Notes under the pieces: generated by a model | What the model saw: only the letters and a program-made list of their open reading frames with translations | Databases searched by the model: none | What the model was told of the DNA's origin: nothing | Part shown: positions 1 to 64,000 of the stretch, piece after piece | Layout: each line of letters starts with the position of its first letter | Numbering within the stretch: the first letter of the stretch is position 1 | Origin: Burkholderiaceae bacterium | GTDB lineage: Bacteria; Pseudomonadota; Gammaproteobacteria; Burkholderiales; Burkholderiaceae_A | Assembly (NCBI GenBank): GCA_018882795.1 | Contig: VERJ01000002.1 | Span: 12,049-76,048, forward strand | Reading direction: 5' to 3' | DNA length: 64,000 nucleotides | Translations under genes and position numbers: made by a program

Positions 1-294
1 GGCGTTTTTTCGGCTCATCATGATCACCACGGCCGTGCCGGCGGCGATCACACGATAGGCCATAGGCGTCTGGGCCAGCACGCCCACGGGCAGCACAATG
101 ATGCGCACTACCAAGGCAGAGACCATGGCATAGGTCACGCAGGTGATCCATCCGAAAAGCGGACTATCTTGTGTGAGTCTGCCGGAGAGGAGCACACCGA
201 GTCCGCGCCATGCATAGGTGCCCATGGCGGCAAAGAGCAGAATCCCCCAGGCCCATAGTGCAGATCCCTGTGGAATATTGAGCAGGCTCTCCAT
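1..294 (-). CDS. azlD: AzlD-family branched-chain amino acid transport protein (C-terminus runs off the window)
   Basis: My own translation of the minus strand from the ATG at 292-294 gives MESLLNIPQGSALWAWGILLFAAMGTYAWRGLGVLLSG... This is a small hydrophobic protein starting 2 nt after the azlC stop. It is open at the window edge, so it is absent from the ORF track. Confidence 0.6.
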   Translation of the reverse strand, partial: MESLLNIPQGSALWAWGILLFAAMGTYAWRGLGVLLSGRLTQDSPLFGWITCVTYAMVSALVVRIIVLPVGVLAQTPMAYRVIAAGTAVVIMMSRKNA

Positions 295-296
295 GT

Positions 297-1022
297 TTAC
301 GCCTTTTTTCCTAAGGCCATATCAAGAAAAAATGCAACACTGCCGCCAATCAGACCGCAGATCAGAATGCTCCAGCCCGGCGCCCATCCATAGACGATGG
401 GGCCCGATAGTCCACCGATCAGCAGTGCGAAGCGACTCGCCCGCGCGCGTACCTCAACAAAGCTGAGCAGGAAAAACAGTGGATTGAGCATGACCAGACC
501 AATAGTGATCGGCGTGGGCACATGGCCGGCCAGCAGATAACCCAGCATGGTGCCGGGCACGCTTACCGCCCAGCAGGTCAGACCAAAGCCTGTGAAATAG
601 GCCATACGTTCCTGTGGCGGTATGCGGGAGAACTCCCGCATCATCGCTGCCCAGCTGGTCATTGAGATGAAGTGGGCTACACCGTAGAGCGAGGGCCTAC
701 GATCCTCTTTCGGAATCTGCGGAATGAGCGTGAGCGTCATGGGCAGAAAACGCGCTGCCGTGAGCGCTGCGGCGATCGCCACTGCAAAGCCGGAGGCGCC
801 GAGTGCCACCATCTCGACAAATACCACCTGCCCCGGTAAGGCATAAAGAAAAAACGTGGTGGCGGTGGTCACGCCGAGCGTGAGTCCACTCGCATGGCCC
901 AGAGCACCAAAGCCGATCATGCCCGCCACCAGCACCGCAGCGGGTACGCCGAAGGCATCCCGGCAACCGGCCAGCAATGATTTGCGCGTGCTGAGTGTGG
1001 AGGAATCTGACATGGCGGCCAT
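297..1022 (-). CDS. azlC: AzlC-family branched-chain amino acid permease
   Basis: ORF 297..1040 is a polytopic membrane protein with an AzlC-like N-terminus (LLAGCRDAFGVPAAVLVAGMIGFGAL). The first in-frame ATG is at 1022; 1040 is TTG. azlD follows immediately. Confidence 0.7.
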   Translation of the reverse strand: MAAMSDSSTLSTRKSLLAGCRDAFGVPAAVLVAGMIGFGALGHASGLTLGVTTATTFFLYALPGQVVFVEMVALGASGFAVAIAAALTAARFLPMTLTLIPQIPKEDRRPSLYGVAHFISMTSWAAMMREFSRIPPQERMAYFTGFGLTCWAVSVPGTMLGYLLAGHVPTPITIGLVMLNPLFFLLSFVEVRARASRFALLIGGLSGPIVYGWAPGWSILICGLIGGSVAFFLDMALGKKA

Positions 1023-1050
1023 TGTAGGCCTGGCAATCAAATCCGCGATA

Positions 1051-1728
1051 ATGAGGTCTATGTCGCATGCGCGGGGACTTCAAAAAATTCGGGTCTGGGA
1101 TCTGCCCACGCGATTGTTTCATTGGCTCTTAGCGATCTCTATCGTGGCCGCGTTTATCTCCGTAAAAATTGGCGGCAATGCCATGGTCTGGCATGGCCGT
1201 TTCGGCGATGCGGCCCTGGCCCTGATTCTCTTTCGACTGGCTTGGGGTGTTGTGGGCCCGCATTACGCACGATTTGCTCAGTTTGTGAAGGGCCCTTCTG
1301 CCATATTGCAGGAACTCCGCGGCGATGCGCCGCGCAGTCCGGGCCACAACCCGCTGGGTGCCCTTTCGGTCCTGGCGATGCTGCTGTTGATCGGCCTTCA
1401 GGCAGGTCTTGGCCTCTTTAGCTCAGATGACATTGCCTTCGATGGTCCGCTTGCAAAGCATGTCAGCAGTGCGACGGTGGAATTCGCCACACGGTGGCAC
1501 CATCGTTTTGAATGGCTACTGATCGGATTGATTATCTTGCACATTGCAGCGGTGATCTGGCATCAACGCGTGAAGGGCCATGATCTGGTGCGGCCCATGA
1601 TTACGGGCGATCAGTGGGCTGCTTTTTCTGCCTCACTGCAGGCCGCACGTGATGATGCGTTCATGCGTGCAAGGGCGATTGTGCTGATCACCCTTGCCGC
1701 ATTATTGGTGGCTTACTTGTCGCGATAG
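1051..1728 (+). CDS. cytochrome b561 family protein
   Basis: ORF 856..1728 is trimmed to ATG 1051 because the upstream part overlaps azlC on the other strand. It has TM helices with conserved His residues (LFHWLLAISIV, WHGRFG, RWHHRFEWLLIGLIILH) and is paired with cytochrome c'. Confidence 0.75.
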   Translation: MRSMSHARGLQKIRVWDLPTRLFHWLLAISIVAAFISVKIGGNAMVWHGRFGDAALALILFRLAWGVVGPHYARFAQFVKGPSAILQELRGDAPRSPGHNPLGALSVLAMLLLIGLQAGLGLFSSDDIAFDGPLAKHVSSATVEFATRWHHRFEWLLIGLIILHIAAVIWHQRVKGHDLVRPMITGDQWAAFSASLQAARDDAFMRARAIVLITLAALLVAYLSR

Positions 1729-2168
1729 TCATCGTGGCAGGCCTTGCAGGTCTGCCCGGTGGCGCCAAACGCCTTTTTAATCTGTTCAAGGTTGCCGGAT
1801 TTCGCAGCCGTGTTCAGATCTGCCGCAGCCTTCATGAATTTATCTGCGCCCGCTTTCACCTTGTCAATCTCCTTCCAGACTGCGGGCTTGGCCTTGCCGC
1901 CCTCCGTACCGGGACCAAATGCTTCCCAGGGCAGTGTGGAGAGTGTGGCGATCAGGGCAGCGCTTTTTTGGACTTCTGCAGCGTTAAAGGGAGCCTCACC
2001 CTTTACCACCGCGCCGATACGGTTCATGTGGGCACCGGTCAGCGCAAAAGCGCTTTGACGATATTTGATCGCATCTTCTTTCTTCGCAAATTGCGCGGAG
2101 GCAGTGAGAGGCATGGCGGCAAGCACGCCGCAGGCGATGCTGAATCCAAGTGCAGATTTCAATTTCAT
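1713..2168 (-). CDS. cytochrome c' (class II c-type cytochrome)
   Basis: 151 aa with a signal peptide (...PLTASA/QF). It has a single C-terminal heme motif CKACH and a length typical of a four-helix-bundle protein. Confidence 0.85.
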   Translation of the reverse strand: MKLKSALGFSIACGVLAAMPLTASAQFAKKEDAIKYRQSAFALTGAHMNRIGAVVKGEAPFNAAEVQKSAALIATLSTLPWEAFGPGTEGGKAKPAVWKEIDKVKAGADKFMKAAADLNTAAKSGNLEQIKKAFGATGQTCKACHDDYRDK

Positions 2169-2217
2169 ATGGGCTCCTTATGTGGAATAAATTAATGGCG
2201 CGTAAGCTGCGGAAATG

Positions 2218-3093
2218 CTATTGGCGGGTGGATTTTCCCGCCGACATGACCCACCAGACGCCCCAGACGGTCAGCAGTGTGCCGGCCACAGTACTGAGTG
2301 TAATTGGTTCATCGAACAGGAACCAGGCCATGATGGCCGTGGTGGGTGGTGTCAGGTAGAGCAGGCTGGTGACTTGTGTGGCAGCGCCTTCACGAATCAG
2401 AATGAAGAGCAGCGAGATCGCGCCGATGGAGAGCGCCAGGATTGCCCAGAGCAGTGCCCCGATCATTTCCGGATGCCAGACAACTTCCCGGGTCTCAAAT
2501 AGGAACATGAAGGGCAGACAGACCAGCGCTGAGACGGTGAACTGAATGACCGATCCCGCTCGCAGATCGAAGCTTGGACAATATTTTTTCTGATAGATCG
2601 TGCCCAACGTGATGCTGGCCAGGGCGATCACCGCGAGTCCAAGGCTCAGTGCTGTCATGCCGGTCAGAGACAGCTTGGCAAACACGACCAATCCCACGCC
2701 AGAGAGCCCCAGTGCCAGACCGATCCATTGCCGTGCAGTTACTTTTTCGGCCAGTAGGGCCGCCAGCCAGGCGGTGATGATCGGCTGCAGGCCCACGATC
2801 AGGGCCACCAGGCCAGCAGACATGCCATGCCGCACCGCAGCCCAGACACCCCCCAGATAGCCTGCCTGCAGGAGCACTCCAGCGATGCTGATATGAAGGA
2901 TTTTTCGTCTTTCGGGCCATATCGGCTGCAACAGCATGACCGCCGGCACCATGATCACCAGCACGCCCACAAAGCGCAAAAACAGGAAAGTCATGGGCTC
3001 GGCGTGGGGCATGCCATAGCGGGCGATGATGAAGCCGGAGCTCCAGATCAGCACAAAAGTTGCGGGAATCAGGCGTCGGAGGGCGGGATGCAT
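2218..3093 (-). CDS. EamA/DMT family transporter
   Basis: ORF 2218..3174 is trimmed to ATG 3093 (MHPALRRLIPATFVLIWSSGFIIARYG). It has about 10 TM segments in two EamA-like halves. Confidence 0.75.
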   Translation of the reverse strand: MHPALRRLIPATFVLIWSSGFIIARYGMPHAEPMTFLFLRFVGVLVIMVPAVMLLQPIWPERRKILHISIAGVLLQAGYLGGVWAAVRHGMSAGLVALIVGLQPIITAWLAALLAEKVTARQWIGLALGLSGVGLVVFAKLSLTGMTALSLGLAVIALASITLGTIYQKKYCPSFDLRAGSVIQFTVSALVCLPFMFLFETREVVWHPEMIGALLWAILALSIGAISLLFILIREGAATQVTSLLYLTPPTTAIMAWFLFDEPITLSTVAGTLLTVWGVWWVMSAGKSTRQ

Positions 3094-3128
3094 GGGGTTT
3101 TTAGGGAAACATCGTGGATAATGCCCGA

Positions 3129-4532
3129 ATGAGTTTTGATGCGTTTGGCCTGCATCCCGATTTGATGCGGGCAATTGCCGAGTTAGGCTACACCACCCCC
3201 ACCCCGATCCAGTCCCAGGCGATCCCCGTCGTGATTGAGGGCAAAGACGTCATGGGCGCCGCCCAGACGGGCACGGGCAAGACGGCCGCATTCACCCTGC
3301 CCATTTTGCAGCGGCTGATGGCCTATGCAAATACCAGTGCCTCGCCCGCGCGACACCCGGTGCGGGCATTGATTCTTGCGCCCACGCGCGAGCTCGCCGA
3401 TCAGATTGCCCAGAATGTCAGTCAATACGCCAAGCATGTGCCGCTAAAAAGCGTCGTTGTGTTTGGTGGTGTGGACATGACGCCGCAGACTGCCGCATTG
3501 CGATCGGGTGTTGAAATCTTGATTGCAACGCCTGGCCGCCTGCTGGATCATGTCCAGCAGAAAACAGTGTCGCTTGCTTCGGTCTCGGTCCTGGTCCTTG
3601 ATGAGGCTGATCGCATGCTGGACATGGGCTTTCTTCCCGACCTGCAGCGTATTGTGAACCTGCTGCCGAAGGCCCGTCAGAGCCTGCTTTTTTCTGCCAC
3701 TTTTTCGCCCGAGATCCGCAAGCTCGCCAAAACGTTTCTGAATGACAGCCCTGTGGTAATTGAGGTCGCTGCCCGAAACGCCACGGCCGATAACGTCTCG
3801 CAGGTGGTCTTCATGGTCGATCGGTCCGAGTCCAAGCGCGCGGCGGTGGCCCATCTGGTGAAGAGCCGGGGCCTAAGGCAGGTGATTGTGTTCACCAACA
3901 CCAAAATTGGTGCGAGTCGTCTGGCCCGAGAACTTCAGCGTGAGGGCATCCCTGCGGATGCGATTCACGGCGATAAATCCCAGGGCGAGCGGCTTGCAAC
4001 TCTGGAAAAATTTAAAAAAGGCGAGGTTGAGGTCATGGTGGCCACCGATGTTGCGGCCCGCGGCCTGGATATTGCCGAGCTTCCGGCTGTGATCAACTAT
4101 GACTTGCCGTATTCGCCTGAAGATTATGTGCATCGGATTGGCCGCACAGGCCGTGCGGGTGCCAGCGGCCAGGCAATGTCGCTGATGGTCCCTGAGGATG
4201 CACGGCTTCTTGCTGATATTGAAAAGCTGGTGCGCAAGACCATCACAAGGGAATCCCTGCGGATTGAGCGTGCATCGCGCGGTGGGTCATCGTCTTACGA
4301 ATCACCAAGACCAAAATCCTATTCGGTGCCCAAAGCGGTCAAGGCAGTGCCTGCTGACCCGATTTTTTCTCAACCCTACGTACCCAAGGCCGCATCTTCT
4401 GAGCAGGTCGGTGAGGCCGCGGTATCGGCAACGACTGTCCAGCCCACAGTTGCAGGAAAATCCACGCCATCGGGCATCAAGCGTGCCCCGAAAACGGTGC
4501 CCTCACTGCTTGGTGGTAAGCGCAAAACCTAG
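3129..4532 (+). CDS. rhlE: DEAD-box ATP-dependent RNA helicase (RhlE-like)
   Basis: Helicase motifs are AQTGTGKT, PTRELA, VLDEADRML, FSAT and HRIGRTGRAG, followed by a Pro/basic-rich C-terminal tail. The start is taken at ATG 3129 (MSFDAFGL). Confidence 0.9.
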   Translation: MSFDAFGLHPDLMRAIAELGYTTPTPIQSQAIPVVIEGKDVMGAAQTGTGKTAAFTLPILQRLMAYANTSASPARHPVRALILAPTRELADQIAQNVSQYAKHVPLKSVVVFGGVDMTPQTAALRSGVEILIATPGRLLDHVQQKTVSLASVSVLVLDEADRMLDMGFLPDLQRIVNLLPKARQSLLFSATFSPEIRKLAKTFLNDSPVVIEVAARNATADNVSQVVFMVDRSESKRAAVAHLVKSRGLRQVIVFTNTKIGASRLARELQREGIPADAIHGDKSQGERLATLEKFKKGEVEVMVATDVAARGLDIAELPAVINYDLPYSPEDYVHRIGRTGRAGASGQAMSLMVPEDARLLADIEKLVRKTITRESLRIERASRGGSSSYESPRPKSYSVPKAVKAVPADPIFSQPYVPKAASSEQVGEAAVSATTVQPTVAGKSTPSGIKRAPKTVPSLLGGKRKT

Positions 4533-5431
4533 CAGGTTGGCGCAACAGGTTTGATCGGCTGCTGACGCAGTCGCGCCCAACATCCCTCGACCCTGGCGAG
4601 CCAGCTCGGGGGCATGTGAAATTCAAGATATGACCAGGCGAAATCCAGTTGAAGTTGAATCACTTCTGCACTGTCGATGCGCAGCGGCGGTGCCTTGGTC
4701 TGCTTGGAGAGTTTCTCGCCCTGATCATTTTTCACAACCGGCACATGCTGTACATAGGGCTGGGGCAGGCCCAAGGCCTCGCGCAGGGCCTGGTGTCGGG
4801 GGGCGGCATGCAGCAGATCATCGCCGCGCAGGATATGCGTGATGCCTTGGAAACCATCATCAACCACCACTGCCAGATGGTAGGCCCAGAAGCCATCGGC
4901 ACGTCGCAGCAGGAAATCATCACCATTGTCATTGCGAAAGCGCCATGAGCATCCCTCACGGTCTTCTTGACGAAAAAAGACTTCGGCGCGGGGCTGGGTC
5001 ATGCGCTCCGGCTGCTGTGGTCTACAGTAGCCTGGGTAAATAATTTCACCATCGGGATTGTGGGTGGTCTTACCTGATCCCACCGCGTATTGAAGCCGTT
5101 TGCGCGAACAGGTGCAGGGATAGACACGGCCTGCCGCAATAAGCGTTTCCAATGCGGCAAGATAGGCATCATGGCGGCTGCTTTGAAACAGTACCCCCAT
5201 GCGCGATTCCCTGTCTTCCCATGCATCCCAATGCAGACCGTGGGCGGAGAGCTGCTGAAGAATCAGGTCGGCAGCGCCGGGTTCCTCGCGCGGTGGATCC
5301 AGATCTTCCACACGCACCAGCCACTGCCGCCCATTGGCCCGCGCATCCAGCCAACTGGCCAGGGCCGTGACCAGTGAGCCCAGGTGCAGGGGGCCGGTGG
5401 GGGAGGGGGCAAAACGGCCTTTCGCTTGCAA
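4529..5431 (-). CDS. gluQ: glutamyl-Q tRNA(Asp) synthetase
   Basis: 300 aa truncated GluRS paralogue with FAPSPTGPLHLGS (HIGH-type) and KLSKQ motifs and no anticodon-binding domain. Confidence 0.85.
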   Translation of the reverse strand: MQAKGRFAPSPTGPLHLGSLVTALASWLDARANGRQWLVRVEDLDPPREEPGAADLILQQLSAHGLHWDAWEDRESRMGVLFQSSRHDAYLAALETLIAAGRVYPCTCSRKRLQYAVGSGKTTHNPDGEIIYPGYCRPQQPERMTQPRAEVFFRQEDREGCSWRFRNDNGDDFLLRRADGFWAYHLAVVVDDGFQGITHILRGDDLLHAAPRHQALREALGLPQPYVQHVPVVKNDQGEKLSKQTKAPPLRIDSAEVIQLQLDFAWSYLEFHMPPSWLARVEGCWARLRQQPIKPVAPTC

Positions 5432-5448
5432 CGGGTGACCCCTGTGGG

Positions 5449-6747
5449 CTACCTGGCGATTTCCGCGAAGCTTTCGCGCGCGGCCTGCAGGGTCTGGTCA
5501 ATTGGATCGCCGGCATGAGCGATCGATACAAAACCTGCCTCGAAGGCCGAGGGTGCGAGATACACGCCCCGATTCAGCATTGCGTGAAAGAAGCGATTGA
5601 ACTGATCACGATCTGATTGGCTGACATCGTCGAAGGTGATGGGTATTGTTTTGCTGAAATAAAGCCCGAACATGCCGCCGATACTATCGGTGCAGAAATT
5701 CTCCTCACCTGACTCGTGTGCGATTGTTTGCAGGTCTTGCATCAGGCTGGCGGTCATAGAGGTGAGTTTTTCAAAAAATCCCGGTGCACTCACGATCCTG
5801 AGTGTGGCGAGACCGGCGGCCACCGCAACTGGATTACCGGAGAGCGTACCGGCCTGATAGACCGGGCCCAGCGGGGCCACGCACTGCATGACATCCTTTC
5901 GCCCACCGAACGCGCCCATGGGCATACCACCGCCGATGACCTTGCCCAGGGTGGTCAGGTCAGGCCGCACACCGCTGATGCCTTGGACGCCCTGCGGGCC
6001 AACACGAAACCCTGTCATAACCTCATCAAAAATCAGTAGGGCGCCGTGGGCATCGCACTGTTGGCGCAGCGCTTCAAGAAAACCCTTGATGGGCTTGACC
6101 AGATTCATATTGCCCGCAACCGGCTCGACGATCACGCCAGCAATGGCAGCGCCATGTTCATTGAAACATTTTTTCACTCCGTCGATGTCGTTGTAATCCA
6201 GGACGATGGTTTCTTCGGCAAAGCTCTTGGGCACACCGGCTGAGGTTGGATTGCCAAAGGTCAGCAGGCCCGAGCCCGCCTTGACCAGCAGGCTGTCCAC
6301 ATGGCCGTGATAGCAGCCTTCGAACTTGATGATCTTGGAGCGGCCCGTGAATCCGCGTGCAACCCGAATCGCAGACATTGTGGCCTCCGTGCCTGAAGAA
6401 GTCAGGCGCATCATTTCCATGGAAGGCAGGTGGCTGCGGATCCATTCCGCGATCTCGACTTCTGCGGCGGTGGGTGCGCCAAAAGAAAGGCCATGGGCGG
6501 CGGCCTCTTGCACGGCTGCGATCACTTCTGGGTGGGCATGGCCCACGATGGCTGGCCCCCATGAACAGATATAGTCAACATAGCGATTACCATCGGCATC
6601 CCAGCCATAGGCACCCTTGGCCTTGGCGAAAAACCGCGGCGTGCCACCTACTGAGCGAAATGCACGAACAGGTGAATTCACACCTCCCGGGATGGTTTGT
6701 TGCGCCTGGGCAAAAAGCGCTTCACTTTTTTTGGTGATCTGCTGCAT
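5449..6747 (-). CDS. hemL: glutamate-1-semialdehyde 2,1-aminomutase
   Basis: ORF 5449..6846 is trimmed to ATG 6747 ([30 protein letters not shown]). The class III aminotransferase layout runs its whole length. Confidence 0.9.
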
Positions 6748-6861
6748 GACGGCCTTTCTGTCGGCGTTGCGGATAAACTCTCTATTGGAAGGCATTTTAA
6801 ATCGACTGGCTAGAACAGTTGATTGCGATGACTCAAGACTCTTCAAAGGAAGCGTGGATTC

Positions 6862-7026
6862 ATGAAAAAGTATATGTGTCTGATTTGCGGCTGGATTTAT
6901 GATGAGGCCACCGGCTGGCCCGATGATGGCATTGCGCCTGGCACCAAGTGGGAAGATGTCCCTGTTACTTGGGCCTGTCCCGAGTGCGGCGCACAGAAAT
7001 CAGATTTTGAGATGGTGGAGATTTGA
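6862..7026 (+). CDS. rubredoxin
   Basis: Not in the ORF track (54 aa). My own translation is [54 protein letters not shown], with CxxCG...CPxCG iron ligands. Confidence 0.9.
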
Positions 7027-7089
7027 TGGATCGCTACGGGGCCTGACGGCCCCTCGCGATGACGTTTTTTCAGGTGTCTGACACCTTCG

Positions 7090-8644
7090 TTATTTTTTCA
7101 CCACCGAAAATCGCATCAATGTTTTTTCCCGCGCCTGCGCATGATCGACCACAGGTAAGGGATAAGTCTTGCCCAGTGTGATGCCCGCATCTTTCAGCAC
7201 CACGGGTGGCGCTATCCAGGGCGCGTGAATGCATCGATCATCCAGCGCAGCGATCTCGGGCACATAGCGCCGGATGAAACTGCCGCGCTCATCGAATCGT
7301 TCACTCTGACTCACGGGATTGAAAATGCGGAAGTAGGGTTGCGCATCGCAGCCGGTGGAGGCCGCCCATTGCCAGCCTCCGTTGTTAGCCGAAAGATCAT
7401 AGTCATTCAGTTTCCAGGCGAAGTAGCGCTCACCGCGTCGCCAATCAACGCCCAGGTCTTTGGTCAGAAAAGAGGCCACCACCATGCGCAGCCGGTTGTG
7501 CATGTAGCCGGTGGCATTGAGCTGCCGCATGCCGGCATCTACCAGGGGGTAGCCGGTTTGGCCCGCACACCATGAGTCAAAAAGCGCATCGGCCTCGGGC
7601 CCCTCGGTCCAGCGAATCGCATCGTATTCGGGTTTAAAGCTTGCATTCACCACATGCGGATGATGATGCAGGATCTGCATGTAGAAATCCCGCCAAATCA
7701 ATTCGGAGAGCCATGTTGCAGCACCTTCGGCAGCCTGCCGATCAGCCTGTGCAGAGAGCGCAAAGCGCACCAGTTCACGAATAGAGATCGTGCCAAAGCG
7801 CAGGTGGACTGAAAGATAAGATGGCCCCTTTGCGCCGGGGTAATCACGCGCTGCCTTGTACTGGCCGATGCGTGGTTGGAATTCCTTAAAAAGCGTCTGG
7901 GCGCCGGATTCTCCGAGTGGAATTTTCAAGTCATGTAGATTGCCTGCTGAAAAACCCAGTGCGCTGAGAGTAGGCATCGGTTTGCGCAGCGCTGCCTTCA
8001 GTGCGGCGCTGGGCTGCAGCCGTTTGGCCAGGCGATCGCCCACACCGTTGCGAGATGCGAAGCGCTCGGCGCCCGTGGCCTTTGCGGCAACGTCTTCATC
8101 GCGCAAGCGTTTGAGCCAGGCATTTTTGTAGGGCGTGAAAACAGAGAACGGATTGCCTGCACCAGTGAGCACCTCACTGCGCTCGAAGATACATTGGTCC
8201 TTCACCGAGACCGCCTCGATGCCAAGCCCCTGCAGGGTCTGTCGCACCCGATGATCACGTGCCAATGCATCGGGCTCGTCATCGTGGGCAAACACCACGC
8301 GTTTCGCCTGCAGGTCTTGTGCAAGTTCGGGGATTAAGGCGCTGGGATCGCCATGTTGCACAATCAGGTGGGCACCTGCTTCAGAGAGTCGCTGATCGAG
8401 TTCGGCCACTGCGGCGTGGATAAAGGCCACGCGCCGATCCTCACAGGGCGTGGCCTGGCCAGCTCCCGGCAATGCGGACAGGATGGTCTTATCGAAGATG
8501 AATGCGAGTTGCAGGGGCTCCTGATGCTCGAGAGCGACGGCAATCGCAGCGTGGTCGCCAAGCCGCAGGTCGCGCCTGAGCCACACAAGCGTGCAGGGCT
8601 GTGTTTTGTTTTCAGACAAGGTTAAAATTTCCTCATGGGCCATC
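7090..8644 (-). CDS. phrB: deoxyribodipyrimidine photo-lyase (class I CPD photolyase type)
   Basis: ORF 7090..9345 is trimmed to ATG 8642-8644 (MAHEEILTLSENKTQPCTLVWLRRDLRLGDH). The C-terminus carries WQWAASTGCDAQPYFRIFNPVSQSERFD. The upstream 233 codons overlap yqgE/ruvX on the other strand. Confidence 0.85.
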
Positions 8645-9237
8645 AATCTGTTTCCCAACATTATCTCGTGGCCATGCCCAGCCTGACCGATCCTCAGTTC
8701 AATGGCACGGTCATTTATCTTGCTGAGCATACGCCTTCGGGCGCTATGGGCCTGGTGGTCAACCGGCCATCGGAGATGTCTCTGGCCACACTTTTTGATC
8801 GTATCGATCTGCCCCCGGCAAATCCGGAAGCCATTTCGGTCCATCGGGCCAAGCTGCGCTACGGCCCGATTGGCGATGAGATTGTCTACTTGGGCGGCCC
8901 GGTACAGACGGATCGTGGTTTTGTGTTGCACGAGCCTGTCGGCAAGTGGAACTCCACTCTGGTGCTGAACGACGTTACCGGCCTGACATCCTCGCGCGAT
9001 ATCCTGGAGGCCGCAGCTTGTGGCCGGGGCCCCGATCGGATCTTTGTCTCGCTCGGCTATGCGGGCTGGGGCGAGGGCCAACTCGATCAGGAACTGGCGG
9101 CAAATGCCTGGCTCACCGTACCGGCCACAGATACTTCGTTGATCTTCGATATTCCAGTTGACCAGCGCTTCGCATACGCCTTCCGGCTGCTTGGGATTGA
9201 TCCGCTGCATTTCTCGGGAGCCGCCGGGCATGCATGA
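8635..9237 (+). CDS. yqgE: YqgE/AlgH family protein
   Basis: The N-terminus HYLVAMPSLTDPQFNGTVIYLAEHTPSGAMGLVVNRP matches the YqgE family pattern. It is followed by ruvX as in many proteobacteria. Confidence 0.85.
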   Translation: MGHQSVSQHYLVAMPSLTDPQFNGTVIYLAEHTPSGAMGLVVNRPSEMSLATLFDRIDLPPANPEAISVHRAKLRYGPIGDEIVYLGGPVQTDRGFVLHEPVGKWNSTLVLNDVTGLTSSRDILEAAACGRGPDRIFVSLGYAGWGEGQLDQELAANAWLTVPATDTSLIFDIPVDQRFAYAFRLLGIDPLHFSGAAGHA

Positions 9238-9652
9238 CCCGGCCCGTGGGGGCGTTACCCTCATGGCCTTTGATTTCGGGGAGCGTCGTATTGGGGTGGC
9301 CATTGGCAACACCCTGACGGGCGGCGCCCGTCCGCTCGCCGTCATTCAGGAGGAACGCCGCGAGGCCCGCTTTGCCCGCATTGCCGCCCTGATTGCAGAG
9401 TGGGGCCCCGAGCGGCTGGTGGTGGGATTGCCTGCTCATCCCGATGGCGCTGAACATCCTTTTGCTGCCCGTTGTCAGCGCTTTGCCCATCAGCTGCAGG
9501 GCCGCTTTGGCCTCGCAGTGGAGATGGTGGATGAGCGCTGGACATCGGCCCTGGCGCCAGGCGAGGCGCCCATCGATGCCGAGGCTGCCGCGATCCTGCT
9601 GCAGGGCGTTTTAGATACACTGTCGTCTCATGCCACGGTCCATCCAAATTAA
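9230..9652 (+). CDS. ruvX: Holliday junction resolvase-like protein RuvX (YqgF)
   Basis: ORF 9158..9652 is trimmed to ATG 9230, which overlaps the yqgE stop. It carries [17 protein letters not shown], the YqgF N-terminal motif. Confidence 0.85.
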
Positions 9653-10598
9653 TGCCAACGGTGAGCTCATTCACCTGCTCAGTACAGAGGGCATTCCCAG
9701 GGCATTGATGCTCCGAATCCTCGATCGCGCCAATACATTTCTCAATCCGAACGATCCCACTGAAGTGGTCAATGCGCCCCTCCTCGATGGCAAGAGCGTG
9801 TTCAACCTCTTTTTTGAAAATTCCACCCGCACCCGCACCACATTCGAGATCGCGGCCAAACGGCTCTCGGCCGATGTGGTGAACCTGAATGTGCAGGTCT
9901 CCAGTACAGCCAAGGGTGAGTCCCTGCTGGACACGATCGACAACCTTGCCGCTATGAAGGCCGATATGTTTGTCGTGCGCCATGGCCAGAGTGGTGCGCC
10001 TTATCTGATCGCCAAACACATCAACAAGGTAGCACCGCACATTCGCGTGATGAACGCAGGCGATGGCCGACATGCCCACCCCACTCAGGCCCTATTGGAT
10101 GCCTTCACCATTCGCCATTTCAAGGGTGATTTTCAGCATCTGCGTGTGGCCATCGTGGGCGATATCCTCCATTCACGTGTGGCCCGCTCCAACATCCACG
10201 CCCTGACCACTCTGGGGGTGCCGGAGATCCGTGCCATTGCGCCGCTGACACTGCTTCCATCGGGATTAAAAGAGATGGGCCTTCAGGTCTACACCGATTT
10301 GTCGGAGGGGCTGCGCGATGTGGATGTGATTCTGATGCTGCGGCTTCAGAATGAGCGCATGCGGGGTGCAATGCTGCCCAGCACCCAGGAATACTTCAAG
10401 CACTACGGGCTGACTCAGGAAAAACTCACCGTGGCCAAGCCCGACGCGATTGTTATGCATCCGGGCCCGATGAACCGTGGTGTGGAGATTGATTCTGCAG
10501 TCGCAGATGGCGCGCAGTCGGTCATTCTTTCCCAGGTCACCTTCGGGATTGCCGTGCGTATGGCGGTGATGAGCATGCTCGCCGAGGTGAAACACTGA
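9630..10598 (+). CDS. pyrB: aspartate carbamoyltransferase catalytic subunit
   Basis: Motifs are [21 protein letters not shown] and MHPGPMNRG. Confidence 0.95.
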
Positions 10599-10645
10599 TG
10601 GCGGCTGCAAAGCGCATGATGGCGGTACCCGCCACGCTGCCGCGC

Positions 10646-11953
10646 ATGCGGATCTATGGTGGCCACCTGATCGATCCCGCCAGTGGCATCAATCAGCCGA
10701 TGGACCTCTGGATCGCCGATGGCAGTCTGGTGTCAATCACGCCGTCTGGGCACCGACTGGATGGATTTGTTGCCGATGAAGAGATCAATGCCACTGGCCA
10801 ATACATTTGCCCTGGATTGATTGATCTCTGTGCGCGGCTGCGTGAGCCTGGCTTTGAATACAAGGCCACACTGGAGTCCGAGATGCGCGCCGCGATTGCG
10901 GGCGGTGTGACCCGACTGGCCTGCCCACCCGATACCGATCCACCGCTGGATGAGCCGGGCTTGGTAGAGATGCTCAAGCATCGTGCCCGCAATCTGATCC
11001 AGGCCCATGTCCATCCGCTTGGCGCACTGACCGTCGGCTTAAAGGGTGAGCAGATCACCGAGATGGCCGAGCTCTCTGAAGCGGGCTGTGTTGGTTTTTC
11101 GCAGGGACCGATTCCAATCGTCAATACTCAGGTGCTGGTGCGGGCCATGCAGTATGCAAAGACCTTTGATTACTCGGTCTGGCTCTACCCTATGGATCCA
11201 TGGGTGGGCCGCTCAGGCGTGGCCCACTCTGGCCCCGTGTCGGGTCGGATGGGACTGCCCGGTATTCCTGTGGCCAACGAAACGATTGCGTTGCACACGA
11301 TATTTGAATTGATGCGCTCTACCGGCGCACGAGTCCATCTCTGTCGACTCTCATCGGCGGCGGGCGTGGAACTGGTGCGCCAAGCTAAACAGGAGGGTCT
11401 GCCCATTTCGGCGGATGTGGCCGTGCATCACCTGCATCTGATTGATGTTGATATTGCTGATTTTGATTCGAACTATCGGGTGCTACCGCCATTCCGTGGT
11501 CAGCGGGATCGCGAGGCACTGCGTGCCGCGGTGCTCGATGGCACGGTTGATGTGATCTGCTCGGACCATGCTCCGGTGGATGACGATGCCAAGCAGCTGC
11601 CCTTTGGGGAGGCCGAGCCTGGCGTGTCGGCCATTGAGCTGTTACTGCCTCTGACACTGAAGTGGGCCCAGGAGGCCAATGTGCCACTGGATCAGGCGCT
11701 GCGCCGACTCACGGTGAATGCAGCTGCAGTACTTGGCCGCGATGCAGGCCAGTTGTCGGTAGGTGGTCAGGCCGATATCTGCATTTTTGATCCCAAGGCC
11801 CACTGGATTGTCAATTCGCAGCAGCTGTTCTCCCAGGGGGCCAACACGCCTTATGTTGGACTGGAACTGCAGGGCCGGGTCCATGCGGTGCTTGTGGATG
11901 GCCGCTGCGTCTTTGATCGTGCCCGCGGCGGCTTCTTTCTTCAGTCACGCTGA
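10646..11953 (+). CDS. pyrC': dihydroorotase-like protein, probably non-catalytic PyrC'
   Basis: The protein has amidohydrolase fold and length. The start is taken at ATG 10646 (MRIYGGHLIDPASG). The position of the canonical DxHxH metal motif reads GLIDLCARLREPG, so both His are replaced. The gene lies directly downstream of pyrB. Confidence 0.75.
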   Translation: MRIYGGHLIDPASGINQPMDLWIADGSLVSITPSGHRLDGFVADEEINATGQYICPGLIDLCARLREPGFEYKATLESEMRAAIAGGVTRLACPPDTDPPLDEPGLVEMLKHRARNLIQAHVHPLGALTVGLKGEQITEMAELSEAGCVGFSQGPIPIVNTQVLVRAMQYAKTFDYSVWLYPMDPWVGRSGVAHSGPVSGRMGLPGIPVANETIALHTIFELMRSTGARVHLCRLSSAAGVELVRQAKQEGLPISADVAVHHLHLIDVDIADFDSNYRVLPPFRGQRDREALRAAVLDGTVDVICSDHAPVDDDAKQLPFGEAEPGVSAIELLLPLTLKWAQEANVPLDQALRRLTVNAAAVLGRDAGQLSVGGQADICIFDPKAHWIVNSQQLFSQGANTPYVGLELQGRVHAVLVDGRCVFDRARGGFFLQSR

Positions 11954-11959
11954 ATTCCC

Positions 11960-12742
11960 ATGATGCGTATTCTGTGGCGGGCAGTGCTGCTGTCGCTGCT
12001 GCTCTTGTTTGGCCTGCTGATTTTGTTTTCTTTTTACCGGTTTATCCCTCTGGCCCAGCGTTGTGCTGCCCGCAGAGTCTGGTCCCGGCTGCTGTTGGCC
12101 ATCGGTGGCGTGAGGCTTGAGGTTGAAAAGCCTCGCGGGCTGATTGCGGACTCCCCCATGCTGGTGGTGATGAACCATGTCTCATGGTTGGATATTTTTG
12201 TGCTCAATTCGGTGCTGCCTTCCACCTTCATTGCCAAGAGCGAGATCCGCCAGTGGCCCCTGGTGGGCTGGCTGCTGATGGGCGCCGATACGTTGTTCAT
12301 TGAACGGGCCAGCCGACATGCAGTCCGCCATGTCAATCATCGGATTCTCGAGCGGCTGCGCCGTGGTGAGCACGTGGCATTTTTCCCTGAGAGCACCACC
12401 AGCGATGGCACCCTGGTATTGCCGTTTCATTCCAGTCTTTTTGCGATGGCGGTGCCGCGTAAAAAAGGTGGCGATGAGTCGGGCACTGTATTGCTTGCGC
12501 CTCCCCGAGTGCTGCCGGTAGCCCTGCGGTATTTTCAGTACGATGCGCCCAGCTTGATTCCTGCCTATATTGGCGAGCAGACTTTTCTGGAGTCGGTGCT
12601 CGCGATTCTTACGGCGCGTGGCTTGAGCGTGCGTTTGCGAATTCTTGAGCCGATGCTGCCCGCAGATGCTGAGATCACTCGCCAGATGCTTGCCCAGATG
12701 GCCCACCGGCGGGTCAGTGCCGCGGTGGATGCGCTTGCCTAA
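11960..12742 (+). CDS. lysophospholipid (1-acyl-sn-glycerol-3-phosphate) acyltransferase family protein
   Basis: It has an N-terminal TM segment, the HX4D motif NHVSWLDIF, and FPESTTS. Confidence 0.8.
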   Translation: MMRILWRAVLLSLLLLFGLLILFSFYRFIPLAQRCAARRVWSRLLLAIGGVRLEVEKPRGLIADSPMLVVMNHVSWLDIFVLNSVLPSTFIAKSEIRQWPLVGWLLMGADTLFIERASRHAVRHVNHRILERLRRGEHVAFFPESTTSDGTLVLPFHSSLFAMAVPRKKGGDESGTVLLAPPRVLPVALRYFQYDAPSLIPAYIGEQTFLESVLAILTARGLSVRLRILEPMLPADAEITRQMLAQMAHRRVSAAVDALA

Positions 12743-13561
12743 TTATTCCTCTTTGACTGCGGGCTCAAGGCTCGACTGCAGATAAACCTTGTGATCTTCC
12801 AGTCGGATCGCGCTGAGTTGACGGCCCCAGACACAGCCGGTGTCCAGCCCGATCAGATTGGGCCGGACGACCAGCCCCAATGTAGACCAGTGGCCGAACA
12901 CAATGCGTTGGGACTGTGTTTTTCTGTCCGGCATATCGAACCATGGGGTGAGCCCTGTGACTTGCTCCGGCGCAAGCTTGTTTTTGAATTCGGGAATACC
13001 GCGGGCATCAAGATAGCGTAGTCGTGTGAAGACACTGAGTGCGGCACGCATGCGTTTCTGGCCCTTAATGCCATCGGCCCAATGGGGTTTGGTGCCACTG
13101 ACCATCTCAGCAAGAAAATCTTTCCAGTGATGACTTTTCAGCCGCAGCGATACCTCATGTGCGAGGGACATGGTGTGACGCAGGGTCCAGTGGGGCAGCA
13201 CGCCCGCATGGACCATCAGGGTGTCGCCATCATGGTAGGCCAGCGGCCGTCTGCGTAGCCAGTCAATCAGATCAGCGGCATCGCGTGCGCGCAGGACCTG
13301 TTGGATGGTGTCCAGGGGCTGTGGCTTGCGCACGCCTGCTGCAAGTGCCAGCAGATGCAGGTCATGGTTACCCAACACAGAGACCGCACTGCGACCGGCT
13401 GACATCAGACGGCGCAGCACTTTGAGCGATTTCGGCCCACGGTTGACCAGGTCGCCCACGAACCAGAGCTGGTCGCGTCTCGGATTGATGGGCATTTGGG
13501 CCGCCAGCGCTTCAAGACTGTCCCAGCAGCCTTGCACATCGCCTATTACGTATCGGGCCAT
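12743..13561 (-). CDS. apaH: bis(5'-nucleosyl)-tetraphosphatase (symmetrical)
   Basis: Metallophosphatase motifs are present: MARYVIGDVQGC, GDLVNRGP and GNHD. Confidence 0.9.
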   Translation of the reverse strand: MARYVIGDVQGCWDSLEALAAQMPINPRRDQLWFVGDLVNRGPKSLKVLRRLMSAGRSAVSVLGNHDLHLLALAAGVRKPQPLDTIQQVLRARDAADLIDWLRRRPLAYHDGDTLMVHAGVLPHWTLRHTMSLAHEVSLRLKSHHWKDFLAEMVSGTKPHWADGIKGQKRMRAALSVFTRLRYLDARGIPEFKNKLAPEQVTGLTPWFDMPDRKTQSQRIVFGHWSTLGLVVRPNLIGLDTGCVWGRQLSAIRLEDHKVYLQSSLEPAVKEE

Positions 13562-13624
13562 GGATTCTGGCGTGAGTCCTTAAAATGGAGGGCCAATTGT
13601 CGCATCCTGCCAAGGAGAGAGTTT

Positions 13625-15025
13625 TTGCAGCCTGCCGCCTCGATATTCAAAGCCTACGACATCCGTGGTGTGGTCGACGACACACTGACCGAGCCGGTCG
13701 TGCGGGCCATTGGCATGGCACTGGGCCTCTTGGTAGCCCGTGCGGGCCCAAGCGCATGCGTGGTGGGCAGGGATGGCCGACTCTCGGGACCGCGGCTGGT
13801 GGATGCCTTGGCCGATGGGCTTATGGCCAGCGGTATTGATGTGCTGGATGTCGGCCAGGTGCCGACACCGGTGGTGTATTTCGGCACCGTGGCATCGGGC
13901 TGCGGTTCGGGGGTCGCTGTCACAGGTAGCCACAATCCACCGCAGTACAACGGACTGAAGATGATGGTGGGCGGCGTGACCCTCTGGGGTGATGCGATTG
14001 GGCGTATTCGCGAGCTCATCTTATCGGGCGAGGCCCAGCGTCATGTGGATGCACTTGACGCTACCCGCCGCGGCAAGAGGATTCCGTCGCCCAAGATCGC
14101 TTCGGACTATGCCAATGCCATCGTGCAGGATGTGCGCCTGGCGCGTCCCATGACGATTGCGGTCGATGCGGGCAATGGGGTGGCTGGGGGTATGGCGCCT
14201 GAGCTGCTTGCCCGGATTGGTTGCCACGTGAAACCGCTATTTTGCGAGGTCGATGGCAACTTTCCCAATCATCATCCCGACCCCGCCCATGTGGAGAATC
14301 TCCAGGATCTGATTGATTGTGTTCGCACCACAGATGCCGAAATCGGCCTGGCCTTCGATGGGGATGGTGATCGGCTCGGCGTGGTGACCAAATCCGGCGC
14401 AATTATCTGGCCTGATCGCCAACTCATGTTGTATGCCGCCGATGTCTTGGCAGTACGCCCGGGTGGTCAGATTATTTTTGATGTGAAATGCACGCGACAT
14501 GTCGCATCCTGGGTCCGTCAGCACGGTGGTGTGCCCTTGATGTGGAAGACCGGACACTCCCTGATCAAGGCCAAGCTGAAGGAAACCGGTGCACCCCTTG
14601 CTGGAGAGATGAGCGGCCACATCTTCTTCAACGACCGCTGGTATGGTTTTGATGATGCGCTCTACACGGCGGCCCGACTGCTCGAGATCGTTTCCCGTGT
14701 TGATGACCCCTCTGCCTTGCTGGAGTCTCTTCCCGACTCGGCGTCAACACCGGAGCTGCAACTCGCTACGCAGGAAGGTGAGAATTTCTCTATCGTGGAA
14801 CGGCTGCGGCAGGAGGGCCACTTTCCATCGGCGACAGAGTGCATCACGATTGATGGGATTCGTGTCGAGTATGCCGATGGTTTCGGGTTGGCGCGGCCAT
14901 CCAACACCACGCCCGTGATTGTGATGCGTTTCGAGGCCGACAATCCTGTGGCCTTGGCCAGAATCCAATCTGAATTTCGTGACAATTTCTCCCGGCTGCT
15001 GCCGGATGTGAGGCTGCCGTTTTAG
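13625..15025 (+). CDS. algC: phosphomannomutase/phosphoglucomutase
   Basis: Motifs are TGSHNPPQYNG (active-site Ser loop) and FDGDGDRLGVV. ORF 13496..15025 is trimmed to TTG 13625, which sits 6 nt after AAGGAGAG (13611-13618). This gives LQPAASIFKAYDIRG and removes the overlap with apaH. Confidence 0.85.
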   Translation: MQPAASIFKAYDIRGVVDDTLTEPVVRAIGMALGLLVARAGPSACVVGRDGRLSGPRLVDALADGLMASGIDVLDVGQVPTPVVYFGTVASGCGSGVAVTGSHNPPQYNGLKMMVGGVTLWGDAIGRIRELILSGEAQRHVDALDATRRGKRIPSPKIASDYANAIVQDVRLARPMTIAVDAGNGVAGGMAPELLARIGCHVKPLFCEVDGNFPNHHPDPAHVENLQDLIDCVRTTDAEIGLAFDGDGDRLGVVTKSGAIIWPDRQLMLYAADVLAVRPGGQIIFDVKCTRHVASWVRQHGGVPLMWKTGHSLIKAKLKETGAPLAGEMSGHIFFNDRWYGFDDALYTAARLLEIVSRVDDPSALLESLPDSASTPELQLATQEGENFSIVERLRQEGHFPSATECITIDGIRVEYADGFGLARPSNTTPVIVMRFEADNPVALARIQSEFRDNFSRLLPDVRLPF

Positions 15026-15066
15026 CATCCAAACTCTCTGGCCGTGCGGGTACAGCACCGCTTACG

Positions 15067-16077
15067 GTGTGTCGTGCCCTGCTGATCAAGACCAGCTCTA
15101 TGGGCGACCTTGTGCATATGCTCTCTGCGGTGCAGGAGGCTGCTGCGGCCGCGCCATCGGTGCGATTCGATTGGGTCTGTGAAGAGGCCTTTGTTGATCT
15201 TCCTCGGCTCTCGCCTGCAGTGGATCGTGTGATTGTGGTGGCCACAAGACGCTGGCGACACTCCCTCGGCTCGGTGCAGACACGGGCTGAAATTCGTCGC
15301 TTTGTTGCCGAACTGCGCGCAACCCGCTATGACCTTGTGATTGATGCCCAGGGGCTCTTGAAGACGGCCTGGATTACCGCCCTTGCCCGCTGCAACCGCT
15401 CATCTCGCTGGGGTTTTGATTGGTCGAGCAGTCGGGAGCCACTCTCTATTTTGGCGACGGGGCGCAGGGTTCATGCACCTTTTCAATGGCATGCGATTGA
15501 GCGTCTGCGCACCCTGATGGGCCAGGCACTGGGCTACTTTCCAAGCGGTCCGATTGCGACCTTGGATGCACCCACTCCGGATGCCTCGGTGGCCCACGCT
15601 GCAGGTACTCAGGCAAGCATTGTGCCCACCGTGATGTTTCTGCATGGCACTTCGCGTGAACAGAAGTCCTGGCCTGCGAGCGATTGGGCGGTGCTGGGTA
15701 AGGCGCTCACAGCGCAGGGATTTCATGTCCTGCTGCCTCAGGGGTCCGCATCTGAGGCCCACAATGCGATGCAGATCGCGAAGGCGATCGGCCCATCAGC
15801 CAGGGTCCTTCCAGAGTCCTCGATTGGTGCGCTTGCGGCATTGATGCGACAGTCGGCGGTGGTGATCGGTGTCGACAGCGGCCTGATGCATCTTGCAGTG
15901 GTACTTGGCGTTCCCACTGTGGCAATCATGGCGGCATCGCATTTAGAGCGTTTCTCTGCAGCGCGCTTTGCGCCGACCTGGGCAGGCCATGCCCAGGTCG
16001 TGACACGGCCGGATTCGGAGACACCTATTTCAGTGAATCAGGTGTTTGGGGCCTGCAAGGCTGTGGGTGTGCTTTGA
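15067..16077 (+). CDS. waaC: lipopolysaccharide heptosyltransferase I (GT9)
   Basis: It carries LLIKTSSMGDLVHMLSAV and GVDSGLMHLAVVLG, and lies upstream of waaA. Confidence 0.85.
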   Translation: MCRALLIKTSSMGDLVHMLSAVQEAAAAAPSVRFDWVCEEAFVDLPRLSPAVDRVIVVATRRWRHSLGSVQTRAEIRRFVAELRATRYDLVIDAQGLLKTAWITALARCNRSSRWGFDWSSSREPLSILATGRRVHAPFQWHAIERLRTLMGQALGYFPSGPIATLDAPTPDASVAHAAGTQASIVPTVMFLHGTSREQKSWPASDWAVLGKALTAQGFHVLLPQGSASEAHNAMQIAKAIGPSARVLPESSIGALAALMRQSAVVIGVDSGLMHLAVVLGVPTVAIMAASHLERFSAARFAPTWAGHAQVVTRPDSETPISVNQVFGACKAVGVL

Positions 16078-17537
16078 TGACGCAGATCCAGGAATCGTTT
16101 GTGGAACGTTTGGCACGTTGGGCCTACGGTGTCTTTGGCGTAGCGATGCTGCCTGTGCTGGTACTGCATCTTTTCTGGCGCGGCCTGCGGCAGCGTGATT
16201 ATTGGCGGCACTGGTCTGAGCGATTCTCGGGTGGTCCGCCTGTATCCGAACATCAACTTCCTGGCTGGCTTGGTGGCGCTCGCGATCCCGATCAGGCCGT
16301 GCTGTGGATTCATGCAGTCTCGGTGGGCGAGACCCGGGCCGCTGCCCCCTTGATTGATCGTTGGCTTGCCCAGTCCGATCGGCATGTTGTGCTGCTCACC
16401 CACACCACACCCACGGGCAGAGCAACGGGTGCTGATCTTTTTGCGAGATGGCTGACACAGCCCGCGCCGCGTCTTGTCCAGCGTTATCTTCCCTATGATT
16501 TTTCGTGGGCGAATCACCGATTTTTGACATCGGTCAGGCCCACCCTTGGCGTGCTGATGGAGACCGAACTCTGGCCTAATCTCTTGGCCCAGGCCCGTGC
16601 GTTACGACTCCCAGTAGCACTCATCAACGCGCGTCTGTCACCCCGATCGCGTGAGCGGCTGCGTCGTTTTCGCTGGCTGTCGCGGCCCGCTGTCGCAGGC
16701 CTTGTTGGGATCGCCGCACAGACATCACGCGATGCGCAGGGCTTTGAGGCAGTCTTGATGCTTTCACCAAAGGATTCGTATGCGCGGCCACGCATTGAGA
16801 TTCTGGGCAATATGAAATTTGATGTGGATATTCCCGAGTCCATGCGCGCACTGGGCCAGCAGTGGCGTACGCTGTTCATCTCGCAGCATGCCCAGTCTGC
16901 TGGGGATTCATCACGCATCTGGGCTGCAGTGAGCACGCGTGAAGATGAGGAGTCAGCCCTGTTGGATGCCTGGCTGGCGGCACGCCGAGAGGGCCGGCTG
17001 ACTTTGCGCGATCACTTGTTGATCGTCCCGCGTCATCCGCAGCGATTCGAACGCGTGGCGCAACTGATCCGTGAGCGTGGACTCATGGTGTGCTGCCGCT
17101 CACAGGACTGGTCCGCACCAGACATGACTCAGCCAGCACCGACGCAGTTGATGGCTGCGAGAGATACCGTCTGGCTGGGGGATAGTTTGGGCGAGATGTT
17201 TGCTTACCTGCAGATGGCTGACATTGTGCTGATTGGCGGCAGCGTCAAACCATTGGGGGGGCAGAATCCGCTAGAGGCCTGCGCCCTGGGCAGGCCTGTG
17301 TTTTTTGGCCCACACATGTTCAATTTTTATGAAATTGCCCGCGAATTGAAGTCCTGTGGGGCGGGGGTAGAAGTAATCGATGCCGCCGACTGGATCACTC
17401 GGGGACTGCAGTTACTGAAAGATGATGCGCAGATGAGCAAACGCGCCGCCCAGGCATTGGCGTTTTCACAACTGCATCGCGGCGCCACTGCCAGGACCGA
17501 GGTTTTTCTGAACGCTATTTTGCAAGCAGCCCGTTGA
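16074..17537 (+). CDS. waaA: 3-deoxy-D-manno-octulosonic acid (Kdo) transferase
   Basis: It carries the LWIHAVSVGETRAA motif and has a length typical of KdtA. Its start overlaps the waaC stop. Confidence 0.9.
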   Translation: MMTQIQESFVERLARWAYGVFGVAMLPVLVLHLFWRGLRQRDYWRHWSERFSGGPPVSEHQLPGWLGGARDPDQAVLWIHAVSVGETRAAAPLIDRWLAQSDRHVVLLTHTTPTGRATGADLFARWLTQPAPRLVQRYLPYDFSWANHRFLTSVRPTLGVLMETELWPNLLAQARALRLPVALINARLSPRSRERLRRFRWLSRPAVAGLVGIAAQTSRDAQGFEAVLMLSPKDSYARPRIEILGNMKFDVDIPESMRALGQQWRTLFISQHAQSAGDSSRIWAAVSTREDEESALLDAWLAARREGRLTLRDHLLIVPRHPQRFERVAQLIRERGLMVCCRSQDWSAPDMTQPAPTQLMAARDTVWLGDSLGEMFAYLQMADIVLIGGSVKPLGGQNPLEACALGRPVFFGPHMFNFYEIARELKSCGAGVEVIDAADWITRGLQLLKDDAQMSKRAAQALAFSQLHRGATARTEVFLNAILQAAR

Positions 17538-18888
17538 TATCGTCGATATCAGATTCCGACAGCGCGCCTGCCGAGGCCTTCAGTTTCAGGCTGTTGATCA
17601 GGGTGTCATAGCGAGCCTTTGAGAGATCACGCTGCGTCGTGTAGAGCTGCTGTTGGGCATTCAGTACATCGATATTGATGCGCACACCGACCTCATAACC
17701 CAGCAGGTTGGACTCCAGGGCGAGGCGGCTGGATCTCTCGGCGGCTTCATAAGCCTTGACTTGTGAAAGACCGGCCAACACACCAAGAAAGGCGGTCTTT
17801 GCAGTCTGCTCGGCATTGCGCCGCTCGTTTTCAAGATCAAAGAGGGCCTTATCGCGCAGGGCGACGACCTCCTTGGCCTTATTCATGGCAATGCCGCCAT
17901 TAAAAAGCGGGAGTGTGAGTTCTAATGACAGCGTGTCGGTATCAGCGCGTGGATAGACGTTGGTTGACAGCGTTAGTGGATCAACCCTGCGCTTCTGCGC
18001 GACCAGGTCAATGGTGGGCATGTTGTCCGCTGAGATTACGCGCGTGACCTCGCTCTTGGCGATTTCTGCAGCGGAGGCGGCAGCCTGTACCTTCAGGCTG
18101 GCTTCGCGGGCCTGCTCGACCCATTTGGAGACATCCAGGGGTTCGGGATTGCTCAGGCTGACAGCGTCTTTCAGGCCGCTCAGCCGCTGGGGCAGAGGCT
18201 GGCCCACCAGAAGATTCAGCGCGTTGCGCTTCACATCCAGGTCGTTTCTGGCAGCGATCTGTTTGGCGGTGGCCAGATCGAAGCGGGCCTGGGCCTCTTG
18301 CTGATCGGTGATCGTGGCTGTGCCCACTTCAAAATTACGCTTGGCGGACTCAAGCTGCGCGCCAATGGCCTTCAGCTCCGCATCGACGCTGGCCAGGCTG
18401 TCCTGGGCCACCAGCACATCAAAATAGGCTTGTGTGACCCTGAGCAGGGCATCGATTCTCGCTTGGGTGAAATTGGCCTCACCGGCGCGCGTGCGTTCAC
18501 GTTCCTGATTAAACGCCGCCAGCCGTTCCATACGAAAGATCGGCTGAGTGAGTGTGGCCACATAGGTTGTGCCGAGTCGCCCTGAATAGCTCAGATTGGC
18601 GGCCGGGATTGATGCGGCTGGGTTGTTACCTACGGTGAAGTCTGTCTGAGATCTGTTGGCCGTGAAGGTCGCCGCCGGGAGCAGCAACCCAAGCCCCTGG
18701 CCGAATCGGGTGGCGTCGGCCTCGGCCTTTTTGCGGGCCGCCAGGAAAGTGGCGTCGTGCTGCAGGGCCTGCCTAGCTGCCGCCGAGAGATCAAAACCGA
18801 GGGCGGTGCTGCAGCCCAGTCCAATGACTGCTGCAGCAAGACTGCCTGATCTAAAACCTGAAGTGCGAAATCTTTGGGGCATCTTCAA
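17515..18888 (-). CDS. tolC: TolC family outer membrane efflux protein
   Basis: It has a signal peptide and a two-fold OEP repeat architecture (LTLKQAL-type starts, coiled regions). Confidence 0.85.
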   Translation of the reverse strand: MKMPQRFRTSGFRSGSLAAAVIGLGCSTALGFDLSAAARQALQHDATFLAARKKAEADATRFGQGLGLLLPAATFTANRSQTDFTVGNNPAASIPAANLSYSGRLGTTYVATLTQPIFRMERLAAFNQERERTRAGEANFTQARIDALLRVTQAYFDVLVAQDSLASVDAELKAIGAQLESAKRNFEVGTATITDQQEAQARFDLATAKQIAARNDLDVKRNALNLLVGQPLPQRLSGLKDAVSLSNPEPLDVSKWVEQAREASLKVQAAASAAEIAKSEVTRVISADNMPTIDLVAQKRRVDPLTLSTNVYPRADTDTLSLELTLPLFNGGIAMNKAKEVVALRDKALFDLENERRNAEQTAKTAFLGVLAGLSQVKAYEAAERSSRLALESNLLGYEVGVRINIDVLNAQQQLYTTQRDLSKARYDTLINSLKLKASAGALSESDIDDINGLLAK

Positions 18889-19543
18889 GGGGCTTGGTCA
18901 GGGTTTCAAATAAGACAGTGCTGCGGATGCCATCGGCTGAGTGGGCAGCACTGGTTCCAACGCGCTCAACCAGTAAGGCCTGCATCACTGGGGCTGTGCC
19001 CACGATGGCAACGAGTCTGCCGCCTGGGCTGAGCTTGCGGATCAGGTGCTCGGGGATTTTTTCCACCGCACCCGAGATGGCAATCGCATCAAAAACATTG
19101 TGATCCCAGCGGGTGTTTTCCGCTAAACCATTGGCGTGCACAACCTCGACATTCGAGATGGCCGCCTGGCTGAGATTTTCCTGTGCAAGGGTCACCAGGC
19201 TTTCGTATTTCTCGACAGTGAGGACCTGGGCAGACTGTCGGGCCATGAGCCCTGCCATGTAGCCTGAACCGGCGCCGATTTCCAGCACCCGATCAGAGGG
19301 GGTAAGGTTGAGTTCCTGCAGCAGCCTGGCCTCGACCTTCGGGGCCAGCATGACCTGACCCTCTGGCAAGGGCAATTCCATATCGACGAACGCTAGGTGA
19401 CGATGCGATCGCGGCACGAAATCTTCGCGATGCAGTTCCGCAAGCAGGGTGAGCACATTGGGATCAAGCACGTTCCACGGCCGAATCTGCTGCTCGATCA
19501 TCTTCGAGCGTGCCTTCTCGGTGTTGTTGAAATCGGGGTTCAT
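18851..19543 (-). CDS. pcm: protein-L-isoaspartate O-methyltransferase family protein
   Basis: It has the SAM-binding motif VLEIGAGSGYMAGLMA. The start is taken at ATG 19543 (MNPDFNN). Its 3' end overlaps the tolC start by 38 nt. Confidence 0.75.
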   Translation of the reverse strand: MNPDFNNTEKARSKMIEQQIRPWNVLDPNVLTLLAELHREDFVPRSHRHLAFVDMELPLPEGQVMLAPKVEARLLQELNLTPSDRVLEIGAGSGYMAGLMARQSAQVLTVEKYESLVTLAQENLSQAAISNVEVVHANGLAENTRWDHNVFDAIAISGAVEKIPEHLIRKLSPGGRLVAIVGTAPVMQALLVERVGTSAAHSADGIRSTVLFETLTKPLEDAPKISHFRF

Positions 19544-19574
19544 GTCAGGCTCCAGCAAGACCCCGAGTCTAGCA

Positions 19575-20258
19575 CTAGCTGCCCTCGGGGGGCCTGCCCG
19601 TCGTGGGGAGCATCACGCTGCGGATGGCCATATCGATGGCCTCCCGGACGTAGGCCCGCTCATCAATGGGGCTCACGCTGTGGTCATGCAATGCCTGTCG
19701 CCACAGGGCCAGCCAGGACAGGGGGGCCAGTAGCACCTTGATCCGTTCGCGGGAGATTTCGCCTCGTACCTCACCGCGCTCCACGCCACGCTTGAGTAAT
19801 TTGGTGAGTTGTTCATGCACAGGACCCATCACTTCGCGCAGATAAGATTCGGCCAGATGCGGAAAGTTGTTCGATTCGGCCAATACGATGCGCGCAATCA
19901 GGTAGAGCTGCGACTCCAGGAATTGGTCCCAGCCCCAGCCGAGAAACTCCCGCAACATCACCTCGGTGCTCTGGCTGTCGTCATCTTTACGATTGCTGAT
20001 TGCCTCAATCCAAGGGGCCGCCCGTTCGCGAATCACGGCCTCGAACAAGTCTTGCTTGCTGGCGAAATATAAATACACGGTGCCCTTCGAGATGCCGGCC
20101 TTCGCCGCAACATCATCAAGCCGCGTTTGTGAATAGCCAAACTCCGCAAATAGGCTGAGCGCGGCATTGATCAACTCCTGGGGGCGGGCGTCCTTGCGGC
20201 GCTTCCAGCGTGGGCCAGGTTTTTCTTTATCGATTTCAATGACGGCGGATTCTTGCAT
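19575..20258 (-). CDS. TetR/AcrR family transcriptional regulator
   Basis: It has the TetR_N HTH (TRLDDVAAKAGISKGTVYLYFASKQDLF). ORF 19575..20330 is trimmed to ATG 20258. Confidence 0.8.
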   Translation of the reverse strand: MQESAVIEIDKEKPGPRWKRRKDARPQELINAALSLFAEFGYSQTRLDDVAAKAGISKGTVYLYFASKQDLFEAVIRERAAPWIEAISNRKDDDSQSTEVMLREFLGWGWDQFLESQLYLIARIVLAESNNFPHLAESYLREVMGPVHEQLTKLLKRGVERGEVRGEISRERIKVLLAPLSWLALWRQALHDHSVSPIDERAYVREAIDMAIRSVMLPTTGRPPEGS

Positions 20259-20312
20259 CGCGCGTATTGTAATCAGAGTGCATAATGACTCCGCTTCTCT
20301 GTCCCCGAATTT

Positions 20313-21212
20313 ATGGAACTCATTCTTCACGCGTTGCGCGACCTCCCCTTGCTTGTCAAAGCCCTGTTCATGGGGGTCGTCGAGGGGGTTACGGAATTCC
20401 TCCCGATTTCATCAACCGGCCACCTGATCTTGTTTGGGGCGCTATTGGGCTTCGATGATGCCCGTGCAAAGGTGTTTGATCTTGCGATCCAGACCGGGGC
20501 GATGGTGGCGGTCATTTGGAATTATCGTGAACGCTTTGGCCAGATCCTCAGCCGGGAGTTGCCGGCTTTTTTCGGGAAACTCCCTAGTGCCTTGTTGGAC
20601 CGACAGGTGCGGCTGCAGTGGTTCTCCGATCCCGCATGGCAACTGTCACGGCATCTGATGATTGCCTTCGTGCCTGCAGCCGTGTTGGGGCTGCTTTTTG
20701 GTAGTTGGATCAAGCAGGCGCTGTTTCATCCGGTGCCTGTTGCGACGGTGCTGATTCTGGGCGGCCTGGTGATTCTTTTCGTGGAGCGCTGGTGCCTTGC
20801 CAAGCCCCAACGGCTCCGTATCCAAGAGGTATCGGATCTGAATAATCTTGATGCCCTGAAACTCGGGATTGCCCAGGCCTTTGCCCTGATTCCTGGCACC
20901 AGCCGCTCCGGCGCCACGATTATCGGCGGCATGATTTTTGGCTTATCGCGCAGGGCTGCAACGGAGTTTTCGTTTTTTCTTGCGGTGCCAACACTGATCG
21001 CGGCTGGCGCCTATGACCTGCTGCGCAATCGCGCGTTGATTCGTCTGGAGGATCTTCCGATGTTTGGGCTGGGGCTGTTATCGGCCTATGTGTCGGCCCT
21101 GGTCGTGATTCGTTGGCTGATTCGCTGGGTGAGCCAGCACAGCTTTAACGGCTTTGCGGTCTATCGTATCCTGGCCGGCATGATTGTTTTGGTGGCCATT
21201 TATTTTTTTTGA
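20313..21212 (+). CDS. uppP: undecaprenyl-diphosphate phosphatase
   Basis: It carries VVEGVTEFLPISSTGHLIL and PGTSRSGATI motifs. Confidence 0.9.
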   Translation: MELILHALRDLPLLVKALFMGVVEGVTEFLPISSTGHLILFGALLGFDDARAKVFDLAIQTGAMVAVIWNYRERFGQILSRELPAFFGKLPSALLDRQVRLQWFSDPAWQLSRHLMIAFVPAAVLGLLFGSWIKQALFHPVPVATVLILGGLVILFVERWCLAKPQRLRIQEVSDLNNLDALKLGIAQAFALIPGTSRSGATIIGGMIFGLSRRAATEFSFFLAVPTLIAAGAYDLLRNRALIRLEDLPMFGLGLLSAYVSALVVIRWLIRWVSQHSFNGFAVYRILAGMIVLVAIYFF

Positions 21213-21880
21213 AAAATCAGGTCGGCCACCGGGTGACCAAGCCTTAGACCGCGGGTTTCGAATTTGGTGAGTGGGCGCCATGGTGGGCGATCCGAGAAAC
21301 CGCTGCCTGCGAGGTTCCTCAGCTGGGCCTGACCACTGCACACGGTGAGCATCTGATCCGCATAGTCGGGCCAATCGGTGGCCATGTGCAGAATGCCTCC
21401 TGCACTGATTCTTTTCACGAGCAACTCAATAAACTCTGGTTGAATCAGTCGCCGTTTATGGTGGCGTTTCTTGGGCCAAGGGTCGGGAAAATAAATGTGA
21501 ACAGCATCCAGTGATGCGACTGGAATCATGTGATTCAACACCTCGACCGCATCCCATTCGATGATACGAATATTCGAGAGCGACTCCTGCTCAATTCGCC
21601 GCAGCAGGGACCCCACACCTGGTCGATAGACGTCGATCGCAAGAATATTCCAGTCCGGATGAGTCTTTGCGATCGCTGCGGTGGTCTCACCCATACCGAA
21701 TCCGATCTCGAAAACGGTGTGGCCGTTGCGGTGAAAAACTGCTTGTAAATCAAGTGGTTCGGGCCGATAAGGAATGCCCCATATCGGAAATAATCGTTCG
21801 TGATGCGTACGTTGGGCCGCTGTGATGTGTCCTCCGCGCATGACAAAACTGCGGATGTGTTGGGGACGGGATTCTTGCAT
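21200..21880 (-). CDS. trmB: tRNA (guanine-N7)-methyltransferase
   Basis: It carries FEIGFGMGE, the YFPDPWPKKRHHKRR motif. Confidence 0.9.
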   Translation of the reverse strand: MQESRPQHIRSFVMRGGHITAAQRTHHERLFPIWGIPYRPEPLDLQAVFHRNGHTVFEIGFGMGETTAAIAKTHPDWNILAIDVYRPGVGSLLRRIEQESLSNIRIIEWDAVEVLNHMIPVASLDAVHIYFPDPWPKKRHHKRRLIQPEFIELLVKRISAGGILHMATDWPDYADQMLTVCSGQAQLRNLAGSGFSDRPPWRPLTKFETRGLRLGHPVADLIFQKK

Positions 21881-22027
21881 GGCCTATTCTTTGGTATCGT
21901 GCGGTCAGCGGGCGGGGTTTCCCGGAGTCCAAGACGCGGGAAAGTTTGAGTATGACCTGCTTTTTTAATTCCCGCCCCTGCTAAACTAGCGTTTCGTTCC
22001 AACAATTTGAGTGAGTATCCAACCACC

Positions 22028-22309
22028 ATGAATAAAGCAGAACTCGTTGAAGCAGTTGCCAGTGCCACCGATTCCTCCAAAGCCTCGGTAGATGAAGTGC
22101 TTAATGCAACCATTGCAACCATCATCAAAGCAGTCACCAAGGGAGATTCCGTGCAGCTCGTCGGTTTTGGAACCTTTGGTTCTGGAAAGCGTGCAGCACG
22201 CACCGGACGCAATCCTCGCACCGGGGAAACCATCAAAATCGCCGCAGCACGTACCGTGAAATTCACTGCAGGCAAGGCCTTCAAAGACGCTGTCAACAAG
22301 AAGAAGTAA
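22028..22309 (+). CDS. hupB: HU family DNA-binding protein
   Basis: It reads [11 protein letters not shown]...[29 protein letters not shown] 22007..22309 is trimmed to ATG 22028. Confidence 0.9.
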
Positions 22310-22331
22310 GTCTTTTCCTGATATCGTCACA

Positions 22332-22357
22332 AGCCCAGGCAGTCCTGGGCTTTTTTA
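22332..22357 (+). terminator. rho-independent terminator after hupB
   Basis: The hairpin is AGCCCAGG-cagt-CCTGGGCT, followed by TTTTTTATTT. Confidence 0.8.
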
Positions 22358-22367
22358 TTTCAAGGCC

Positions 22368-23984
22368 ATGAATTCTCCACAAGTCCCTGTCGTCGTGATC
22401 GGTGCGGGCCTGGCCGGTCTCACGGTTGCCCTTCGTCTTGCGGATCACGGCAAGGTGGTGGTGCTTGCCAAGCGAGGCCGATCAGACTCTGCCACCGCCT
22501 GGGCGCAGGGGGGGATTGTAGGGGTGCTGGATCCCACCGATAGTGTCGAGGCACATGTTCATGACACCCTGCAGGCTGGTGCAGGTTTGGTGGTCGAATC
22601 GACTGCCCGCTGGATCTCCGAGCACAGCGCCGAGGCGATTCAGTGGCTCTTGCAGACTGGTGTGCCGTTTTCCCGAGATGACTCGGGCCCCTCGGGACTT
22701 CACCTCACCCGTGAGGGGGGGCATTCCATCCGACGTATTGCCCATGCTGCAGATGCCACGGGCAAGGCTATCCATGACACCCTGCTTGCGCGATGCCGTA
22801 ATCATCCGAATATCCAGATTCATGAGCATTGGATTGCGCTTGATCTGGTGACCAATCGGCACTGCAAATCAGCAGGACCGGATCGTTGTCATGGTGTGTA
22901 TGTCTTGGATATTGATCGTCACCGTGTGGAGTCTTTGGCAGCCAGCGCGGTCGTGTTGGCCTGCGGAGGCGTTGGTAAGGTCTATCGCTACACCAGTAAT
23001 CCAGACACATCGACAGGTGATGGCATTGCCATGGCCTGGCGTGCAGGTTGCCGTGTGGGCAACATGGAATTCATTCAGTTTCATCCGACCTGCCTTTATC
23101 ACGCACAGGACCGTACTTTTCTCATCACCGAGGCCTTACGCGGCGAAGGTGCGCAGCTTAAGATTCCTGGGGCACCGGCTGACGAAGCCCGATTCATGCT
23201 TGGCCATGACCCCAGGGCAGAGCTGGCGCCGCGGGATATCGTGGCCCGGGCGATTGATTTCGAGATGAAAAAGCGGGGCATTGATTTTGTGCATCTAGAT
23301 GCGACCCATCTGGGTGAGGCATTTCTTCAATCCCATTTCCCCACCATTTACAGCCGCTGCCTTGCGCTGGGTATCGATATTTCCCGTCAACCCATCCCGG
23401 TTGTCCCCGCAGCGCATTACACCTGCGGCGGTGTCGTTACTGATAACTGCGGCCGTACCGACCTGACCGGCCTGTATGCGGTGGGCGAGACCGCGTATAC
23501 CGGCCTGCATGGGGCCAATCGTCTTGCGAGCAACTCTCTGCTGGAATGTGTGGTGGTGGGTACTGCGGCCGCAGAAGCAATCCTTGCGTCCGCTGCGCCC
23601 CCGTTGGTGCAGATCCCTGCCTGGGATGAGAGTCAGGTTGAAAACGCCGACGAGCAGGTGGTGATTGCCCACAACTGGGATGAGTTGCGTCTGCTCATGT
23701 GGAACTATGTCGGCATCGTACGCACGACCAAGCGCCTGGAGCGGGCCCTGCATCGGATTGAGTTGTTGCAGTCCGAAGTGCAGGAGTACTACTCAAATTT
23801 TCGAGTTACCAGCGATCTGTTGGAGTTAAGGAATCTTCTGGTCTGCGCGGAGCTGATCGTGCGTTCCGCGCTGGACCGCCGAGAAAGCCGTGGCCTGCAT
23901 TTTAGCCGCGATTATCCCGAGACACTACCCATCGCCTATCCCACAATCCTGTCGCCATTGCGTGCAGTCACTCGCAGCGAGTAA
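22368..23984 (+). CDS. nadB: L-aspartate oxidase
   Basis: It has an FAD dinucleotide fold (VVVIGAGLAGL), WAQGGI, the HPTCLY region, and RESRGLHFSRDYP at the C-terminus. Confidence 0.9.
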   Translation: MNSPQVPVVVIGAGLAGLTVALRLADHGKVVVLAKRGRSDSATAWAQGGIVGVLDPTDSVEAHVHDTLQAGAGLVVESTARWISEHSAEAIQWLLQTGVPFSRDDSGPSGLHLTREGGHSIRRIAHAADATGKAIHDTLLARCRNHPNIQIHEHWIALDLVTNRHCKSAGPDRCHGVYVLDIDRHRVESLAASAVVLACGGVGKVYRYTSNPDTSTGDGIAMAWRAGCRVGNMEFIQFHPTCLYHAQDRTFLITEALRGEGAQLKIPGAPADEARFMLGHDPRAELAPRDIVARAIDFEMKKRGIDFVHLDATHLGEAFLQSHFPTIYSRCLALGIDISRQPIPVVPAAHYTCGGVVTDNCGRTDLTGLYAVGETAYTGLHGANRLASNSLLECVVVGTAAAEAILASAAPPLVQIPAWDESQVENADEQVVIAHNWDELRLLMWNYVGIVRTTKRLERALHRIELLQSEVQEYYSNFRVTSDLLELRNLLVCAELIVRSALDRRESRGLHFSRDYPETLPIAYPTILSPLRAVTRSE

Positions 23985-24814
23985 TCAATCGCTTTGATGT
24001 CTTTGGTGATCTGGCCGATTGAGATTCGGTCCACACCGGTGGCGGCAATCGTCTGAATGGTTTCCAGCGTGATGCCGCCGGAAGCCTCTAGCAACGCACG
24101 GCCCCGATTCATTGCTACTGCTTGTCGCATCAATTCAGGCGAGAAGTTATCGATCAGAATACTTTCGGCCCCTGCCGCTAATGCCTCTTGCATTTCCTCT
24201 AGATTTTCTACTTCGATCTGAATGGGCACCCCAGCGTTCAGGGATCGCGCAGTAGTGAGCGCTGCCGTGATCGAGCCTGCAGCCATGATGTGGTTTTCCT
24301 TGATCAGGATGCCATCCCACAGGGCCATGCGTTGATTGGATCCGCCGCCAATACGCACAGCGTATTTCTGAGCCTGACGCAGACCAGGAATTGTTTTGCG
24401 CGTATCGAGCACCACACAACCACGCGGGTTGGGGCTTTTGCCAGCGATGGCCTCCACATAGCGTTGGGTCTGTGTTGCGGTGCTTGATAGCAGCTGCAGG
24501 AAATTCATCGCGGATCGCTCTGCGGTGAGCAGGCTGCGGGCATTCGCACGGATATCGCAGACAACTGAATCAGCAGCGAGGCGTTCACCGTCAGCGGCAT
24601 GCCAGTGGATACTGGCGTTTGGATCCAGCCGGGTGATGCAGCCTGAAAACCATTCCTGGCCACAGAGCACAGCCGGTTCCCGTACCCTCAGCTGCGCCTG
24701 TGCTTCCGTGTTGACATCGATCAGCAGTGCAGTCCAGTCGGCCATGCCGATGTCTTCGCGCAAGGCATCTTCGATATTACGTCGACGGGCCTCTTCCAGG
24801 GTTTCGTGACTCAT
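23936..24814 (-). CDS. nadC: nicotinate-nucleotide pyrophosphorylase (carboxylating)
   Basis: It has QPRTase length and motifs ([26 protein letters not shown]). It lies in a nadA-nadC operon. Confidence 0.9.
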
Positions 24815-25917
24815 GCGGCGCCGATATTGGGCACCAGGCCCTGGGGTGCTGACACGGGGTAGCGCTGCGTGAAATCAAGCATGCGCTCAATGCAGGCGAG
24901 TGCTTTCGCACGGATCGCTGCATCAACATGAATTTCCCCTGATTTCTGGGTGAGGCAGTTCAGTACGCCTCGCAAGCCATTCATCGCCATCCAGGGGCAG
25001 TGGGCGCAGCTCTTACAGGTGGCGCTCTCGCCCGCGGTGGGCGCCTCGATCAGTGTCTTGCCGGGTGCGAGCTGCTGCATACGATGAAAGAGTCCCTTAT
25101 CTGTGGCGACAATGTAACGCTCTGCCTTGCCTTCGATCACCGCTTTGAGCAGGGCGGAGGTTGAGCCGACAACATCCGCCTGGGCCACAACTCCTGCTGG
25201 CGATTCGGGATGTACTAGCACCTTTGCTCCCGGATGCGCACGACGCAGCATGGTCAACTCTTCGCTTTTGAATTCATTGTGGACGATGCAGTCGCCATTC
25301 CAGAGCACCATATCAGCGCCAGTCTGCTCCTGAATGTAGTGGCCAAGATGTCGATCTGGGGCCCAGAGTATTTTTTCCCCTTGTGACTTTAGATAATTCA
25401 CGATCGGCAGGGCGCATGAACTGGTCACCATCCAATCAGCCCGGGCCTTCACGGCAGCGCTGGTATTGGCGTACACCACCACCGTCCTGTCCGGATGTGC
25501 ATCGCAGAATTCACCGAATGCATCCGCCGGACAGCCCAAATCGAGTGAGCAGGTGGCATCCAGATCCGGCATGAGCACAGTCTTCTCCGGGCTGAGAATC
25601 TTGGCCGTTTCTCCCATGAAGCGCACGCCCGCAACAATCAGTGTCTGAGCGGGATGATTGCGGCCAAAACGGGCCATCTCTAAGGAGTCGGCAACACAGC
25701 CTCCAGTCTCAATTGCCAGATCCTGCACATCACCATCCACATAGTAGTGGGCAATCAGCAAGGCATTGCGGCGTTTTAGTTCGGCCCTGATCGCCTCTTG
25801 TATCTTGAACTTCTCCACTTGCTCAAGAGCGGGAGTCACTTTGGCCCAGGCCTGGGAAATGCAGGTGGCGCCCTCTGCGTTTTGCAGGGTGAAGTCATAG
25901 GGCGTCATATCTGGCAT
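24811..25917 (-). CDS. nadA: quinolinate synthase
   Basis: 368 aa NadA-type protein with conserved Cys residues ([16 protein letters not shown]). Its stop overlaps the nadC start. Confidence 0.9.
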
Positions 25918-25949
25918 AAGTATTCGCGATAAAAATGCATGGTGGTTAA

Positions 25950-26023
25950 TGGAGCGGGTGAAGGGGATCGAACCCTCGTCTAAAGCTTGGGAAGCTTTCG
26001 TTCTGCCATTGAACTACACCCGC
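25950..26023 (-). tRNA. tRNA-Gly (anticodon CCC)
   Basis: The reverse complement is GCGGGTGTAGTTCAATGGCAGAACGAAAGCTTCCCAAGCTTTAGACGAGGGTTCGATCCCCTTCACCCGCTCCA. It folds as a cloverleaf with anticodon loop TTCCCAA, a TTCGATC T-loop, and an encoded CCA. Confidence 0.9.
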
Positions 26024-26045
26024 CCGGGTTTGCTGTACTCAAATT

Positions 26046-26465
26046 ATGAAGTTTTTGCTAGACTCCAGGCCTTCTGATCGTGCAATCACTCTCCTATATT
26101 CCGTGAACAAGAGGCCCCCTGTGAATGCCTGGCTCAATCTTCGGCAACTGATCGATGCCGTGGGCGCTGATGCTGAATACCGATCCATCGATGAACGCAG
26201 TCAGCGCCTGCTGGAATGGATTGTCGTCAATTATGCCCCCGACCGTCCGATGTTTGTTCAGACCGTCGTGATGAAGTCCGATGTGGCCTCTCCAGCCACC
26301 ATCCATAAGGGTCTGTCTATCCTTGAGCGGGAGGGCATGATTTCGGTCAAGATCGACCCGGAAGATACCCGTCGCCGTATCGTGAGCCCCACTGATCGTG
26401 CCAAGAAACTCATGAATCGGCTCTCGCGTCAGGTAAAGGCCTGGGCAGAGGCACTGTCCGATTGA
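26046..26465 (+). CDS. putative winged-helix (MarR-like) transcriptional regulator
   Basis: 139 aa. The segment VMKSDVASPATIHKGLSILEREGMISVKIDPEDTRRRIVSPTDRAKKL looks like a MarR recognition helix, wing and C-terminal helix. The start is uncertain. Confidence 0.45.
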   Translation: MKFLLDSRPSDRAITLLYSVNKRPPVNAWLNLRQLIDAVGADAEYRSIDERSQRLLEWIVVNYAPDRPMFVQTVVMKSDVASPATIHKGLSILEREGMISVKIDPEDTRRRIVSPTDRAKKLMNRLSRQVKAWAEALSD

Positions 26466-27049
26466 GCCCTCAGGGGGCTTGGTTACCAGAGCGTCCCCTT
26501 TGGTGGGGCTTTAGCTTCGCTCTATTGTTTGTTTTGCTGCATGGCCTGACCACTCTGCTCGGGCCTGTGGTGGATATCGTTCCAGGTAAGGTTTCCCTGA
26601 TTTATTTACCGGCGTTTGCGCGGGTAGTTTCCGTGGTCGTTGCCGGAGCGGCGGGTGCCGCGGGGATCGCAGCAGGCAGTCTGTTCCTGAGTCTCTACAT
26701 TTACGACACGTCCGCCGTTGAGGCGTTCAGCATCGCCGCGGCCTCCTCTTTGGGGATCCTGACTGCTTATTGGGTCCTGCGGCATGCAATGGCAACACCG
26801 AAATTGCCGATCCGACTATCGTCCCTAATGGTTCTAACGGGGCTTTATTGCACATTTAACGCCATATTTCATGGCCTCATTTGGGACTTCTTTCTCATGG
26901 TCGACGATCTGACCCCAAAGGAGTTGACCTTCATGATTCTTGGGGATTTTCTTGGTGTCGTTGTGATGTTTGCGGCCCTGCGATTTGCGGTTCGCCTGTT
27001 TCGGCGTTTCAATTCTGGCTCTGATACCTCATCAGGCAGTCTCACCTAA
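26462..27049 (+). CDS. hypothetical polytopic membrane protein
   Basis: 195 aa with about 5-6 hydrophobic helices. Its TTG start overlaps the upstream stop (TTGA). I recognise no family. Confidence 0.5.
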   Translation: MSPQGAWLPERPLWWGFSFALLFVLLHGLTTLLGPVVDIVPGKVSLIYLPAFARVVSVVVAGAAGAAGIAAGSLFLSLYIYDTSAVEAFSIAAASSLGILTAYWVLRHAMATPKLPIRLSSLMVLTGLYCTFNAIFHGLIWDFFLMVDDLTPKELTFMILGDFLGVVVMFAALRFAVRLFRRFNSGSDTSSGSLT

Positions 27050-27050
27050 A

Positions 27051-28586
27051 TCAGTCGGTTTTCGGGGCGCCTTGTTTTAGGGTCTTGATAATGTCCAGGC
27101 TCGTTGCATCGAGTAGCTCAGCGGCAATCCCAATTTGTGTGGAATCAAGTGCTTGTGTCGCAGTGTGGGCGATACGTTTGCCAAGTTCTACGCCCCATTG
27201 ATCGAAGGGATTCACATTGCTCAGCGCTGCAAGGCACAGCACGCGGTGCTCCCAGAGCGCGATCAGACTACCCAGGCTTCGTCCATCAAGCCGATCCAGT
27301 ATCAGGATATTGATGGGATGCCCGCCAGGGCAGGTTTTTTGGGGGTCCTCATCCCGCGCACCAATCGATAGCGCCTGAGCCTGAGCGATCAGATTGGCGA
27401 GCACGGCATGGTGGCTGGATATCAGTTCATGATCGGGCGTCAGGATTCCGATCAGGTCTACGCCAACCCGGGATACTCCCTGGTGCAGCAACTGAAAAAA
27501 AGCATGCTGAGCATTAGTACCGACATCGCCCCAGAGAATCGGACATGCTGGATGGTCCAATCGATTGCCGTCGTTATCAACGCTCTTGCCCAGCGATTCC
27601 ATCCAGAGTTGTTTCAGGTAGGGCAGTAGAAGATCAAGCCGACTGTCATAGGCCGAGACCATCAGGGTGGGTATTGATCGGGTATGCAGATTATGGAAGT
27701 CGGTCGCGGCCAGCAAGGCAGGCAGGTTCTCTTCCAGTGGCGTATCCAGAAAATGGCAGTCCATTTCTACTCCGCCCTTAAGCACATCATCAACAACCGC
27801 ATTGCCTAATACGATACGTGCCGTGACTGATACAGGGCCCCATAGAGAAAACCGCCCCCCGATGCTCTCATCGAACCACAGGGTCTGTGCGGCAGAAATC
27901 CCCCAATGTGCCGCCCGCTCGGGCTGGGCAGTGACTGCGATAAAGTTTTTTTGTGGGTCCCTAATTCCAGCCTGCCTCATCCACGACAAGCACTGCGTTG
28001 CATTGGTAAGGGTTTCCAGTGTGGTGAATGATTTGCTCACCACGATAATCAGTGTCTGTGTTGGGTCCAGGCCCGACAGGCAATGCACCAACGCATGGGC
28101 ATCAAGATTCGGTAAAAAATGTGCTCGAATCCCGGCGTGCTGTTTTATTGGACGAAGCGCCTTAATCAGCAGATGGGGGCCTGTGTCTGAGCCGCCGATG
28201 CCTAGATGTACGATATCCGTACAGGCCCTGTTACTGGAGGTCCTCAGCTCCCCGTCGCGGATTTGATTTGCGATGCGCCGTGTCTGCTCATGGGTGAGCC
28301 GCATGCTTGGAATCAGGTCATCGCCATTAGGGGCAAAGCGTGTGGGCAGCATCACGGCTGGGTTTTCTACACCGGCCAGCCGGAGTGCCCAGTGGCCCGC
28401 AGCGCGGCGCTCGGACTGGTTGATTTTTTTTCCAGCGAAGCAGGCAGTGCGCAGTGCCCTGATGCTTTCTGCGACTTGTTCAGACGCAAGCAGGGCAAGG
28501 CCCATATCCGATTCCGAGGCGCGCCATTGACGGGCCCGGCTCAGCCTGAGCCGCGGCCCCTGCAGCCAGATGTCGGAGGTGCGCAT
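27051..28586 (-). CDS. pgi: glucose-6-phosphate isomerase
   Basis: PGI motifs include HLGIGGSDTGP, VVSKSFTTLET and GGRFSLWGPV, and the length is about 510 aa. The first ATG is at 28586; 28610 is TTG. Confidence 0.85.
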   Translation of the reverse strand: MRTSDIWLQGPRLRLSRARQWRASESDMGLALLASEQVAESIRALRTACFAGKKINQSERRAAGHWALRLAGVENPAVMLPTRFAPNGDDLIPSMRLTHEQTRRIANQIRDGELRTSSNRACTDIVHLGIGGSDTGPHLLIKALRPIKQHAGIRAHFLPNLDAHALVHCLSGLDPTQTLIIVVSKSFTTLETLTNATQCLSWMRQAGIRDPQKNFIAVTAQPERAAHWGISAAQTLWFDESIGGRFSLWGPVSVTARIVLGNAVVDDVLKGGVEMDCHFLDTPLEENLPALLAATDFHNLHTRSIPTLMVSAYDSRLDLLLPYLKQLWMESLGKSVDNDGNRLDHPACPILWGDVGTNAQHAFFQLLHQGVSRVGVDLIGILTPDHELISSHHAVLANLIAQAQALSIGARDEDPQKTCPGGHPINILILDRLDGRSLGSLIALWEHRVLCLAALSNVNPFDQWGVELGKRIAHTATQALDSTQIGIAAELLDATSLDIIKTLKQGAPKTD

Positions 28587-28660
28587 TTTGCGATTGTAAA
28601 GTGAGCGCAACCTAGCCAGCGCCCCGGCCGCAGAGCGGGCCGAGTTCCTTTGCTGATGCG

Positions 28661-29119
28661 CTAGCGTTGGCTCAGGCAGCTTTCCTTTCGGACGGTGGCC
28701 AGATACGTGGGTTCGTGATCGTTGTCAATTGCCATTGACGCAAAGCGTTCGCGCTCGCGAAGCCGCCCCAGAATGGACTGCATCACGGGGTGATTGGGTC
28801 CGAGCGTGCCGATGTTCTGCATCAGAATTGCCCGATGTTCCTGGTGATGCGCAGTTAGCTGTTGTTTCACCGTCTCCAGGCAGGCGGCCCGCTCAGACGG
28901 TGATTTTGTTTGCATGAGGCAGATGCTGCGGTTTTCGCTCGCCCAACGGATCCAGGGCTCCGTGAAATGGCGCTCTTCCTCGCAGAATTTTTCGAGCTGA
29001 GCCCCCGACATGGCAGGCTGTTGCCGAATTGCGCTCTGTTGCGCTTGTGCAAGTATCGGGTGGCCTAACCAGAGGCCGAAGAGGACGATCACACAAAATT
29101 GTGATCCCCGGCCTGACAT
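28661..29119 (-). CDS. hypothetical secreted protein
   Basis: 152 aa with an N-terminal signal-like segment (VIVLFGLWLGHPILAQA/QQ). I recognise no family. It lies 6 nt downstream of the RodZ-like gene. Confidence 0.45.
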   Translation of the reverse strand: MSGRGSQFCVIVLFGLWLGHPILAQAQQSAIRQQPAMSGAQLEKFCEEERHFTEPWIRWASENRSICLMQTKSPSERAACLETVKQQLTAHHQEHRAILMQNIGTLGPNHPVMQSILGRLRERERFASMAIDNDHEPTYLATVRKESCLSQR

Positions 29120-29124
29120 CGGTT

Positions 29125-30039
29125 CTATTCCTTGATCTGGTTCAGAATGACCAGTGCCCGCGGTGGTGAATCTTGAGTAATAAAGGGGCCCAGATTCACG
29201 GGTTTCCCTCTGATGCTCAGGCTGGCTTTTTCAGGCTGACCAAATACGACGGCCGCGGTCTCATTTGCAGCGAACTCGACCTTCTGTCCTGGCTCGGCCT
29301 TGAGATTGATTTTTTCGCCGCTGTTTTTCACAACTTGCACCCAGGTGGAGGTCTGTAATGTCAGCTGACCATCATTGGTTTTTATGGTTGTTGGAGGGGG
29401 TGTCGGGGCCACTGCGGCCTTGGTCGGTTCGGCCGTTGGCTTGACTTCGGCGGGTTTCATTTCTTCTTGTATCGGCTGCGCGGGGGCGGTCACAGTGGTT
29501 GTAGCAGTGACGGCTGACTCCCGCTTGGCAGCTGGATCCACGCTGATCCTCAGAATACCCAGGGTGATCAGGCACACTGCCGCAAACGCGATCCATCCCC
29601 AGCGAACTCCGCCGGACTTCGCGCCCGCGGAGGGTTGCATTTCTGCCGGCTCCCCCGCAGTGGTTTCGATCGTGGGTGCAGGGACTGCTGTGTTGTTGTC
29701 CACTGCTGATGCCGTCGTTGAGGCTGGGGGTTGTGCCAAGACAACGACAGAATCAGGAGTGGTTGATACTTGGACTGGTTGTGGGTCTGGGGTAGGTGCT
29801 GCCGGGATTTCCGGCAAGTCAACACCCAAGAAAGCCGCATAGCGGTTGGCGGCCTGCATGAAGTAACCAGGATTGTAGAAGGGGCGCAGATCTCCGGATT
29901 CGATCGCCCTGAGCTGGGCGGGGGACAGCGCAATCCTGAAAGCGGCCTCGGCCAGGTTATCTCCCCGCTTTTCCCGGGCAGATTTCAATGTTTCACTGAT
30001 CACCCTAAGTTGGGACTCTGCAAGTTGTACAGGTGACAT
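29125..30039 (-). CDS. RodZ-like HTH/DUF4115 membrane protein
   Basis: It has an N-terminal XRE-type HTH (LKSAREKRGDNLAEAAFRIALSPAQLRAIESGD), a Pro/Thr/Ala-rich linker and one TM segment. The C-terminal beta domain reads TWVQVVKNSGEKINLKAEPGQKVEF...LSIRGKPV. Confidence 0.6.
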   Translation of the reverse strand: MSPVQLAESQLRVISETLKSAREKRGDNLAEAAFRIALSPAQLRAIESGDLRPFYNPGYFMQAANRYAAFLGVDLPEIPAAPTPDPQPVQVSTTPDSVVVLAQPPASTTASAVDNNTAVPAPTIETTAGEPAEMQPSAGAKSGGVRWGWIAFAAVCLITLGILRISVDPAAKRESAVTATTTVTAPAQPIQEEMKPAEVKPTAEPTKAAVAPTPPPTTIKTNDGQLTLQTSTWVQVVKNSGEKINLKAEPGQKVEFAANETAAVVFGQPEKASLSIRGKPVNLGPFITQDSPPRALVILNQIKE

Positions 30040-30158
30040 AGGAGTGCCCGTTTCGCGTGCCGTTCAAGTGAAAAGGGGTGAAATTAACCGGCGAAAGCCT
30101 TTCGGGCAACGCCCTAAGGTACGCTTATTTTCACACATAAAGATGTGAGAATGCCGTT

Positions 30159-30809
30159 ATGTTAGGGAAAACAAGCGCTGTCCTGATACTGGATGACGAT
30201 GCCTCCGTGAGGCGGGCCTATGCGCGGGTATTGGTCGAAGAGGGCTACCAAGTCCAGGAGTTCCAGGATTTTTCAGCGCTTCGACGCGCAGTCGAGTCTG
30301 GAGCGGCCCCGACTGATCGGGCCTGTCTACTCTTGGATATGCGGATGCCGGGCGGCGATGGACTGGAGGTCCAGCGTTGGATTTCATCTGGCCCACGCTC
30401 ACTGCCGGTGATTTTTGTTTCCGGTGAAAGCGAGATCTCCGAGGCGATCTCGGCACTGAAGGCAGGGGCTGCCGAGTTTTTGCTCAAGCCAGTGAGTGGC
30501 TCTCAGCTGGTTGCTGCAGTTCAGGCTGTCCTCAACCAGTCTTTGCACGCTGCTGATTCAGCTTTGCCGCCGGGGTTTGAACGGCTCTCTGTGCGTGAGT
30601 CCCAGGTCTTGGAGCTGGTGGTGAAGGGGCTGCGGAGTCAAAAAATCGCCGAAAACTTGGGCATTACCCTGCGTACGGTCAAGATGCATCGGGGCAACAT
30701 CATGGCCAAGGTGGGTGTCCAGAATGTTGCCCAGCTGGTCAGTCTTTATCAACAGCAGCGTTTCACGATGGCCCCGAGGCGCCCAGAAACTTCCTCACTT
30801 CCATCCTGA
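30159..30809 (+). CDS. FixJ/LuxR-family response regulator (REC + LuxR HTH)
   Basis: The receiver domain carries VLILDDDASV and LLLDMRMPGGDG. The C-terminus reads LSVRESQVLELVVKGLRSQKIAENLGITLRTVKMHRGNIMAKVG. No adjacent histidine kinase is present. Confidence 0.85.
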   Translation: MLGKTSAVLILDDDASVRRAYARVLVEEGYQVQEFQDFSALRRAVESGAAPTDRACLLLDMRMPGGDGLEVQRWISSGPRSLPVIFVSGESEISEAISALKAGAAEFLLKPVSGSQLVAAVQAVLNQSLHAADSALPPGFERLSVRESQVLELVVKGLRSQKIAENLGITLRTVKMHRGNIMAKVGVQNVAQLVSLYQQQRFTMAPRRPETSSLPS

Positions 30810-31865
30810 GCGATCGATGATCCTTGCAGCAGTCGGCTGATGTTGTCCGATCGCAGCGACAGAGAGTTTCTCCGCCTTGAAGGTGCCTAGGCCGTGAAGC
30901 TCTGGATTGTTGATCGCCACCTTGGCGACGACAGGCCATTCATTATTGGCATTGGCGAATTGGGCCTGCGCTGCGGGTGAAGCGAGAAACTCTAAGAACT
31001 TTTTTGCCGAATCCGGGTTGGGTGCGTAGCGCGCGACACCGCCACCACTGACATTGATATGAGTGCCAGTGCTGCCCTGATTGGGCCAGATCACGCCCAG
31101 TTTTGCTGCCGCCTCGCGCTCCTCCGCTTTCGGTGATTTCAGCAGTCTTACCAAGTAGTAGGAGTTGGTCAGCGCAACAGCGCATTCTCCTGAGATCACG
31201 CCCTTGATCTGATCGGTGTCGCCGCCGCGTGGTGTTCTCGCCAGGTTGGCCACAACGCCGCGGGCCCAGGCTTCGGCTTTCTGTTCGCCTTGATGGGCAA
31301 TGATCGATGCCAGCAGCGAGAGCATGTAAGGGTGCGTGCCCGAGCGTGTGCAGACTTTGCCCTTGAGCGCTGGATTGGCGAGATCATCGTAGAGCCGAAT
31401 CTGCTCGGGACTGATTTTGGATTTGTCGAATACGATGATGCGTGCGCGTGTGGTGAATCCGAACCAGAGTGTTTCGGATTGAAAAGCGGCGGGAACGCTG
31501 TTGCGTAGGATCGCGGACTGAACGGGTTGAAAAAGCCCCTCGTGTTGAGCCTTCCAAAGCCGTGCTGCATCGGCCAAAAGAATCACGTCGGCAGGTGATG
31601 CCTTGCCTTCGCTTTTAATGCGTTCGAGCAGTGCCTCATCGCCCGCCTGAATCTGATTGATCTTGATGCCGGTTTGCTTGGTGAACGCATCGTAGAGTTC
31701 CTGATCGCTGCTGTAATGCCGTGCAGAATAGAGATTCAGTTCCAGATCTTTGGCGTGGGCCGAAGGTAGCGGGCTGAGCAGGAGCGTTGGGGCGATCAGG
31801 GCGGCCATCAGCCCGACGCCGATCCAACGGCGCCGTGTTTTCGTCAGAAATTGCGGTTTAGGCAT
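30795..31865 (-). CDS. fbpA: Fe(3+) ABC transporter periplasmic substrate-binding protein
   Basis: It has a signal peptide and the mature start KDLELNLYSARHYSSDQELYDAF, typical of FbpA/AfuA-type iron-binding proteins. The start is ATG 31865, 9 nt after AAGGA. No permease or ATPase gene is adjacent. Confidence 0.8.
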   Translation of the reverse strand: MPKPQFLTKTRRRWIGVGLMAALIAPTLLLSPLPSAHAKDLELNLYSARHYSSDQELYDAFTKQTGIKINQIQAGDEALLERIKSEGKASPADVILLADAARLWKAQHEGLFQPVQSAILRNSVPAAFQSETLWFGFTTRARIIVFDKSKISPEQIRLYDDLANPALKGKVCTRSGTHPYMLSLLASIIAHQGEQKAEAWARGVVANLARTPRGGDTDQIKGVISGECAVALTNSYYLVRLLKSPKAEEREAAAKLGVIWPNQGSTGTHINVSGGGVARYAPNPDSAKKFLEFLASPAAQAQFANANNEWPVVAKVAINNPELHGLGTFKAEKLSVAAIGQHQPTAARIIDRSGWK

Positions 31866-31952
31866 ATTCACTCATCCTTTTTGTGGGTACAGGGCCCGGG
31901 CAGAGGGGGGGTGCCTGGGATCTTGTCTTGACTCTGACAAACGTATATTAAT

Positions 31953-31971
31953 ACGAATGATTATCGTTTGC
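31953..31971. promoter_or_regulatory. candidate Fur box upstream of fbpA
   Basis: The reverse complement GCAAACGATAATCATTCGT matches 13 of 19 positions of GATAATGATAATCATTATC, including the central GATAATCATT core. It lies about 90 nt upstream of the fbpA start. Confidence 0.45.
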
Positions 31972-32078
31972 AAATAGAACGATGCTTTTCCTGTCCATCC
32001 TTAAATTTCATATAAAACAAGGGCTTAGGATCTGGGATTCTGGTGCACCCCCTACCGATGGCTCTGTCCTGAACATAC

Positions 32079-32096
32079 TGTCAATTTGTTTTGACA
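32079..32096 (+). promoter_or_regulatory. PpsR/CrtJ-type palindrome 1 (TGT-N12-ACA), overlapping the -35 element
   Basis: TGTCAAtttgttTTGACA is a perfect TGTCAA/TTGACA inverted repeat. The 3' half is a consensus -35 hexamer, TTGACA (32091-32096). Confidence 0.6.
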
Positions 32097-32104
32097 TATA
32101 AAAA

Positions 32105-32122
32105 TGTAAGCGTAGAATTACA
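32105..32122 (+). promoter_or_regulatory. PpsR/CrtJ-type palindrome 2 (TGT-N12-ACA), overlapping the -10 element
   Basis: TGTAAgcgtagaaTTACA lies 8 bp after palindrome 1. It contains TAGAAT (32113-32118), which is 16 nt downstream of the TTGACA hexamer. Confidence 0.6.
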
Positions 32123-32234
32123 CCTAAACCCTTTAAGGGTTTTCGGCGGTGATGGTGGCGTACCTATCCATCCCCTCCACAACAACCCTCGTGCGGGTTC
32201 AGCACGAAGTGAGGTCTTTCAAAGGAGAAATGCT

Positions 32235-32387
32235 ATGGCAGACCCAAACAAAGTATGGCCCACCGGCCTTACCGAGGCTGAATCGGAAGAGATTCACCGC
32301 AATGTGATTCAGGGCACGCAAATTTTCGGGATGATCGCTGTCCTGGCGCATTTGCTCGCTTACATCTATTCACCTTGGTTGCACTAA
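32235..32387 (+). CDS. pucB: light-harvesting complex 2 beta polypeptide
   Basis: This is the internal ATG of ORF 32091..32387, preceded by AAAGGAG. The protein MADPNKVWPTGLTEAESEEIHRNVIQGTQIFGMIAVLAHLLAYIYSPWLH aligns along its length with R. sphaeroides and Rbl. acidophilus PucB (NKVWPSGLT..., ...AH..., PWL). Confidence 0.9.
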   Translation: MADPNKVWPTGLTEAESEEIHRNVIQGTQIFGMIAVLAHLLAYIYSPWLH

Positions 32388-32399
32388 CAGGAGCCGATC

Positions 32400-32588
32400 A
32401 TGATCTATGGAAAAATTTGGTGCGTCGTTAAGCCCACGGTTGGTATTCCTTTGTTCCTTGCTGGTGTTGCCGTGACCTCGTTCGCAGTTCACCTTGCACT
32501 GATCAACAACACCACCTGGATCAAGGACTATCATCAGGGTGGTCAAAAAGCTGTTGCGGCCCAGCAGGCGCAAGCGGTTAAGAAGTAA
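32400..32588 (+). CDS. pucA: light-harvesting complex 2 alpha polypeptide
   Basis: MIYGKIWCVVKPTVGIPLFLAGVAVTSFAVHLALINNTTWIKDYHQGG... compares with R. sphaeroides PucA (GKIWLVVKPTVGVPLFL...IHAAVLTTTTWLPAYYQG). It has a 15-aa Ala/Gln/Lys C-terminal extension. Confidence 0.9.
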   Translation: MIYGKIWCVVKPTVGIPLFLAGVAVTSFAVHLALINNTTWIKDYHQGGQKAVAAQQAQAVKK

Positions 32589-32608
32589 CGGAAGTTTTCT
32601 TCCCAGAG

Positions 32609-32642
32609 GGTTCCAGAGTCTTCCGGCTTTGGAACCTTTTTT
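32609..32642 (+). terminator. intra-operon rho-independent terminator/attenuator between pucA and pucC
   Basis: The hairpin is GGTTCCAGAG-tcttccgg-CTTTGGAACC, a 10-bp stem with one G-T pair, followed by TTTTTTCTTT. A smaller hairpin, GGAAG-tttt-CTTCC, lies at 32590-32603. Confidence 0.7.
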
Positions 32643-32686
32643 CTTTGTGTGCAAACTGATCTCCGGTTTTTCTAGAATACAAAACC

Positions 32687-34108
32687 GTGAACCGCTTTAG
32701 CCAATCCCTGATCCGATCCTGGGCATCACTCGGGCCGCGATTTCTTCCATTCGCAGATGTCGCCACGCCTGATCTGCCCTTGTCGCGCCTGTTGCGACTC
32801 TCACTTTTTCAGATATCCGTGGGCATGGCCCTGGTCATGCTGGTGGGTACACTGAATCGGGTCATGATTGTCGAGCTGAAGGTGCCCGCCACTCTGGTGG
32901 CGGTCATGGTGTCCTTGCCGATCGTCTTTGCGCCGTTTCGGGCGTTGATCGGTTTTCGATCTGATATTCATCGCTCCGAATTAGGTTGGCGCCGTGTGCC
33001 CTACATCTGGATGGGCACCATGTTGCAGTTTGGCGGCTTTGCCATCATGCCGTTTGCGCTGCTCGTGCTCTCTGGTGCAGGCCATGCCGCAAACGCGCCA
33101 GCATGGATTGGTCAGGCAGGTGCAGCGATCGCTTTCCTGTTGGTGGGCGCAGGCATGCACACAGTACAGACGGTGGGCCTGGCCCTCGCAACTGACCTCG
33201 CTCCCCAGGAGTCTCAACCCAAGGTGGTGGGGTTGATGTATGTCATGTTGCTTTTGGGCATGATTGTCAGTGCCTTGACCTTTGGTGTGCTCTTGGCGGA
33301 TTACAGCCCGGGCCGTTTGGTGCAGGTGATCCAGGGGGCCGCACTCGTGACCATGGTGCTCAATGTGCTCGCCCTCTGGAAGCAGGAAAGTCGCGACCGT
33401 TCGCGTAAACATCCTCCCGCGCCCGATCCGACGTTCCGAGAATCTTGGTCCAGTTTTACGCAGGGCGGTGCAGCTCTGCGTCGACTGCTCGTTGTGGGCT
33501 TGGGGACTATGGCGTTTGCCATGGAAGATGTATTACTTGAGCCCTACGGCGGCGAGATTCTCAAACTCAGCGTCGGATCTACGACGCTTCTGACAGCAAC
33601 GCTCGCGTTTGGCAGTCTGATTGGTTTTGGTTTTGCATCCCGGGTGTTAAGCCGTGGTGCGGATCCTTATCGTATGGCCGCCTTCGGGGCCCTTGCCGGG
33701 ATACCAGCCTTTGTTGCTGTCATCATTGCTGCGCCTCTACAGTCGACTCCAGTGTTTGCAATGGGTACTTTCTTGATTGGCCTCGGAGCGGGGCTCTTTG
33801 GCCATGGCACGCTTACTGCCACCATGCAGCATGCACCAAAACATCAGGTGGGCCTGGCGCTTGGCGCCTGGGGCGCTGTACAGGCCACTGCTGCGGGTGT
33901 GGCCATGGCCATAGGCGCTGTGATGCGCGATCTGATCGTGGTGATGGGCTCGCCTGAATTGCCTGGGCTTGGCTTTGCTGGAGCAGCCAGCGGCTATGTC
34001 GTTGTGTATATCATTGAGACTGTATTGCTGGTGGCCACTCTGGTGTGTATGGCCCCACTGATAAAAAAAGGCAGGTCAGGGGAGTTCACAGGTTCAGCCG
34101 CTCATTGA
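32687..34108 (+). CDS. pucC: PucC/LhaA-family (BCD-type MFS) LH assembly protein
   Basis: It carries LPFADVATPDLPLSRLLRLSLFQISVGMALVMLVGTLNRVMIVELKVPA...GWRRVPYIW, characteristic of PucC/LhaA. It has 12-TM length and a GTG start. Confidence 0.9.
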   Translation: MNRFSQSLIRSWASLGPRFLPFADVATPDLPLSRLLRLSLFQISVGMALVMLVGTLNRVMIVELKVPATLVAVMVSLPIVFAPFRALIGFRSDIHRSELGWRRVPYIWMGTMLQFGGFAIMPFALLVLSGAGHAANAPAWIGQAGAAIAFLLVGAGMHTVQTVGLALATDLAPQESQPKVVGLMYVMLLLGMIVSALTFGVLLADYSPGRLVQVIQGAALVTMVLNVLALWKQESRDRSRKHPPAPDPTFRESWSSFTQGGAALRRLLVVGLGTMAFAMEDVLLEPYGGEILKLSVGSTTLLTATLAFGSLIGFGFASRVLSRGADPYRMAAFGALAGIPAFVAVIIAAPLQSTPVFAMGTFLIGLGAGLFGHGTLTATMQHAPKHQVGLALGAWGAVQATAAGVAMAIGAVMRDLIVVMGSPELPGLGFAGAASGYVVVYIIETVLLVATLVCMAPLIKKGRSGEFTGSAAH

Positions 34109-34139
34109 GCTGATTTTTTAAAAGAAAGGTTGGTGCGTT

Positions 34140-34226
34140 ATGGAAGTCTCTGGCGTTATTCTCATTGTCTGGTTTGTCGTTGCGGGCATGCTGGTGATCA
34201 ATCATTTCAATCGGGGCGGCAAGTAG
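34140..34226 (+). CDS. candidate 28-aa single-TM micro-protein downstream of pucC
   Basis: My own translation is MEVSGVILIVWFVVAGMLVINHFNRGGK. It lies 31 nt after the pucC stop and before the operon terminator. The SD is weak (GAAAGG). It is not in the ORF track because it is under 60 aa. Confidence 0.35.
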   Translation: MEVSGVILIVWFVVAGMLVINHFNRGGK

Positions 34227-34253
34227 TTCTGCCTGCGTTTCAGGTTGAATAAA

Positions 34254-34279
34254 AGGCCCAGCATTGCTGGGCCTTTTTT
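34254..34279 (+). terminator. rho-independent terminator closing the puc operon
   Basis: The hairpin is AGGCCCAGC-att-GCTGGGCCT, flanked by AAAA upstream and TTTTT downstream. Confidence 0.8.
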
Positions 34280-34393
34280 AATACTGCGCCGAAAACCAAG
34301 CGGCGCGTGGACACGACTCCCATGGCGGTCGCGGATAGTGGCGCCATGGCGGGATCTGGAACCACAAATACTGTTGTCTGGCCGGCGAAGGGC

Positions 34394-35530
34394 ATGCGGG
34401 GAGGGGGTATGCCGCCCGACGTTCTGGTTGCGCTTTTCGGGCAGGCCAATATCCAAATCAATGGGTCACAACCCTTCGATATTCAGGTGCATGATTCACG
34501 GGCCTACCGCGCCATTCTGGCCAACTGGTCACTCGGTTTGGGCGAATCCTATATGGATGGTCTCTGGGACTGCGAGCACCTTGATGAACTGATTACACGC
34601 CTGCTGTCGGCAAAGCTCTATGACCGTGCAGTTGGCCTGACAAGGCTGCGTCTGACAGGCCACGCGCTGCGCGCTCGTTTAATGAATCTGCAGTCTCCCA
34701 CCCGCGCATTCCAGGTGGGTGAGACCCATTACAACATTGGCAATGATTTATTTGAGCGGATGCTCGATCCTCTGATGATCTATTCGTGTGCGTATTGGGA
34801 AAGGGCTGCCGATTTGGCACAGGCCCAGGAAGATAAGCTGGAGATGATCTGCCGCAAGCTCGCGCTCAAGCCGGGCGAGCGGCTTTTGGATATTGGCTGT
34901 GGCTGGGGTGGCTTGGCGCACTACGCTGTAACTCGCTATGGGGTGTCGGTTCACGGTATCACGGTGTCAAGGGAGCAAAGGCAGCATGCCTTAGAGCGAT
35001 GTGCGGGGCTACCTGTCACCGTAGATCTCGTGGATTACCGGGAACTTTCTGGGGTGTATGACAAGATCGTGTCGGTCGGTATGTTTGAGCACGTCGGCCC
35101 AAAAAATTATCAGACTTATTTCAATACGACCCATCGACTGCTTGCCGATGAGGGGCTATTTCTGCTGCATACCATCGGAGGAGATGTCACGGCGCCATCT
35201 GTTGATCCATGGATTGATCGCTATATTTTTCCAAATGGGAAAATTCCTGGGCCGAGTGAACTTTTGGCTGCAATGGAGGGCCGCTTTTTGTTGGAAGACT
35301 GGCATAACTTTGGCCCGGATTACGACCGAACACTCATGGCCTGGGAGGCCAACTTTGTGGCCCGATGGCCAGAGATCAGCGCGACCTATGGTCAGCGGTT
35401 TTTTCGTATGTGGCGCTATTACCTCTTGGCCTGCGCGGGATATTTTCGCTCGCGTCAAGGGCAGCTTTGGCAGCTTGTGTTGACGAAACAATCCCGGAAA
35501 AGTCCATATAGGTCTTTTCGATTTTCCTAA
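34394..35530 (+). CDS. cfa: cyclopropane-fatty-acyl-phospholipid synthase
   Basis: It has the CMAS family layout: HYNIGNDLFERMLDPLMIYSCAYW, the SAM motif LLDIGCGWGGLA, and MFEHVGPKNY. The start is uncertain (ATG at 34307, 34394 or 34409). Confidence 0.85.
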   Translation: MRGGGMPPDVLVALFGQANIQINGSQPFDIQVHDSRAYRAILANWSLGLGESYMDGLWDCEHLDELITRLLSAKLYDRAVGLTRLRLTGHALRARLMNLQSPTRAFQVGETHYNIGNDLFERMLDPLMIYSCAYWERAADLAQAQEDKLEMICRKLALKPGERLLDIGCGWGGLAHYAVTRYGVSVHGITVSREQRQHALERCAGLPVTVDLVDYRELSGVYDKIVSVGMFEHVGPKNYQTYFNTTHRLLADEGLFLLHTIGGDVTAPSVDPWIDRYIFPNGKIPGPSELLAAMEGRFLLEDWHNFGPDYDRTLMAWEANFVARWPEISATYGQRFFRMWRYYLLACAGYFRSRQGQLWQLVLTKQSRKSPYRSFRFS

Positions 35531-35933
35531 GGCTAAAAGAAAGCAGCTGATCAATCATCGAAACAACTGACTGTCGGTGTTTGGGGTTGAGCCGATTCAG
35601 TTGTTGGTTCCAGGCTTCGATCTCTGGCAGCAGAAAATGCTTCGGTTTGTCGGCAAGCTGAGGTGGGCCGTGCACAAGTGACTGCTCAGACTTAAAGAGC
35701 TGATTGGCATCAATACCCAACCATTCAAGTAGTGTCTGCATGTGCAGATACTCTGGAACGCTAGATCCGATCAACCAGCGTCGAATAGACTCCTGGGAAA
35801 TGGTTTTGGCACTGCGGCAGCGAAGATTAAATTCACGCGCAATGAATGCGTTAGAAGGGACTTTGCCGAATTTGTGGCGTAGTGCGGCTCGCAGAGCATC
35901 GGAGAGGCTGGATTTGAAGGTGTCGTGACTCAT
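35376..35933 (-). CDS. HTH transcriptional regulator, paralogue 1 (XRE-like)
   Basis: The N-terminus SLSDALRAALRHKFGKVPSNAFIAREFNLRCRSAKTISQESIRRWLIGSSVPE is clearly paralogous to ORF 37616..38119. The last 155 nt overlap the cfa 3' end. Confidence 0.65.
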   Translation of the reverse strand: MSHDTFKSSLSDALRAALRHKFGKVPSNAFIAREFNLRCRSAKTISQESIRRWLIGSSVPEYLHMQTLLEWLGIDANQLFKSEQSLVHGPPQLADKPKHFLLPEIEAWNQQLNRLNPKHRQSVVSMIDQLLSFSLRKIEKTYMDFSGIVSSTQAAKAALDASENIPRRPRGNSATYEKTADHRSR

Positions 35934-35999
35934 GTCGTCCAGTTGCTTTCTTTGTTATGTACTTTTTAAATATTTTTATTTTTTAATTATATGTTCTTA

Positions 36000-36009
36000 C
36001 CCCCCCCCC
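36000..36009. repeat. homopolymeric C10 tract in an AT-rich intergenic region
   Basis: I counted it directly: c at 36000 plus nine c at 36001-36009. The flanks are A/T-rich. Confidence 0.95.
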
Positions 36010-36036
36010 ACTTAAAAAATTAAGTTTTGAAAATTT

Positions 36037-36055
36037 CTCCACATTTGGTGTGGAG
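36037..36055. promoter_or_regulatory. palindromic operator candidate IR1 (CTCCACATTTGGTGTGGAG)
   Basis: It has 7-bp inverted arms and lies between divergent HTH-1 and the Host_attach gene. Nearly the same palindrome recurs at 38195-38213. Confidence 0.45.
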
Positions 36056-36215
36056 TTTTTTCCATTGCGAAGAGGAAATCTGCACCTCTAAGCACGGCCC
36101 TTAATCAGTTAGATCGCAGGTCTCGCACGTCACGCTTTGCACACTGCGTGTGGGGCGTGGTGTGGGCTTACCGCCTAGGATGTGGTCTTTATTGCTTCAG
36201 AAACGGATGTTGAAC

Positions 36216-36662
36216 ATGAAACTGACTCCACGTACCCTCTTGGTGCTGGCTGACGGATCAAAGGCGGTGTTTTTGTGCAATCAAGGCCATAACGGCCGGG
36301 TCCGCCTAAAAGAATTACAGACCTTTTCCCAAAATAATCCGGCAAGCCGTGATCTTGGTTGGGATCGGCCTGGCCGCACCTATGCCCGTTACGGCTTTCG
36401 CCGATCAGCCTATGAAACCCATGATCCACATGACCTTGGTGAGGGCACTTTCTTGAAGGACCTTGCCCAAGCGATAGAGGGGGCGTTGGGTGCTGACGGT
36501 TATGAGCGCGTGGTGCTGATGGCCCCCCCGGAGGCTCTCGGTCAGTTACGGCAGGCGCTTGGCCCTGTGGCCAAAGATAAAGTTGATGGGACCATTGCCA
36601 AGGATTATCTGAACATGCCGCGCACGGAGCTTGAACAGATCTTGATGCGCGGTTTGCAGTAG
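36216..36662 (+). CDS. Host_attach (host attachment protein / eRF1-like baeRF) family protein
   Basis: ORF 36150..36662 is trimmed to ATG 36216. MKLTPRTLLVLADGSKAVFL...DRPGRTYARYGFRRSAYETHDPHD...FLKDLAQAIEGAL...YERVVLMAPPEALGQLRQAL...IAKDYLNMPRTELEQIL matches the family pattern as I recall it. Confidence 0.7.
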   Translation: MKLTPRTLLVLADGSKAVFLCNQGHNGRVRLKELQTFSQNNPASRDLGWDRPGRTYARYGFRRSAYETHDPHDLGEGTFLKDLAQAIEGALGADGYERVVLMAPPEALGQLRQALGPVAKDKVDGTIAKDYLNMPRTELEQILMRGLQ

Positions 36663-36701
36663 ACTTGCGGCCTTTTTGTTGAAGGAAAACTTTAATTGTT
36701 G

Positions 36702-36980
36702 ATGTTGCCCTATTACCTGTGTGCCGACTCAGAGGAAAAACTTTGGACGTGTCTTGAGGCGGCAGGCCTCGCAGATCTATCACCGCCACAGCTGGATGTC
36801 ATGGGCACCCTGTTCGAGGCCACAGGGCTGATCCTGGTAGATGAGCAGGATCACCGCTACCCGCATTTTCGTCCGCTGAAGGGCTATTACGCCGTCGTCC
36901 ATCGGGAACTGAACGAGGCCGAGCGTTCTGTGCTGCCGGTCGTGCCCAGGCCGGCTTCTATTGTCAGAATTTGCGCCTGA
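36702..36980 (+). CDS. hypothetical small protein
   Basis: 92 aa from ATG 36702 (MLPYYLCADSEEKLWTCLEAAGLADL...LKGYYAVVH). It sits between Host_attach and hsp20 on the same strand. I can name no family confidently. Confidence 0.4.
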   Translation: MLPYYLCADSEEKLWTCLEAAGLADLSPPQLDVMGTLFEATGLILVDEQDHRYPHFRPLKGYYAVVHRELNEAERSVLPVVPRPASIVRICA

Positions 36981-37076
36981 GGTTTCCACGGCGCACCCTG
37001 TTCAATCCAATCACAAAGAGTAATGCCATGGCGCTGACCATGATCTGATGGGAGCACCTTATTCATGGAGGCCCCT

Positions 37077-37511
37077 ATGGCAGAGCTCAATCTAACAGAA
37101 GCATTTCTTAATCCCTGGTTGCGTGACTTCCCAAAGCTGTTCATGCCGCCGATCATGTCTCCACTATCGGGGGCTATGGCCGCCGCTGACAGCATCAAGG
37201 TGGATATTCGGGAGCAGCCCGAGATGTATCTGCTCGAGGCTGAGATGTCTGGCGTAAAAAAAGACACACTCAAGGTATCTGTGGATGGCTCCCGGATCAC
37301 GATTGAGGGCGATATCCGCAATGGTGCGGCTCTGCCTAAGGAAGAGCGTCTGATTTGCGGTGAACGCCATGTGGGGCATGTGCAGCGCATGCTTGATCTG
37401 GATGTGGCACTGGATGCTTCCCGATCCACCGCCCATTACGAGGATGGATTACTGACTGTGCTGCTCTATAAGCAGTCTGCTTCGGGGGCCACAACGATCT
37501 CAGTGAATTAG
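37077..37511 (+). CDS. Hsp20/alpha-crystallin family small heat-shock protein
   Basis: The alpha-crystallin domain reads IKVDIREQPEMYLLEAEMSGVKKDTLKVSVDGSRITIEG...ERHVGHVQRMLDLDVALDASRSTAHYEDGLLTVLLYK. ATG 37077 has GGAGG 5 nt upstream; ATG 37065 is an alternative start. Confidence 0.85.
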   Translation: MAELNLTEAFLNPWLRDFPKLFMPPIMSPLSGAMAAADSIKVDIREQPEMYLLEAEMSGVKKDTLKVSVDGSRITIEGDIRNGAALPKEERLICGERHVGHVQRMLDLDVALDASRSTAHYEDGLLTVLLYKQSASGATTISVN

Positions 37512-37549
37512 GATTTCGGCCATCCCGATACACGGGTCAATGCATGAGC

Positions 37550-37585
37550 CAAAGGCCGCTGAAATTCCAGCGGCCTTTGTTTTCT
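37550..37585 (+). terminator. rho-independent terminator after hsp20
   Basis: It has a perfect 12-bp stem, CAAAGGCCGCTG-aaattc-CAGCGGCCTTTG, followed by TTTTCT. Confidence 0.8.
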
Positions 37586-37615
37586 AATTTCCTGGGATTC
37601 TTAGTCTAACGAGCG

Positions 37616-38119
37616 TTATTCTGGTGCAAATGCGGAGGGGCGAAATCCCGATTTCATCAACTCCAGCATTGCGCGTTTCTGTGCGCCGTCCAGGGCCATC
37701 AGCAATTGCAGCAGCTCAGCATCCTGAGGGCTTGCGCCATTGCTGAGCACTTCTCTGTGATGTTGCAACTCCGTTCTATCAGGCTCCTCCGTGGAGGCAT
37801 GCTGCACTGGTCTTGGATTCGCAGTAACTGGCGAACCAATCGGTGGGCGACTGCCAAAAGGCTGTGCCCTGGGCTTGAGTGCTTCATTGAAATCAAGGTT
37901 GAGCCAATTCACCAGAACCCTTAGGCGTTCCTCCTCGGGCAGAGATACGCCCCGAAGCCATCGTCGGGCGCTTTCTTGCGAGATCGGAGAGGTGTCATAG
38001 GCGCGCAAATTGAACTCGCGGGCCACGACTGCGGCAGAAGGGATTCGACCAAAGCGGCTCCTGAGTGAATCACGGAGAAGCGCTGAGAAATTTTCTTTGA
38101 TGTCATTTGATTTAGCCAT
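37616..38119 (-). CDS. HTH transcriptional regulator, paralogue 2 (XRE-like)
   Basis: ORF 37616..38158 is trimmed to ATG 38119 (MAKSNDIKENFSALLRDSLRSRFGRIPSAAVVAREFNLRAYDTSPISQESARRWLRGVSLPE). It is divergent from the adhesin operon. Confidence 0.65.
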   Translation of the reverse strand: MAKSNDIKENFSALLRDSLRSRFGRIPSAAVVAREFNLRAYDTSPISQESARRWLRGVSLPEEERLRVLVNWLNLDFNEALKPRAQPFGSRPPIGSPVTANPRPVQHASTEEPDRTELQHHREVLSNGASPQDAELLQLLMALDGAQKRAMLELMKSGFRPSAFAPE

Positions 38120-38194
38120 GGATGAAACGATAGGCAAGGGCAGGTACCCCCACTGCAACTCTGGGTTGTAACTTTGGGCTAATTTCCACTAAAC

Positions 38195-38213
38195 CTCCAC
38201 ATTGAATGTGGAA
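38195..38213. promoter_or_regulatory. palindromic operator candidate IR2 (CTCCACATTGAATGTGGAA)
   Basis: TCCACAT-tga-ATGTGGA is a perfect 7-3-7 palindrome. It lies 76 nt upstream of the HTH-2 start and 184 nt upstream of the adhesin start. Confidence 0.45.
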
Positions 38214-38396
38214 TGGCAGGTTCCTCGCCTAACTCATTGATTCTTAGTGGACATAAATTGAAGTCCGCCTGCACTGGGGTTTTTATCCGCTTCCAAACCC
38301 GGTGAGTACGCCGATCCCGCCCAGGTTTTCAGACTCCTTCCATCGCCACTCACCTGTGGGTGGCGAGCACTGTCCCAACAACTTTAGGAGGCTGTA

Positions 38397-41300
38397 ATGG
38401 CTGAACAAAACATTTACCTTTATGCGACTCAATCTCCACCAGCGAGTGTCGACACCGGCGAGGGTGATTTTCCTTATGCACCAGGCGTTGCGCTCTCGGA
38501 TGGCACCATTTTCTATACCTGGCGCGACGATCCGTTAAAGACCGACAGTTCAGGAACTGGAATCTTTGATCCCTTCCTGACCATTCAGAAGTCGGGGTCT
38601 GAGACGGGCAGCAATCTCTACAACGGCAGTACTTATGCGACTGGCAATGCAATCAGTTCCAGTGATAACCGGACCAGTCTGCTGGAGATCAGCAAGATTC
38701 CCGTGGTGGGCATTGGCGGTATGGAGTATCTGGAGATTCGGCTTGATCTCAATGAAGTGAGCGGTGGGGGTGGCCCGAAAGCCGAGGTCCGCATGACCGA
38801 TCTCAAGATTTATGGATCGAATAACCCCGGCCTCTCATCCTTCAGTGGCCTGACGCCCCTTTATTCGATTGATCAGGCTGATTTGGACACCACGGTCCAT
38901 ATGTGGGACGACTACAACGGTAGCGGCCGCTCTGATGTGGTGATGCTGATCCCGAAGACCTTTTTCGTATCCAATCCGCAATACCTGTACTTCCAGAGCA
39001 CTTTTCAGGGCACCGATGGCGGGTTTGAAGAGTTTTCGACCCAGATTCTTCAGGCGCCGCTGGATCCTTCGATCACCATCGAAAAAACCGCTGATGTGCT
39101 GAATGCGGATCGCTCTGACGATACCGACGATATTATCGACACCGCTGGTGACATCGTGAGCTTCACCGTATTGGCGACCAATGTGGGCGATGTGGCGCTG
39201 ACCAATCCGACCATCACCGATCCCCTGATTGCGGAGAGTCTGGACATCAACGATGACGGCTTAGTCAACGCCGAGGATATCGTTGGTGGCGATGACAACG
39301 CCAATGGCTTAATGGACGTTGGTGAAACCTGGGTCTGGCAGGGTGAGTACACGGTCACCCAGGACGATATGAATTTGCGCGGCAATTACGACGGTCCGGA
39401 TGAAGATTCCATCAATGACAATGTGATCCGCAATGAAGTAGCGATTCTGACGGATGAGGGCGCCTCTGCGGATAACTTTGCAGATGCTGATCTGGACTAT
39501 AGGCCGCTGCATAGTCTGCAGAAAACCTTCGATGTCTTGAATGCTGATCGCTCGGATGACACCGATGACATCATCGATGAGGCGGGCGACATCGTTCAAT
39601 ACTCATTGAGTGTTAAAAATGACGGCAACATTACCCTGCGGGATGTTGTGATTGACGATCCCCTGATTGCCGATTCTCTGGATACCAATGATGATGGGGT
39701 CGTGGATGTATTGGATTCCACCGGTGGGGATGATGGCAATGGTCTGCTGGATGTGGGCGAGACCTGGACATTTGCCGGCGAATATTCGGTAACCCAGGCC
39801 GACATGGATGCCCGGGGTAACTATGATGAATTAGCGGATGGCACCAACGACAACGTGATTCGCAATGCCGCCAATGCTATCGCCAGCACACTGGATCAGA
39901 CGCTGGATGCTACAGCACGGGCATACACTGACTTGGATTATCGGCCGATTATCACGGTTGAGAAGGTCGATGATGTAATCAATTCAGATCGAACCGATGA
40001 CACAGATGACATTGTGGATGAGGCGGGGGATATCATCAGCTACAGCGTCGAGGTCAAAAATCTAGGCAATATCACCCTCAGTAATGTGGTGGTGACCGAC
40101 CCCCTGATCGCCGACTCCCTGGATATTAATGATGATGGCGTCGTGGATGTGCTGGATGCTACCGGCGGTGATGACAACGCCAATGGTCAGCTTGATGTAG
40201 GCGAGACTTGGACATTCGCCGGCGAGTACACCGTGACGCAGGCGGATATGGATGCCCGCGGCAACTATGATGAGCTGGAGGATGGCACTAACGACAACGT
40301 CATCCGCAACGCAGTCAGCGTTTCTGCGAAAACTCAGGATCAGACCCTGGATGCGACCAATCGCACCTACACGGAACTTGATTATCGGCCTCTGATCAGC
40401 ATCGAAAAAACTCCTGATGTGCTGAATGCAGATCGTACCGACGATCCGGACGATGAGATTGATTCTGCAGGCGACATTATTACTTACGCTATCGCGGTTA
40501 AAAATGAGGGCAACATTACGCTAACGGATGTGGTCCTGACCGATGCATTGATCGCAGACTCCCTTGATACCAACGATGATGGGGTTATCAATGTGTTGGA
40601 TGCTGCCGGAGGTGATAGCAATACCAACGGTCTGCTGGATGTGGGCGAGACCTGGACGTTTGCTGGTGAATATGCGGTGACCCAGGCCGATATTGATAAT
40701 CACGGCAACCATGACAGCATTGATCCGGACACGATCAATGATAATGTCATGCGCAACGTGGCTGCGGTCACGTCCAAGGCGGGTGATCAAAACATCTCTG
40801 ATGACACGATCGCTGATTCCCGGGTGATTTATAGCCCTGAGTTGGTTGTGACCAAGACTGCCAATGTCAGCCAGGTTGATGAGGCTGGTGATGAGATTGT
40901 CTACACCGTGACGGTGGAAAACCGTGGCAATGTGACGCTGACCAATGTGGTGGTGGCCGATCCGCTCTCGGGTCTGGATGAAACCATTGCCTCACTGGCC
41001 CCGGGTGGATCTCAGTCTTTTGATGTGAGCTACTACGCCACCCAGGAGGAGTTTGACACCAACGGTGGTGGGGATGGTGACATCGACAACACCGCTACTG
41101 CGGATAGCAACGAGACCGATGCGGTCACGGCCAGCTACGAAGTCGAACTGCTACGCAGCCCAGAGCTGTGGATTGGCAAGACCGCCAATGTCAGCCAGGT
41201 TGATGAGGCTGGTGATGAGATTGTCTACACCGTGACGGTGGAAAACCGTGGCAATGTGACGCTCACCAATGTGGTGGTGACCGACCCGCTCTCGGGCCTG

Positions 41301-42293
41301 GATCAGACCATTGCCTCACTGGCCCCGGGTGGATCTCAGTCTTTTGATGTGAGCTACTACGCCACCCAGGAGGAGTTTGACACCAACGGTGGTGGCGATG
41401 GTGACATCGACAACACCGCCACCGCTGACAGCGATCAGACCGGTCAAGTCCAAGATAGCCATGAGGTAGGCATTGTCTACGATCCTGCGATGAGTGTTTT
41501 GAAGATGGCCAATGTGGACACCGTCGACGAAGTTGGCGACATGATCCACTACACCATTGAGGTCTCCAACACCGGCAATATCACCCTGACCAACGTAACG
41601 CTGCAAGATACGCTGATCGAAGATTCGCTGGATAACGACATGAATGATGATGGCGTGATCGATGGCGATGACGGTGATGGCCTGCTGGAAGTCGGCGAGA
41701 CCTGGACCTGGCAGGGCGACTACACCGTGACTCAGGCGGATATGGATGCGGCCATGGCAAGCATGGGTGATTACTACATCCGTAACACCGCTACTGGGGA
41801 CAGTGACGAGACCGACCCGGAGACCTCCTCCGAGGAAGTCAGTCTGGTGAAGGTTGCCTTCGAAGGACTCTCTCCCGGCTATTGGAAGAACCACCCCGAG
41901 GACTGGGATGGGCTCTCTTCAGCAGCCAGCTTTGAGACCTTCTTTTTTGGCGGGCCTAAACCAGGTCTTAACTGGAAGGTGAAGACCACGGCCAATGGCA
42001 AGGACAAGTTCGCTGCTTCCCAGGACATCACGATGGAGCAGGCGTTGGCCTTGACAGGAGGTGGCGAGGCTGCCCTTGCAAGGCAGGCGGTTGCCGCGGT
42101 GCTTAACTCCCGGGATGAGGACGTGACTTATCGTTTTACCGAGTCTCAGATCAAGGAGTGGGTGTCCGAAGCGCTCTCTGGTCAGCCCGTTGATCTGGAA
42201 AACGATGGGGTGATCGAGTTTGCTGCTGGAACAGCAGCCATCGAGGGAGTCAAGAACCTTCTGGACTTCAACAACAACCTCGAGCTGATCTGA
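38397..42293 (+). CDS. large repetitive secreted protein (7 DUF11/DUF7507-like Ig-fold repeats), putative T1SS-exported adhesin
   Basis: 1298 aa with a strong SD (TAGGAGG) and no signal peptide. An N-terminal domain of about 220 aa is followed by four modules of about 147 aa, two 108-aa modules and one further module of the type xKTADV..AGDxIxYTxxVxNxGNxTLTNV. The unique C-terminal domain of about 150 aa ends ...NNNLELI. The stop lies 1 nt before the T1SS ABC gene. Confidence 0.85.
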   Translation: MAEQNIYLYATQSPPASVDTGEGDFPYAPGVALSDGTIFYTWRDDPLKTDSSGTGIFDPFLTIQKSGSETGSNLYNGSTYATGNAISSSDNRTSLLEISKIPVVGIGGMEYLEIRLDLNEVSGGGGPKAEVRMTDLKIYGSNNPGLSSFSGLTPLYSIDQADLDTTVHMWDDYNGSGRSDVVMLIPKTFFVSNPQYLYFQSTFQGTDGGFEEFSTQILQAPLDPSITIEKTADVLNADRSDDTDDIIDTAGDIVSFTVLATNVGDVALTNPTITDPLIAESLDINDDGLVNAEDIVGGDDNANGLMDVGETWVWQGEYTVTQDDMNLRGNYDGPDEDSINDNVIRNEVAILTDEGASADNFADADLDYRPLHSLQKTFDVLNADRSDDTDDIIDEAGDIVQYSLSVKNDGNITLRDVVIDDPLIADSLDTNDDGVVDVLDSTGGDDGNGLLDVGETWTFAGEYSVTQADMDARGNYDELADGTNDNVIRNAANAIASTLDQTLDATARAYTDLDYRPIITVEKVDDVINSDRTDDTDDIVDEAGDIISYSVEVKNLGNITLSNVVVTDPLIADSLDINDDGVVDVLDATGGDDNANGQLDVGETWTFAGEYTVTQADMDARGNYDELEDGTNDNVIRNAVSVSAKTQDQTLDATNRTYTELDYRPLISIEKTPDVLNADRTDDPDDEIDSAGDIITYAIAVKNEGNITLTDVVLTDALIADSLDTNDDGVINVLDAAGGDSNTNGLLDVGETWTFAGEYAVTQADIDNHGNHDSIDPDTINDNVMRNVAAVTSKAGDQNISDDTIADSRVIYSPELVVTKTANVSQVDEAGDEIVYTVTVENRGNVTLTNVVVADPLSGLDETIASLAPGGSQSFDVSYYATQEEFDTNGGGDGDIDNTATADSNETDAVTASYEVELLRSPELWIGKTANVSQVDEAGDEIVYTVTVENRGNVTLTNVVVTDPLSGLDQTIASLAPGGSQSFDVSYYATQEEFDTNGGGDGDIDNTATADSDQTGQVQDSHEVGIVYDPAMSVLKMANVDTVDEVGDMIHYTIEVSNTGNITLTNVTLQDTLIEDSLDNDMNDDGVIDGDDGDGLLEVGETWTWQGDYTVTQADMDAAMASMGDYYIRNTATGDSDETDPETSSEEVSLVKVAFEGLSPGYWKNHPEDWDGLSSAASFETFFFGGPKPGLNWKVKTTANGKDKFAASQDITMEQALALTGGGEAALARQAVAAVLNSRDEDVTYRFTESQIKEWVSEALSGQPVDLENDGVIEFAAGTAAIEGVKNLLDFNNNLELI
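39066..40832 (+). repeat. four tandem coding repeats of 438/441/444/444 bp inside the adhesin gene
   Basis: Module starts at 39066, 39504, 39945 and 40389 were located by the recurring P-x-x-x-x-(E/Q)K...NADR(S/T)DD(T/P)DD motif and the GATCG(C/A/T) landmark. Confidence 0.85.
40833..41480 (+). repeat. two near-identical tandem 324-bp coding repeats inside the adhesin gene
   Basis: Copies start at 40833 and 41157 (SPEL...). About the first 250 nt of each copy differ at only a handful of positions; the last 60 nt or so diverge. Confidence 0.9.
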
Positions 42294-42294
42294 A

Positions 42295-44049
42295 ATGCTC
42301 GTCTCTGACCAATTCGCCGCCCCGAAAGGGGCGGCGGTTCCTACTCTCCGGGAACTCCCTTCAGGAGAAGTGTTTGCCGCCCTGTCAAAGCATCGTCAGG
42401 GTCTGATAATGGTGTTCTTGTTTTCCGGCGCCATTAACCTGCTTTACCTCAGTCCGGCGATCTACATGCTGCAGATCTATGATCGCGTGCTGACCAGTCG
42501 TAGTGAGATGACATTGATCGCATTAACCGGCCTGGTCATTGCGCTCTATGTCTTTACGGGCATGCTCGAGGGCGCCCGGGCCTCGGTCATGGCCAAGCTT
42601 GGGGATGCGCTTGAATCCGAGCTCTCTCCGCGGGTCTATGAGGCCATGTTCGCCCGACAGACAAAATCTCCGGAAGGGCAGGGTAATCAGCCGCTCTGGG
42701 ATTTAAATCAGGTGCGGCAGTTTTTTTCGGGAAGTGGGCTCTATGCCCTGCTGGACTTGCCGTGGCTACCAATATTCATTCTCGCCACTTTTCTGCTGCA
42801 TCCCATCTTTGGCTGGTTCTCATTGTTGGGTGCCACGCTCTTGTTTGTCACAACGGCGATATCGGAAAGGATCGCAAGGCAGCCCTTGGCCCAAGCATCA
42901 GAGTGGACGATGGCAGCAAATGGCCTTGCAGCCAGCCAACTCAGAAACACTGAGGTGATTGATGCCTTGGGCATGCTTGTGCCCCTGGCAGGTCGATGGC
43001 GAGCACTCCAAACCAAGGCAAGGGATCTGCAGCACCGCGCCTTTGATCAGATCTCTAAACTGAGCGGCATCACCCGCACGCTGCGGCTTGTACTGCAGTC
43101 TGGCACTTTGGGCATCGGTGCCTATCTGGCGATTCAGGGCGAGATCACGCCCGGTGTAATGATCGCTGCCACGATTCTGTCCACGCGAGCGCTGTCTCCA
43201 TTGGAGTCATTGATTGCCCATTGGAAATCAATGCTCTCGACGCTTGCAAGTCAGCACCGATTGGATCGGCTGTTGAGGGATTTTGTCGCCCCCATCAAGG
43301 GGGTGTCGATCCCACGGCCGACAGGCGTCGTGACTGCGGAAAATATTTTCGTAGCGCCCCCGAGCAATAGATCATTCATTCTGAAAGGAATGACGTTCCG
43401 GCTTGATCCGGGCGAGGTCGTTGGCGTGGTGGGACCTTCCGCTGCAGGCAAGTCCACGTTAGCCCGAACTATCGTAGGCGTCTGGCCCGCCCAGCTCGGG
43501 AAATTACGTCTTGATGGTGCCGATATCCGAAACTGGCCACGCTCTGAGATTGGGCCGGTGATTGGTTATCTGCCTCAGGATATCGAGCTGTTCAGTGGGA
43601 CGGTTGGCGAAAATATCTCCCGCTTCGGCGATCTGGATTCCGAGAAGATTATCGAGGCCGCCAATGCCTGTGGCATTCACGGAATGATCCTTCGATTATC
43701 CAAAGGCTATGACACATTGATTGGCGAGGCTGGCACGATGCTTTCGGGCGGCCAGCGCCAGCTGATCGGCCTTGCACGTGCAATCTACGGCAAACCCTCG
43801 CTAGTTGTGCTTGATGAGCCCAGTTCCAATCTTGACGAGGTGGGGGACCGCTGTCTTGCCCAGACAATCAGTACGTTGCGTTCTTGGGGCAGTACGGTGG
43901 TGGTGATCAGCCACGATCCGAAACTGCTCAAGATCACCGACAAACTGATGATGGTCTTCGATGGACAGATTCGGGAGTTTGGTCCATCGGCAGAGGTCTT
44001 GACATTACTGAAGCGCGCCTCGCGCGTTCAACAGACGGAAAAGGTCTAG
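42295..44049 (+). CDS. type I secretion system permease/ATPase (PrtD/AprD type, no C39 domain)
   Basis: 584 aa with a 6-TM N-terminal domain. It has Walker A GPSAAGKST, signature LSGGQRQ and Walker B LVVLDEPSSNLD. Confidence 0.9.
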   Translation: MLVSDQFAAPKGAAVPTLRELPSGEVFAALSKHRQGLIMVFLFSGAINLLYLSPAIYMLQIYDRVLTSRSEMTLIALTGLVIALYVFTGMLEGARASVMAKLGDALESELSPRVYEAMFARQTKSPEGQGNQPLWDLNQVRQFFSGSGLYALLDLPWLPIFILATFLLHPIFGWFSLLGATLLFVTTAISERIARQPLAQASEWTMAANGLAASQLRNTEVIDALGMLVPLAGRWRALQTKARDLQHRAFDQISKLSGITRTLRLVLQSGTLGIGAYLAIQGEITPGVMIAATILSTRALSPLESLIAHWKSMLSTLASQHRLDRLLRDFVAPIKGVSIPRPTGVVTAENIFVAPPSNRSFILKGMTFRLDPGEVVGVVGPSAAGKSTLARTIVGVWPAQLGKLRLDGADIRNWPRSEIGPVIGYLPQDIELFSGTVGENISRFGDLDSEKIIEAANACGIHGMILRLSKGYDTLIGEAGTMLSGGQRQLIGLARAIYGKPSLVVLDEPSSNLDEVGDRCLAQTISTLRSWGSTVVVISHDPKLLKITDKLMMVFDGQIREFGPSAEVLTLLKRASRVQQTEKV

Positions 44050-44052
44050 CGA

Positions 44053-44973
44053 ATGGATTTGACGATCAAGAAGGGTCTCTGGGTGTTGATGTTCATCTTT
44101 GTTGGATTTGTGGCGTGGGCAGCCCTTGTCCCTTTGGATGCGGGCGTGCCATCCAACGGCATGGTGACAGTGGATGGGCGTCGCAAGGTGGTACAGCATC
44201 CCAGGGGCGGAGTGATCCAGCAGGTCATGATCCGTGAGGGGGATACTGTGACTGCCGGGGATGTGCTCGTTCGGCTGGACAACAGCACAGAGTTAGGGAA
44301 TCGATCTCAGTCTGTGGCCCAGCTGCATGCTGCGCAGTCGCAGTCCGAAGCGCTTGAGGCACAGTTACCCGGTCTGCGTGACCTTGTCGAGGATGGCTTC
44401 TATCCCCGTAATCAGCTCATTGATCTTGAGCGCAAGCTGAAGGAGGCAAAGGCCCAGCAGCGTGGTCTGCGTGATCAGATCGCTGCACTCGATAAGGAGC
44501 TTGAGCGGACGGTGATTCGGGCGCCAATTTCGGGCCGCGTGATGGGGGTAGGCGTCAATACCGAGGGTGCCGTTGTGATTGCTGGTGCGAAATTGATGGA
44601 GGTCGTACCGATCAATGATCAGGTCACAATCGAAGCGCAGGTGCGGCCGCATCTGGTCGACAAGGTGATTCCTGGTGCCAGTGCACAGGTAAGATTCAGC
44701 GCCCTGCAGTCGTCCATTACTCCTGTGATTCTCGGCACGGTGGAGTGGATTTCGCCTGATCGCTTTCAAACCAAGGACGATCCCGCTAATAGTGAGGGCT
44801 ATTACCTGGCCAAGGTAATTGTTGGTCAGGATGAACTAACCAAAGTCAATGGCCTGAGGATCATTCCCGGCATGCCTGCTGATGTGATCATCAAGACCGG
44901 AGAACGTACGCTGTTTCAGTATCTCTTCAAACCGATCTCCGATCGATTCGCCCATGCGCTGAAGGAATACTGA
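44053..44973 (+). CDS. HlyD-family T1SS membrane fusion protein (short form)
   Basis: It has an N-terminal TM (LWVLMFIFVGFVAWAALVPL), a lipoyl-like half (VVQHPRGGVIQQVMIREGDTV), a short coiled-coil, and then VIRAPISGRVMGV and IIPGMPADVIIKTGERTLFQYL. It is only 306 aa. Confidence 0.85.
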   Translation: MDLTIKKGLWVLMFIFVGFVAWAALVPLDAGVPSNGMVTVDGRRKVVQHPRGGVIQQVMIREGDTVTAGDVLVRLDNSTELGNRSQSVAQLHAAQSQSEALEAQLPGLRDLVEDGFYPRNQLIDLERKLKEAKAQQRGLRDQIAALDKELERTVIRAPISGRVMGVGVNTEGAVVIAGAKLMEVVPINDQVTIEAQVRPHLVDKVIPGASAQVRFSALQSSITPVILGTVEWISPDRFQTKDDPANSEGYYLAKVIVGQDELTKVNGLRIIPGMPADVIIKTGERTLFQYLFKPISDRFAHALKEY

Positions 44974-46415
44974 TGATTGAGCCAATGACTTCGCGGCAGC
45001 TGTGCTGGTTTCTGGTTCGACTGCTTTGTATCGCGGCAGTTGCAGCCTCCGCCCGGGCCCAGTCAGTATCTCAGGACCAGACGGCCCAGATGAGCCGTCT
45101 GATTGCGGACCATGTCGGGATGGCTCGTAGCCGTGATGGAACCTATCGCGCTGCAGTGGCAGCTAAAGAGGCCTCTTGGCAGGCCTTTCAGTTCAGTGCC
45201 TCTGCATTGGGCCTCAAGGTTACCGGGGCAGTGAACGGTTTTTACACTGATCGAACTGAGGAGAGTCGTACCATCGCAGGTTCATCTGAGATCAACCGAC
45301 GCTTTAACTCCTCTTTGGCGTCTATCACTGCACGACAGCCCCTTTATCGCAAAAAGGAATCAATCGGTATCCAGCAGGCGGCCGTTCAATTCCAGAGTAG
45401 TGAGGCCCTTGCGAAGTCCGCGGAGCAGGCGCTCTTCGGCCGGGTCTTCATGGCCTGGGTGGAAGTCCTCACCGCCCGCGATCTGATGCAATTGTCACGC
45501 TTTGCCTCGGAGCAGGCTGACTTGATTCGCTTAGAAATGGAGCGCCGATATCGTGCAGGTGATGTATCGATTGATCAGTTCGGTGTGGAAGTGTCCCGTC
45601 AGCAGCAACGGCAGGCAGAGATGCTGGAGGCTCAGGCCCGCGTCCAGATTGCAGAGCAGGCGCTGATGGACATCGTGGGCCCCGATGCTGTTGTGCCCCC
45701 GGGTTTCTCTTTGGAGAGCGCTGCGCCGAATTCCCTACCCAATGTCTCCATCGCCGAGATCGGCAAACTTGTCAGTGAGCAAAACCCTGAGCTATCGGCT
45801 GCCCGTCATGGTGAGGAGGCTGCCCGCCTGGAGCGTGAGCGGCTGAGCGCCGATCACCTGCCCACAGTGGACGTTTATGCCTCGGTGAGTAAAGGAGAAA
45901 ACGACACGGCCAGCTATATTCGGGATGAAAGCAGGATCGGTATACAGCTTACGGTGCCGCTCTATACCTCGGGTGCCATTGAGGCATCAGTTGCGCAGGC
46001 TGATGCACAGTACCGCAGGGCACAGGCCCAGGGCCAGGCCCTTGCTGTCAAGCTCAATGCGCAGGCGCTCTCTGCAGTATCCAAAGTCCGTACAAGCCTG
46101 ATCAAGATCGATGCCACACGCATTCATGTCGAGGCGACCGCCCTGCGCGCAGAGTCCACGCGCCGCGGATTTCTTGCAGGCTTGAAGACACGCGGCGACT
46201 TCGCACGGGCCGAGTCGGAGTATCTTGCTGCCCGGCAACGTCGTGCCGATGAGATGCTGGAATACGCCAACGCATGGGCGACCCTGGTGGTGACCACGGC
46301 CCAAATCGATCCAATCTTTCTTGGTGAGCTGTCGCCACCAATCAGTCTGCCCGTACGCACCGCCGCTTCCTCATCAGTTGTGGGAAATTTGCACGCAATG
46401 GGTGGAAGGCCGTAA
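44973..46415 (+). CDS. TolC-family outer membrane protein of the T1SS
   Basis: It has a signal peptide (CIAAVAASARA/QS) and a duplicated OEP architecture. Its ATG overlaps the MFP stop (TGATG). Confidence 0.85.
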   Translation: MIEPMTSRQLCWFLVRLLCIAAVAASARAQSVSQDQTAQMSRLIADHVGMARSRDGTYRAAVAAKEASWQAFQFSASALGLKVTGAVNGFYTDRTEESRTIAGSSEINRRFNSSLASITARQPLYRKKESIGIQQAAVQFQSSEALAKSAEQALFGRVFMAWVEVLTARDLMQLSRFASEQADLIRLEMERRYRAGDVSIDQFGVEVSRQQQRQAEMLEAQARVQIAEQALMDIVGPDAVVPPGFSLESAAPNSLPNVSIAEIGKLVSEQNPELSAARHGEEAARLERERLSADHLPTVDVYASVSKGENDTASYIRDESRIGIQLTVPLYTSGAIEASVAQADAQYRRAQAQGQALAVKLNAQALSAVSKVRTSLIKIDATRIHVEATALRAESTRRGFLAGLKTRGDFARAESEYLAARQRRADEMLEYANAWATLVVTTAQIDPIFLGELSPPISLPVRTAASSSVVGNLHAMGGRP

Positions 46416-46469
46416 CACCCTCCAACCCACACTTGCCGCATGACAAGTGTAGGTTTAGGAGGAATTGCC

Positions 46470-47675
46470 GTGAAACAAGTACTAGTGGTAGTAGGCACGC
46501 GTTCGGAGATGGTGAAGCTTGCACCGGTGATCCGCACGCTACGAGATGACTGTCCGCGTCTGTTCTCGACGCGTTGGATGCACACAGGATTAATGCCTGA
46601 TCAGGTCTGGCAGACAGGGGCCCTGTTTGGTCTTACGCCCGATCATGAGCTGGTGCTGCAAAAAAGTACCGAAAATCTTGTCGAACATAGTTGGGAGTTG
46701 ACCAATGGCATCACCCGTGAGCTTGACGTCGGCCGGCCTGATCTGATGATTGTGCAAGGCGAGTCCTTGTCTTCGATGCTCGCCGCCCAACAAGCATTTA
46801 TGCGTCGGATCCCGGTGGTCTACCTGGCAAGTTCCATCAATAACCTGGCGGCTTCACGTCAACCACGGAAGGAATCCTATCGCAGGCTTTTATCGGCGGT
46901 CTCTTCCTTTCAGTGTATGGTGGATGATCAAGATGCAACACAGCTTCGTGCGGAAGGTGTGCCTGCCGTTGAAATTGGTGTAACGGGAGACACCGTGGTC
47001 GATGCCTTGGCAATCGTCACATCTCACGGGGTACTGAGCTCGAAGAATCCGTCGGCTGAGAAATCAGTTTCACTCAATCATGCAAGGATTCTGGTAGCGC
47101 TAGACGCATCGGAAAAATGGACGGGTAACCTTACTGATCTTGCCTTCGCTATTGCCGAGCTTGCCCGTGATCATGAAGGCCTTGCTTTCACGGTGGTACT
47201 TTATCCCGATGCCAAGCTTCGTGGAATCGTGCATTCAATTCTTGAATCTATACCGAATGTGGGCATCCGTAGTCCTATGCCGTATCAGGAATTCCTCCGT
47301 CTCATGCAGCAGCATGATGTCGTGATCACTGATGCCCAGGACCTTCAGGACGAATCGATCACGCTACAAAAGCCTACTCTACTGATCAAAGATTCCGGGC
47401 TGCAGTCTGAGTTAGCGCGCTGTCGTGGCATACGATTCCTAGGCTGGGATCAGGATGGTATTACTTCCGCTGTCCGGGAGCTACTGGCGGATTCCGATGG
47501 ATATCGGGAGTTTTTGCCGTGTGAGAATCCCTTGGGTGATGGCTACGCGGCCCAACGCATTTCTCGGCTGCTTTCCAATTGGTCTCGTAATCAAACCCTG
47601 ACACCACGTGCATTTGAACCCTTTCGCAGTGTGGCGGATGTGTGTGGGTTTTCTTCTAACTTGCACACCGTCTGA
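46470..47675 (+). CDS. UDP-N-acetylglucosamine 2-epimerase (WecB) homologue with degenerate catalytic motifs
   Basis: GTG 46470 lies 7 nt after AGGAGG. VKQVLVVVGTRSEMVKLAPVI, VTGDTVVDAL and ENPLGDGYAAQRI align with E. coli WecB. However, HGDT, HVEAGLR, GHRRES and TDSGGIQEE read QGES, YLASSIN, LDASEK and TDAQDLQDE. Confidence 0.7.
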   Translation: MKQVLVVVGTRSEMVKLAPVIRTLRDDCPRLFSTRWMHTGLMPDQVWQTGALFGLTPDHELVLQKSTENLVEHSWELTNGITRELDVGRPDLMIVQGESLSSMLAAQQAFMRRIPVVYLASSINNLAASRQPRKESYRRLLSAVSSFQCMVDDQDATQLRAEGVPAVEIGVTGDTVVDALAIVTSHGVLSSKNPSAEKSVSLNHARILVALDASEKWTGNLTDLAFAIAELARDHEGLAFTVVLYPDAKLRGIVHSILESIPNVGIRSPMPYQEFLRLMQQHDVVITDAQDLQDESITLQKPTLLIKDSGLQSELARCRGIRFLGWDQDGITSAVRELLADSDGYREFLPCENPLGDGYAAQRISRLLSNWSRNQTLTPRAFEPFRSVADVCGFSSNLHTV

Positions 47676-47788
47676 GCCGAAGCTCTTGCTGCCGCTCACA
47701 GAATCCCTCCTGGGCCGAGAGATTGCGGCCCACTGTGCGGTCTCCGGGCATTGCTCGGGGACTTTTATTCACTTTTTGGAGGTAAAGC

Positions 47789-47968
47789 ATGAAACACATG
47801 TCTCTGTTGAAAAAGTTTGTGAAAGATGATCGCGGCGTCAGTGCAATCGAGTATGGATTGCTGGCTACCCTGATTGCAGTAGCCATCATTGTGGGCGCAA
47901 CTGCGCTGGGCAACGCACTGGATGCCAAGTTCAGCTCGGTGGCCACGACGGTGACAAACGGGAAATAA
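47789..47968 (+). CDS. flp: Flp family type IVb pilin
   Basis: Not in the ORF track (59 aa). My own translation is MKHMSLLKKFVKDDRGVSAIEYGLLATLIAVAIIVGATALGNALDAKFSSVATTVTNGK. It has the Flp motif G/VSAIEYGLL and an SD, TGGAGG. Confidence 0.9.
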   Translation: MKHMSLLKKFVKDDRGVSAIEYGLLATLIAVAIIVGATALGNALDAKFSSVATTVTNGK

Positions 47969-47997
47969 ATTCATTTTTTATAACTTGAGTCTCCCCG

Positions 47998-48468
47998 ATG
48001 GCCTTTGAGCTGATTTATGGCAAATCGCCGTCGGGGCTCGTATATCCCTTCAATCTTGCATTGATCTCAATTCTTCTCGTCGCTGTCATTACCGATTTGA
48101 TGGCCAGAACCGTACCGAATTGGTTGATTTTTCTTGGTTTGATGTCTGCATTGACGATCTCGGCAGCGATGAATGGATTTATGGGGCTGGGATTTATGGC
48201 TCTGGGTTTTGCAGCTGGCATCTTGTTTTTTCTCCCGATCTATCTGACTGGTTTGCTCGGTGCCGGTGATGTGAAATTAATTGGGATTGTCGGGGCGTTT
48301 CTGGGCCTGCACCAGATGCTGGTCTCTGCAGTACTTATTTTCCTTGTTGGAGGTTTGATCAGTCTTTTTATGCTGGGTCGACATCGTTCTAGTAGGCATT
48401 TACCTCAGGTGCCTTATGCCGTGGCCATTGCCGCAGGTGTATTTGCACATTTGATCATTTTCAATTGA
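47998..48468 (+). CDS. cpaA: prepilin peptidase CpaA/TadV (A24 family)
   Basis: 156 aa polytopic protein with two Asp motifs (VAVITDLMARTVPN and LGAGDVKLIG). Confidence 0.85.
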   Translation: MAFELIYGKSPSGLVYPFNLALISILLVAVITDLMARTVPNWLIFLGLMSALTISAAMNGFMGLGFMALGFAAGILFFLPIYLTGLLGAGDVKLIGIVGAFLGLHQMLVSAVLIFLVGGLISLFMLGRHRSSRHLPQVPYAVAIAAGVFAHLIIFN

Positions 48469-48504
48469 TTTGTGTTTTTCTACGATTAAAAAAGGGATTT
48501 CATC

Positions 48505-49305
48505 ATGGCCAATCGGCGGGCGATTATTTTTCTTTTGCTTTCCCTACTGACCGGCGCAACAGCGGTCGGAGTAGCGGCGTTTTGGATGAAACAAAAAATG
48601 TCAGATGCAACCGTTTCGGTTGTAGTCGCCAGCCGCGATCTTCTTGCTGGTGAAAAACTTACTGCTGATAATCTCAAAGTTGTGAGCTGGCCTAGTGGTG
48701 CACATATCAAAGGGTCATCCACCACCGTACAGTCCCTGGACGGCAGGGTAACTGCAGCCACGGTCGTGATGGGTGAACCGATCCTGGAGGGCCGGCTTGC
48801 ACCTGTTGGTAGCAAGGCGGGCCTAAGTGCCATCATCACGCCGGGCCATCGTGCCCTGACAGTGAAAGTCAACGAGGTTGTGGGCGTGGCGGGCTTTGCC
48901 ATGCCGGGGAATTATGTGGATGTCCTCGTTACGATTCATCAAGACAACAAACCTCCGATTTCAAAAATCGTTCTAGAGAAAATCTTGGTGCTGGCCACGG
49001 CCCAGGAGCACATGGTGCGCGACGAGGCAAAACCCAAGGTGGTGAATGCGGTTACGTTGGAGGTCACGCCAGAGCAGGCGGAAAAGCTTGATCTCGCAAG
49101 AAGTGTCGGCACGCTTTCCATGGCCCTGCGCAACCAGATTGATCAGCAACAAGTCACTACGCGGGGAGCGTTGATTGGAGATGTTCTGAAGGCGCCATCA
49201 GTATCAATGCCGAAGGCCAGTGCACGCGAGGTGGTTGCTGGCTCGGGAGTCCCTGAGATCGAGGTTATTCGGGGTGTTGTGCGCACCAATGTCAGTGTCC
49301 GTTGA
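48505..49305 (+). CDS. cpaB: Flp pilus assembly protein CpaB/RcpC
   Basis: It has an N-terminal TM, a SAF-like domain (VVVASRDLLAGEKLTADNL) and an RcpC C-terminal domain (VDVLVT...ILVLA...VTLEVTPEQAEKL). Confidence 0.85.
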   Translation: MANRRAIIFLLLSLLTGATAVGVAAFWMKQKMSDATVSVVVASRDLLAGEKLTADNLKVVSWPSGAHIKGSSTTVQSLDGRVTAATVVMGEPILEGRLAPVGSKAGLSAIITPGHRALTVKVNEVVGVAGFAMPGNYVDVLVTIHQDNKPPISKIVLEKILVLATAQEHMVRDEAKPKVVNAVTLEVTPEQAEKLDLARSVGTLSMALRNQIDQQQVTTRGALIGDVLKAPSVSMPKASAREVVAGSGVPEIEVIRGVVRTNVSVR

Positions 49306-49328
49306 GATTCTTTTCAGGCTGGAGAACT

Positions 49329-50885
49329 ATGAAAAATAAAAGTTTGCAACTGTTGATGGCTGTCGGCTTTGGATTGATGGTCCATACCGTAAGCGCGGCC
49401 CCACAGTCGGATAACCCAACTTCTTCGGCAGCCGATCTGCCGACCAAGCGGGTGGAAGCCCCGCTGGCTTTAGTGTCGGGCAAGTCAATTGTTGTGCCAA
49501 TCGAGGGCGGCATCACGCGAGTCTCTGTGGCCAACCCAGAGATGGCCGATGTCACCGTCATTGCTGGGCGTGAGCTCTATGCCATTGGTAAGAAAGTGGG
49601 CGCTACGAATATCTTTCTTTGGAATAAGACGGGTCAGATCACGGTCATAGATGTAGTGGTTTCTGGCGACACACTGAGTCTACAAAGCAAACTCCGTGAG
49701 TTGATGCCGACCGAGCAGCAGCTACATGTGAGCTCTGCCGGTGAGGCCCTGGTGCTAACTGGACAGGTGGCTGATGCCGCGAAAGTCCAGCGCGCGGTTC
49801 TGATTGCTGAGCAGTTTTCAGAGAAGAAGATCATCAATCTCTTGGGTGTAGGCGAGTTGCCCCAGGTTCTGCTGGAGGTCAAGGTCGCTGAGGTGTCTAA
49901 AAAGCTGACCGATAAGCTCGGCATGTCATTGGGCGTGAATGGCGCAAGGGGATCGTTTCAGTATCAGATCTTGGGCAATCTGTTGACTGGCGGGGTGTTC
50001 AGCACGCCGCAGGGCACCGGATCGGGAATTGGTCTGACAAAGGGAAATGACAGCTTTAAGCTAGAGGCGGAGATTAAAAATGGTCTGATCAAGGTCCTTG
50101 CTGAGCCGAACATCATCGCTGTGAGCGGTCAGGAAGGTGCGTTTTTGGCCGGTGGCAAGATCTTCATTCCGGTACCACAGTCGGGCGGAACAGGCATCTC
50201 GGCGATCACCTTGGAAGAGCGTGAGTATGGTGTTGGCCTGCGCTTTCTGCCGACAGTGCTGGAGGGTGGCAAGATCAATCTTCGGGTAACACCGGAAGTG
50301 TCCGAGCTTGCGCAGCAGGGCACCACCGTTGCGTCGGGGAATATCACCACCGTGCTGCCCACAATTTCCACCCGCCGTGCGTCCACCACGGTGCAGCTGA
50401 TGGATGGCCAGAGCTTTGCAATTGGCGGTCTGATCAAAAACAATGTTTCAGAGAGCATTTCTGGTTTTCCTTTCCTGAGTGAGCTACCGATTCTGGGGGC
50501 ATTGTTTCGCAGCAGCGAATTTATCAATGACCGCAGCGAGCTGATGTTCCTGGTCACACCTAGATTGGTTAAACCCTTGGCCACTCCCGCAGCGCTGCCC
50601 ACCGATGGGTTCATTCCGCCCTCTCGATTCGAATTCATGATGAATGGCCAGATGCAGGGTAAACCTGCGCCATCAAAGGAGCCTGTGCGATTGGATAGAA
50701 AGCCAAGCCTATCGCGGGCCGCACCACCTGCCGATGTCGCCGCAACCGTAGACCCTGTTGATTCACGCGATCCGAGTGCTGCGGATCCCGTCGCTGTAGA
50801 CCCTATTCAGGCAAGCACGATTCCAGCAGATGCTGTCGATACTGCTGATCTGAACATCGATATCCCGAAGGAGGGCAACGAATGA
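49329..50885 (+). CDS. cpaC: Tad secretin CpaC/RcpA
   Basis: It has a signal peptide, a BON-like N domain and a secretin core (VLAEPNIIAVSGQEGAFLAGG...GLRFLPTV...IGGLI...PFLSELPILGALFRS). It ends in a Pro/Asp/Ala-rich C-terminal tail of about 80 aa. The start is ATG 49329, after GGAG. Confidence 0.9.
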   Translation: MKNKSLQLLMAVGFGLMVHTVSAAPQSDNPTSSAADLPTKRVEAPLALVSGKSIVVPIEGGITRVSVANPEMADVTVIAGRELYAIGKKVGATNIFLWNKTGQITVIDVVVSGDTLSLQSKLRELMPTEQQLHVSSAGEALVLTGQVADAAKVQRAVLIAEQFSEKKIINLLGVGELPQVLLEVKVAEVSKKLTDKLGMSLGVNGARGSFQYQILGNLLTGGVFSTPQGTGSGIGLTKGNDSFKLEAEIKNGLIKVLAEPNIIAVSGQEGAFLAGGKIFIPVPQSGGTGISAITLEEREYGVGLRFLPTVLEGGKINLRVTPEVSELAQQGTTVASGNITTVLPTISTRRASTTVQLMDGQSFAIGGLIKNNVSESISGFPFLSELPILGALFRSSEFINDRSELMFLVTPRLVKPLATPAALPTDGFIPPSRFEFMMNGQMQGKPAPSKEPVRLDRKPSLSRAAPPADVAATVDPVDSRDPSAADPVAVDPIQASTIPADAVDTADLNIDIPKEGNE

Positions 50886-51208
50886 TTTCAGTCACTTATA
50901 CCACTATGCGTTGGGCAGGTCTGGTCGCTATTGGATCACTGATGGGCTGTGCCCATCAGTATGCACCCGAAGCCACATTCGGGCTTACTGTCCAGCAGAG
51001 CATCCGCCAGCAATCAGTACGGGTGAATGGTGTTGGCCACGATCGCATTGAGCCGGGATTCGATGGTGCTGCAGCCAAGGCGGTGATGGATCGTTATGTT
51101 CGCAGTTATGAGCAGCCACAACCGCTGGGCAATGTCCTTCGGCTTGGTGTGGGAACACCGCTCACCGGCACAGGAATGGCAACGGCCACTCCCTCGGCAG
51201 CGAGGTAA
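50882..51208 (+). CDS. small Tad-locus lipoprotein (possibly DUF3613-like)
   Basis: It has a lipobox (GSLMGC) and is 108 aa. Its ATGA overlaps the cpaC stop. The family assignment is from memory only. Confidence 0.5.
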   Translation: MISVTYTTMRWAGLVAIGSLMGCAHQYAPEATFGLTVQQSIRQQSVRVNGVGHDRIEPGFDGAAAKAVMDRYVRSYEQPQPLGNVLRLGVGTPLTGTGMATATPSAAR

Positions 51209-51210
51209 GC

Positions 51211-52497
51211 ATGAGTGAAACTAATGCCATACTGGATCACGCGCGCCTGAAGTCTCACGTGCACAGCCAACTGCTTAAGATCCTGGATCTGTCAGTCATG
51301 GAGCGTCTATCCTCAGATGATTTGCGGGTCGAACTCTCTGGGGCAGTAAAACGTATTGTGAACGACGAACGCATTACGTTGGATCCATCGGATCTAGGCC
51401 AATTGGTACTCAATATCCAGAATGAGGTGATGGGTCTGGGCCCAATTGAACCGCTGATTGCCGATCCGACTGTCTCCGATATTCTGGTCAATGGTCCCAT
51501 GTCAATCTATGTGGAGCGCTATGGGCGGCTTGAGCCTACATCCGTGCGATTTTCTAATCATGATCATGTGTTGCGAATCATTGAGAAAATCGTTTCTCGG
51601 GTGGGCAGAAGAATCGATGAGTCCAGTCCCATGGTGGATGCCCGTCTGCCCGATGGGTCGCGGGTCAATGCCATCATTCCGCCGCTGGCGCTTGATGGCC
51701 CTGTTCTATCGATCCGACGATTCAGTGTTACACCTTTTGGAATCAAAGAACTGATTGATCACGGCACCCTATCGGCTGACATGGCAAGTGTGATCGAGTC
51801 CCTGGTCCGTTATAAAACCAATGTGCTGATCTCTGGCGGGACAGGTAGCGGCAAGACCACACTGCTAAATGTGCTTTCTTCGTTTGTACCCGCAGATGAG
51901 CGGATTATCACCATCGAAGATGCTGCTGAGCTTCGGCTTCAGCAGCCCCATGTGGTGAGGCTCGAGACCCGTCCTGCCAACGTTGAAGGCAAGGGCGAGA
52001 TCAGCCAACGCTCTTTGGTGAAAAACAGTCTACGCATGCGTCCGGATCGCATTGTGGTCGGCGAGGTCCGCGGTGCCGAGGTGCTCGACATGCTGCAAGC
52101 CATGAACACTGGCCACCAAGGATCGATGACCACAATTCATGCGAATTCTCCCAGGGACGCCATGATTCGGCTGGAGAATATGGTGAGTCTTGCCGGCATC
52201 AAGGTGGGTATTCATCCCATTCGGCGTCAGATTGCTTCAGCAATCAATGTCGTGATTCAGGTCGCACGACTCTCCGATGGAACGCGAAAAGTACTGAGCG
52301 TGCAAGAGATCACGGGCATGGAGGGTGACATGATCGAGATGCAAGAAATCTTCTCCTATGAACAGCATGGACTCTCCGCTGAAGGTAGGGTCAATGGGGC
52401 TTTTGTGGCCTCGGGTATTCGGCCCAGATTTGCAGAGCATATCGCTCGTGAAGGGTATCAGCTTCCGGATCATCTTTTTGTGCCACCCGTGCAGTAG
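51211..52497 (+). CDS. cpaF: Tad pilus ATPase CpaF/TadA
   Basis: It has Walker [10 protein letters not shown], an Asp box, Walker B ([10 protein letters not shown]) and a His box (TTIHANS). Confidence 0.95.
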
Positions 52498-52511
52498 GAG
52501 AGCGAATTCAC

Positions 52512-53477
52512 ATGATGCAAAGCTTGTTCTTTGGATTACTGTTTGTGTCTGCGGCACTATTGGCTGGTGCGGCCATGATGTTTTGGCAATACCTCTCTGA
52601 TCTCGGTTCGGCCTCTCGTGCGGTCATGCTATCTGCGGTGGACTCAGCGGATATGCCTACCCAGGGCAGGGTCTATCGAGACTTGCGCGTGAGCGCTTCC
52701 GCCTGGATGGATCAGTGGCTAAGATCTAATTCAAAAGTGCAGTCTGTTCAGCAAATGGTCGCCCAATCAGGCGTGCGTTTGTATGTGGATCAACTCTTGG
52801 CCATCAGCGTTTCCTTGGGAGCATTTTTGGCCGTAGGCGCTGGGCTGCTGGGCTGGCCGATCACCTTTGCGGTCCCCCTTGGCACAGTCGGACTTATGCT
52901 GCCATGGTTGGTACTGCGTTATCGAAAGAAAAAGCGACTCCAGGTGATCGAGGAGCAGTTGCCAGATGCGCTGGATGCGATATCCCGGGCGATGCAGGCG
53001 GGGAATTCTCTGGCCGGTGCGTTGGCTGCGGTCAGCAAGGAATCCCCCGACCCACTGGGCGGAGAGTTGCGGATTGTCTCCGAGGAAATCAACTTCGGCC
53101 GCTCGGTGAAGGATGGATTGCTGGGCTTTTCTCAGCGGCTCGATAGCCTGGATATTCGCTACTTTGTGTTGGCGGTGTTGATCCATAGCCAGACGGGTGG
53201 CAATCTCTCCTCCCTGTTGTCAAGCCTGGCCACGTTGATTCGCGAGCGGATGCGGCTAAAGCGTAGGGCCCGGGTCTTGTCGGCCGAGGGGCGACTCTCA
53301 GGATGGGTACTCACCCTTCTACCTTTCATCACCGCGTTTCTTATTTATCTGATGAATCCGGATTTTTTAAAGGTCCTGTGGACGACATCCACTGGGATTC
53401 TCTTACTGCAGATCAATGCGGTCATGATGACGATTGGCCTGTATTGGATGTGGAAGATCGTTCATTTTCGAATCTAG
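52512..53477 (+). CDS. tadB: Tad platform protein TadB (T2SSF family)
   Basis: It has the T2SSF domain (LPDALDAISRAMQAGNSL) and three TM segments. Confidence 0.85.
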   Translation: MMQSLFFGLLFVSAALLAGAAMMFWQYLSDLGSASRAVMLSAVDSADMPTQGRVYRDLRVSASAWMDQWLRSNSKVQSVQQMVAQSGVRLYVDQLLAISVSLGAFLAVGAGLLGWPITFAVPLGTVGLMLPWLVLRYRKKKRLQVIEEQLPDALDAISRAMQAGNSLAGALAAVSKESPDPLGGELRIVSEEINFGRSVKDGLLGFSQRLDSLDIRYFVLAVLIHSQTGGNLSSLLSSLATLIRERMRLKRRARVLSAEGRLSGWVLTLLPFITAFLIYLMNPDFLKVLWTTSTGILLLQINAVMMTIGLYWMWKIVHFRI

Positions 53478-53486
53478 GGGTCGATC

Positions 53487-54434
53487 ATGTCATCTCTTGC
53501 AATTGCGTTGTTGATGCTGTTGTTTTTTCTAGCATCGGGTCTGACCTGGATTCTGATTGGCTTTGGATTTGCCTTGCGGCCCCTGATATCGAGAGGCCCG
53601 GGATGGAATCTTGATGCGCTTAAGCGCGAAGCAGCCCATCAGATGCTGGGCCTTTCGCAGCGGCTATCCCCGATTCTCAAACCCATGACGCCCGAATCCG
53701 CGCTCAGCCCTGATTGGCTTGAGTCCCCATTACGATTGAAACTCATTCGGGCGGGGTTTCGTGGCCCATCTACGGTGCCGATCTATTTTTCGCTCAAGGT
53801 GTTATCGGCTGGTCTGTTGGTGATACTGGTGTTACTACTCAACCTCCTAGCCAAGTGGGATCTTCCCACGATCACGCTGGTCACGCTGGTGATGGTGGCA
53901 ATAGGAATTGGGTTCTACCTCCCGGATCTGGTGTTGCGCATTCGTACTGCTGATCGGCAACGCTGGATTCTGGAGCAGCTGCCGGATAGTCTGGATCTGA
54001 TGCGTATCTGCCTTGAGGCTGGCCTTGGTCTTGATGCAGCGATTCTGCGGGTGAGCCAGGAATTCAAGGGCGTCTGCCCCCCGCTCTACCAGGAGCTCCA
54101 TACGATTACCTTAGAGCTGCGCGCCGGTAGTGCCCGAAACGAGGCCTTACGACACTTTGCCGCAAGAACTGGGTTGCAGCAGGTCAATTCTATGGTATCG
54201 ACCCTGATTCAGTCAGATCGCTTCGGCACTGGCATCGCAGACACGATCCGTATCCATGCCGAGCACTTGCGGCTGGAACGTCGACTGAAGGCGGAAGAGA
54301 CCGCCGCAAAGATGGCCACCAAATTACTTTTTCCTCTGGTGTTCTGCATTTTCCCAGCGCTGTTACTGGTTCTGGTGGGACCAGCGGGTATCACAGTGAA
54401 GCAGCATCTTTCCCCGGAAACTATCAGCCGATGA
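53487..54434 (+). CDS. tadC: Tad platform protein TadC (T2SSF family)
   Basis: It has the T2SSF domain (LPDSLDLMRICLEAGLGLDAAI) and is paired with tadB. Confidence 0.85.
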   Translation: MSSLAIALLMLLFFLASGLTWILIGFGFALRPLISRGPGWNLDALKREAAHQMLGLSQRLSPILKPMTPESALSPDWLESPLRLKLIRAGFRGPSTVPIYFSLKVLSAGLLVILVLLLNLLAKWDLPTITLVTLVMVAIGIGFYLPDLVLRIRTADRQRWILEQLPDSLDLMRICLEAGLGLDAAILRVSQEFKGVCPPLYQELHTITLELRAGSARNEALRHFAARTGLQQVNSMVSTLIQSDRFGTGIADTIRIHAEHLRLERRLKAEETAAKMATKLLFPLVFCIFPALLLVLVGPAGITVKQHLSPETISR

Positions 54435-54883
54435 TCAAACTCATGAGTATTCAAGTCTTTCCCCGGATTCGAAAACGCCCCTGTCGAGGCGCATCGGCGA
54501 TTGAATTCGCCTTGATGTTGCCCCTGTTGCTTCTTCTGCTCTTTGGCATTATTGAAACCAGCATCGCGCTGTATGACAAGGCCATTATCACTAATGCTTC
54601 TCGGGAGGCAGCCCGTGCAGGCGTGGTCATGAGTAAGACTCGATTGTCAGATTCAGAGATTGAGCAGGTCGCACTAAGTTACTGTGGCAACCGGTTGATC
54701 AGCTTTGGGGCGCTCTCCAGTGCACCCAAGGTAACGGTACAGCGGCCTGCGAGTCCGATGACTAACGATCCCTTAACCGTCTCTATCGCCTACACTTATT
54801 CTGGGTTTGGACTAGGGCGTCTTTATGCTGCGTGGGTGGGCCCTATTCAACTCACAGCCACTACGGTCATGACCTATGAATAA
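54431..54883 (+). CDS. TadE/TadF-like pseudopilin
   Basis: The N-terminus GASAIEFALMLPLLLLLLFGIIE is a TadE-like motif. The protein is 150 aa. Confidence 0.8.
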   Translation: MIKLMSIQVFPRIRKRPCRGASAIEFALMLPLLLLLLFGIIETSIALYDKAIITNASREAARAGVVMSKTRLSDSEIEQVALSYCGNRLISFGALSSAPKVTVQRPASPMTNDPLTVSIAYTYSGFGLGRLYAAWVGPIQLTATTVMTYE

Positions 54884-55928
54884 ATTAAGTGCACCCAGAG
54901 GCGTGATTGCAATGGTTGTGGCCTTGCTGACCACCGTGCTGATCGCATGCGCAGCGCTGGCTGTGGATCTGGCCTATGTGTTTGTTGTGCGCAATGAACT
55001 GCAGAATGCGGCCGATGCCGCCGCACTCTCTGGGGCAGGGCGCCTGTATACCAACAACTCCGGCCCGAATTGGAGTGATGCCGAACTGCAGGCAGCCACA
55101 GTGACACAACTCAATCGTAGTGAGTATCGGGCGATTCAGGATCCTGAGATCACTGTCGGTTACTGGTCTGGTGGTGCAACCCCACCCGCGATGGAGTCAT
55201 CCGGTACCACACCGTCCGCAGGTGATTTGGCCGCCGTCATGGTGAGAATTCAAAAGGTTCAGGCCAATCGTAATGGTCCGGTCCGCCCCCTTTTCGCCAC
55301 TGTGATGGGGAAAAAAGAAATCGAGGTGGGTGCGATGGCGATTGCCGCCGTCGGTTCGCCCAGCTATGTTGGTGAGCATGCCTTATTTCCTTTTGTCATG
55401 AGTAAGTGCATGTATGACACCTACTGGAATGCATCAGCTTCTCCGCCGGGGCCCAGGAATGACCCAAAGACTGGCCAGCCCTATGTGTTTGTGATTGAGC
55501 CAGAGCCCAAAAAACCTGGTACTCAGCCGTGCGAGACGGGGGGGCGTGGGGTCTGGACAACTTTTTTTAATGTCAACGCGGGTACAAATGTAGTCAAGGA
55601 TTTAATCACTACATTTAATTTGGAGCCTCTGAAAATTGGCGATCAAATCTGGATTCCCTCGGGTATTACTGCCGTCAATTATGGGTTGACGCAGGCCTGC
55701 TCTGAGGCAGGCAACGGCTCCTGCGGTGTTGTCTCGGTTGCCGTTGTACAGGATCTACTGCAAAAGACCAATGCCACAGTTGTTGGGTTCTCCTGCTTGA
55801 AGATCAAGGATGCCAATCAGGGTAATAAAACCCTTACGGTGCAGATGACCAAGAACTGTGTGCCACCTGGTTCGGGTGGAAGTGGCCCAGACTACGGCAG
55901 CCGCACACCACCCCGGCTGGTGAACTGA
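54876..55928 (+). CDS. TadG-like pilus assembly protein
   Basis: The N-terminus GVIAMVVALLTTVLIACAALAVDLAYVFVVRNELQNAADAAALSGA is typical of the TadG/Tad_N family. The protein is 350 aa. Confidence 0.75.
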   Translation: MNKLSAPRGVIAMVVALLTTVLIACAALAVDLAYVFVVRNELQNAADAAALSGAGRLYTNNSGPNWSDAELQAATVTQLNRSEYRAIQDPEITVGYWSGGATPPAMESSGTTPSAGDLAAVMVRIQKVQANRNGPVRPLFATVMGKKEIEVGAMAIAAVGSPSYVGEHALFPFVMSKCMYDTYWNASASPPGPRNDPKTGQPYVFVIEPEPKKPGTQPCETGGRGVWTTFFNVNAGTNVVKDLITTFNLEPLKIGDQIWIPSGITAVNYGLTQACSEAGNGSCGVVSVAVVQDLLQKTNATVVGFSCLKIKDANQGNKTLTVQMTKNCVPPGSGGSGPDYGSRTPPRLVN

Positions 55929-55930
55929 CG

Positions 55931-56335
55931 TCAGGGTGTTTTAGGGGAACAGGAAGGCCTGTCTTTCGCGGATATCAGCAGAAAGACGGCTGCCGCAGCC
56001 AGCAGGCCCCAGGCAACGCGACGCAGCACAGGAGAATGTTTCAAAATTCCGGCAATGGTCCTCGCGATGCGCAATCCTGGTGACAGAGATGCTGCATTGA
56101 TGCTTGGGTTGGATGAGTCCGCGTGCAAAAGGCTTTGAGAAAACGACCGTAGATTGAATCGCAATAGGCTCAACAGCAGAATATGCAGCAGGAAGTAGCT
56201 GAGACCAATGGCGGCAATCACAGTGGTGGTGATCACCGCGTTGCCAAAGCTGAGCAATAAGATGATCCAGGTCAGGAAAGACAGCGCGGCGGCTGCCAGT
56301 CCTGATAATAAGACGATCAGATACAGTGAAAGCAC
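55931..56335 (-). CDS. hypothetical membrane protein downstream of elaB-like gene
   Basis: ORF 55931..56410 overlaps the elaB-like gene by 67 nt if the GTG at 56410 is used. An in-frame GTG at 56335 is a possible start. It has 3-4 hydrophobic helices. Confidence 0.4.
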   Translation of the reverse strand: MLSLYLIVLLSGLAAAALSFLTWIILLLSFGNAVITTTVIAAIGLSYFLLHILLLSLLRFNLRSFSQSLLHADSSNPSINAASLSPGLRIARTIAGILKHSPVLRRVAWGLLAAAAVFLLISAKDRPSCSPKTP

Positions 56336-56343
56336 TATATGGC

Positions 56344-56646
56344 TTAGCGGCGCGTCAGCAGCATGCCCAACAACACCCCAATCCCCGTGGAGATCGCGAC
56401 AGCGGTCCACGGCTTTTCGTGTACATAGTGATCGGTAGTGTTGGCAAATTGTTTTCCGCGTGCTACTGCTGACTGTTGGAAGCTCTGCAGGTTGTTGATC
56501 GCCTGCTGCAGCAGTGACGCACCCTGGGCACAGAGCTCAGTGGCCTGTTCAGCGCCGGCATCCGAGGCATCTTTAAATAGCATTTGAGCGTCATTAATCA
56601 AGGTTTGGACATCTTTCTTGAGCACTTCCATATTCGCGTTTGTCAT
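56344..56646 (-). CDS. DUF883 (ElaB/YqjD) family membrane-anchored protein
   Basis: 100 aa with a helical N-terminus and HEKPWTAVAISTGIGVLLGMLLTRR, the typical C-terminal anchor. Confidence 0.8.
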   Translation of the reverse strand: MTNANMEVLKKDVQTLINDAQMLFKDASDAGAEQATELCAQGASLLQQAINNLQSFQQSAVARGKQFANTTDHYVHEKPWTAVAISTGIGVLLGMLLTRR

Positions 56647-56708
56647 AAACTAGCCTCCAGGTGTTGACAGTGTTCGATCAACGACTGTAAGGGGAGCTAA
56701 CCGCGCAA

Positions 56709-59249
56709 TTGCACGGTCAGAGTGGAAATCAATTGAATCGCTTTAATGCAATTCCTGGGGGTCTGAGCGAATCTGAAGCAGCTTTCCGCCTGGCACGAGA
56801 TGGCCCCAATCTGTTGCCCCAGGCGGGGGCGCGTTCGCTTATGCGTATTGCGCTCAGTGTGCTGCGCGAGCCGGTTTTCCAGCTGCTGTTAGCTGCCGGC
56901 CTGCTGTACTTCTTTTTGGGTGAGTTAATTGATGCCCTGGTGCTGTCGGTTTTTGTGCTGCTAAGTGCTGCAATTTCAATTATTCAGCAAAAACGCGCTG
57001 ATCGGGTGATGGAAAGCCTGCGGCATCTTTCCGCACCGCGTGCCATTGTGATCCGTGGGGGTATCCAGCGGCGTATTCCAGCGCGAGCGTTAGTGAGGGG
57101 CGATCTGATCTTGCTTTCGGAAGGTGATCGTGTGGCTGCTGATGCGATATTGCTTGAGTCGCGGGAACTCCAAGTAGATGAATCTTTGCTTACTGGCGAG
57201 TCCGTTCCGGTTGAGAAATCCGAGCTGCGGCAGGAGGAAGCCTGCCGTGTATTTCTCGGTACGCTGGTGGTGCGGGGTCGTGGAGTGGCACAGGTAACAG
57301 CAACGGGGGTGGCCACGGAGTTTGGCAGGATCGGTCTGTCAGTGCAGCGCATTGAGGAGCGCCCAGGACGCCTTTCGCTCGATATCAGAAAGCTCGTGAA
57401 ATTTTTCACGCTGTCGGCGATCCTGGTCAGTATTCTGGTGTTTCTGTTCTATTGGCGCTCAACCAACGATTGGGTCACCGCCGCACTTTCTGGGATCACT
57501 GCAGCTATGGGCCTGATCCCTGAGGAATTTGCGGTGGTGTTGACGGCCTTCATGGCGATGGGCGCGTGGCGGCTATCTCGGCATGAGGTGCTTACGCGTC
57601 AGAGCAGTGCAATTGAGACCCTCGGGGCCGCTACTGTGCTCTGCACGGATAAGACTGGCACGCTGACTCTGAATGAAATGCGCGTGGTGGCGGTCTCCCC
57701 TTTGGGGGATGGAATCGTTGATATCGGGAGCATCGATCCCGCGTCAGTCAAGCAATTCATGCGGCATGCGGTATTGGCCTGCGAGCCCAATCCACTGGAC
57801 CCTATGGAGAAGGCGATCCATGCGCTGTACCAGGTTCACTATGATGTGCCCCCCAGCGCTAAGCCAGGGGCAATCGTCAGGGCTTATGGTCTGTCGCCCG
57901 AGTTCTCTGCCATGACGAATGTCTGGCCAGGCCCAACCGATGGACTGCAGGCTGCGGTGATGAAAGGGGCCCCAGAGGTAGTGCTGCAGTGTTGTGGTCT
58001 TACGCCATCGCGCGCTGCTGAGATTTTGCAGACCGCAAGCCGGATGGCCGACCGCGGTTTGCGGGTTCTGGCGGTAGCGGCGCGGGACCTGAGATCCGCT
58101 GAATTGCCAGATCACCAGTGTGATCTTGATCTGGATTTTGTAGGATTGATCGGTCTGGCAGATCCTCTGCGGCCATCCGTGCCTGCTGCGGTTCTGCAAT
58201 GCAGGAGTGCAGGCATTCGGGTCGTGATGATCACTGGAGATTATCCGGCTACTGCAGTTGCAATCGCTCAGCAGGCAGGGATTCTCTCGGAGCAGGATGA
58301 TCCTGATCGCGTGTTGATGACTGGCGAGCAGCTCGATCAGATGCCGGATGGTGCATTGGCCAGTCGCATCCAACAGGTTCTGGTATTTGCACGGATCAAG
58401 CCGATTCAGAAATTGCGCATTGTGCAGATGCTGCAGCAGGCAGGTGAGGTGGTGGGTATGACGGGCGATGGCGTGAATGATGCGCCCGCCCTGAAGGCGG
58501 CTGATATCGGTATTGCCATGGGTGTCCGAGGCACTGATGTCGCCCGCGAGGCCGCGGTCCTGGTGCTCCTGCAGGAGGACTTTGGCGCTATTGTGAAAGC
58601 GATTGCCCGTGGTCGGCAGATCTATGCGAATCTACGCAAGGCAGTGGGATTCATTGTCTCGATCCATATCCCGATCGCAGGACTCGCGGTATTGCCAGTA
58701 TTGCTCGGTCTTCCGCCGGTGTTTTTTCCTGTACACATCGCCTTTATGGAGATGGTGATTGATCCTGCGGGATCGTTTGTGTACGAATCAGAGGTTGCCG
58801 ATGCGGATTTAATGCAGCGCCCACCCCGCTCACGCGAGGAGTTTATTTATCCCTTGCCGTTAATGACGAAAAGCATGTTGCAGGGTCTGCTGGTCTTGGC
58901 CATGACACTGGCCGCCTATTTGGTGGTGCGTTCTTTGCACGCCGATGAGACCTTGGTGCGAGGCATGGTTTTCGTCGGTCTCGTTGCCTCGGGGCTGGCG
59001 ATCATCTCTATTAATATGCATCGTCGGCATGGTCTTCAGATACTGGGCAGAGAAGCCAATCCCGCCTTCCTGCTGATCGTGGCGGCCACACTCATGATTC
59101 TCAGCCTGCTCTTTCTTGTGCCCACCCTGCGGGAAGTTTTTCACTTTGGTGCGCTGTCGCCGTTGCTGTTTATCTCTGCCTTGGGGTTTGGTCTGGTGAA
59201 TTACGGCCTGCTGCGGATCACCGAGGGCATTTTTCCGGCCCGGGGCTGA
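56709..59249 (+). CDS. cation-transporting P-type ATPase (P2-type, Ca2+/Mg2+-like)
   Basis: It has an N-terminal cation_ATPase_N region (LSESEAAFRLARDGPNLLP), TGES, CTDKTGTLT, MITGD and GDGVNDAPALKAADIGIAMG. It starts at TTG. Confidence 0.9.
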   Translation: MHGQSGNQLNRFNAIPGGLSESEAAFRLARDGPNLLPQAGARSLMRIALSVLREPVFQLLLAAGLLYFFLGELIDALVLSVFVLLSAAISIIQQKRADRVMESLRHLSAPRAIVIRGGIQRRIPARALVRGDLILLSEGDRVAADAILLESRELQVDESLLTGESVPVEKSELRQEEACRVFLGTLVVRGRGVAQVTATGVATEFGRIGLSVQRIEERPGRLSLDIRKLVKFFTLSAILVSILVFLFYWRSTNDWVTAALSGITAAMGLIPEEFAVVLTAFMAMGAWRLSRHEVLTRQSSAIETLGAATVLCTDKTGTLTLNEMRVVAVSPLGDGIVDIGSIDPASVKQFMRHAVLACEPNPLDPMEKAIHALYQVHYDVPPSAKPGAIVRAYGLSPEFSAMTNVWPGPTDGLQAAVMKGAPEVVLQCCGLTPSRAAEILQTASRMADRGLRVLAVAARDLRSAELPDHQCDLDLDFVGLIGLADPLRPSVPAAVLQCRSAGIRVVMITGDYPATAVAIAQQAGILSEQDDPDRVLMTGEQLDQMPDGALASRIQQVLVFARIKPIQKLRIVQMLQQAGEVVGMTGDGVNDAPALKAADIGIAMGVRGTDVAREAAVLVLLQEDFGAIVKAIARGRQIYANLRKAVGFIVSIHIPIAGLAVLPVLLGLPPVFFPVHIAFMEMVIDPAGSFVYESEVADADLMQRPPRSREEFIYPLPLMTKSMLQGLLVLAMTLAAYLVVRSLHADETLVRGMVFVGLVASGLAIISINMHRRHGLQILGREANPAFLLIVAATLMILSLLFLVPTLREVFHFGALSPLLFISALGFGLVNYGLLRITEGIFPARG

Positions 59250-59294
59250 GGCCCGATAATAGGCCTTTGCTGATGCGATCAGGAAAGGTATTCC

Positions 59295-60893
59295 ATGCAG
59301 GCATTGTCCGATATCAAGACCGTCGATTTTAGTTTTGTGCGCAGTCGCTTGCTCAACCGACAAGAGATTGCACTGCTGGATGTTCGCGAAGAGGATCCCC
59401 ATGCCCAGGCCCATCCCCTGTTTGCTGCGAATTTCCCGCTCTCTCGGCTGGAAGTTGATGCTTATGCAAAGCTGCCCAATCGGAGGGTGCCTGTGGTGAC
59501 GATCGATGCCGGTGAGGGCCTTGCGGAGATTGCGGCCAGGCGGCTTGTGGGTCTGGGCTATCGGCAGGTGGCAGTGTTTTCAGGAGGGGTGGCCGCATGG
59601 GCTGCGGCTGGGGGAGAACTCTTTCGCGATGTCAATGTACCCAGCAAGAGTTTCGGCGAATTTGTCGAGGCCCATTGCCACACCCCATCGCTTTCGGCAC
59701 AGGAGGTCAAGGCACTACTGGATAGAAATGAAGATGTCGTGGTGGTGGATGTCCGCCGATTTGACGAATACCAGACGATGAATATCCCAAGCGGCATCAG
59801 TGTCCCCGGTGCCGAGTTGGTGCTTCGGGTGCCGGAATTGGCCATTCGGCCCAATACCCGTGTGATTGTGAATTGTGCGGGCCGCACCCGCAGCATTATT
59901 GGCACACAGTCTCTTGTCAACGCAGGTATTCCAAATCCAGTCTCTGCCTTGCGTAACGGCACCATCGGCTGGACGCTTGCGGGACAAGTACTCGAGACTG
60001 GCGCATCGCGCCGATTCTCAGAGCCAAGTCCTGAAACGCTGCGGATTGCACAGGCACGCTCCCAAGCGGTTGCGGATCGTGCCGGCGTGAAGCGCGGTAG
60101 CCTTGCCGATCTTGTGGTTTGGCGTGCAGATCAGCAGCGCACCACCTATTACTTTGATCCCCGCACGCCGGAGGAGTACGAGCGGGGCCATCTGCCGGGA
60201 TTCCGTTCAGCACCCGGTGGCCAGCTGGTGCAGGAAACCGAAATGGTTGCGCCGGTGCGTGGCGCACGCATTGTGCTGGCCGATATTCACGGTGTGCGTG
60301 CCAATATGACGGCCTCATGGCTTGCGCAGATGGCATGGGAAGTCGTGGTGATCGATGGTCTGACCGAATCTGATCTCTCGGAGCAGGGGCCATGGCAGCC
60401 ACCACTGCCGCCGATGCCGGCAGTCACGTGGATCACCGCCCAGGAGCTCTGGCAGCAGATGAAGACATCGTCCGATCTTGTGTTGATCGATTTCAGTACC
60501 CATGCCCACTATGTGCGTGGTCATATTCCTGGCGCTTGGTATGCCCTGCGGTCACAGCTTGCAAAAGCCATGGAGGCCATCCCTGTATCGTCGCATCTGG
60601 TGTTGACCGCATCTCAGGAAGCGCTTGCATGCTTTGCAGCGGAAGATGTCCGCGCAGCGGCCAGATCGGCTAGGGTGAGCGTGTTAAAAGGCGGCAACGC
60701 TGCCTGGCAGGCGGCCGGCCTTGAAATAGAGACTGGGCCAACCTGTCTGGCCTCCCCGCCCATTGATCGCTATCGGCGCCCCTATGAGGGCACAACGGTT
60801 GAACCCGCCGCCATGCAGGCCTATCTGGATTGGGAGTTCGGCCTTGTCGAGCAACTCAGCCGCGATGGCACCCATCACTTTCGTGTGATCTGA
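59295..60893 (+). CDS. multi-domain rhodanese-like sulfurtransferase
   Basis: It has four rhodanese-like repeats. Only one has an intact active-site loop (VNCAGRTRS). Confidence 0.7.
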   Translation: MQALSDIKTVDFSFVRSRLLNRQEIALLDVREEDPHAQAHPLFAANFPLSRLEVDAYAKLPNRRVPVVTIDAGEGLAEIAARRLVGLGYRQVAVFSGGVAAWAAAGGELFRDVNVPSKSFGEFVEAHCHTPSLSAQEVKALLDRNEDVVVVDVRRFDEYQTMNIPSGISVPGAELVLRVPELAIRPNTRVIVNCAGRTRSIIGTQSLVNAGIPNPVSALRNGTIGWTLAGQVLETGASRRFSEPSPETLRIAQARSQAVADRAGVKRGSLADLVVWRADQQRTTYYFDPRTPEEYERGHLPGFRSAPGGQLVQETEMVAPVRGARIVLADIHGVRANMTASWLAQMAWEVVVIDGLTESDLSEQGPWQPPLPPMPAVTWITAQELWQQMKTSSDLVLIDFSTHAHYVRGHIPGAWYALRSQLAKAMEAIPVSSHLVLTASQEALACFAAEDVRAAARSARVSVLKGGNAAWQAAGLEIETGPTCLASPPIDRYRRPYEGTTVEPAAMQAYLDWEFGLVEQLSRDGTHHFRVI

Positions 60894-61798
60894 GCCTTGA
60901 TCCAGCCGTAGCCGCTGACCATGACAATGCCGGTCAGCACAAGCACTGCGCCAACCATGAAACTAAGCTCAAGCGGCTCATTGAGTAGCCAGACACCGAA
61001 GGCGACGCCAAAAAGTGGTGTAAGAAATGAAAATACTCCGAGCTGAGAGGCCATGTAGTGCCGCAGCAGCCAGAACCAGGCCAGATAGCTTGCAAAGCAC
61101 ACCACAACAGACTGAAAAATCATGCTGGTCCAGGCGATGGCTGTCCAGCGGATTGTGGTTTGATCAAGCAAGATGGTGGCAATAACGAGCAGAACAAAGG
61201 CGACTGCCAGTTGATAGAGCAGGGTTTGTGCAGCTGATACCCTTGCCAGTCTGGAGCAACGTACTGCCACTGTGGTAGCCCCCCAGACCATACCTGCAGC
61301 GACGGCCAGCAGATCACCGAAGAGCATATCTGCCGTATTGATTTCAGGGCCGACGCCCGAACGCATAAGGAATGTGATTGCAATGCCCGAGAACGCTAGA
61401 CCAATACCGGCCCATTGAATCATTCCCAGGCGCTCGGAGGGCATGAGCCAGTGCAGTCCCAGCGCAGCAAAGATAGGGGCCGTGTACAAAAACACGGCCA
61501 TGTGCGAGGCCGTAGTGAATCGCAGCCCTTCACCCACCAGCAAGAACTCCAGTGCAAAAAGCACACCTACCAAGAGTCCCGGCTTCCAGGTACCACCGGC
61601 AAGCTCAAGCCGTTCTTTTCTGGCCACCATCAGCAGTGTTACAAGCACCGCAGCCACTCCCGAGCGCAGCGCGATCTGCATCAGCGGGGTCACATCGGCG
61701 GCTGCCATTTTCAACACCACCTGGGTAAGGCCCCAAATCAGGCAGAGCACTACCATCAGGCCAATTGAGGTTGGATCAAGCGATTTTCTACTGTCCAT
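60875..61798 (-). CDS. EamA/DMT family transporter
   Basis: ORF 60875..61882 is trimmed to ATG 61798 (MDSRKSLDPTSIGLMVVLCLIWGLTQVVLK). It has 10 TM segments. Confidence 0.75.
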   Translation of the reverse strand: MDSRKSLDPTSIGLMVVLCLIWGLTQVVLKMAAADVTPLMQIALRSGVAAVLVTLLMVARKERLELAGGTWKPGLLVGVLFALEFLLVGEGLRFTTASHMAVFLYTAPIFAALGLHWLMPSERLGMIQWAGIGLAFSGIAITFLMRSGVGPEINTADMLFGDLLAVAAGMVWGATTVAVRCSRLARVSAAQTLLYQLAVAFVLLVIATILLDQTTIRWTAIAWTSMIFQSVVVCFASYLAWFWLLRHYMASQLGVFSFLTPLFGVAFGVWLLNEPLELSFMVGAVLVLTGIVMVSGYGWIKAQITRK

Positions 61799-61974
61799 AG
61801 CTTTTGCATTGTAGCTTTTGTCGCGATACAACTTCTGATGGTGCGATGGGTCCGGCAGCTGTGTGCCGATTTGAAACCACACTTACGCTGTGCACCATCG
61901 GATATGCCTGTGCTTTACAGTGCAGCAACTGGAGTCGTCTGATTTCGCTATTAATTTAATTTTTGGAGAGCACC

Positions 61975-62511
61975 ATGGCAGAAGCAATCCCCCAGTTCGG
62001 TGAAATGATGTTCAAGTCTGCAGCGCAAACATGTTCTGATGTCGCTGCTGCAACATTTAAGGGTATGGAAAAAATGGCCCATGTCCAGTTAAATGTGGCA
62101 CGCGAAACGCTCAACCACAGCGCCGAGAGCATGAAGGCTCTGACCTCGGCCAAAAGCCCTCAGGACATCATGAAAGTGCAGGCAGCCATGGCAAAATTGT
62201 CGATGGAGAGTTTGACAGCGTTGACCGGTGCGGCCTGCGGCATTGGGGTGGAGACCGCCAAGGCGCTCTCCCAAATGCAGGAGGCCCAGGTCGCGGAGTT
62301 CGGTGAACGTATTCATAACGCGATCGAGCAGTTCGCAAAATATGCACCCGCCGGATCAGAGAGCAGTGTGGCTTTGGCCCGATCGGCATGGAATGCGGCG
62401 GGTCAGGCATTTGAGACCGCCACCAATGCCACCCGCCAGGCCATTGCAGCAGCCGAAAGGAATGTGGAATCAGTTGGTAAAGTCAGCCTGAACCTTGTGA
62501 AGTCAGCTTAG
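61975..62511 (+). CDS. phaP: phasin (PHA granule-associated protein)
   Basis: It is a phasin-like helical protein (FGEMMFKSAAQTCSDVAAATFKGMEKMAHVQLNVARETLNHSAESMKAL). The start is ATG 61975. Confidence 0.7.
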   Translation: MAEAIPQFGEMMFKSAAQTCSDVAAATFKGMEKMAHVQLNVARETLNHSAESMKALTSAKSPQDIMKVQAAMAKLSMESLTALTGAACGIGVETAKALSQMQEAQVAEFGERIHNAIEQFAKYAPAGSESSVALARSAWNAAGQAFETATNATRQAIAAAERNVESVGKVSLNLVKSA

Positions 62512-62586
62512 ACCCTGTCGGCAGCTTTGATGTAACAATCGCAGTATTACGGCCCGTGGTGGGCCGATTGCGATTGAGAGTGCATC

Positions 62587-63537
62587 ATGCTGTTTGAACA
62601 ATCACATATCGCCGTCATGGGCGCGGGCGCCGTTGGCTGCTTCTTTGGCGGTCGACTGGCCCGTGCCGGGCGTGCGGTCACCCTGATCGCCCGGCCTGAT
62701 CACGTCCGGGCTATACAGCAGCACGGACTGCGTATGAATTGCCTGGACTTTCAGCAGTCGGTCGTGGTGTCGGCTACCGATGATGTGGCTGCATTGGCCG
62801 ATGTTGATCTGGTGCTGTTATCGGTCAAGTCGCCGGACACCGGGCCTACCATGCTACAGATCAGGCCTTTTCTGAAGCCTGATGCCTGCATTCTGAGTTT
62901 GCAAAACGGCGTAGATAATTGCGACCGTATTCGCCAACTCATAACCCAACCTGCGTACGCGGCGGTAGTTTATGTTGCAGCAGCAATGACCGCACCGGGA
63001 ACACTGAAGCACTTCGGCCGCGGTGAACTGGTGATTGGCGATCCGGGCGCAGCCGTGACAGGGATCGCCCAGGATCAGCTCAATCGCATTAGTGAAATTT
63101 TTCAATCCGCCAGCATTCCCTGTACGATCTCGGCGAATATCAAGCATGAGCTTTGGTTCAAGTTTCTAGTGAATTGTGTCTACAACGGCATTTCGGCAAT
63201 TGCGCAAATTCGGTATGGCGAGATGGTCAAGGTGCCGCAGATTCGAGAGCTTATTGAAGAGCTGACACGCGAGTTCCTGCAGGTGGCCCAGGCTGAAGGG
63301 GTGAACATCACTTGGGAAAACGCCATGGCTGCGAATCAGGCAATCGCGGACACCATGGCGGGCCAGCGTTCATCCACGGCCCAAGATCTGGCACGTAGCA
63401 GGCCAACCGAGATTGATTTCCTAAATGGGTTGATTGTGAAACAAGGCAAGGTCCATGGTATTCCCACACCCGCCCATCAGGCGATTTATGGATTAGTGAA
63501 AATGATGGAGCAAACACCAGCGCGAGGGGAAACATGA
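62587..63537 (+). CDS. panE: 2-dehydropantoate 2-reductase
   Basis: It has an N-terminal Rossmann motif ([21 protein letters not shown]) and an ApbA C-terminal domain ([19 protein letters not shown]). Confidence 0.85.
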
Positions 63538-63986
63538 CTTCCGAAAAATATCAGCCTCCAGGCCGAGATCGATTTCGTGCTTTTGAATTAATCCAGACCC
63601 GTTGGCATGACAACGATGTCTATCAGCACGTAAACAACGTGATTTATTACTCTTATTTCGATACCGCCGTAAATAAGGTACTGGTGGATCGTGGGGTGTT
63701 GAATATCGCTAATAGTTCTGTGGTGGGGCTAGTAATCGAGACCCAGTGCAAATACTTTGCGCCGATCGCCTTCCCCGATTTGATCACTGTGGGCATCTGC
63801 ACCACCCACATTGGTAACAGCAGTGTGCGCTATGAAATCGGAATTTTCAGAAATGAAGAGCAGCGGGCCTCGGCTGTGGGACATTTCGTACATGTCTATG
63901 TGGATCGGACCACCAACCGGCCCGTGCCGATTCCAGATGGTGTTCGCGGCGTACTGAATGATTTGAAAGTGTCGGCCAGCAGTTAA
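63534..63986 (+). CDS. acyl-CoA thioesterase (4HBT/hotdog fold)
   Basis: It carries [24 protein letters not shown], a typical 4HBT motif. The protein is 150 aa. Confidence 0.75.
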
Positions 63987-64000
63987 AAGGTGAGAGAAAG

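Follow-up and report, generated by a model that had tools for sequence, protein, structure and literature searches.

The window, by which we mean the whole 64-kb stretch of DNA analysed, contains a run of 15 plus-strand genes extending from the start of an adhesin gene at 38397 to the end of tadG at 55928, as identified by Pfam and NCBIfam profile matches on open reading frames (ORFs). In order, these genes encode a CLIPPER fibre, an ABC protein, HlyD, TolC, a WecB-like protein, Flp, a prepilin peptidase, CpaB, a secretin, the product of a 108-aa ORF, CpaF, TadB, TadC, TadE and TadG. The largest gap of the run, 113 nt, is located 5' of flp, and its tight junctions are 1-nt gaps or overlaps of 1, 4 and 8 nt; both the co-directionality and the coupled junctions put forward in the original prediction were found as described. 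Two paralogous regulator genes, HTH-1 and HTH-2, were also present as minus-strand ORFs at the places proposed. These genes make up a chromosomal locus of approximately 20 kb that combines a Tad pilus, a fibre-like adhesin with its own predicted exporter, and two unclassified regulators predicted to bind DNA. Its parts are of four kinds, namely the Tad set, the WecB-like protein, a PrtD-type T1SS with its fibre, and two Xre-fold regulators.

Fibre, exporter, WecB-like protein and pilus genes

The first gene of the run (38397..42293, plus strand) encodes a fibrillar protein of 1298 aa with CLIPPER/CLIPPER_2 repeats (DUF7507, 1e-99, seven stretches; DUF11, 5e-32); the CLIPPER domain has been described (PMC12617251). 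Its seven repeats are flanked by an N-terminal domain (residues 1-227) and by a C-terminal one of ~155 aa, which has few homologues (18 in all). The protein is free of cysteine, acidic (D+E 19.8% vs K+R 4.4%) and carries eight EF-hand-like DxNxDG loops. A motif search of the 1298-aa fibre revealed no RTX motif GGxGxD. An RTX adhesin is therefore ruled out, and the proposed "Ca2+-folding giant adhesin" does not apply in the RTX sense, the repeats being of the CLIPPER isopeptide type with DxNxDG loops instead. No hydrophobic N-terminal signal is visible in the fibre protein, and a gap of only 1 nt separates its gene from that of the ABC protein, an adjacency of fibre and T1SS that is conserved in relatives. 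Taken together with the acidic, cysteine-free composition, these properties lead us to predict that the fibre is a T1SS substrate with a putative C-terminal secretion signal, although the lack of RTX repeats speaks against it.

The exporter genes follow directly on the plus strand. The PrtD-type ABC permease/ATPase (42295..44049; TIGR01842, 662 bits, cut-off 510) shows neither a C39 nor a CLD domain at its N-terminus. The HlyD-family adaptor (44053..44973; TIGR01843, 260 bits in three stretches, cut-off 209) is short, with 306 aa here and 306-307 aa in all relatives. Its best stretch aligns residues 125-305 with model positions 243-421, and judged by these coordinates alone, positions ~100-240 of the 422, the helical hairpin region, appear to be unmatched. 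The TolC-family outer-membrane channel (44973..46415) matches Pfam OEP (9e-35) and reaches 147 bits against TIGR01844, under the cut-off of 225. A PrtD-type T1SS with an unusually short adaptor would thus export the fibre encoded directly upstream.

The WecB-like GT-B protein (46470..47675, plus strand, with a start at 46440 or 46470) matches Epimerase_2 (2e-39) and scores 179 against TIGR00236, under the cut-off of 210. As originally predicted, it is devoid of the epimerase motifs: HRRE is replaced by DASE, H(V/I)EAGLR by YLASSIN, and DSGG by DAQD. This loss extends across the whole subfamily, which is also marked by a specific C-terminal extension, NWSRNxxLTPRAFEPF. The fold is kept (pTM 0.80), and the top Foldseek match is E. 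coli WecB (1f6d). Every member whose genomic context was read adjoins a Tad gene set of the present type. We therefore report, as a new finding, a small epimerase-motif-less subfamily that was found only at these Tad-linked loci. The protein probably serves the system as an accessory, either without catalytic activity or re-purposed; in view of some retained active-site residues (QG[DE], E295, GDG), it could still have another enzymatic activity.

The pilus genes, all on the plus strand, begin with that of a 59-aa Flp prepilin with a G/VSAIEY processing motif (47789..47968; Flp_Fap, 2e-16), a CpaA/TadV prepilin peptidase (47998..48468; Peptidase_A24, 9e-15), CpaB/RcpC (48505..49305; RcpC, 6e-31; SAF, 6e-12) and the secretin CpaC/RcpA (49302..50885; Secretin, 5e-42; T2SS-T3SS_pil_N, 3e-19). 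The 108-aa ORF (50882..51208) has a lipobox-like LMGC and no match in Pfam, NCBIfam or PHROG; it is 39-69% identical to its counterparts in L001, L002, L003 and L010 (L numbers denote contigs of relatives), and ORFs of 89-115 aa occupy the interval between secretin and ATPase in all relatives with this Tad type. Its product is a probable lipoprotein and a candidate pilotin. The remaining genes encode the secretion ATPase CpaF/TadA (51211..52497; T2SSE, 1e-68; 89% identity in L001), the platform proteins TadB (52512-53477; T2SSF, 8e-15) and TadC (53487-54434; T2SSF, 6e-19), and the minor pilins TadE (54431-54883; TadE, 1e-17) and TadG-like (54876-55928; Tad, 1e-10; Tad_C, 1e-6). A profile search of the locus revealed no CpaE/TadZ. 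The ten genes from flp to tadG expected from the original prediction are thus present, one of them being the unclassified probable lipoprotein gene rather than a recognized Tad gene.

Regulators, palindromes and the Hsp20 module

HTH-2 (37616..38119, minus strand), a regulator of 167 aa encoded divergently from the adhesin operon, is 100% identical to the hypothetical protein FGM18_01015 (NCBI tag) of a Burkholderiaceae MAG. HTH-1 (35376..35933, minus strand) is a 185-aa ORF placed in the same family by paralogy (32% identity in the alignment with HTH-2), and it shares 155 nt at its 3' end with the convergent cfa gene. By tblastn, L001 (51% identity) and L007 (42%) have an orthologue in the corresponding position; HTH-1 is also annotated as a gene on a JGI contig and shows a weak PHROG transcriptional-regulator match (E 0.004). 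A Pfam search gave no match for either protein. In an AF2 model of the family, residues 1-80 form a confident N-terminal domain (pLDDT above 90), the top Foldseek matches of which are all XRE/lambda-cI/P22 c2 domains; judging from this model, HTH-1 and HTH-2 belong to an Xre-fold family that lacks a Pfam model. In all contexts read, including L022-L025, which lack the WecB-like gene, the HTH-2 family is encoded divergently from this Tad type. HTH-1 is missing from some relatives (L005, L009), and the two-regulator layout is therefore not universal.

Each divergent intergenic region of the two regulator genes holds one CCACA-N5-TGTGG palindrome. IR1, CTCCACAtttggTGTGGAG (36037..36055), lies between HTH-1 and the baeRF12-orf94-Hsp20 operon and includes an exact TCCACA-N5-TGTGGA at 36038-36054; a degenerate counterpart, TCCACATCCGGTGTGTA, is found at the same place in L001. 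On the plus strand, IR1 is also called as a weak hairpin of terminator-like form, with T6 after it. IR2, TCCACAttgaaTGTGGA (38196..38212), is located 77 nt 5' of HTH-2 and 185 nt 5' of the adhesin start. The motif search returned exactly two copies of TCCACA-N5-TGTGGA in 64 kb, both at the regulator cassettes, compared to a shuffled expectation of 0.07 for the CCACA-N5-TGTGG core, or 0.25 if one mismatch is allowed. L002, L010 (twice), L032 and L036 carry the IR2 core CCACAT-N3-ATGTGG at the corresponding position, its counterpart in L005 and L009 reads CACATCTCATGTG, and degenerate forms of the palindrome are seen in L001, L005 and L007. Between IR2 and the HTH-2 start, direct reading revealed a second conserved near-palindrome, TGCAACtctggGTTGTA (38154..38170), which is kept in L001 (TGCAACTGTGGGTTGTA) and L005 (TTGCAACTAAGAGTTGTAA). 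The duplicated cassettes of regulator and palindrome that had been proposed are therefore real, and they are phylogenetically footprinted. The regulators would bind these operator-like palindromes as dimers and set the activity of divergent, non-consensus promoters, HTH-1 being transcribed divergently from baeRF12-orf94-Hsp20 and HTH-2 from the adhesin-T1SS-WecB-like genes.

The module next to HTH-1 comprises three plus-strand genes. The first (36216..36662, 148 aa from ATG) encodes a Host_attach/baeRF family 12 protein (PF18856, 1e-31; PF10116, 1e-27), the exact sequence of which is on record in four contigs. This family is interpreted as a release-factor-like fold associated with the ribosome (PMC6514570); the name Host_attach is therefore no evidence for attachment. 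The second, orf94 (36696..36980, 94 aa), is without a match in Pfam, NCBIfam and PHROG and is conserved with 55-71% identity in L001, L005, L007 and L009. The third encodes a small heat-shock protein, Hsp20, of 144 aa (37077..37511, in an ORF that opens at 37065; Pfam HSP20, 1e-11), the exact product of which is on record; in architectures A-D, an Hsp20 gene adjoins the regulator genes. A strong 12-bp hairpin (8 GC) with T-runs lies in the interval between the convergent genes of Hsp20 and HTH-2 (37550..37579) and is likely a bidirectional terminator.

Conservation of the linkage, and probable transcription units

The neighbourhood survey that the original prediction had named as its own refutation test demonstrated physical linkage of the adhesin/T1SS, WecB-like and Tad genes in further genomes. 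The linkage is kept in at least ten independent MAG or metagenome contigs with the same flanks, cfa and a P-type ATPase gene, and full synteny between these flanks is seen in a Burkholderiaceae MAG (L001/L006). The same gene set with flp-tadG inverted is present in L003, L004, L005, L007, L008 and L009, and L020 carries the adhesin/T1SS/WecB-like/flp set in another neighbourhood. A core of Hsp20, two regulators, WecB-like and Tad genes without the T1SS occurs in L002, L010, L032 and L036, while L022-L025 have Tad genes of this type and a divergent regulator without the WecB-like gene and the T1SS/adhesin. The locus is typical of one clade of uncultured freshwater Burkholderiaceae.

Given the shared flanks in these contigs, the locus is an inherited chromosomal one and not a mobile island. 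The flanks are conserved even in relatives whose WecB-like protein is just 50-53% identical, no integrase or transposase domain was found among the genes scanned in and around the region, and the single tRNA gene is 10 kb away; in these absences the scan agrees with the original prediction, whereas its term "island" is ruled out in the mobile sense. Horizontal acquisition as a genomic island would fit the slightly lower GC content of the region (0.51-0.56, vs 0.57-0.60 in the left part of the window) and the differing neighbourhoods of the core module across distant lineages. We consider it highly improbable in view of the flanks shared with these relatives, the ordinary housekeeping genes around the locus and the lack of integrase, transposase and flanking tRNA.

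The co-directional arrangement could reflect a single operon, in which the whole 15-gene run, adhesin through tadG, is transcribed from a single promoter adjacent to HTH-2, with stoichiometric co-expression of pilus and adhesin as the result. The short gaps and several overlaps point in this direction, as do the identical gene order in L001 and L020 and the failure to find a good sigma-70 site before flp. However, at least six relatives carry flp-tadG in the opposite orientation to the T1SS/WecB-like genes, yet still adjacent to them, and flp is preceded by a leader of its own. By comparative reading, this leader (47697..47763, plus strand) consists of a conserved non-coding block, CACAGAAT (47697-47704), followed by two hairpins, the second of which (47739-47763, 11 bp, GC-rich) lies within the 113-nt gap and is followed by the T-rich run TTTATT. 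The block and hairpins are found 5' of flp in all lineages, even where no co-directional gene lies upstream; L003, for instance, has the block and lineage-specific hairpins before flp even though the WecB-like gene does not precede flp there. The fold z-score over the whole WecB-like/flp gap is just -1.44. A single 15-gene co-transcript therefore appears doubtful and, in our opinion, unlikely. On the basis of the inversion and the conserved leader, flp-tadG is probably a transcription unit of its own with a structured leader, and if so, pilus and adhesin would be coupled by regulation and not by read-through alone.

The opposite view is that T1SS/adhesin, Tad and Hsp20 operons are independent neighbours without functional coupling, each regulator acting on no more than its own operon or a single neighbouring one. 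Tad genes and regulators without T1SS/adhesin in L002, L010 and L022-L025 are compatible with this, and so are the general stress-type nature of baeRF12 and Hsp20 and the confinement of the palindromes to the regulator-divergent regions; none was found upstream of flp in the window and the relatives examined. Nevertheless, the T1SS/Tad adjacency is retained after inversion as well as in a different genomic setting, the WecB-like gene bridges the modules by closing the T1SS unit in type B and opening the Tad unit in type C, and the same palindrome occurs at both regulator cassettes. We regard uncoupled neighbours as quite improbable and favour a regulatory coupling of the modules.

Poly-C/G tracts and possible switching

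A C10/G10 tract at 36000-36009, the sole G/C run of at least 8 in the 64-kb window, lies wholly inside the 18-nt spacer of a promoter-like site for HTH-1 (35986..36015, minus strand; 9/12 consensus match). This site combines a perfect -10 TATAAT (35991-35986) with a weak -35 TTAAGT (36015-36010) and was not picked up by a strict sigma-70 scan. The C-tract predicted in this spacer is thus present. Independent assemblies read it differently or break at it: the sequence is C10-A-C in the window vs C12 in the JGI contig L042, and two Logan contigs terminate within the tract, one of them carrying 13 C or more. In relatives, G8 to G11 immediately precede the ATG of the second regulator gene, and tracts of G7, G9 and G10 precede the WecB-like/Tad genes by ~30 nt.

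These tracts may be ordinary spacer or Shine-Dalgarno-like sequence, with length differences due to homopolymer errors of sequencing or assembly. All lengths were read from short-read metagenome assemblies, in which such differences may be artefacts; two of the HTH-1 tract observations are contig ends, the difference to L042 is a substitution and not an indel, HTH-1 occurs without any tract in L001 and L007, and the tract before the ATG of the second regulator gene might just be a ribosome-binding site. This explanation deserves serious consideration, even if we do not prefer it: G/C tracts of 7-11 recur at three regulatory positions of one system in different lineages, no other long G/C run exists in the window or in L010, and in L002 none is longer. 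Moreover, the three assemblies with G7, G9 and G10 differ solely in tract length apart from 0-2 mismatches in 668 nt of flanks, while an interrupted version of the tract upstream of the WecB-like/Tad genes in a sister lineage is invariant in four contigs. Phase-variable control is therefore plausible from the sequence comparison, and the variable tracts in regulatory DNA suggest that cells may switch attachment on and off at random. The poly-C in the HTH-1 promoter spacer would change its length by slipped-strand mispairing, alter the supply of HTH-1 and render attachment heterogeneous within the population.

Overall, we hypothesize, with a probability of roughly 60%, that this is an inherited surface-attachment locus with palindrome-binding regulators, a separate flp-tadG unit and switching by poly-C length. 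The original prediction was not aware of any described system of this kind; in the PprAB regulon of P. aeruginosa, a T1SS adhesin and Flp/Tad pili are co-regulated, providing a precedent for the pairing.

Layout and conservation of the locus

The linkage of a type I secretion system (T1SS) and its adhesin with a Tad pilus is real, and it is kept in related loci of other genomes. ORF listing and profile searches matched the gene map of the original prediction and bore out its layout of 15 co-directional genes with a maximum gap of 113 nt. The upstream border of the region is cfa, the gene for cyclopropane-fatty-acid synthase (34307-35530), followed by the regulator gene HTH-1 (35376-35933, minus strand, 185 aa), a plus-strand trio encoding a Host_attach/baeRF-12 protein (36216-36662), a 94-aa ORF (orf94, 36696-36980) and Hsp20 (37077-37511), a strong predicted hairpin terminator (37550-37579) and the second regulator gene HTH-2 (37616-38119, minus strand, 167 aa). 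The 15 genes beyond HTH-2 encode a 1298-aa DUF11/DUF7507 protein, a PrtD-type ABC transporter, an HlyD adaptor, a TolC-family channel, a WecB-like protein (46470-47675), Flp, a prepilin peptidase, CpaB, a secretin, a 108-aa ORF, CpaF, TadB, TadC, TadE and a TadG-like protein, the last gene ending at 55928. Apart from the widest gap, which lies 5' of flp, their junctions are gaps of 1-36 nt (several of them 1-3 nt) or overlaps of 1, 4 or 8 nt.

Within the trio, the Hsp20 ORF opens at 37065, while the product on record in public assemblies begins at the second ATG (37077), 5 nt downstream of a GGAGG. No useful match for orf94 was obtained in Pfam, NCBIfam or PHROGs. The name Host_attach was rejected as evidence for attachment, since the current classification makes it baeRF family 12, whose stand-alone release-factor-like core is proposed to work on ribosomes under stress (PMC6514570).

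The WecB-like protein served to mark the junction when related loci were sought. About 30 clusters make up the small subfamily of its close relatives, which reaches down to 38-41% identity; below this there is a sharp fall to ordinary WecB at about 30%, and every genomic context that could be read was a Tad locus. A scan of reference genomes with the single protein gave no relative; with a profile, seven loci of the subfamily were found, all in MAGs. So far, the locus is limited to uncultured freshwater Burkholderiaceae.

Five architectures were distinguished among the window and the related loci on other MAG and metagenome contigs (designated by L numbers). Architecture A, shared by the window and a Burkholderiaceae MAG (L001, the same as L006), runs from cfa through HTH-1, the baeRF12-orf-Hsp20 trio, HTH-2 and adhesin-ABC-MFP-OMP-WecB-like-flp...tadG to a P-type ATPase gene, with protein identities of 51-89%. 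Architecture B (L003, L004, L005, L007, L008, L009) has the same genes and flanks with flp-tadG inverted and converging on the WecB-like gene. Architecture C (L002, L010, L032, L036) consists of Hsp20, two tandem regulator paralogues and WecB-like-flp...tadG, without T1SS or adhesin and in a different neighbourhood. In yet another neighbourhood, architecture D (L020) combines Hsp20, one regulator, a shorter adhesin of 583 aa, the T1SS, the WecB-like gene and flp. Architecture E (L022-L025) has a regulator divergent from flp...tadG and lacks both the WecB-like gene and the T1SS. In one of its members an unclassified ORF of about 246 aa (L024, 8144-8884) takes the position of the WecB-like gene immediately 5' of flp and may be a functional replacement for it; the counterpart of this ORF in L022 (8697-9752) was apparently called as a fusion with flp. 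Small second ORFs beside the regulator in L022 and L024 turned out not to be paralogues of it.

The designation of the region as an island does not hold in the sense of a mobile element, because diverged relatives share identical flanks and mobility genes are absent. No integrase or transposase domains were found among the genes scanned in and around the region, and neither a tRNA nor direct repeats border it. The sole tRNA of the window, also the only element at the Rfam gathering threshold, is 10 kb away. Sampled genes in the remainder of the window are ordinary housekeeping genes. Just upstream of cfa, a PucC/LhaA-family MFS protein is encoded at 32687-34108 (Pfam PUCC 1e-153), and its scanned neighbours included no photosynthesis genes. 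A photolyase-family ORF at 7090-9345 (751 aa) has its photolyase domain beginning only at residue 252; about 250 N-terminal residues are unassigned, and the start is perhaps over-extended.

The pilus, the WecB-like protein and the predicted secreted fibre

The Tad set is present in the usual order, namely Flp, prepilin peptidase, RcpC/CpaB, secretin, TadA/CpaF, TadB, TadC, TadE and a TadG-like protein. The Flp prepilin (Flp_Fap 2e-16) carries the processing motif RG/VSAIEY and is accompanied by a dedicated prepilin peptidase (Peptidase_A24 9e-15), the RcpC/CpaB protein (RcpC 6e-31), the RcpA/CpaC secretin (Secretin 5e-42), the TadA/CpaF ATPase (T2SSE 1e-68), TadB and TadC (two T2SSF matches) and the minor pilins TadE (TadE 1e-17) and TadG-like (Tad 1e-10, Tad_C 1e-6). 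A ParA/MinD-like TadZ/CpaE domain was found in no gene of the locus, a Walker-A motif of the ParA/MinD type (KGGxGK[ST]) in none of the six frames of the 64-kb window, and TadZ/CpaE in none of the related loci that were read. Between the secretin and the ATPase lies the 108-aa ORF (orf108), which has a lipobox-like LMGC, is conserved both in sequence and in placement, and gave no family match in Pfam, NCBIfam or PHROGs.

The original prediction had labelled the product of the gene between the TolC channel and flp a pseudo-epimerase. This is a fair description, because the epimerase motifs are changed though the GT-B fold is kept; another activity is possible. The structural model has a two-Rossmann GT-B fold (pTM 0.80) and its top Foldseek matches are WecB structures (E. 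coli WecB 1f6d, TM about 0.8, E 3e-27), in line with a sequence match to PDB entries of about 2e-39. The window protein has DASE in place of HRRE, YLASSIN in place of H(V/I)EAGLR and DAQD in place of DSGG, and no member of the subfamily keeps HRRE. The protein scores 179 bits against the TIGR00236 equivalog, below its cut-off of 210, and carries a C-terminal NWSRNxxLTPRAFEPF extension specific to the subfamily; its true start is 10 codons downstream of the long-ORF start. The window protein and that of L001 are 51% identical, compared with 60-89% for the flanking T1SS and Tad proteins, and this excess divergence is consistent with relaxed or shifted constraint.

The adhesin (1298 aa) is composed of an unclassified N-terminal domain, seven CLIPPER-type repeats (DUF7507 1e-99 in seven stretches, DUF11 5e-32, TIGR01451 2e-53) and a C-terminal domain of about 155 aa for which homologues are few; neither terminal domain gave a useful match in Pfam, NCBIfam or PHROGs. 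CLIPPER is the new name of DUF11, which has a CnaA-like fold, and the residues for isopeptide formation (Lys-Asn with a catalytic Asp/Glu) are not kept in all DUF11 domains (PMC12617251). The proposal of a giant adhesin that folds with Ca2+ needs to be modified. An RTX adhesin was rejected: the protein lacks GGxGxDxUx nonapeptide repeats, with no GGxGxD match by regular expression and no HemolysinCabind match. Calcium binding is nevertheless plausible through EF-hand-like loops, because DxNxDG loops, eight in total, are inserted in five of the seven repeats.

Export of the adhesin by the adjacent T1SS is the standard inference, because the protein has no N-terminal signal, its composition is suitable (19.8% acidic residues, no cysteine) and its adjacency to the T1SS genes, with a gap of 1 nt to the ABC gene, is conserved. 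The ABC transporter, the HlyD-family adaptor and the TolC-family channel are encoded together. The transporter is of the PrtD type (TIGR01842, 662 bits, cut-off 510), the adaptor scores 260 bits against TIGR01843 (cut-off 209) and the channel matches Pfam OEP (9e-35), remaining below the cut-off of TIGR01844. Typical adaptors of the HlyD/AprE kind have about 420-480 aa. The one encoded here (44053-44973) has 306 aa, and some 120-140 residues of the TIGR01843 model, in the helical hairpin region, appear to be missing. All relatives have an adaptor of 306-307 aa, and this constant length suggests a different periplasmic geometry.

Regulators, candidate operators and homopolymer tracts

HTH-1 and HTH-2 are paralogues with 32% identity, and a hypothetical protein encoded in a Burkholderiaceae MAG matches HTH-2 with 100% identity. 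Neither matched Pfam or NCBIfam, including the HTH_3 and HTH_XRE models; in PHROGs nothing was found for HTH-2 and one weak match for HTH-1. An AlphaFold (AF2) model built from the family alignment has pLDDT values above 90 for the first 80 residues, and its top PDB matches in Foldseek are all DNA-binding domains of Xre, lambda-cI, P22 c2 or SinR, with RMSD values of 2-3 Å over about 77 columns and weak E-values of 0.009 to 1. The family is therefore modelled as a five-helix HTH fold of the Xre or lambda-cI kind. A profile search of 1.84 billion representatives yielded 744 relatives at E <= 1e-3 and 28 at E <= 1e-30; ten distant ones had no Pfam HTH match, and weak PAS-like tails are present in a few of the longer distant ones. 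Over 155 nt (35376-35530) the HTH-1 ORF shares its DNA with the cfa ORF, which converges on it from the opposite strand. HTH-1 is conserved over its first 115-123 residues or so only, and in L001 and L007 homology also reaches the cfa-proximal end of the locus. Given this limited conservation, the overlapping tail may be unconstrained read-through.

The window contains exactly two copies of the palindrome TCCACA-N5-TGTGGA, one lying 105 nt upstream of HTH-1 and the other 77 nt upstream of HTH-2; shuffled sequence would be expected to contain the CCACA-N5-TGTGG core 0.07 times. A CCACAT-N3-ATGTGG core is found exactly in the regulator-divergent intergenic region of L002, L010 (twice) and L032, is reduced to CACATCTCATGTG in L005 and L009 and is degenerate in L001 and L036. 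We take the palindrome as the phylogenetic footprint of a candidate operator, which the regulators would bind. No palindrome of this type was found upstream of flp, and a relaxed sigma-70 scan of the intergenic region between HTH-2 and the adhesin gene gave no site with a score of at least 8/12. A second near-palindrome, TGCAAC-N5-GTTGTA (38154-38170), lies between the HTH-2 palindrome and the HTH-2 start. It is also kept in L001 and L005, perhaps as the site of another factor or as a promoter element.

The 113-nt gap 5' of flp contains a conserved non-coding block, CACAGAAT, followed by two hairpins, the second of 11 bp and succeeded by a T-rich run. The block and lineage-specific hairpins are found 5' of flp in all lineages, including architecture B, in which no co-directional gene lies upstream of flp. 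The presence of this leader in all lineages, together with the inversion in architecture B, points to flp-tadG as a predicted transcription unit of its own. Folding of the gap between the WecB-like gene and flp was no better than that of shuffles (z = -1.44), and we therefore claim no structured RNA element; the hairpins are seen comparatively only.

A C10 tract at 36000-36009 is the sole G/C run of at least 8 nt in the window. On the HTH-1 strand a perfect TATAAT (35991-35986) and a weak -35 element are separated by an 18-nt spacer, which contains the whole tract. Where the window has C10-A-C, a JGI contig with 99.76% identity over 1681 nt has C12 through an A-to-C change. One Logan contig, differing from the window only at that A/C position, ends in the tract with at least 13 C, and a second also begins inside it. 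When metagenome contigs were scanned for the pattern of the tract's flanks, the six matches listed were all unrelated AT-rich sequence. In relatives of architecture C, the ATG of the second regulator is preceded at a distance of 0-2 nt by a G8-G11 tract, at a position expected for a ribosome-binding site (L002 9085-9093, L010 9098-9108, L032 3698-3707, L036 3683-3690, L037 1974-1982); its length varies among contigs and differs between two with an identical first regulator. Another tract, which precedes the WecB-like/Tad genes by about 30 nt, is G10, G7 and G9 in three assemblies (L036 2820-2829, L037 1114-1120 and the same site in L038) whose flanks show 0-2 mismatches in 668 nt. At this site the sister lineage (L032-L035) has an interrupted GGGGGCGG, identical in four contigs. 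Tract lengths come from assemblies, not reads, and the differences may be assembly artefacts; the recurrence of uninterrupted tracts at regulatory positions, with variation in these alongside stability in interrupted ones, is the pattern that would be expected of contingency loci.

Relation to known systems

The observation behind the original prediction is confirmed and its interpretation partly supported. Taken singly, the Tad pilus, PrtD-type T1SS, CLIPPER fibre, Xre-fold regulators and putative homopolymer switching all belong to known kinds. In our literature search we found no description of the contiguous T1SS-adhesin/Tad arrangement, of a TadZ-less Tad subtype with a small lipoprotein, of a Tad-specific WecB-like protein without epimerase motifs, of the 306-aa adaptor or of the regulator family and its palindrome. 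As a tentative reading, to which we give roughly one chance in four, planktonic freshwater Burkholderiaceae would possess a TadZ-independent Tad subtype with a catalytically dead WecB-like protein recruited as a component of the machine or its maturation, and an unclassified pair of Xre-fold regulators wired via hypermutable poly-C/G tracts, resulting in attached and free-living subpopulations that co-deploy the pilus and an isopeptide-type fibre via a short-adaptor T1SS. Carbon flow is shaped by the lifestyle of abundant lake bacteria, free or attached to particles and algae, and the genetic basis of this choice in uncultured Burkholderiaceae is poorly known. The locus offers candidates in a pilus type lacking the usual TadZ hub, a pseudo-enzyme linked to the pilus and a regulator family without a database model but with a defined candidate operator, and the hypervariable tracts could make attachment a bet-hedging trait.

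The core Tad gene set is that of the Aggregatibacter tad locus and of Caulobacter pilA-cpaA-F. In contrast to these, the window lacks TadZ/CpaE, has the lipoprotein-like 108-aa ORF where CpaD/CpaE would be, and adds the WecB-like protein and Xre-fold regulators without a Pfam model. The WecB-like protein shares the GT-B fold of the non-hydrolysing UDP-GlcNAc 2-epimerase WecB/MnaA, but differs from it by three replaced motifs, the sub-cut-off score, the C-terminal extension and its occurrence only in these Tad-linked loci. Homopolymer phase variation in promoters occurs in the C-stretches of Bordetella fim and the poly-G of Neisseria porA and opc. As in these, a G/C run of 10 occupies the -35/-10 spacer of a promoter-like site, here upstream of a candidate surface-structure regulator, and near-identical sequences have been assembled with different tract lengths; in the window, however, the tract sits at a regulator gene instead of a structural gene, and switching is putative.

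As with RTX/LapA-type adhesins and LapBCE, a large acidic repeat protein that has no Sec signal is encoded beside an ABC transporter, an adaptor and TolC, but RTX nonapeptides and a LapG/LapD-type retention control are lacking, the ABC transporter is of the PrtD type and the adaptor has only 306 aa. A tandem CLIPPER/CLIPPER_2 stalk is shared with Gram-negative fibrillar adhesins, of which the characterised one has an OmpA-like anchor and disulfides (PMC12617251). The window adhesin, by contrast, has neither cysteine nor an anchor domain, is encoded directly upstream of a T1SS and has DxNxDG loops in five of its seven repeats. A T1SS adhesin and Flp/Tad pili are already known to be functionally coupled in P. 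aeruginosa, where, according to the published reports, the two-component system PprAB couples a Tad-type pilus with a large T1SS-exported adhesin in a regulon of Flp/Tad pili, BapA with its T1SS and CupE fimbriae (PMC3510237, PMC6821963). The window differs in the adhesin type, with its CLIPPER repeats, and in its candidate regulators, which are small one-component Xre-fold proteins. Its genes are also contiguous, whereas the PprAB-controlled loci are unlinked on the P. aeruginosa chromosome, and the T1SS fibre/Tad linkage would be a compact counterpart of that dispersed regulon.

What the first reader, a model, noticed from the sequence alone, without database searches (positions are those of the whole stretch)
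35986..36015. C10 homopolymer lies in the spacer of a putative promoter for regulator HTH-1: a phase-variation candidate
The minus strand of the region reads TTAAGT-GGGGGGGGGG-TAAGAACA-TATAAT. This gives a perfect -10 (35986-35991) and a weak -35 (36010-36015), separated by 18 nt, of which 10 are the G/C run (36000-36009). The element lies about 50 nt upstream of the HTH-1 start codon in a strikingly AT-rich stretch. Slipped-strand gain or loss of one C would change spacer length between 17, 18 and 19 nt. This is the mechanism used by the poly-C tracts in Bordetella fim promoters and by several Neisseria and Haemophilus promoters. It is the only long homopolymer I noticed in an intergenic region of this window.
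Basis: partly seen in the sequence, partly recalled or inferred. Interest (0 to 1): 0.65.

Follow-up and report, generated by a model that had tools for sequence, protein, structure and literature searches.

The report
Variable poly-G tract in a regulator's promoter
A run of ten or more G/C bases sits just upstream of the conserved -10 promoter box of an uncharacterised DNA-binding regulator in uncultured freshwater Burkholderiaceae, and because it is kept at the same spot in several species while its length differs between near-identical strains, it is a credible on/off (phase-variation) switch of a kind known mainly from pathogens.

Summary
C10 lies at 36000-36009, and the minus strand reads TTAAGT-18 nt-TATAAT about 50 nt upstream of a 185-aa gene.

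Comparative data support the phase-variation reading:
- **The -10 box is conserved.** TAnAnT aligns in six species.
- **The tract is conserved.** A G/C run lies 8-11 nt upstream of that box in three species, and a fourth species' contig starts inside a G-run there, although the flanking DNA has diverged.
- **Its length differs between near-identical strains.** Strains 99-100% identical read C10-A-C (window), C12 and >=C13. A sister species reads C10, >=C22 and >=C26, and a third species G14.
- **Assemblies break there.** 9 of 20 metagenome contigs end in or at the tract.

The gene product has a confident XRE-type HTH fold but belongs to a family with no Pfam or NCBIfam model. A conserved palindrome, a likely operator, lies 24-27 nt upstream of the tract.

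Not shown: the transcription start site, within-population switching, and any effect on expression. The -35 is weak and not conserved.

Verdict: a new member of a known kind (porA/fetA/Bordetella fim-type promoter tracts). It is unusual in driving a transcription factor in free-living freshwater bacteria.

The parts
36000..36011 (-). Homopolymeric G tract on the gene strand (C on +). It reads C10-A-C in the window and L003, uninterrupted C12 in L020, and at least C13 in L019. This is the hypermutable element.
   Evidence: A36010C is the only substitution against the window in 2163 nt (L019) and in 906 nt (L022).
35986..35991 (-). -10 hexamer TATAAT. The predicted TSS is near 35979, which would give a leader of about 46 nt.
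   Evidence: It aligns with TAGAAT, TACACT, TAAAAT, TAAAAT and TAGAAT in five other species, with positions T, A, A and T invariant. The TSS position is inferred, not mapped.
36010..36015 (-). Weak -35-like hexamer TTAAGT (3 of 6) at an 18-nt spacer. It is not conserved: TTAAGG in the C12 allele, TTGGGG and TTGAGG at 18-19 nt in the sister species.
36012..36036 (-). AT-rich stretch ending in a T-run that abuts the tract (AAATTTTCAAAACTTAATTTTTT...). A T-run next to the G-run is present in all three species that cross the tract.
36037..36055 (.). Perfect palindrome CTCCACA-N5-TGTGGAG, a candidate operator. Its 3' end lies 45-48 nt upstream of the -10 box in all crossing contigs.
   Evidence: The same TCCACAY-N3-RTGTGGA occurs once more in the 64 kb, upstream of the paralog HTH-2 (38196-38212). 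The stem sequence is conserved without covariation, and the T-run after it is not conserved, so it is not a terminator.
36138..36154 (.). Degenerate second copy of the palindrome (TGCACACTGCGTGTGGG) in the same intergenic region.
   Evidence: 2 mismatches. Related ACACGC..GCGTGT blocks are seen in L023, L006 and L007.
35376..35933 (-). HTH-1 gene, 185 aa. It has an XRE-type helix-turn-helix N-terminal domain (residues 1-80) followed by a helical C-terminal part. The family is unannotated.
36216..36662 (+). Divergently transcribed baeRF_family12/Host_attach gene, the first gene of a baeRF12-orf94-hsp20 cluster. It is a likely co-regulated neighbour.
   Evidence: The synteny is kept in L006, L007, L011, L023 and L029.
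37616..38119 (-). Paralog HTH-2 (31% identical to HTH-1). It has the same palindrome upstream (38196-38212) but no tract.

Best explanation
The G/C run is a hypermutable simple-sequence tract, maintained by selection, inside the promoter of an XRE-type regulator gene (HTH-1).

The promoter layout on the gene strand is:
1. A conserved palindromic operator.
2. 24-27 nt of AT-rich DNA ending in a T-run.
3. A poly-G tract of 10-14 nt in contigs that cross it.
4. 8-11 nt of spacer.
5. A conserved -10 hexamer.
6. A leader of about 45-85 nt, then the ATG.

Slipped-strand gain or loss of G during replication changes the distance and helical phase between the -10 hexamer and everything upstream of the tract, namely the weak -35-like T-rich DNA and the operator. 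In all assembled alleles the best -35-like hexamer sits 18-19 nt from the -10. Shorter tracts would move it towards the 17-nt optimum. Longer tracts leave only G-run at the -35 position and should shut the promoter off.

HTH-1 transcription would therefore switch stochastically and heritably. Its targets would switch with it: probably its own promoter and the divergent baeRF12-orf94-hsp20 cluster. That would split the population into regulatory subtypes.

Shown: the anatomy, the conservation of the -10 box, tract and palindrome, the length polymorphism between near-identical strains, and the HTH fold.

Inferred: that the hexamer is the active -10, that length changes alter transcription, that switching is frequent and reversible, and what the regulon is.
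For: - **Anatomy.**
- **The -10 box is conserved.** Its key positions are invariant across six species.
- **The tract is at the homologous place in other species.** Sister species read C10 in L023 and G14 in L029. The L033 contig starts GGGG immediately before TATTTAG-TATAAAAT. The flanking proteins are only 53-68% identical.
- **Alleles differ in near-identical backgrounds.**
  - The window and L003 read C10-A-C, L020 reads C12, and L019 reads at least C13, at 99.2-100% identity to the window. The tract substitution is the only difference in L019 and L022.
  - L023 reads C10, while L024 starts with C26 and L025 with C22, at 99.95-100% identity over more than 2 kb.
- **Assemblies break at the tract.** 9 of 20 contigs end in or at it and 2 more end adjacent to it, against a chance p of about 4e-8.
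- **Spacing is held constant.** The palindrome-to-tract-3'-edge distance is 37-38 nt in every crossing contig, however it is split between AT-rich DNA and G-run: 27+10, 25+12, 27+10 and 24+14.
- **Spacer geometry.**
- **HTH fold.** pLDDT exceeds 90 over residues 1-80, and the top hits include many XRE-family regulators at rmsd 2.4-3 A.
- **Palindrome specificity.** It occurs only at the two paralog promoters in 64 kb.
- **Long G/C runs are rare otherwise.** In 173 kb of related DNA almost all of them are tied to this family.
- **Known precedent.**
  - Poly-C between the -10 and -35 of fetA, and the porA tract, alter expression (PMC5320596).
  - Bordetella fim2, fim3 and fimX promoter C-stretches run from 7 to 22 nt, with interrupted alleles C6TC3 and C9TC8 (PMC1891110).
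Against: - No TSS or expression data exist, and no RNA run holds the locus.
- Within-sample heterogeneity could not be measured, because all runs are kept as contigs only.
- The -35 is weak (3-4 of 6) and not conserved, and the consensus scanner does not call the promoter.
- More distant orthologs (L004, L006, L007, L011) have the -10 or AT-rich promoter without any tract, so the tract is not needed for expression of the gene as such.
- The >=13, >=22 and >=26 values are lower bounds read at contig ends of single-k (k=31) Logan assemblies. Ends are the least reliable part of a contig, and poly-G read artefacts could contribute.
- All nine broken contigs are Logan contigs.
- The tract-to-(-10) offset is 11 nt in L023 against 8 nt in the window and L029.
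Confidence: 0.6

Rival explanations
1. This is the same hypermutable tract, but the partner that matters is the palindromic operator rather than a -35 hexamer. The tract would set the distance and helical phase between a bound regulator (HTH-1 itself, or HTH-2) and RNA polymerase at the -10. That is how the Bordetella fim C-stretch works between BvgA sites and the -10, and how the nadA repeat works between NadR operators and the core promoter.
For: - The palindrome is conserved and sits at a near-constant 45-48 nt from the -10.
- It is found only at the two paralog promoters.
- The -35 is weak and unconserved, and the -10 is only 4 of 6 in L029, which suggests dependence on an activator.
- C-proteins and other XRE regulators that bind palindromes upstream of their own genes are among the fold matches.
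- The nadA mechanism is described in PMC2791445, and the fim C-stretch in PMC1891110.
Against: - No binding data exist.
- The palindrome centre would lie near -67 from the predicted TSS, which is not a canonical class I position. The TSS itself is only inferred.
- This rival is not exclusive of the main model.
Confidence: 0.25
2. The tract is a neutral mutational hot spot. It is unstable because it is a homopolymer, but its length has no regulatory consequence.
For: - No expression evidence exists.
- Orthologs without a tract exist.
- The window allele is interrupted (C10-A-C), as expected for a decaying tract.
Against: - A neutral run of 10-14 G should be lost quickly. Instead it is kept at the homologous position, 8-11 nt from the -10, in three to four species whose surrounding intergenic DNA has diverged to about 50% column identity.
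- The total operator-to-tract-edge spacing is held at 37-38 nt while the G/AT split changes.
- Other long G/C runs are almost absent from these genomes.
Confidence: 0.12
3. The tract lies in a transcribed leader, either of HTH-1 from an upstream start or of the divergent baeRF12 gene. It would then act post-transcriptionally, through RNA structure, processing or stability.
For: - AT-rich DNA offers many alternative -10-like hexamers.
- An SSR acting through a 5'-UTR element is documented in H. influenzae (PMC12721329).
- In L012 another family member has a G11 run in its 5' UTR/RBS.
Against: - The conserved -10 block lies downstream of the tract on the HTH strand.
- No good + strand promoter brackets the tract (reading).
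- There is no significant RNA structure (z = -1.2) and no Rfam family.
- The tract is 206 nt from the baeRF12 ATG, with conserved palindromes in between.
Confidence: 0.07
4. The length differences are sequencing or assembly artefacts, so the tract would be a fixed C10-C14 run.
For: - The longest values (>=13, >=22, >=26) come only from contig ends in k=31 Logan assemblies.
- Illumina error rates rise in long G/C runs.
- All broken contigs are Logan contigs.
Against: - Crossing contigs from different pipelines already differ internally. C10-A-C is read in the window and in an ENA SPAdes contig, and C12 in a JGI contig, with both flanks present.
- A contig starting with C26+TCAAA needs at least two reads with 26 or more C under Logan's abundance filter. 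This point rests on my knowledge of that pipeline.
- If a clean C10 allele dominated in those samples, the graph would have been bridged as it was in L023.
Confidence: 0.05

Closest known systems
Neisseria porA and fetA (frpB) promoter tracts: poly-G or poly-C between the -35 and -10 boxes
   Same: A G/C homopolymer of about 10-14 nt sits in the promoter spacer directly upstream of the -10. Its length differs between strains. The proposed effect is on the spacing and facing of promoter elements (PMC5320596).
   Different: - The gene here is a cytoplasmic XRE-type regulator, not an outer-membrane protein.
- The organisms are uncultured free-living freshwater Burkholderiaceae, not host-restricted pathogens.
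- The -35 here is weak and unconserved.
- No expression data exist.
Bordetella fim2/fim3/fimX promoter 'C-stretch'
   Same: - Both are in the order Burkholderiales.
- Both have a long C/G run just upstream of the -10 and downstream of an activator-binding region.
- Both show a wide length range between species (7-22), with interrupted alleles in one lineage (C6TC3, C9TC8) that parallel the window's C10-A-C (PMC1891110).
   Different: - No fim box or BvgA sites were identified here.
- The upstream conserved element is a CTCCACA-N5-TGTGGAG palindrome.
- The downstream gene is a regulator, not a fimbrial subunit.
N. meningitidis nadA: a repeat tract between NadR operators and the core promoter
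   Same: A variable tract is flanked by a conserved operator on one side and the core promoter on the other, so tract length changes the spacing of distal elements (PMC2791445).
   Different: nadA uses a TAAA tetranucleotide repeat upstream of the -35. Here a mononucleotide run abuts or overlaps the -35 position. The operator-binding protein here is unknown.
Phase-variable regulons (phasevarions) and bvgS poly-C
   Same: A stochastic SSR switch acts on a regulator, so many genes could switch together. bvgS in B. pertussis is a regulator switched by a homopolymer (PMC1891110).
   Different: Phasevarions use DNA methyltransferases, and the bvgS tract is in the coding region (frameshift). Here the tract is in the promoter of a DNA-binding transcription factor.

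Membership tests
SSR-mediated transcriptional phase variation (promoter homopolymer of the porA/fetA/fim type) | A mononucleotide tract long enough to be unstable (about 8-9 G/C or more) | tested here: met
   The window reads C10 (C12 positions). Relatives read C12, at least C13, C10, G14, at least C22 and at least C26.
SSR-mediated transcriptional phase variation (promoter homopolymer of the porA/fetA/fim type) | The tract lies within or next to the core promoter, between the -10 and upstream elements | tested here: met
   The tract ends 8-11 nt upstream of a hexamer whose T, A, A and T positions are invariant in six species. The best -35-like hexamers lie at 18-19 nt. That the hexamer functions as a promoter is inferred.
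SSR-mediated transcriptional phase variation (promoter homopolymer of the porA/fetA/fim type) | Tract length is polymorphic between closely related strains | tested here: met
   different lengths in backgrounds 99.2-100% identical. The longest values are lower bounds read at contig ends.
SSR-mediated transcriptional phase variation (promoter homopolymer of the porA/fetA/fim type) | High-frequency, reversible length switching within a clonal population | not testable with these tools
   All holder runs are kept as contigs only. The clustering of contig breaks at the tract is suggestive only.
SSR-mediated transcriptional phase variation (promoter homopolymer of the porA/fetA/fim type) | Tract length changes the transcript level of the downstream gene, and the TSS lies downstream of the tract | not testable with these tools
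   No RNA run holds the locus.
Bordetella fim promoter family | A fimbrial major-subunit gene downstream, with a fim box and BvgA sites upstream of the C-stretch | tested here: not met
   The downstream gene is an XRE-type HTH protein. The upstream conserved element is a different palindrome. BvgA sites were not searched for as such.
XRE/Cro-C1 family HTH regulators | A five-helix HTH_3-type DNA-binding domain fold | tested here: met
   The AlphaFold model has pLDDT above 90 for residues 1-80. Foldseek top hits include many XRE-family regulators (2kpj, 2ofy, 5woq, C-proteins, SinR, ClgR, DdrO), with TM normalised to target of 0.6-0.73 and rmsd 2.4-3.0 A. E-values are weak, 5e-3 to 0.5.
XRE/Cro-C1 family HTH regulators | A match to the curated sequence models (Pfam HTH_3 and relatives, NCBIfam) | tested here: not met
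   No Pfam hit at E<=0.01 and no NCBIfam hit at E<=10. The PDB profile search gave only 2kpj at E=0.15. This is a divergent, unannotated family of more than 330 proteins.

The most novel reading that the evidence does not exclude
This may be more than one contingency locus. A whole unannotated family of XRE-like regulators in free-living freshwater Burkholderiaceae may be recurrently placed under homopolymer control, in three arrangements:
- In the promoter (HTH-1 orthologs in three to four species).
- In the RBS/5' UTR (a G11 run abutting the ATG in L012).
- In the shared 3' coding ends of two convergent members (C13 in L008).

If so, planktonic bacteria would have transcription-factor-based phase-variable regulons. 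These could be linked to surface or adhesin genes and stress genes next to the regulators, and to pressure from phages or grazers.
Probability: 0.3. Interest if true: 0.75.

Novelty: new member of a known kind. Interest (0 to 1): 0.6.

Why it matters
Simple-sequence contingency loci are textbook features of host-adapted pathogens such as Neisseria, Haemophilus, Campylobacter and Bordetella. Two literature searches found nothing on homopolymer phase variation in freshwater metagenomes or in Limnohabitans.

If this is real, the locus would show three things:
- Abundant, uncultured, phototrophy-capable freshwater Burkholderiaceae use the same bet-hedging device.
- The switch sits on a transcription factor rather than on a surface protein, so a whole regulon would be heterogeneous within a population.
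- Such switches can be recognised in metagenomes by three signatures: a tract conserved in position, length differences between near-identical strains, and systematic contig breaks.

The locus also gives a first functional handle on a family of more than 330 proteins with no annotation, and on its candidate operator (TCCACAY-N3-RTGTGGA).

Tried and rejected
- **Genome scans.** The first genome-contig scan, using exact peptides of HTH-1, found no relative. The second scan, with an alignment, worked.
- **Metagenome scan.** The single metagenome-contig scan used both flanks with a variable gap. It returned only three chance matches in an unrelated AT-rich organism.
- **Laying reads across the tract.** A filter on 35960-35995 blocked this. 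Laying from 35996 worked, but only contigs are held, so within-sample heterogeneity could not be measured.
- **Other blocked or empty look-ups.**
  - No RNA run holds the locus.
  - The look-up of the exact CFA synthase found nothing.
- **Terminator reading of the hairpin at 36037-36055.** The scanner flagged it. I rejected it for three reasons. It lies between divergent genes. The T-run is not conserved in the sister species. The stem sequence is conserved without covariation and recurs upstream of the paralog.
- **Known RNA element or structured leader.** Rejected. The only Rfam hit was a chance match at 17 bits against an 80-bit gathering score, and the fold z-score was -1.2.
- **A + strand promoter bracketing the tract for baeRF12.** No acceptable hexamer pair was found on reading.
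- **Sequence-model annotation of HTH-1.** Pfam, NCBIfam and the PDB profile search gave nothing significant. Only the fold comparison identified the HTH.

Full report
**1. The observation**

The window reads ...AATTATATGTTCTTA-CCCCCCCCCC-ACTTAAAAAATTAAG... at 35985-36024. On the minus strand this is TTAAGT (36015-36010), an 18-nt spacer (G10 plus TAAGAACA), and TATAAT (35991-35986). The ATG of a 185-aa ORF (35376..35933) lies 52 nt further on.

The surrounding 200 nt are 38-41% GC in a 56% GC window. C10 is the only G/C run longer than 7 in 64 kb. The consensus scanner did not report the site, because the -35 matches only 3 of 6. So the description is accurate, and the promoter call rests on the -10 box.

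**2. Organism and neighbourhood**

The gene order around the tract is as follows:
- pucB, pucA and pucC (light-harvesting genes).
- A cyclopropane-fatty-acid synthase, convergent with HTH-1 and overlapping its 3' end by 155 nt.
- HTH-1.
- Divergently from HTH-1, a baeRF_family12/Host_attach gene, a 94-aa ORF and hsp20.
- A paralog, HTH-2.
- Divergently from HTH-2, a 1298-aa DUF7507/DUF11 repeat protein with a type I secretion system.

Relatives are found only in MAGs labelled Burkholderiaceae, Betaproteobacteria, Alcaligenaceae or Bordetella sp.. Runs that hold the locus are labelled freshwater, groundwater, wastewater, aquatic, riverine or estuary metagenomes.

**3. The gene product**

HTH-1 has no Pfam or NCBIfam match. 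A profile search found more than 330 relatives, and the few that carry a name are called 'hypothetical protein'. An AlphaFold model built on 54 family members is confident (pLDDT above 90) for residues 1-80. Its Foldseek hits include many XRE/Cro-type HTH regulators: 2kpj, 2ofy, 5woq, R-M controller proteins, SinR, ClgR and DdrO. These superpose at rmsd 2.4-3 A over about 75 residues, although the E-values are weak. 'HTH regulator' is therefore supported by fold, and the family is new to annotation.

**4. The -10 box is conserved**

I aligned the upstream regions of the window, a second strain and five other species. The hexamers TATAAT, TATAAT, TAGAAT, TACACT, TAAAAT, TAAAAT and TAGAAT fall into one block. 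The T, A, A and T positions are invariant, while the overall column identity is about 50%. This is the best available evidence that 35991-35986 is the real -10.

**5. The tract is conserved in position**

- **Sister species 2.** Its neighbour protein is 68% identical to the window's. It reads ...TTTTTTGA-G10-AGTAATATAGA-TAGAAT (L023).
- **Species 3.** It reads ...TTTTTTT-G14-TAAAGGTA-TACACT (L029).
- **Species 4.** Its contig begins GGGG-TATTTAG-TATAAAAT (L033).
- **Two further contigs.** L026 and L032 begin immediately next to the expected position.
- **No tract.** The species of L004 and the more distant orthologs L006, L007 and L011 lack it.

Upstream of the tract, all three crossing species have a T-run and, 24-27 nt away, the palindrome C(T)CCACA-N5-(T/C)GTGGAG. 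The distance from the palindrome to the 3' edge of the tract is 37, 37, 37 and 38 nt. The split between AT-rich DNA and G-run differs: 27+10, 25+12, 27+10 and 24+14. This constancy suggests selection on total spacing.

**6. The tract is polymorphic where nothing else is**

Contigs carrying the identical HTH-1 or baeRF12 protein come from strains 99.2-100% identical to the window.

| Source | Tract as read |
|---|---|
| Window and L003 (ENA) | C10-A-C |
| L020 (JGI) | uninterrupted C12 |
| L019 | starts with 13 C |
| L022 | starts with 8 C and carries the C allele at 36010 |

In L019 (2163 nt) and L022 (906 nt), A36010C is the only substitution against the window.

In species 2, L024 and L025 are 99.95-100% identical to L023 over more than 2 kb. 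They start with 26 and 22 C respectively, where L023 has 10.

Of 20 contigs recovered through the two flanking genes, 9 end in or at the tract, 2 end adjacent to it, and 4 cross it. Under a generous null the chance of this is about 4e-8.

Caveats:
- The values >=13, >=22 and >=26 are lower bounds read at contig ends.
- All broken contigs come from single-k (k=31) Logan assemblies.
- Raw reads were not available, so heterogeneity within a sample is inferred, not shown.

**7. Mechanism**

With the -10 fixed, the best -35-like hexamer in each assembled allele lies at an 18- or 19-nt spacer:
- TTAAGT or TTAAGG at 18 nt in the window species.
- TTGGGG at 18 nt in species 3.
- TTGAGG at 19 nt in species 2.

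One or two fewer G would give the 17-nt optimum. Two to three more G leave only G-run at the -35 position. The most likely mechanism is therefore the porA/fetA/fim type: slipped-strand changes in the tract alter the spacing and facing between the -10 and the upstream elements.

Whether the relevant upstream partner is the weak -35 or a regulator bound at the palindrome cannot be decided here. The palindrome occurs only twice in 64 kb, once upstream of each paralog, with a degenerate third copy in the same intergenic region. That pattern fits an operator for this HTH family and possible autoregulation.

**8. Comparison with known systems**

- **Neisseria.** fetA has a poly-C tract (10-14 nt in sequenced strains) between the -10 and -35, and porA has a promoter tract. 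Both alter expression (PMC5320596).
- **Bordetella.** The fim2, fim3 and fimX promoter C-stretches range from 7 to 22 nt between species. B. parapertussis carries interrupted alleles, C6TC3 and C9TC8 (PMC1891110). This parallels the window's C10-A-C against C12 or more elsewhere.
- **nadA.** A repeat tract sits between operators and the core promoter (PMC2791445).

The present locus shares the architecture. It is not a member of the fim family, because the gene and the upstream element are different. The functional criteria of phase variation (switching rate, reversibility, effect on expression) are untestable with these tools.

**9. Other explanations**

- **Neutral hot spot.** Disfavoured by the positional conservation across species.
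- **Artefact.** Disfavoured, because internally crossing contigs from three different pipelines already differ.
- **Leader or RNA role.** Disfavoured by the position of the conserved -10, by the absence of an Rfam family, and by the absence of significant structure.

**10. A wider pattern**

In 173 kb of window plus related loci, almost every G/C run of 8 or more is tied to this gene family:
- A C13 run lies in the overlapping 3' ends of two convergent family members in L008. One ends ...PPPPK*, the other ...GGGG*, and both are unusually short.
- A G11 run abuts the start codon of a second member in L012.
- A C8 run lies in codons 13-15 or so of the adhesin ortholog next to HTH-2 in L009 and L010.

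HTH-2-type paralogs never carry a tract. This recurrence is the basis for the more novel reading.

**11. Verdict**

It is strengthened considerably by conservation and polymorphism, with corrections to the -35 and to the +/-1 model. This is a new member of a known kind of switch, in an unusual organism and on an unusual class of target. Two literature searches on such organisms returned no papers.

Noticed in passing
window 36038-36054, 38196-38212 and 36138-36154: The palindrome TCCACAY-N3-RTGTGGA occurs exactly twice in 64 kb, once upstream of each paralog (HTH-1 and HTH-2). A 2-mismatch copy lies in the HTH-1/baeRF12 intergenic region. Similar CCACA..TGTGG palindromes precede family members in L009, L012, L015, L023 and L029. 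It is a candidate family operator.
   Followed up: partly
L008 4371-4383: A C13 run lies in the overlapping 3' ends of two convergent members of the same HTH family: 3989..4390 (+), ending ...YFTPPPPK*, and 4368..4736 (-), ending ...VISGGGG*. Both are short (133 and 122 aa, against 165-187 aa usually). One tract could therefore shift the C-terminal reading frame of both genes.
   Followed up: partly
L012 4673-4683: A G11 run directly abuts the start of a second family member (G11-TG-ATG, gene 4686..5075). It lies about 90 nt downstream of a TATAAT box, so the homopolymer is in the 5' UTR/RBS.
   Followed up: partly
L009 3664-3671 (same in L010 2269-2276): A G8 run (C8 on the coding strand) falls in codons 13-15 or so (S-P-P-A) of the ortholog of the window's giant DUF7507/DUF11 protein, which is divergent from the HTH-2 ortholog. 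The window's own copy (from 38397) has no such run.
   Followed up: no
window 35376-35530: The 3' end of HTH-1 overlaps the 3' end of the convergent cyclopropane-fatty-acid synthase gene by 155 nt. The overlap (155-182 nt) is kept in the orthologs L001, L004 and L029. The C-terminal 45 residues of HTH-1 are unusually conserved but modelled at low confidence. This raises the possibility of antisense or transcriptional interference, or of doubt about the true stop.
   Followed up: no
window 38397-46415: A 1298-aa DUF7507/DUF11 repeat protein is followed by an ABC transporter, a HlyD-type protein and an OEP/TolC-type protein. Together these look like a giant adhesin-like protein with its own type I secretion system, divergently transcribed from HTH-2.
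   Followed up: partly
window 32238-34108: Two small ORFs with light-harvesting beta and alpha features (32238..32387 and 32400..32588) lie upstream of pucC. The same pucBA-pucC-cfa-HTH order occurs in L004, where they hit PF00556 LHC. The host is therefore probably a phototrophic freshwater Burkholderiaceae.
   Followed up: partly
window 36696-36980: A 94-aa ORF between baeRF12 and hsp20 is conserved in position in L019, L021, L023-L028 (92-94 aa). It matches no NCBIfam model, and no Pfam hit is on record for its orthologs.
   Followed up: no
L004 1-60: The species of L004 has the conserved -10 block (TATAGAAT) but no G-run. Only a left-half-like remnant of the palindrome (CTCCTCATCAATT) lies close to the -10, as if about 37 nt including the tract were absent. 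The contig ends there, so this is unresolved.
   Followed up: no
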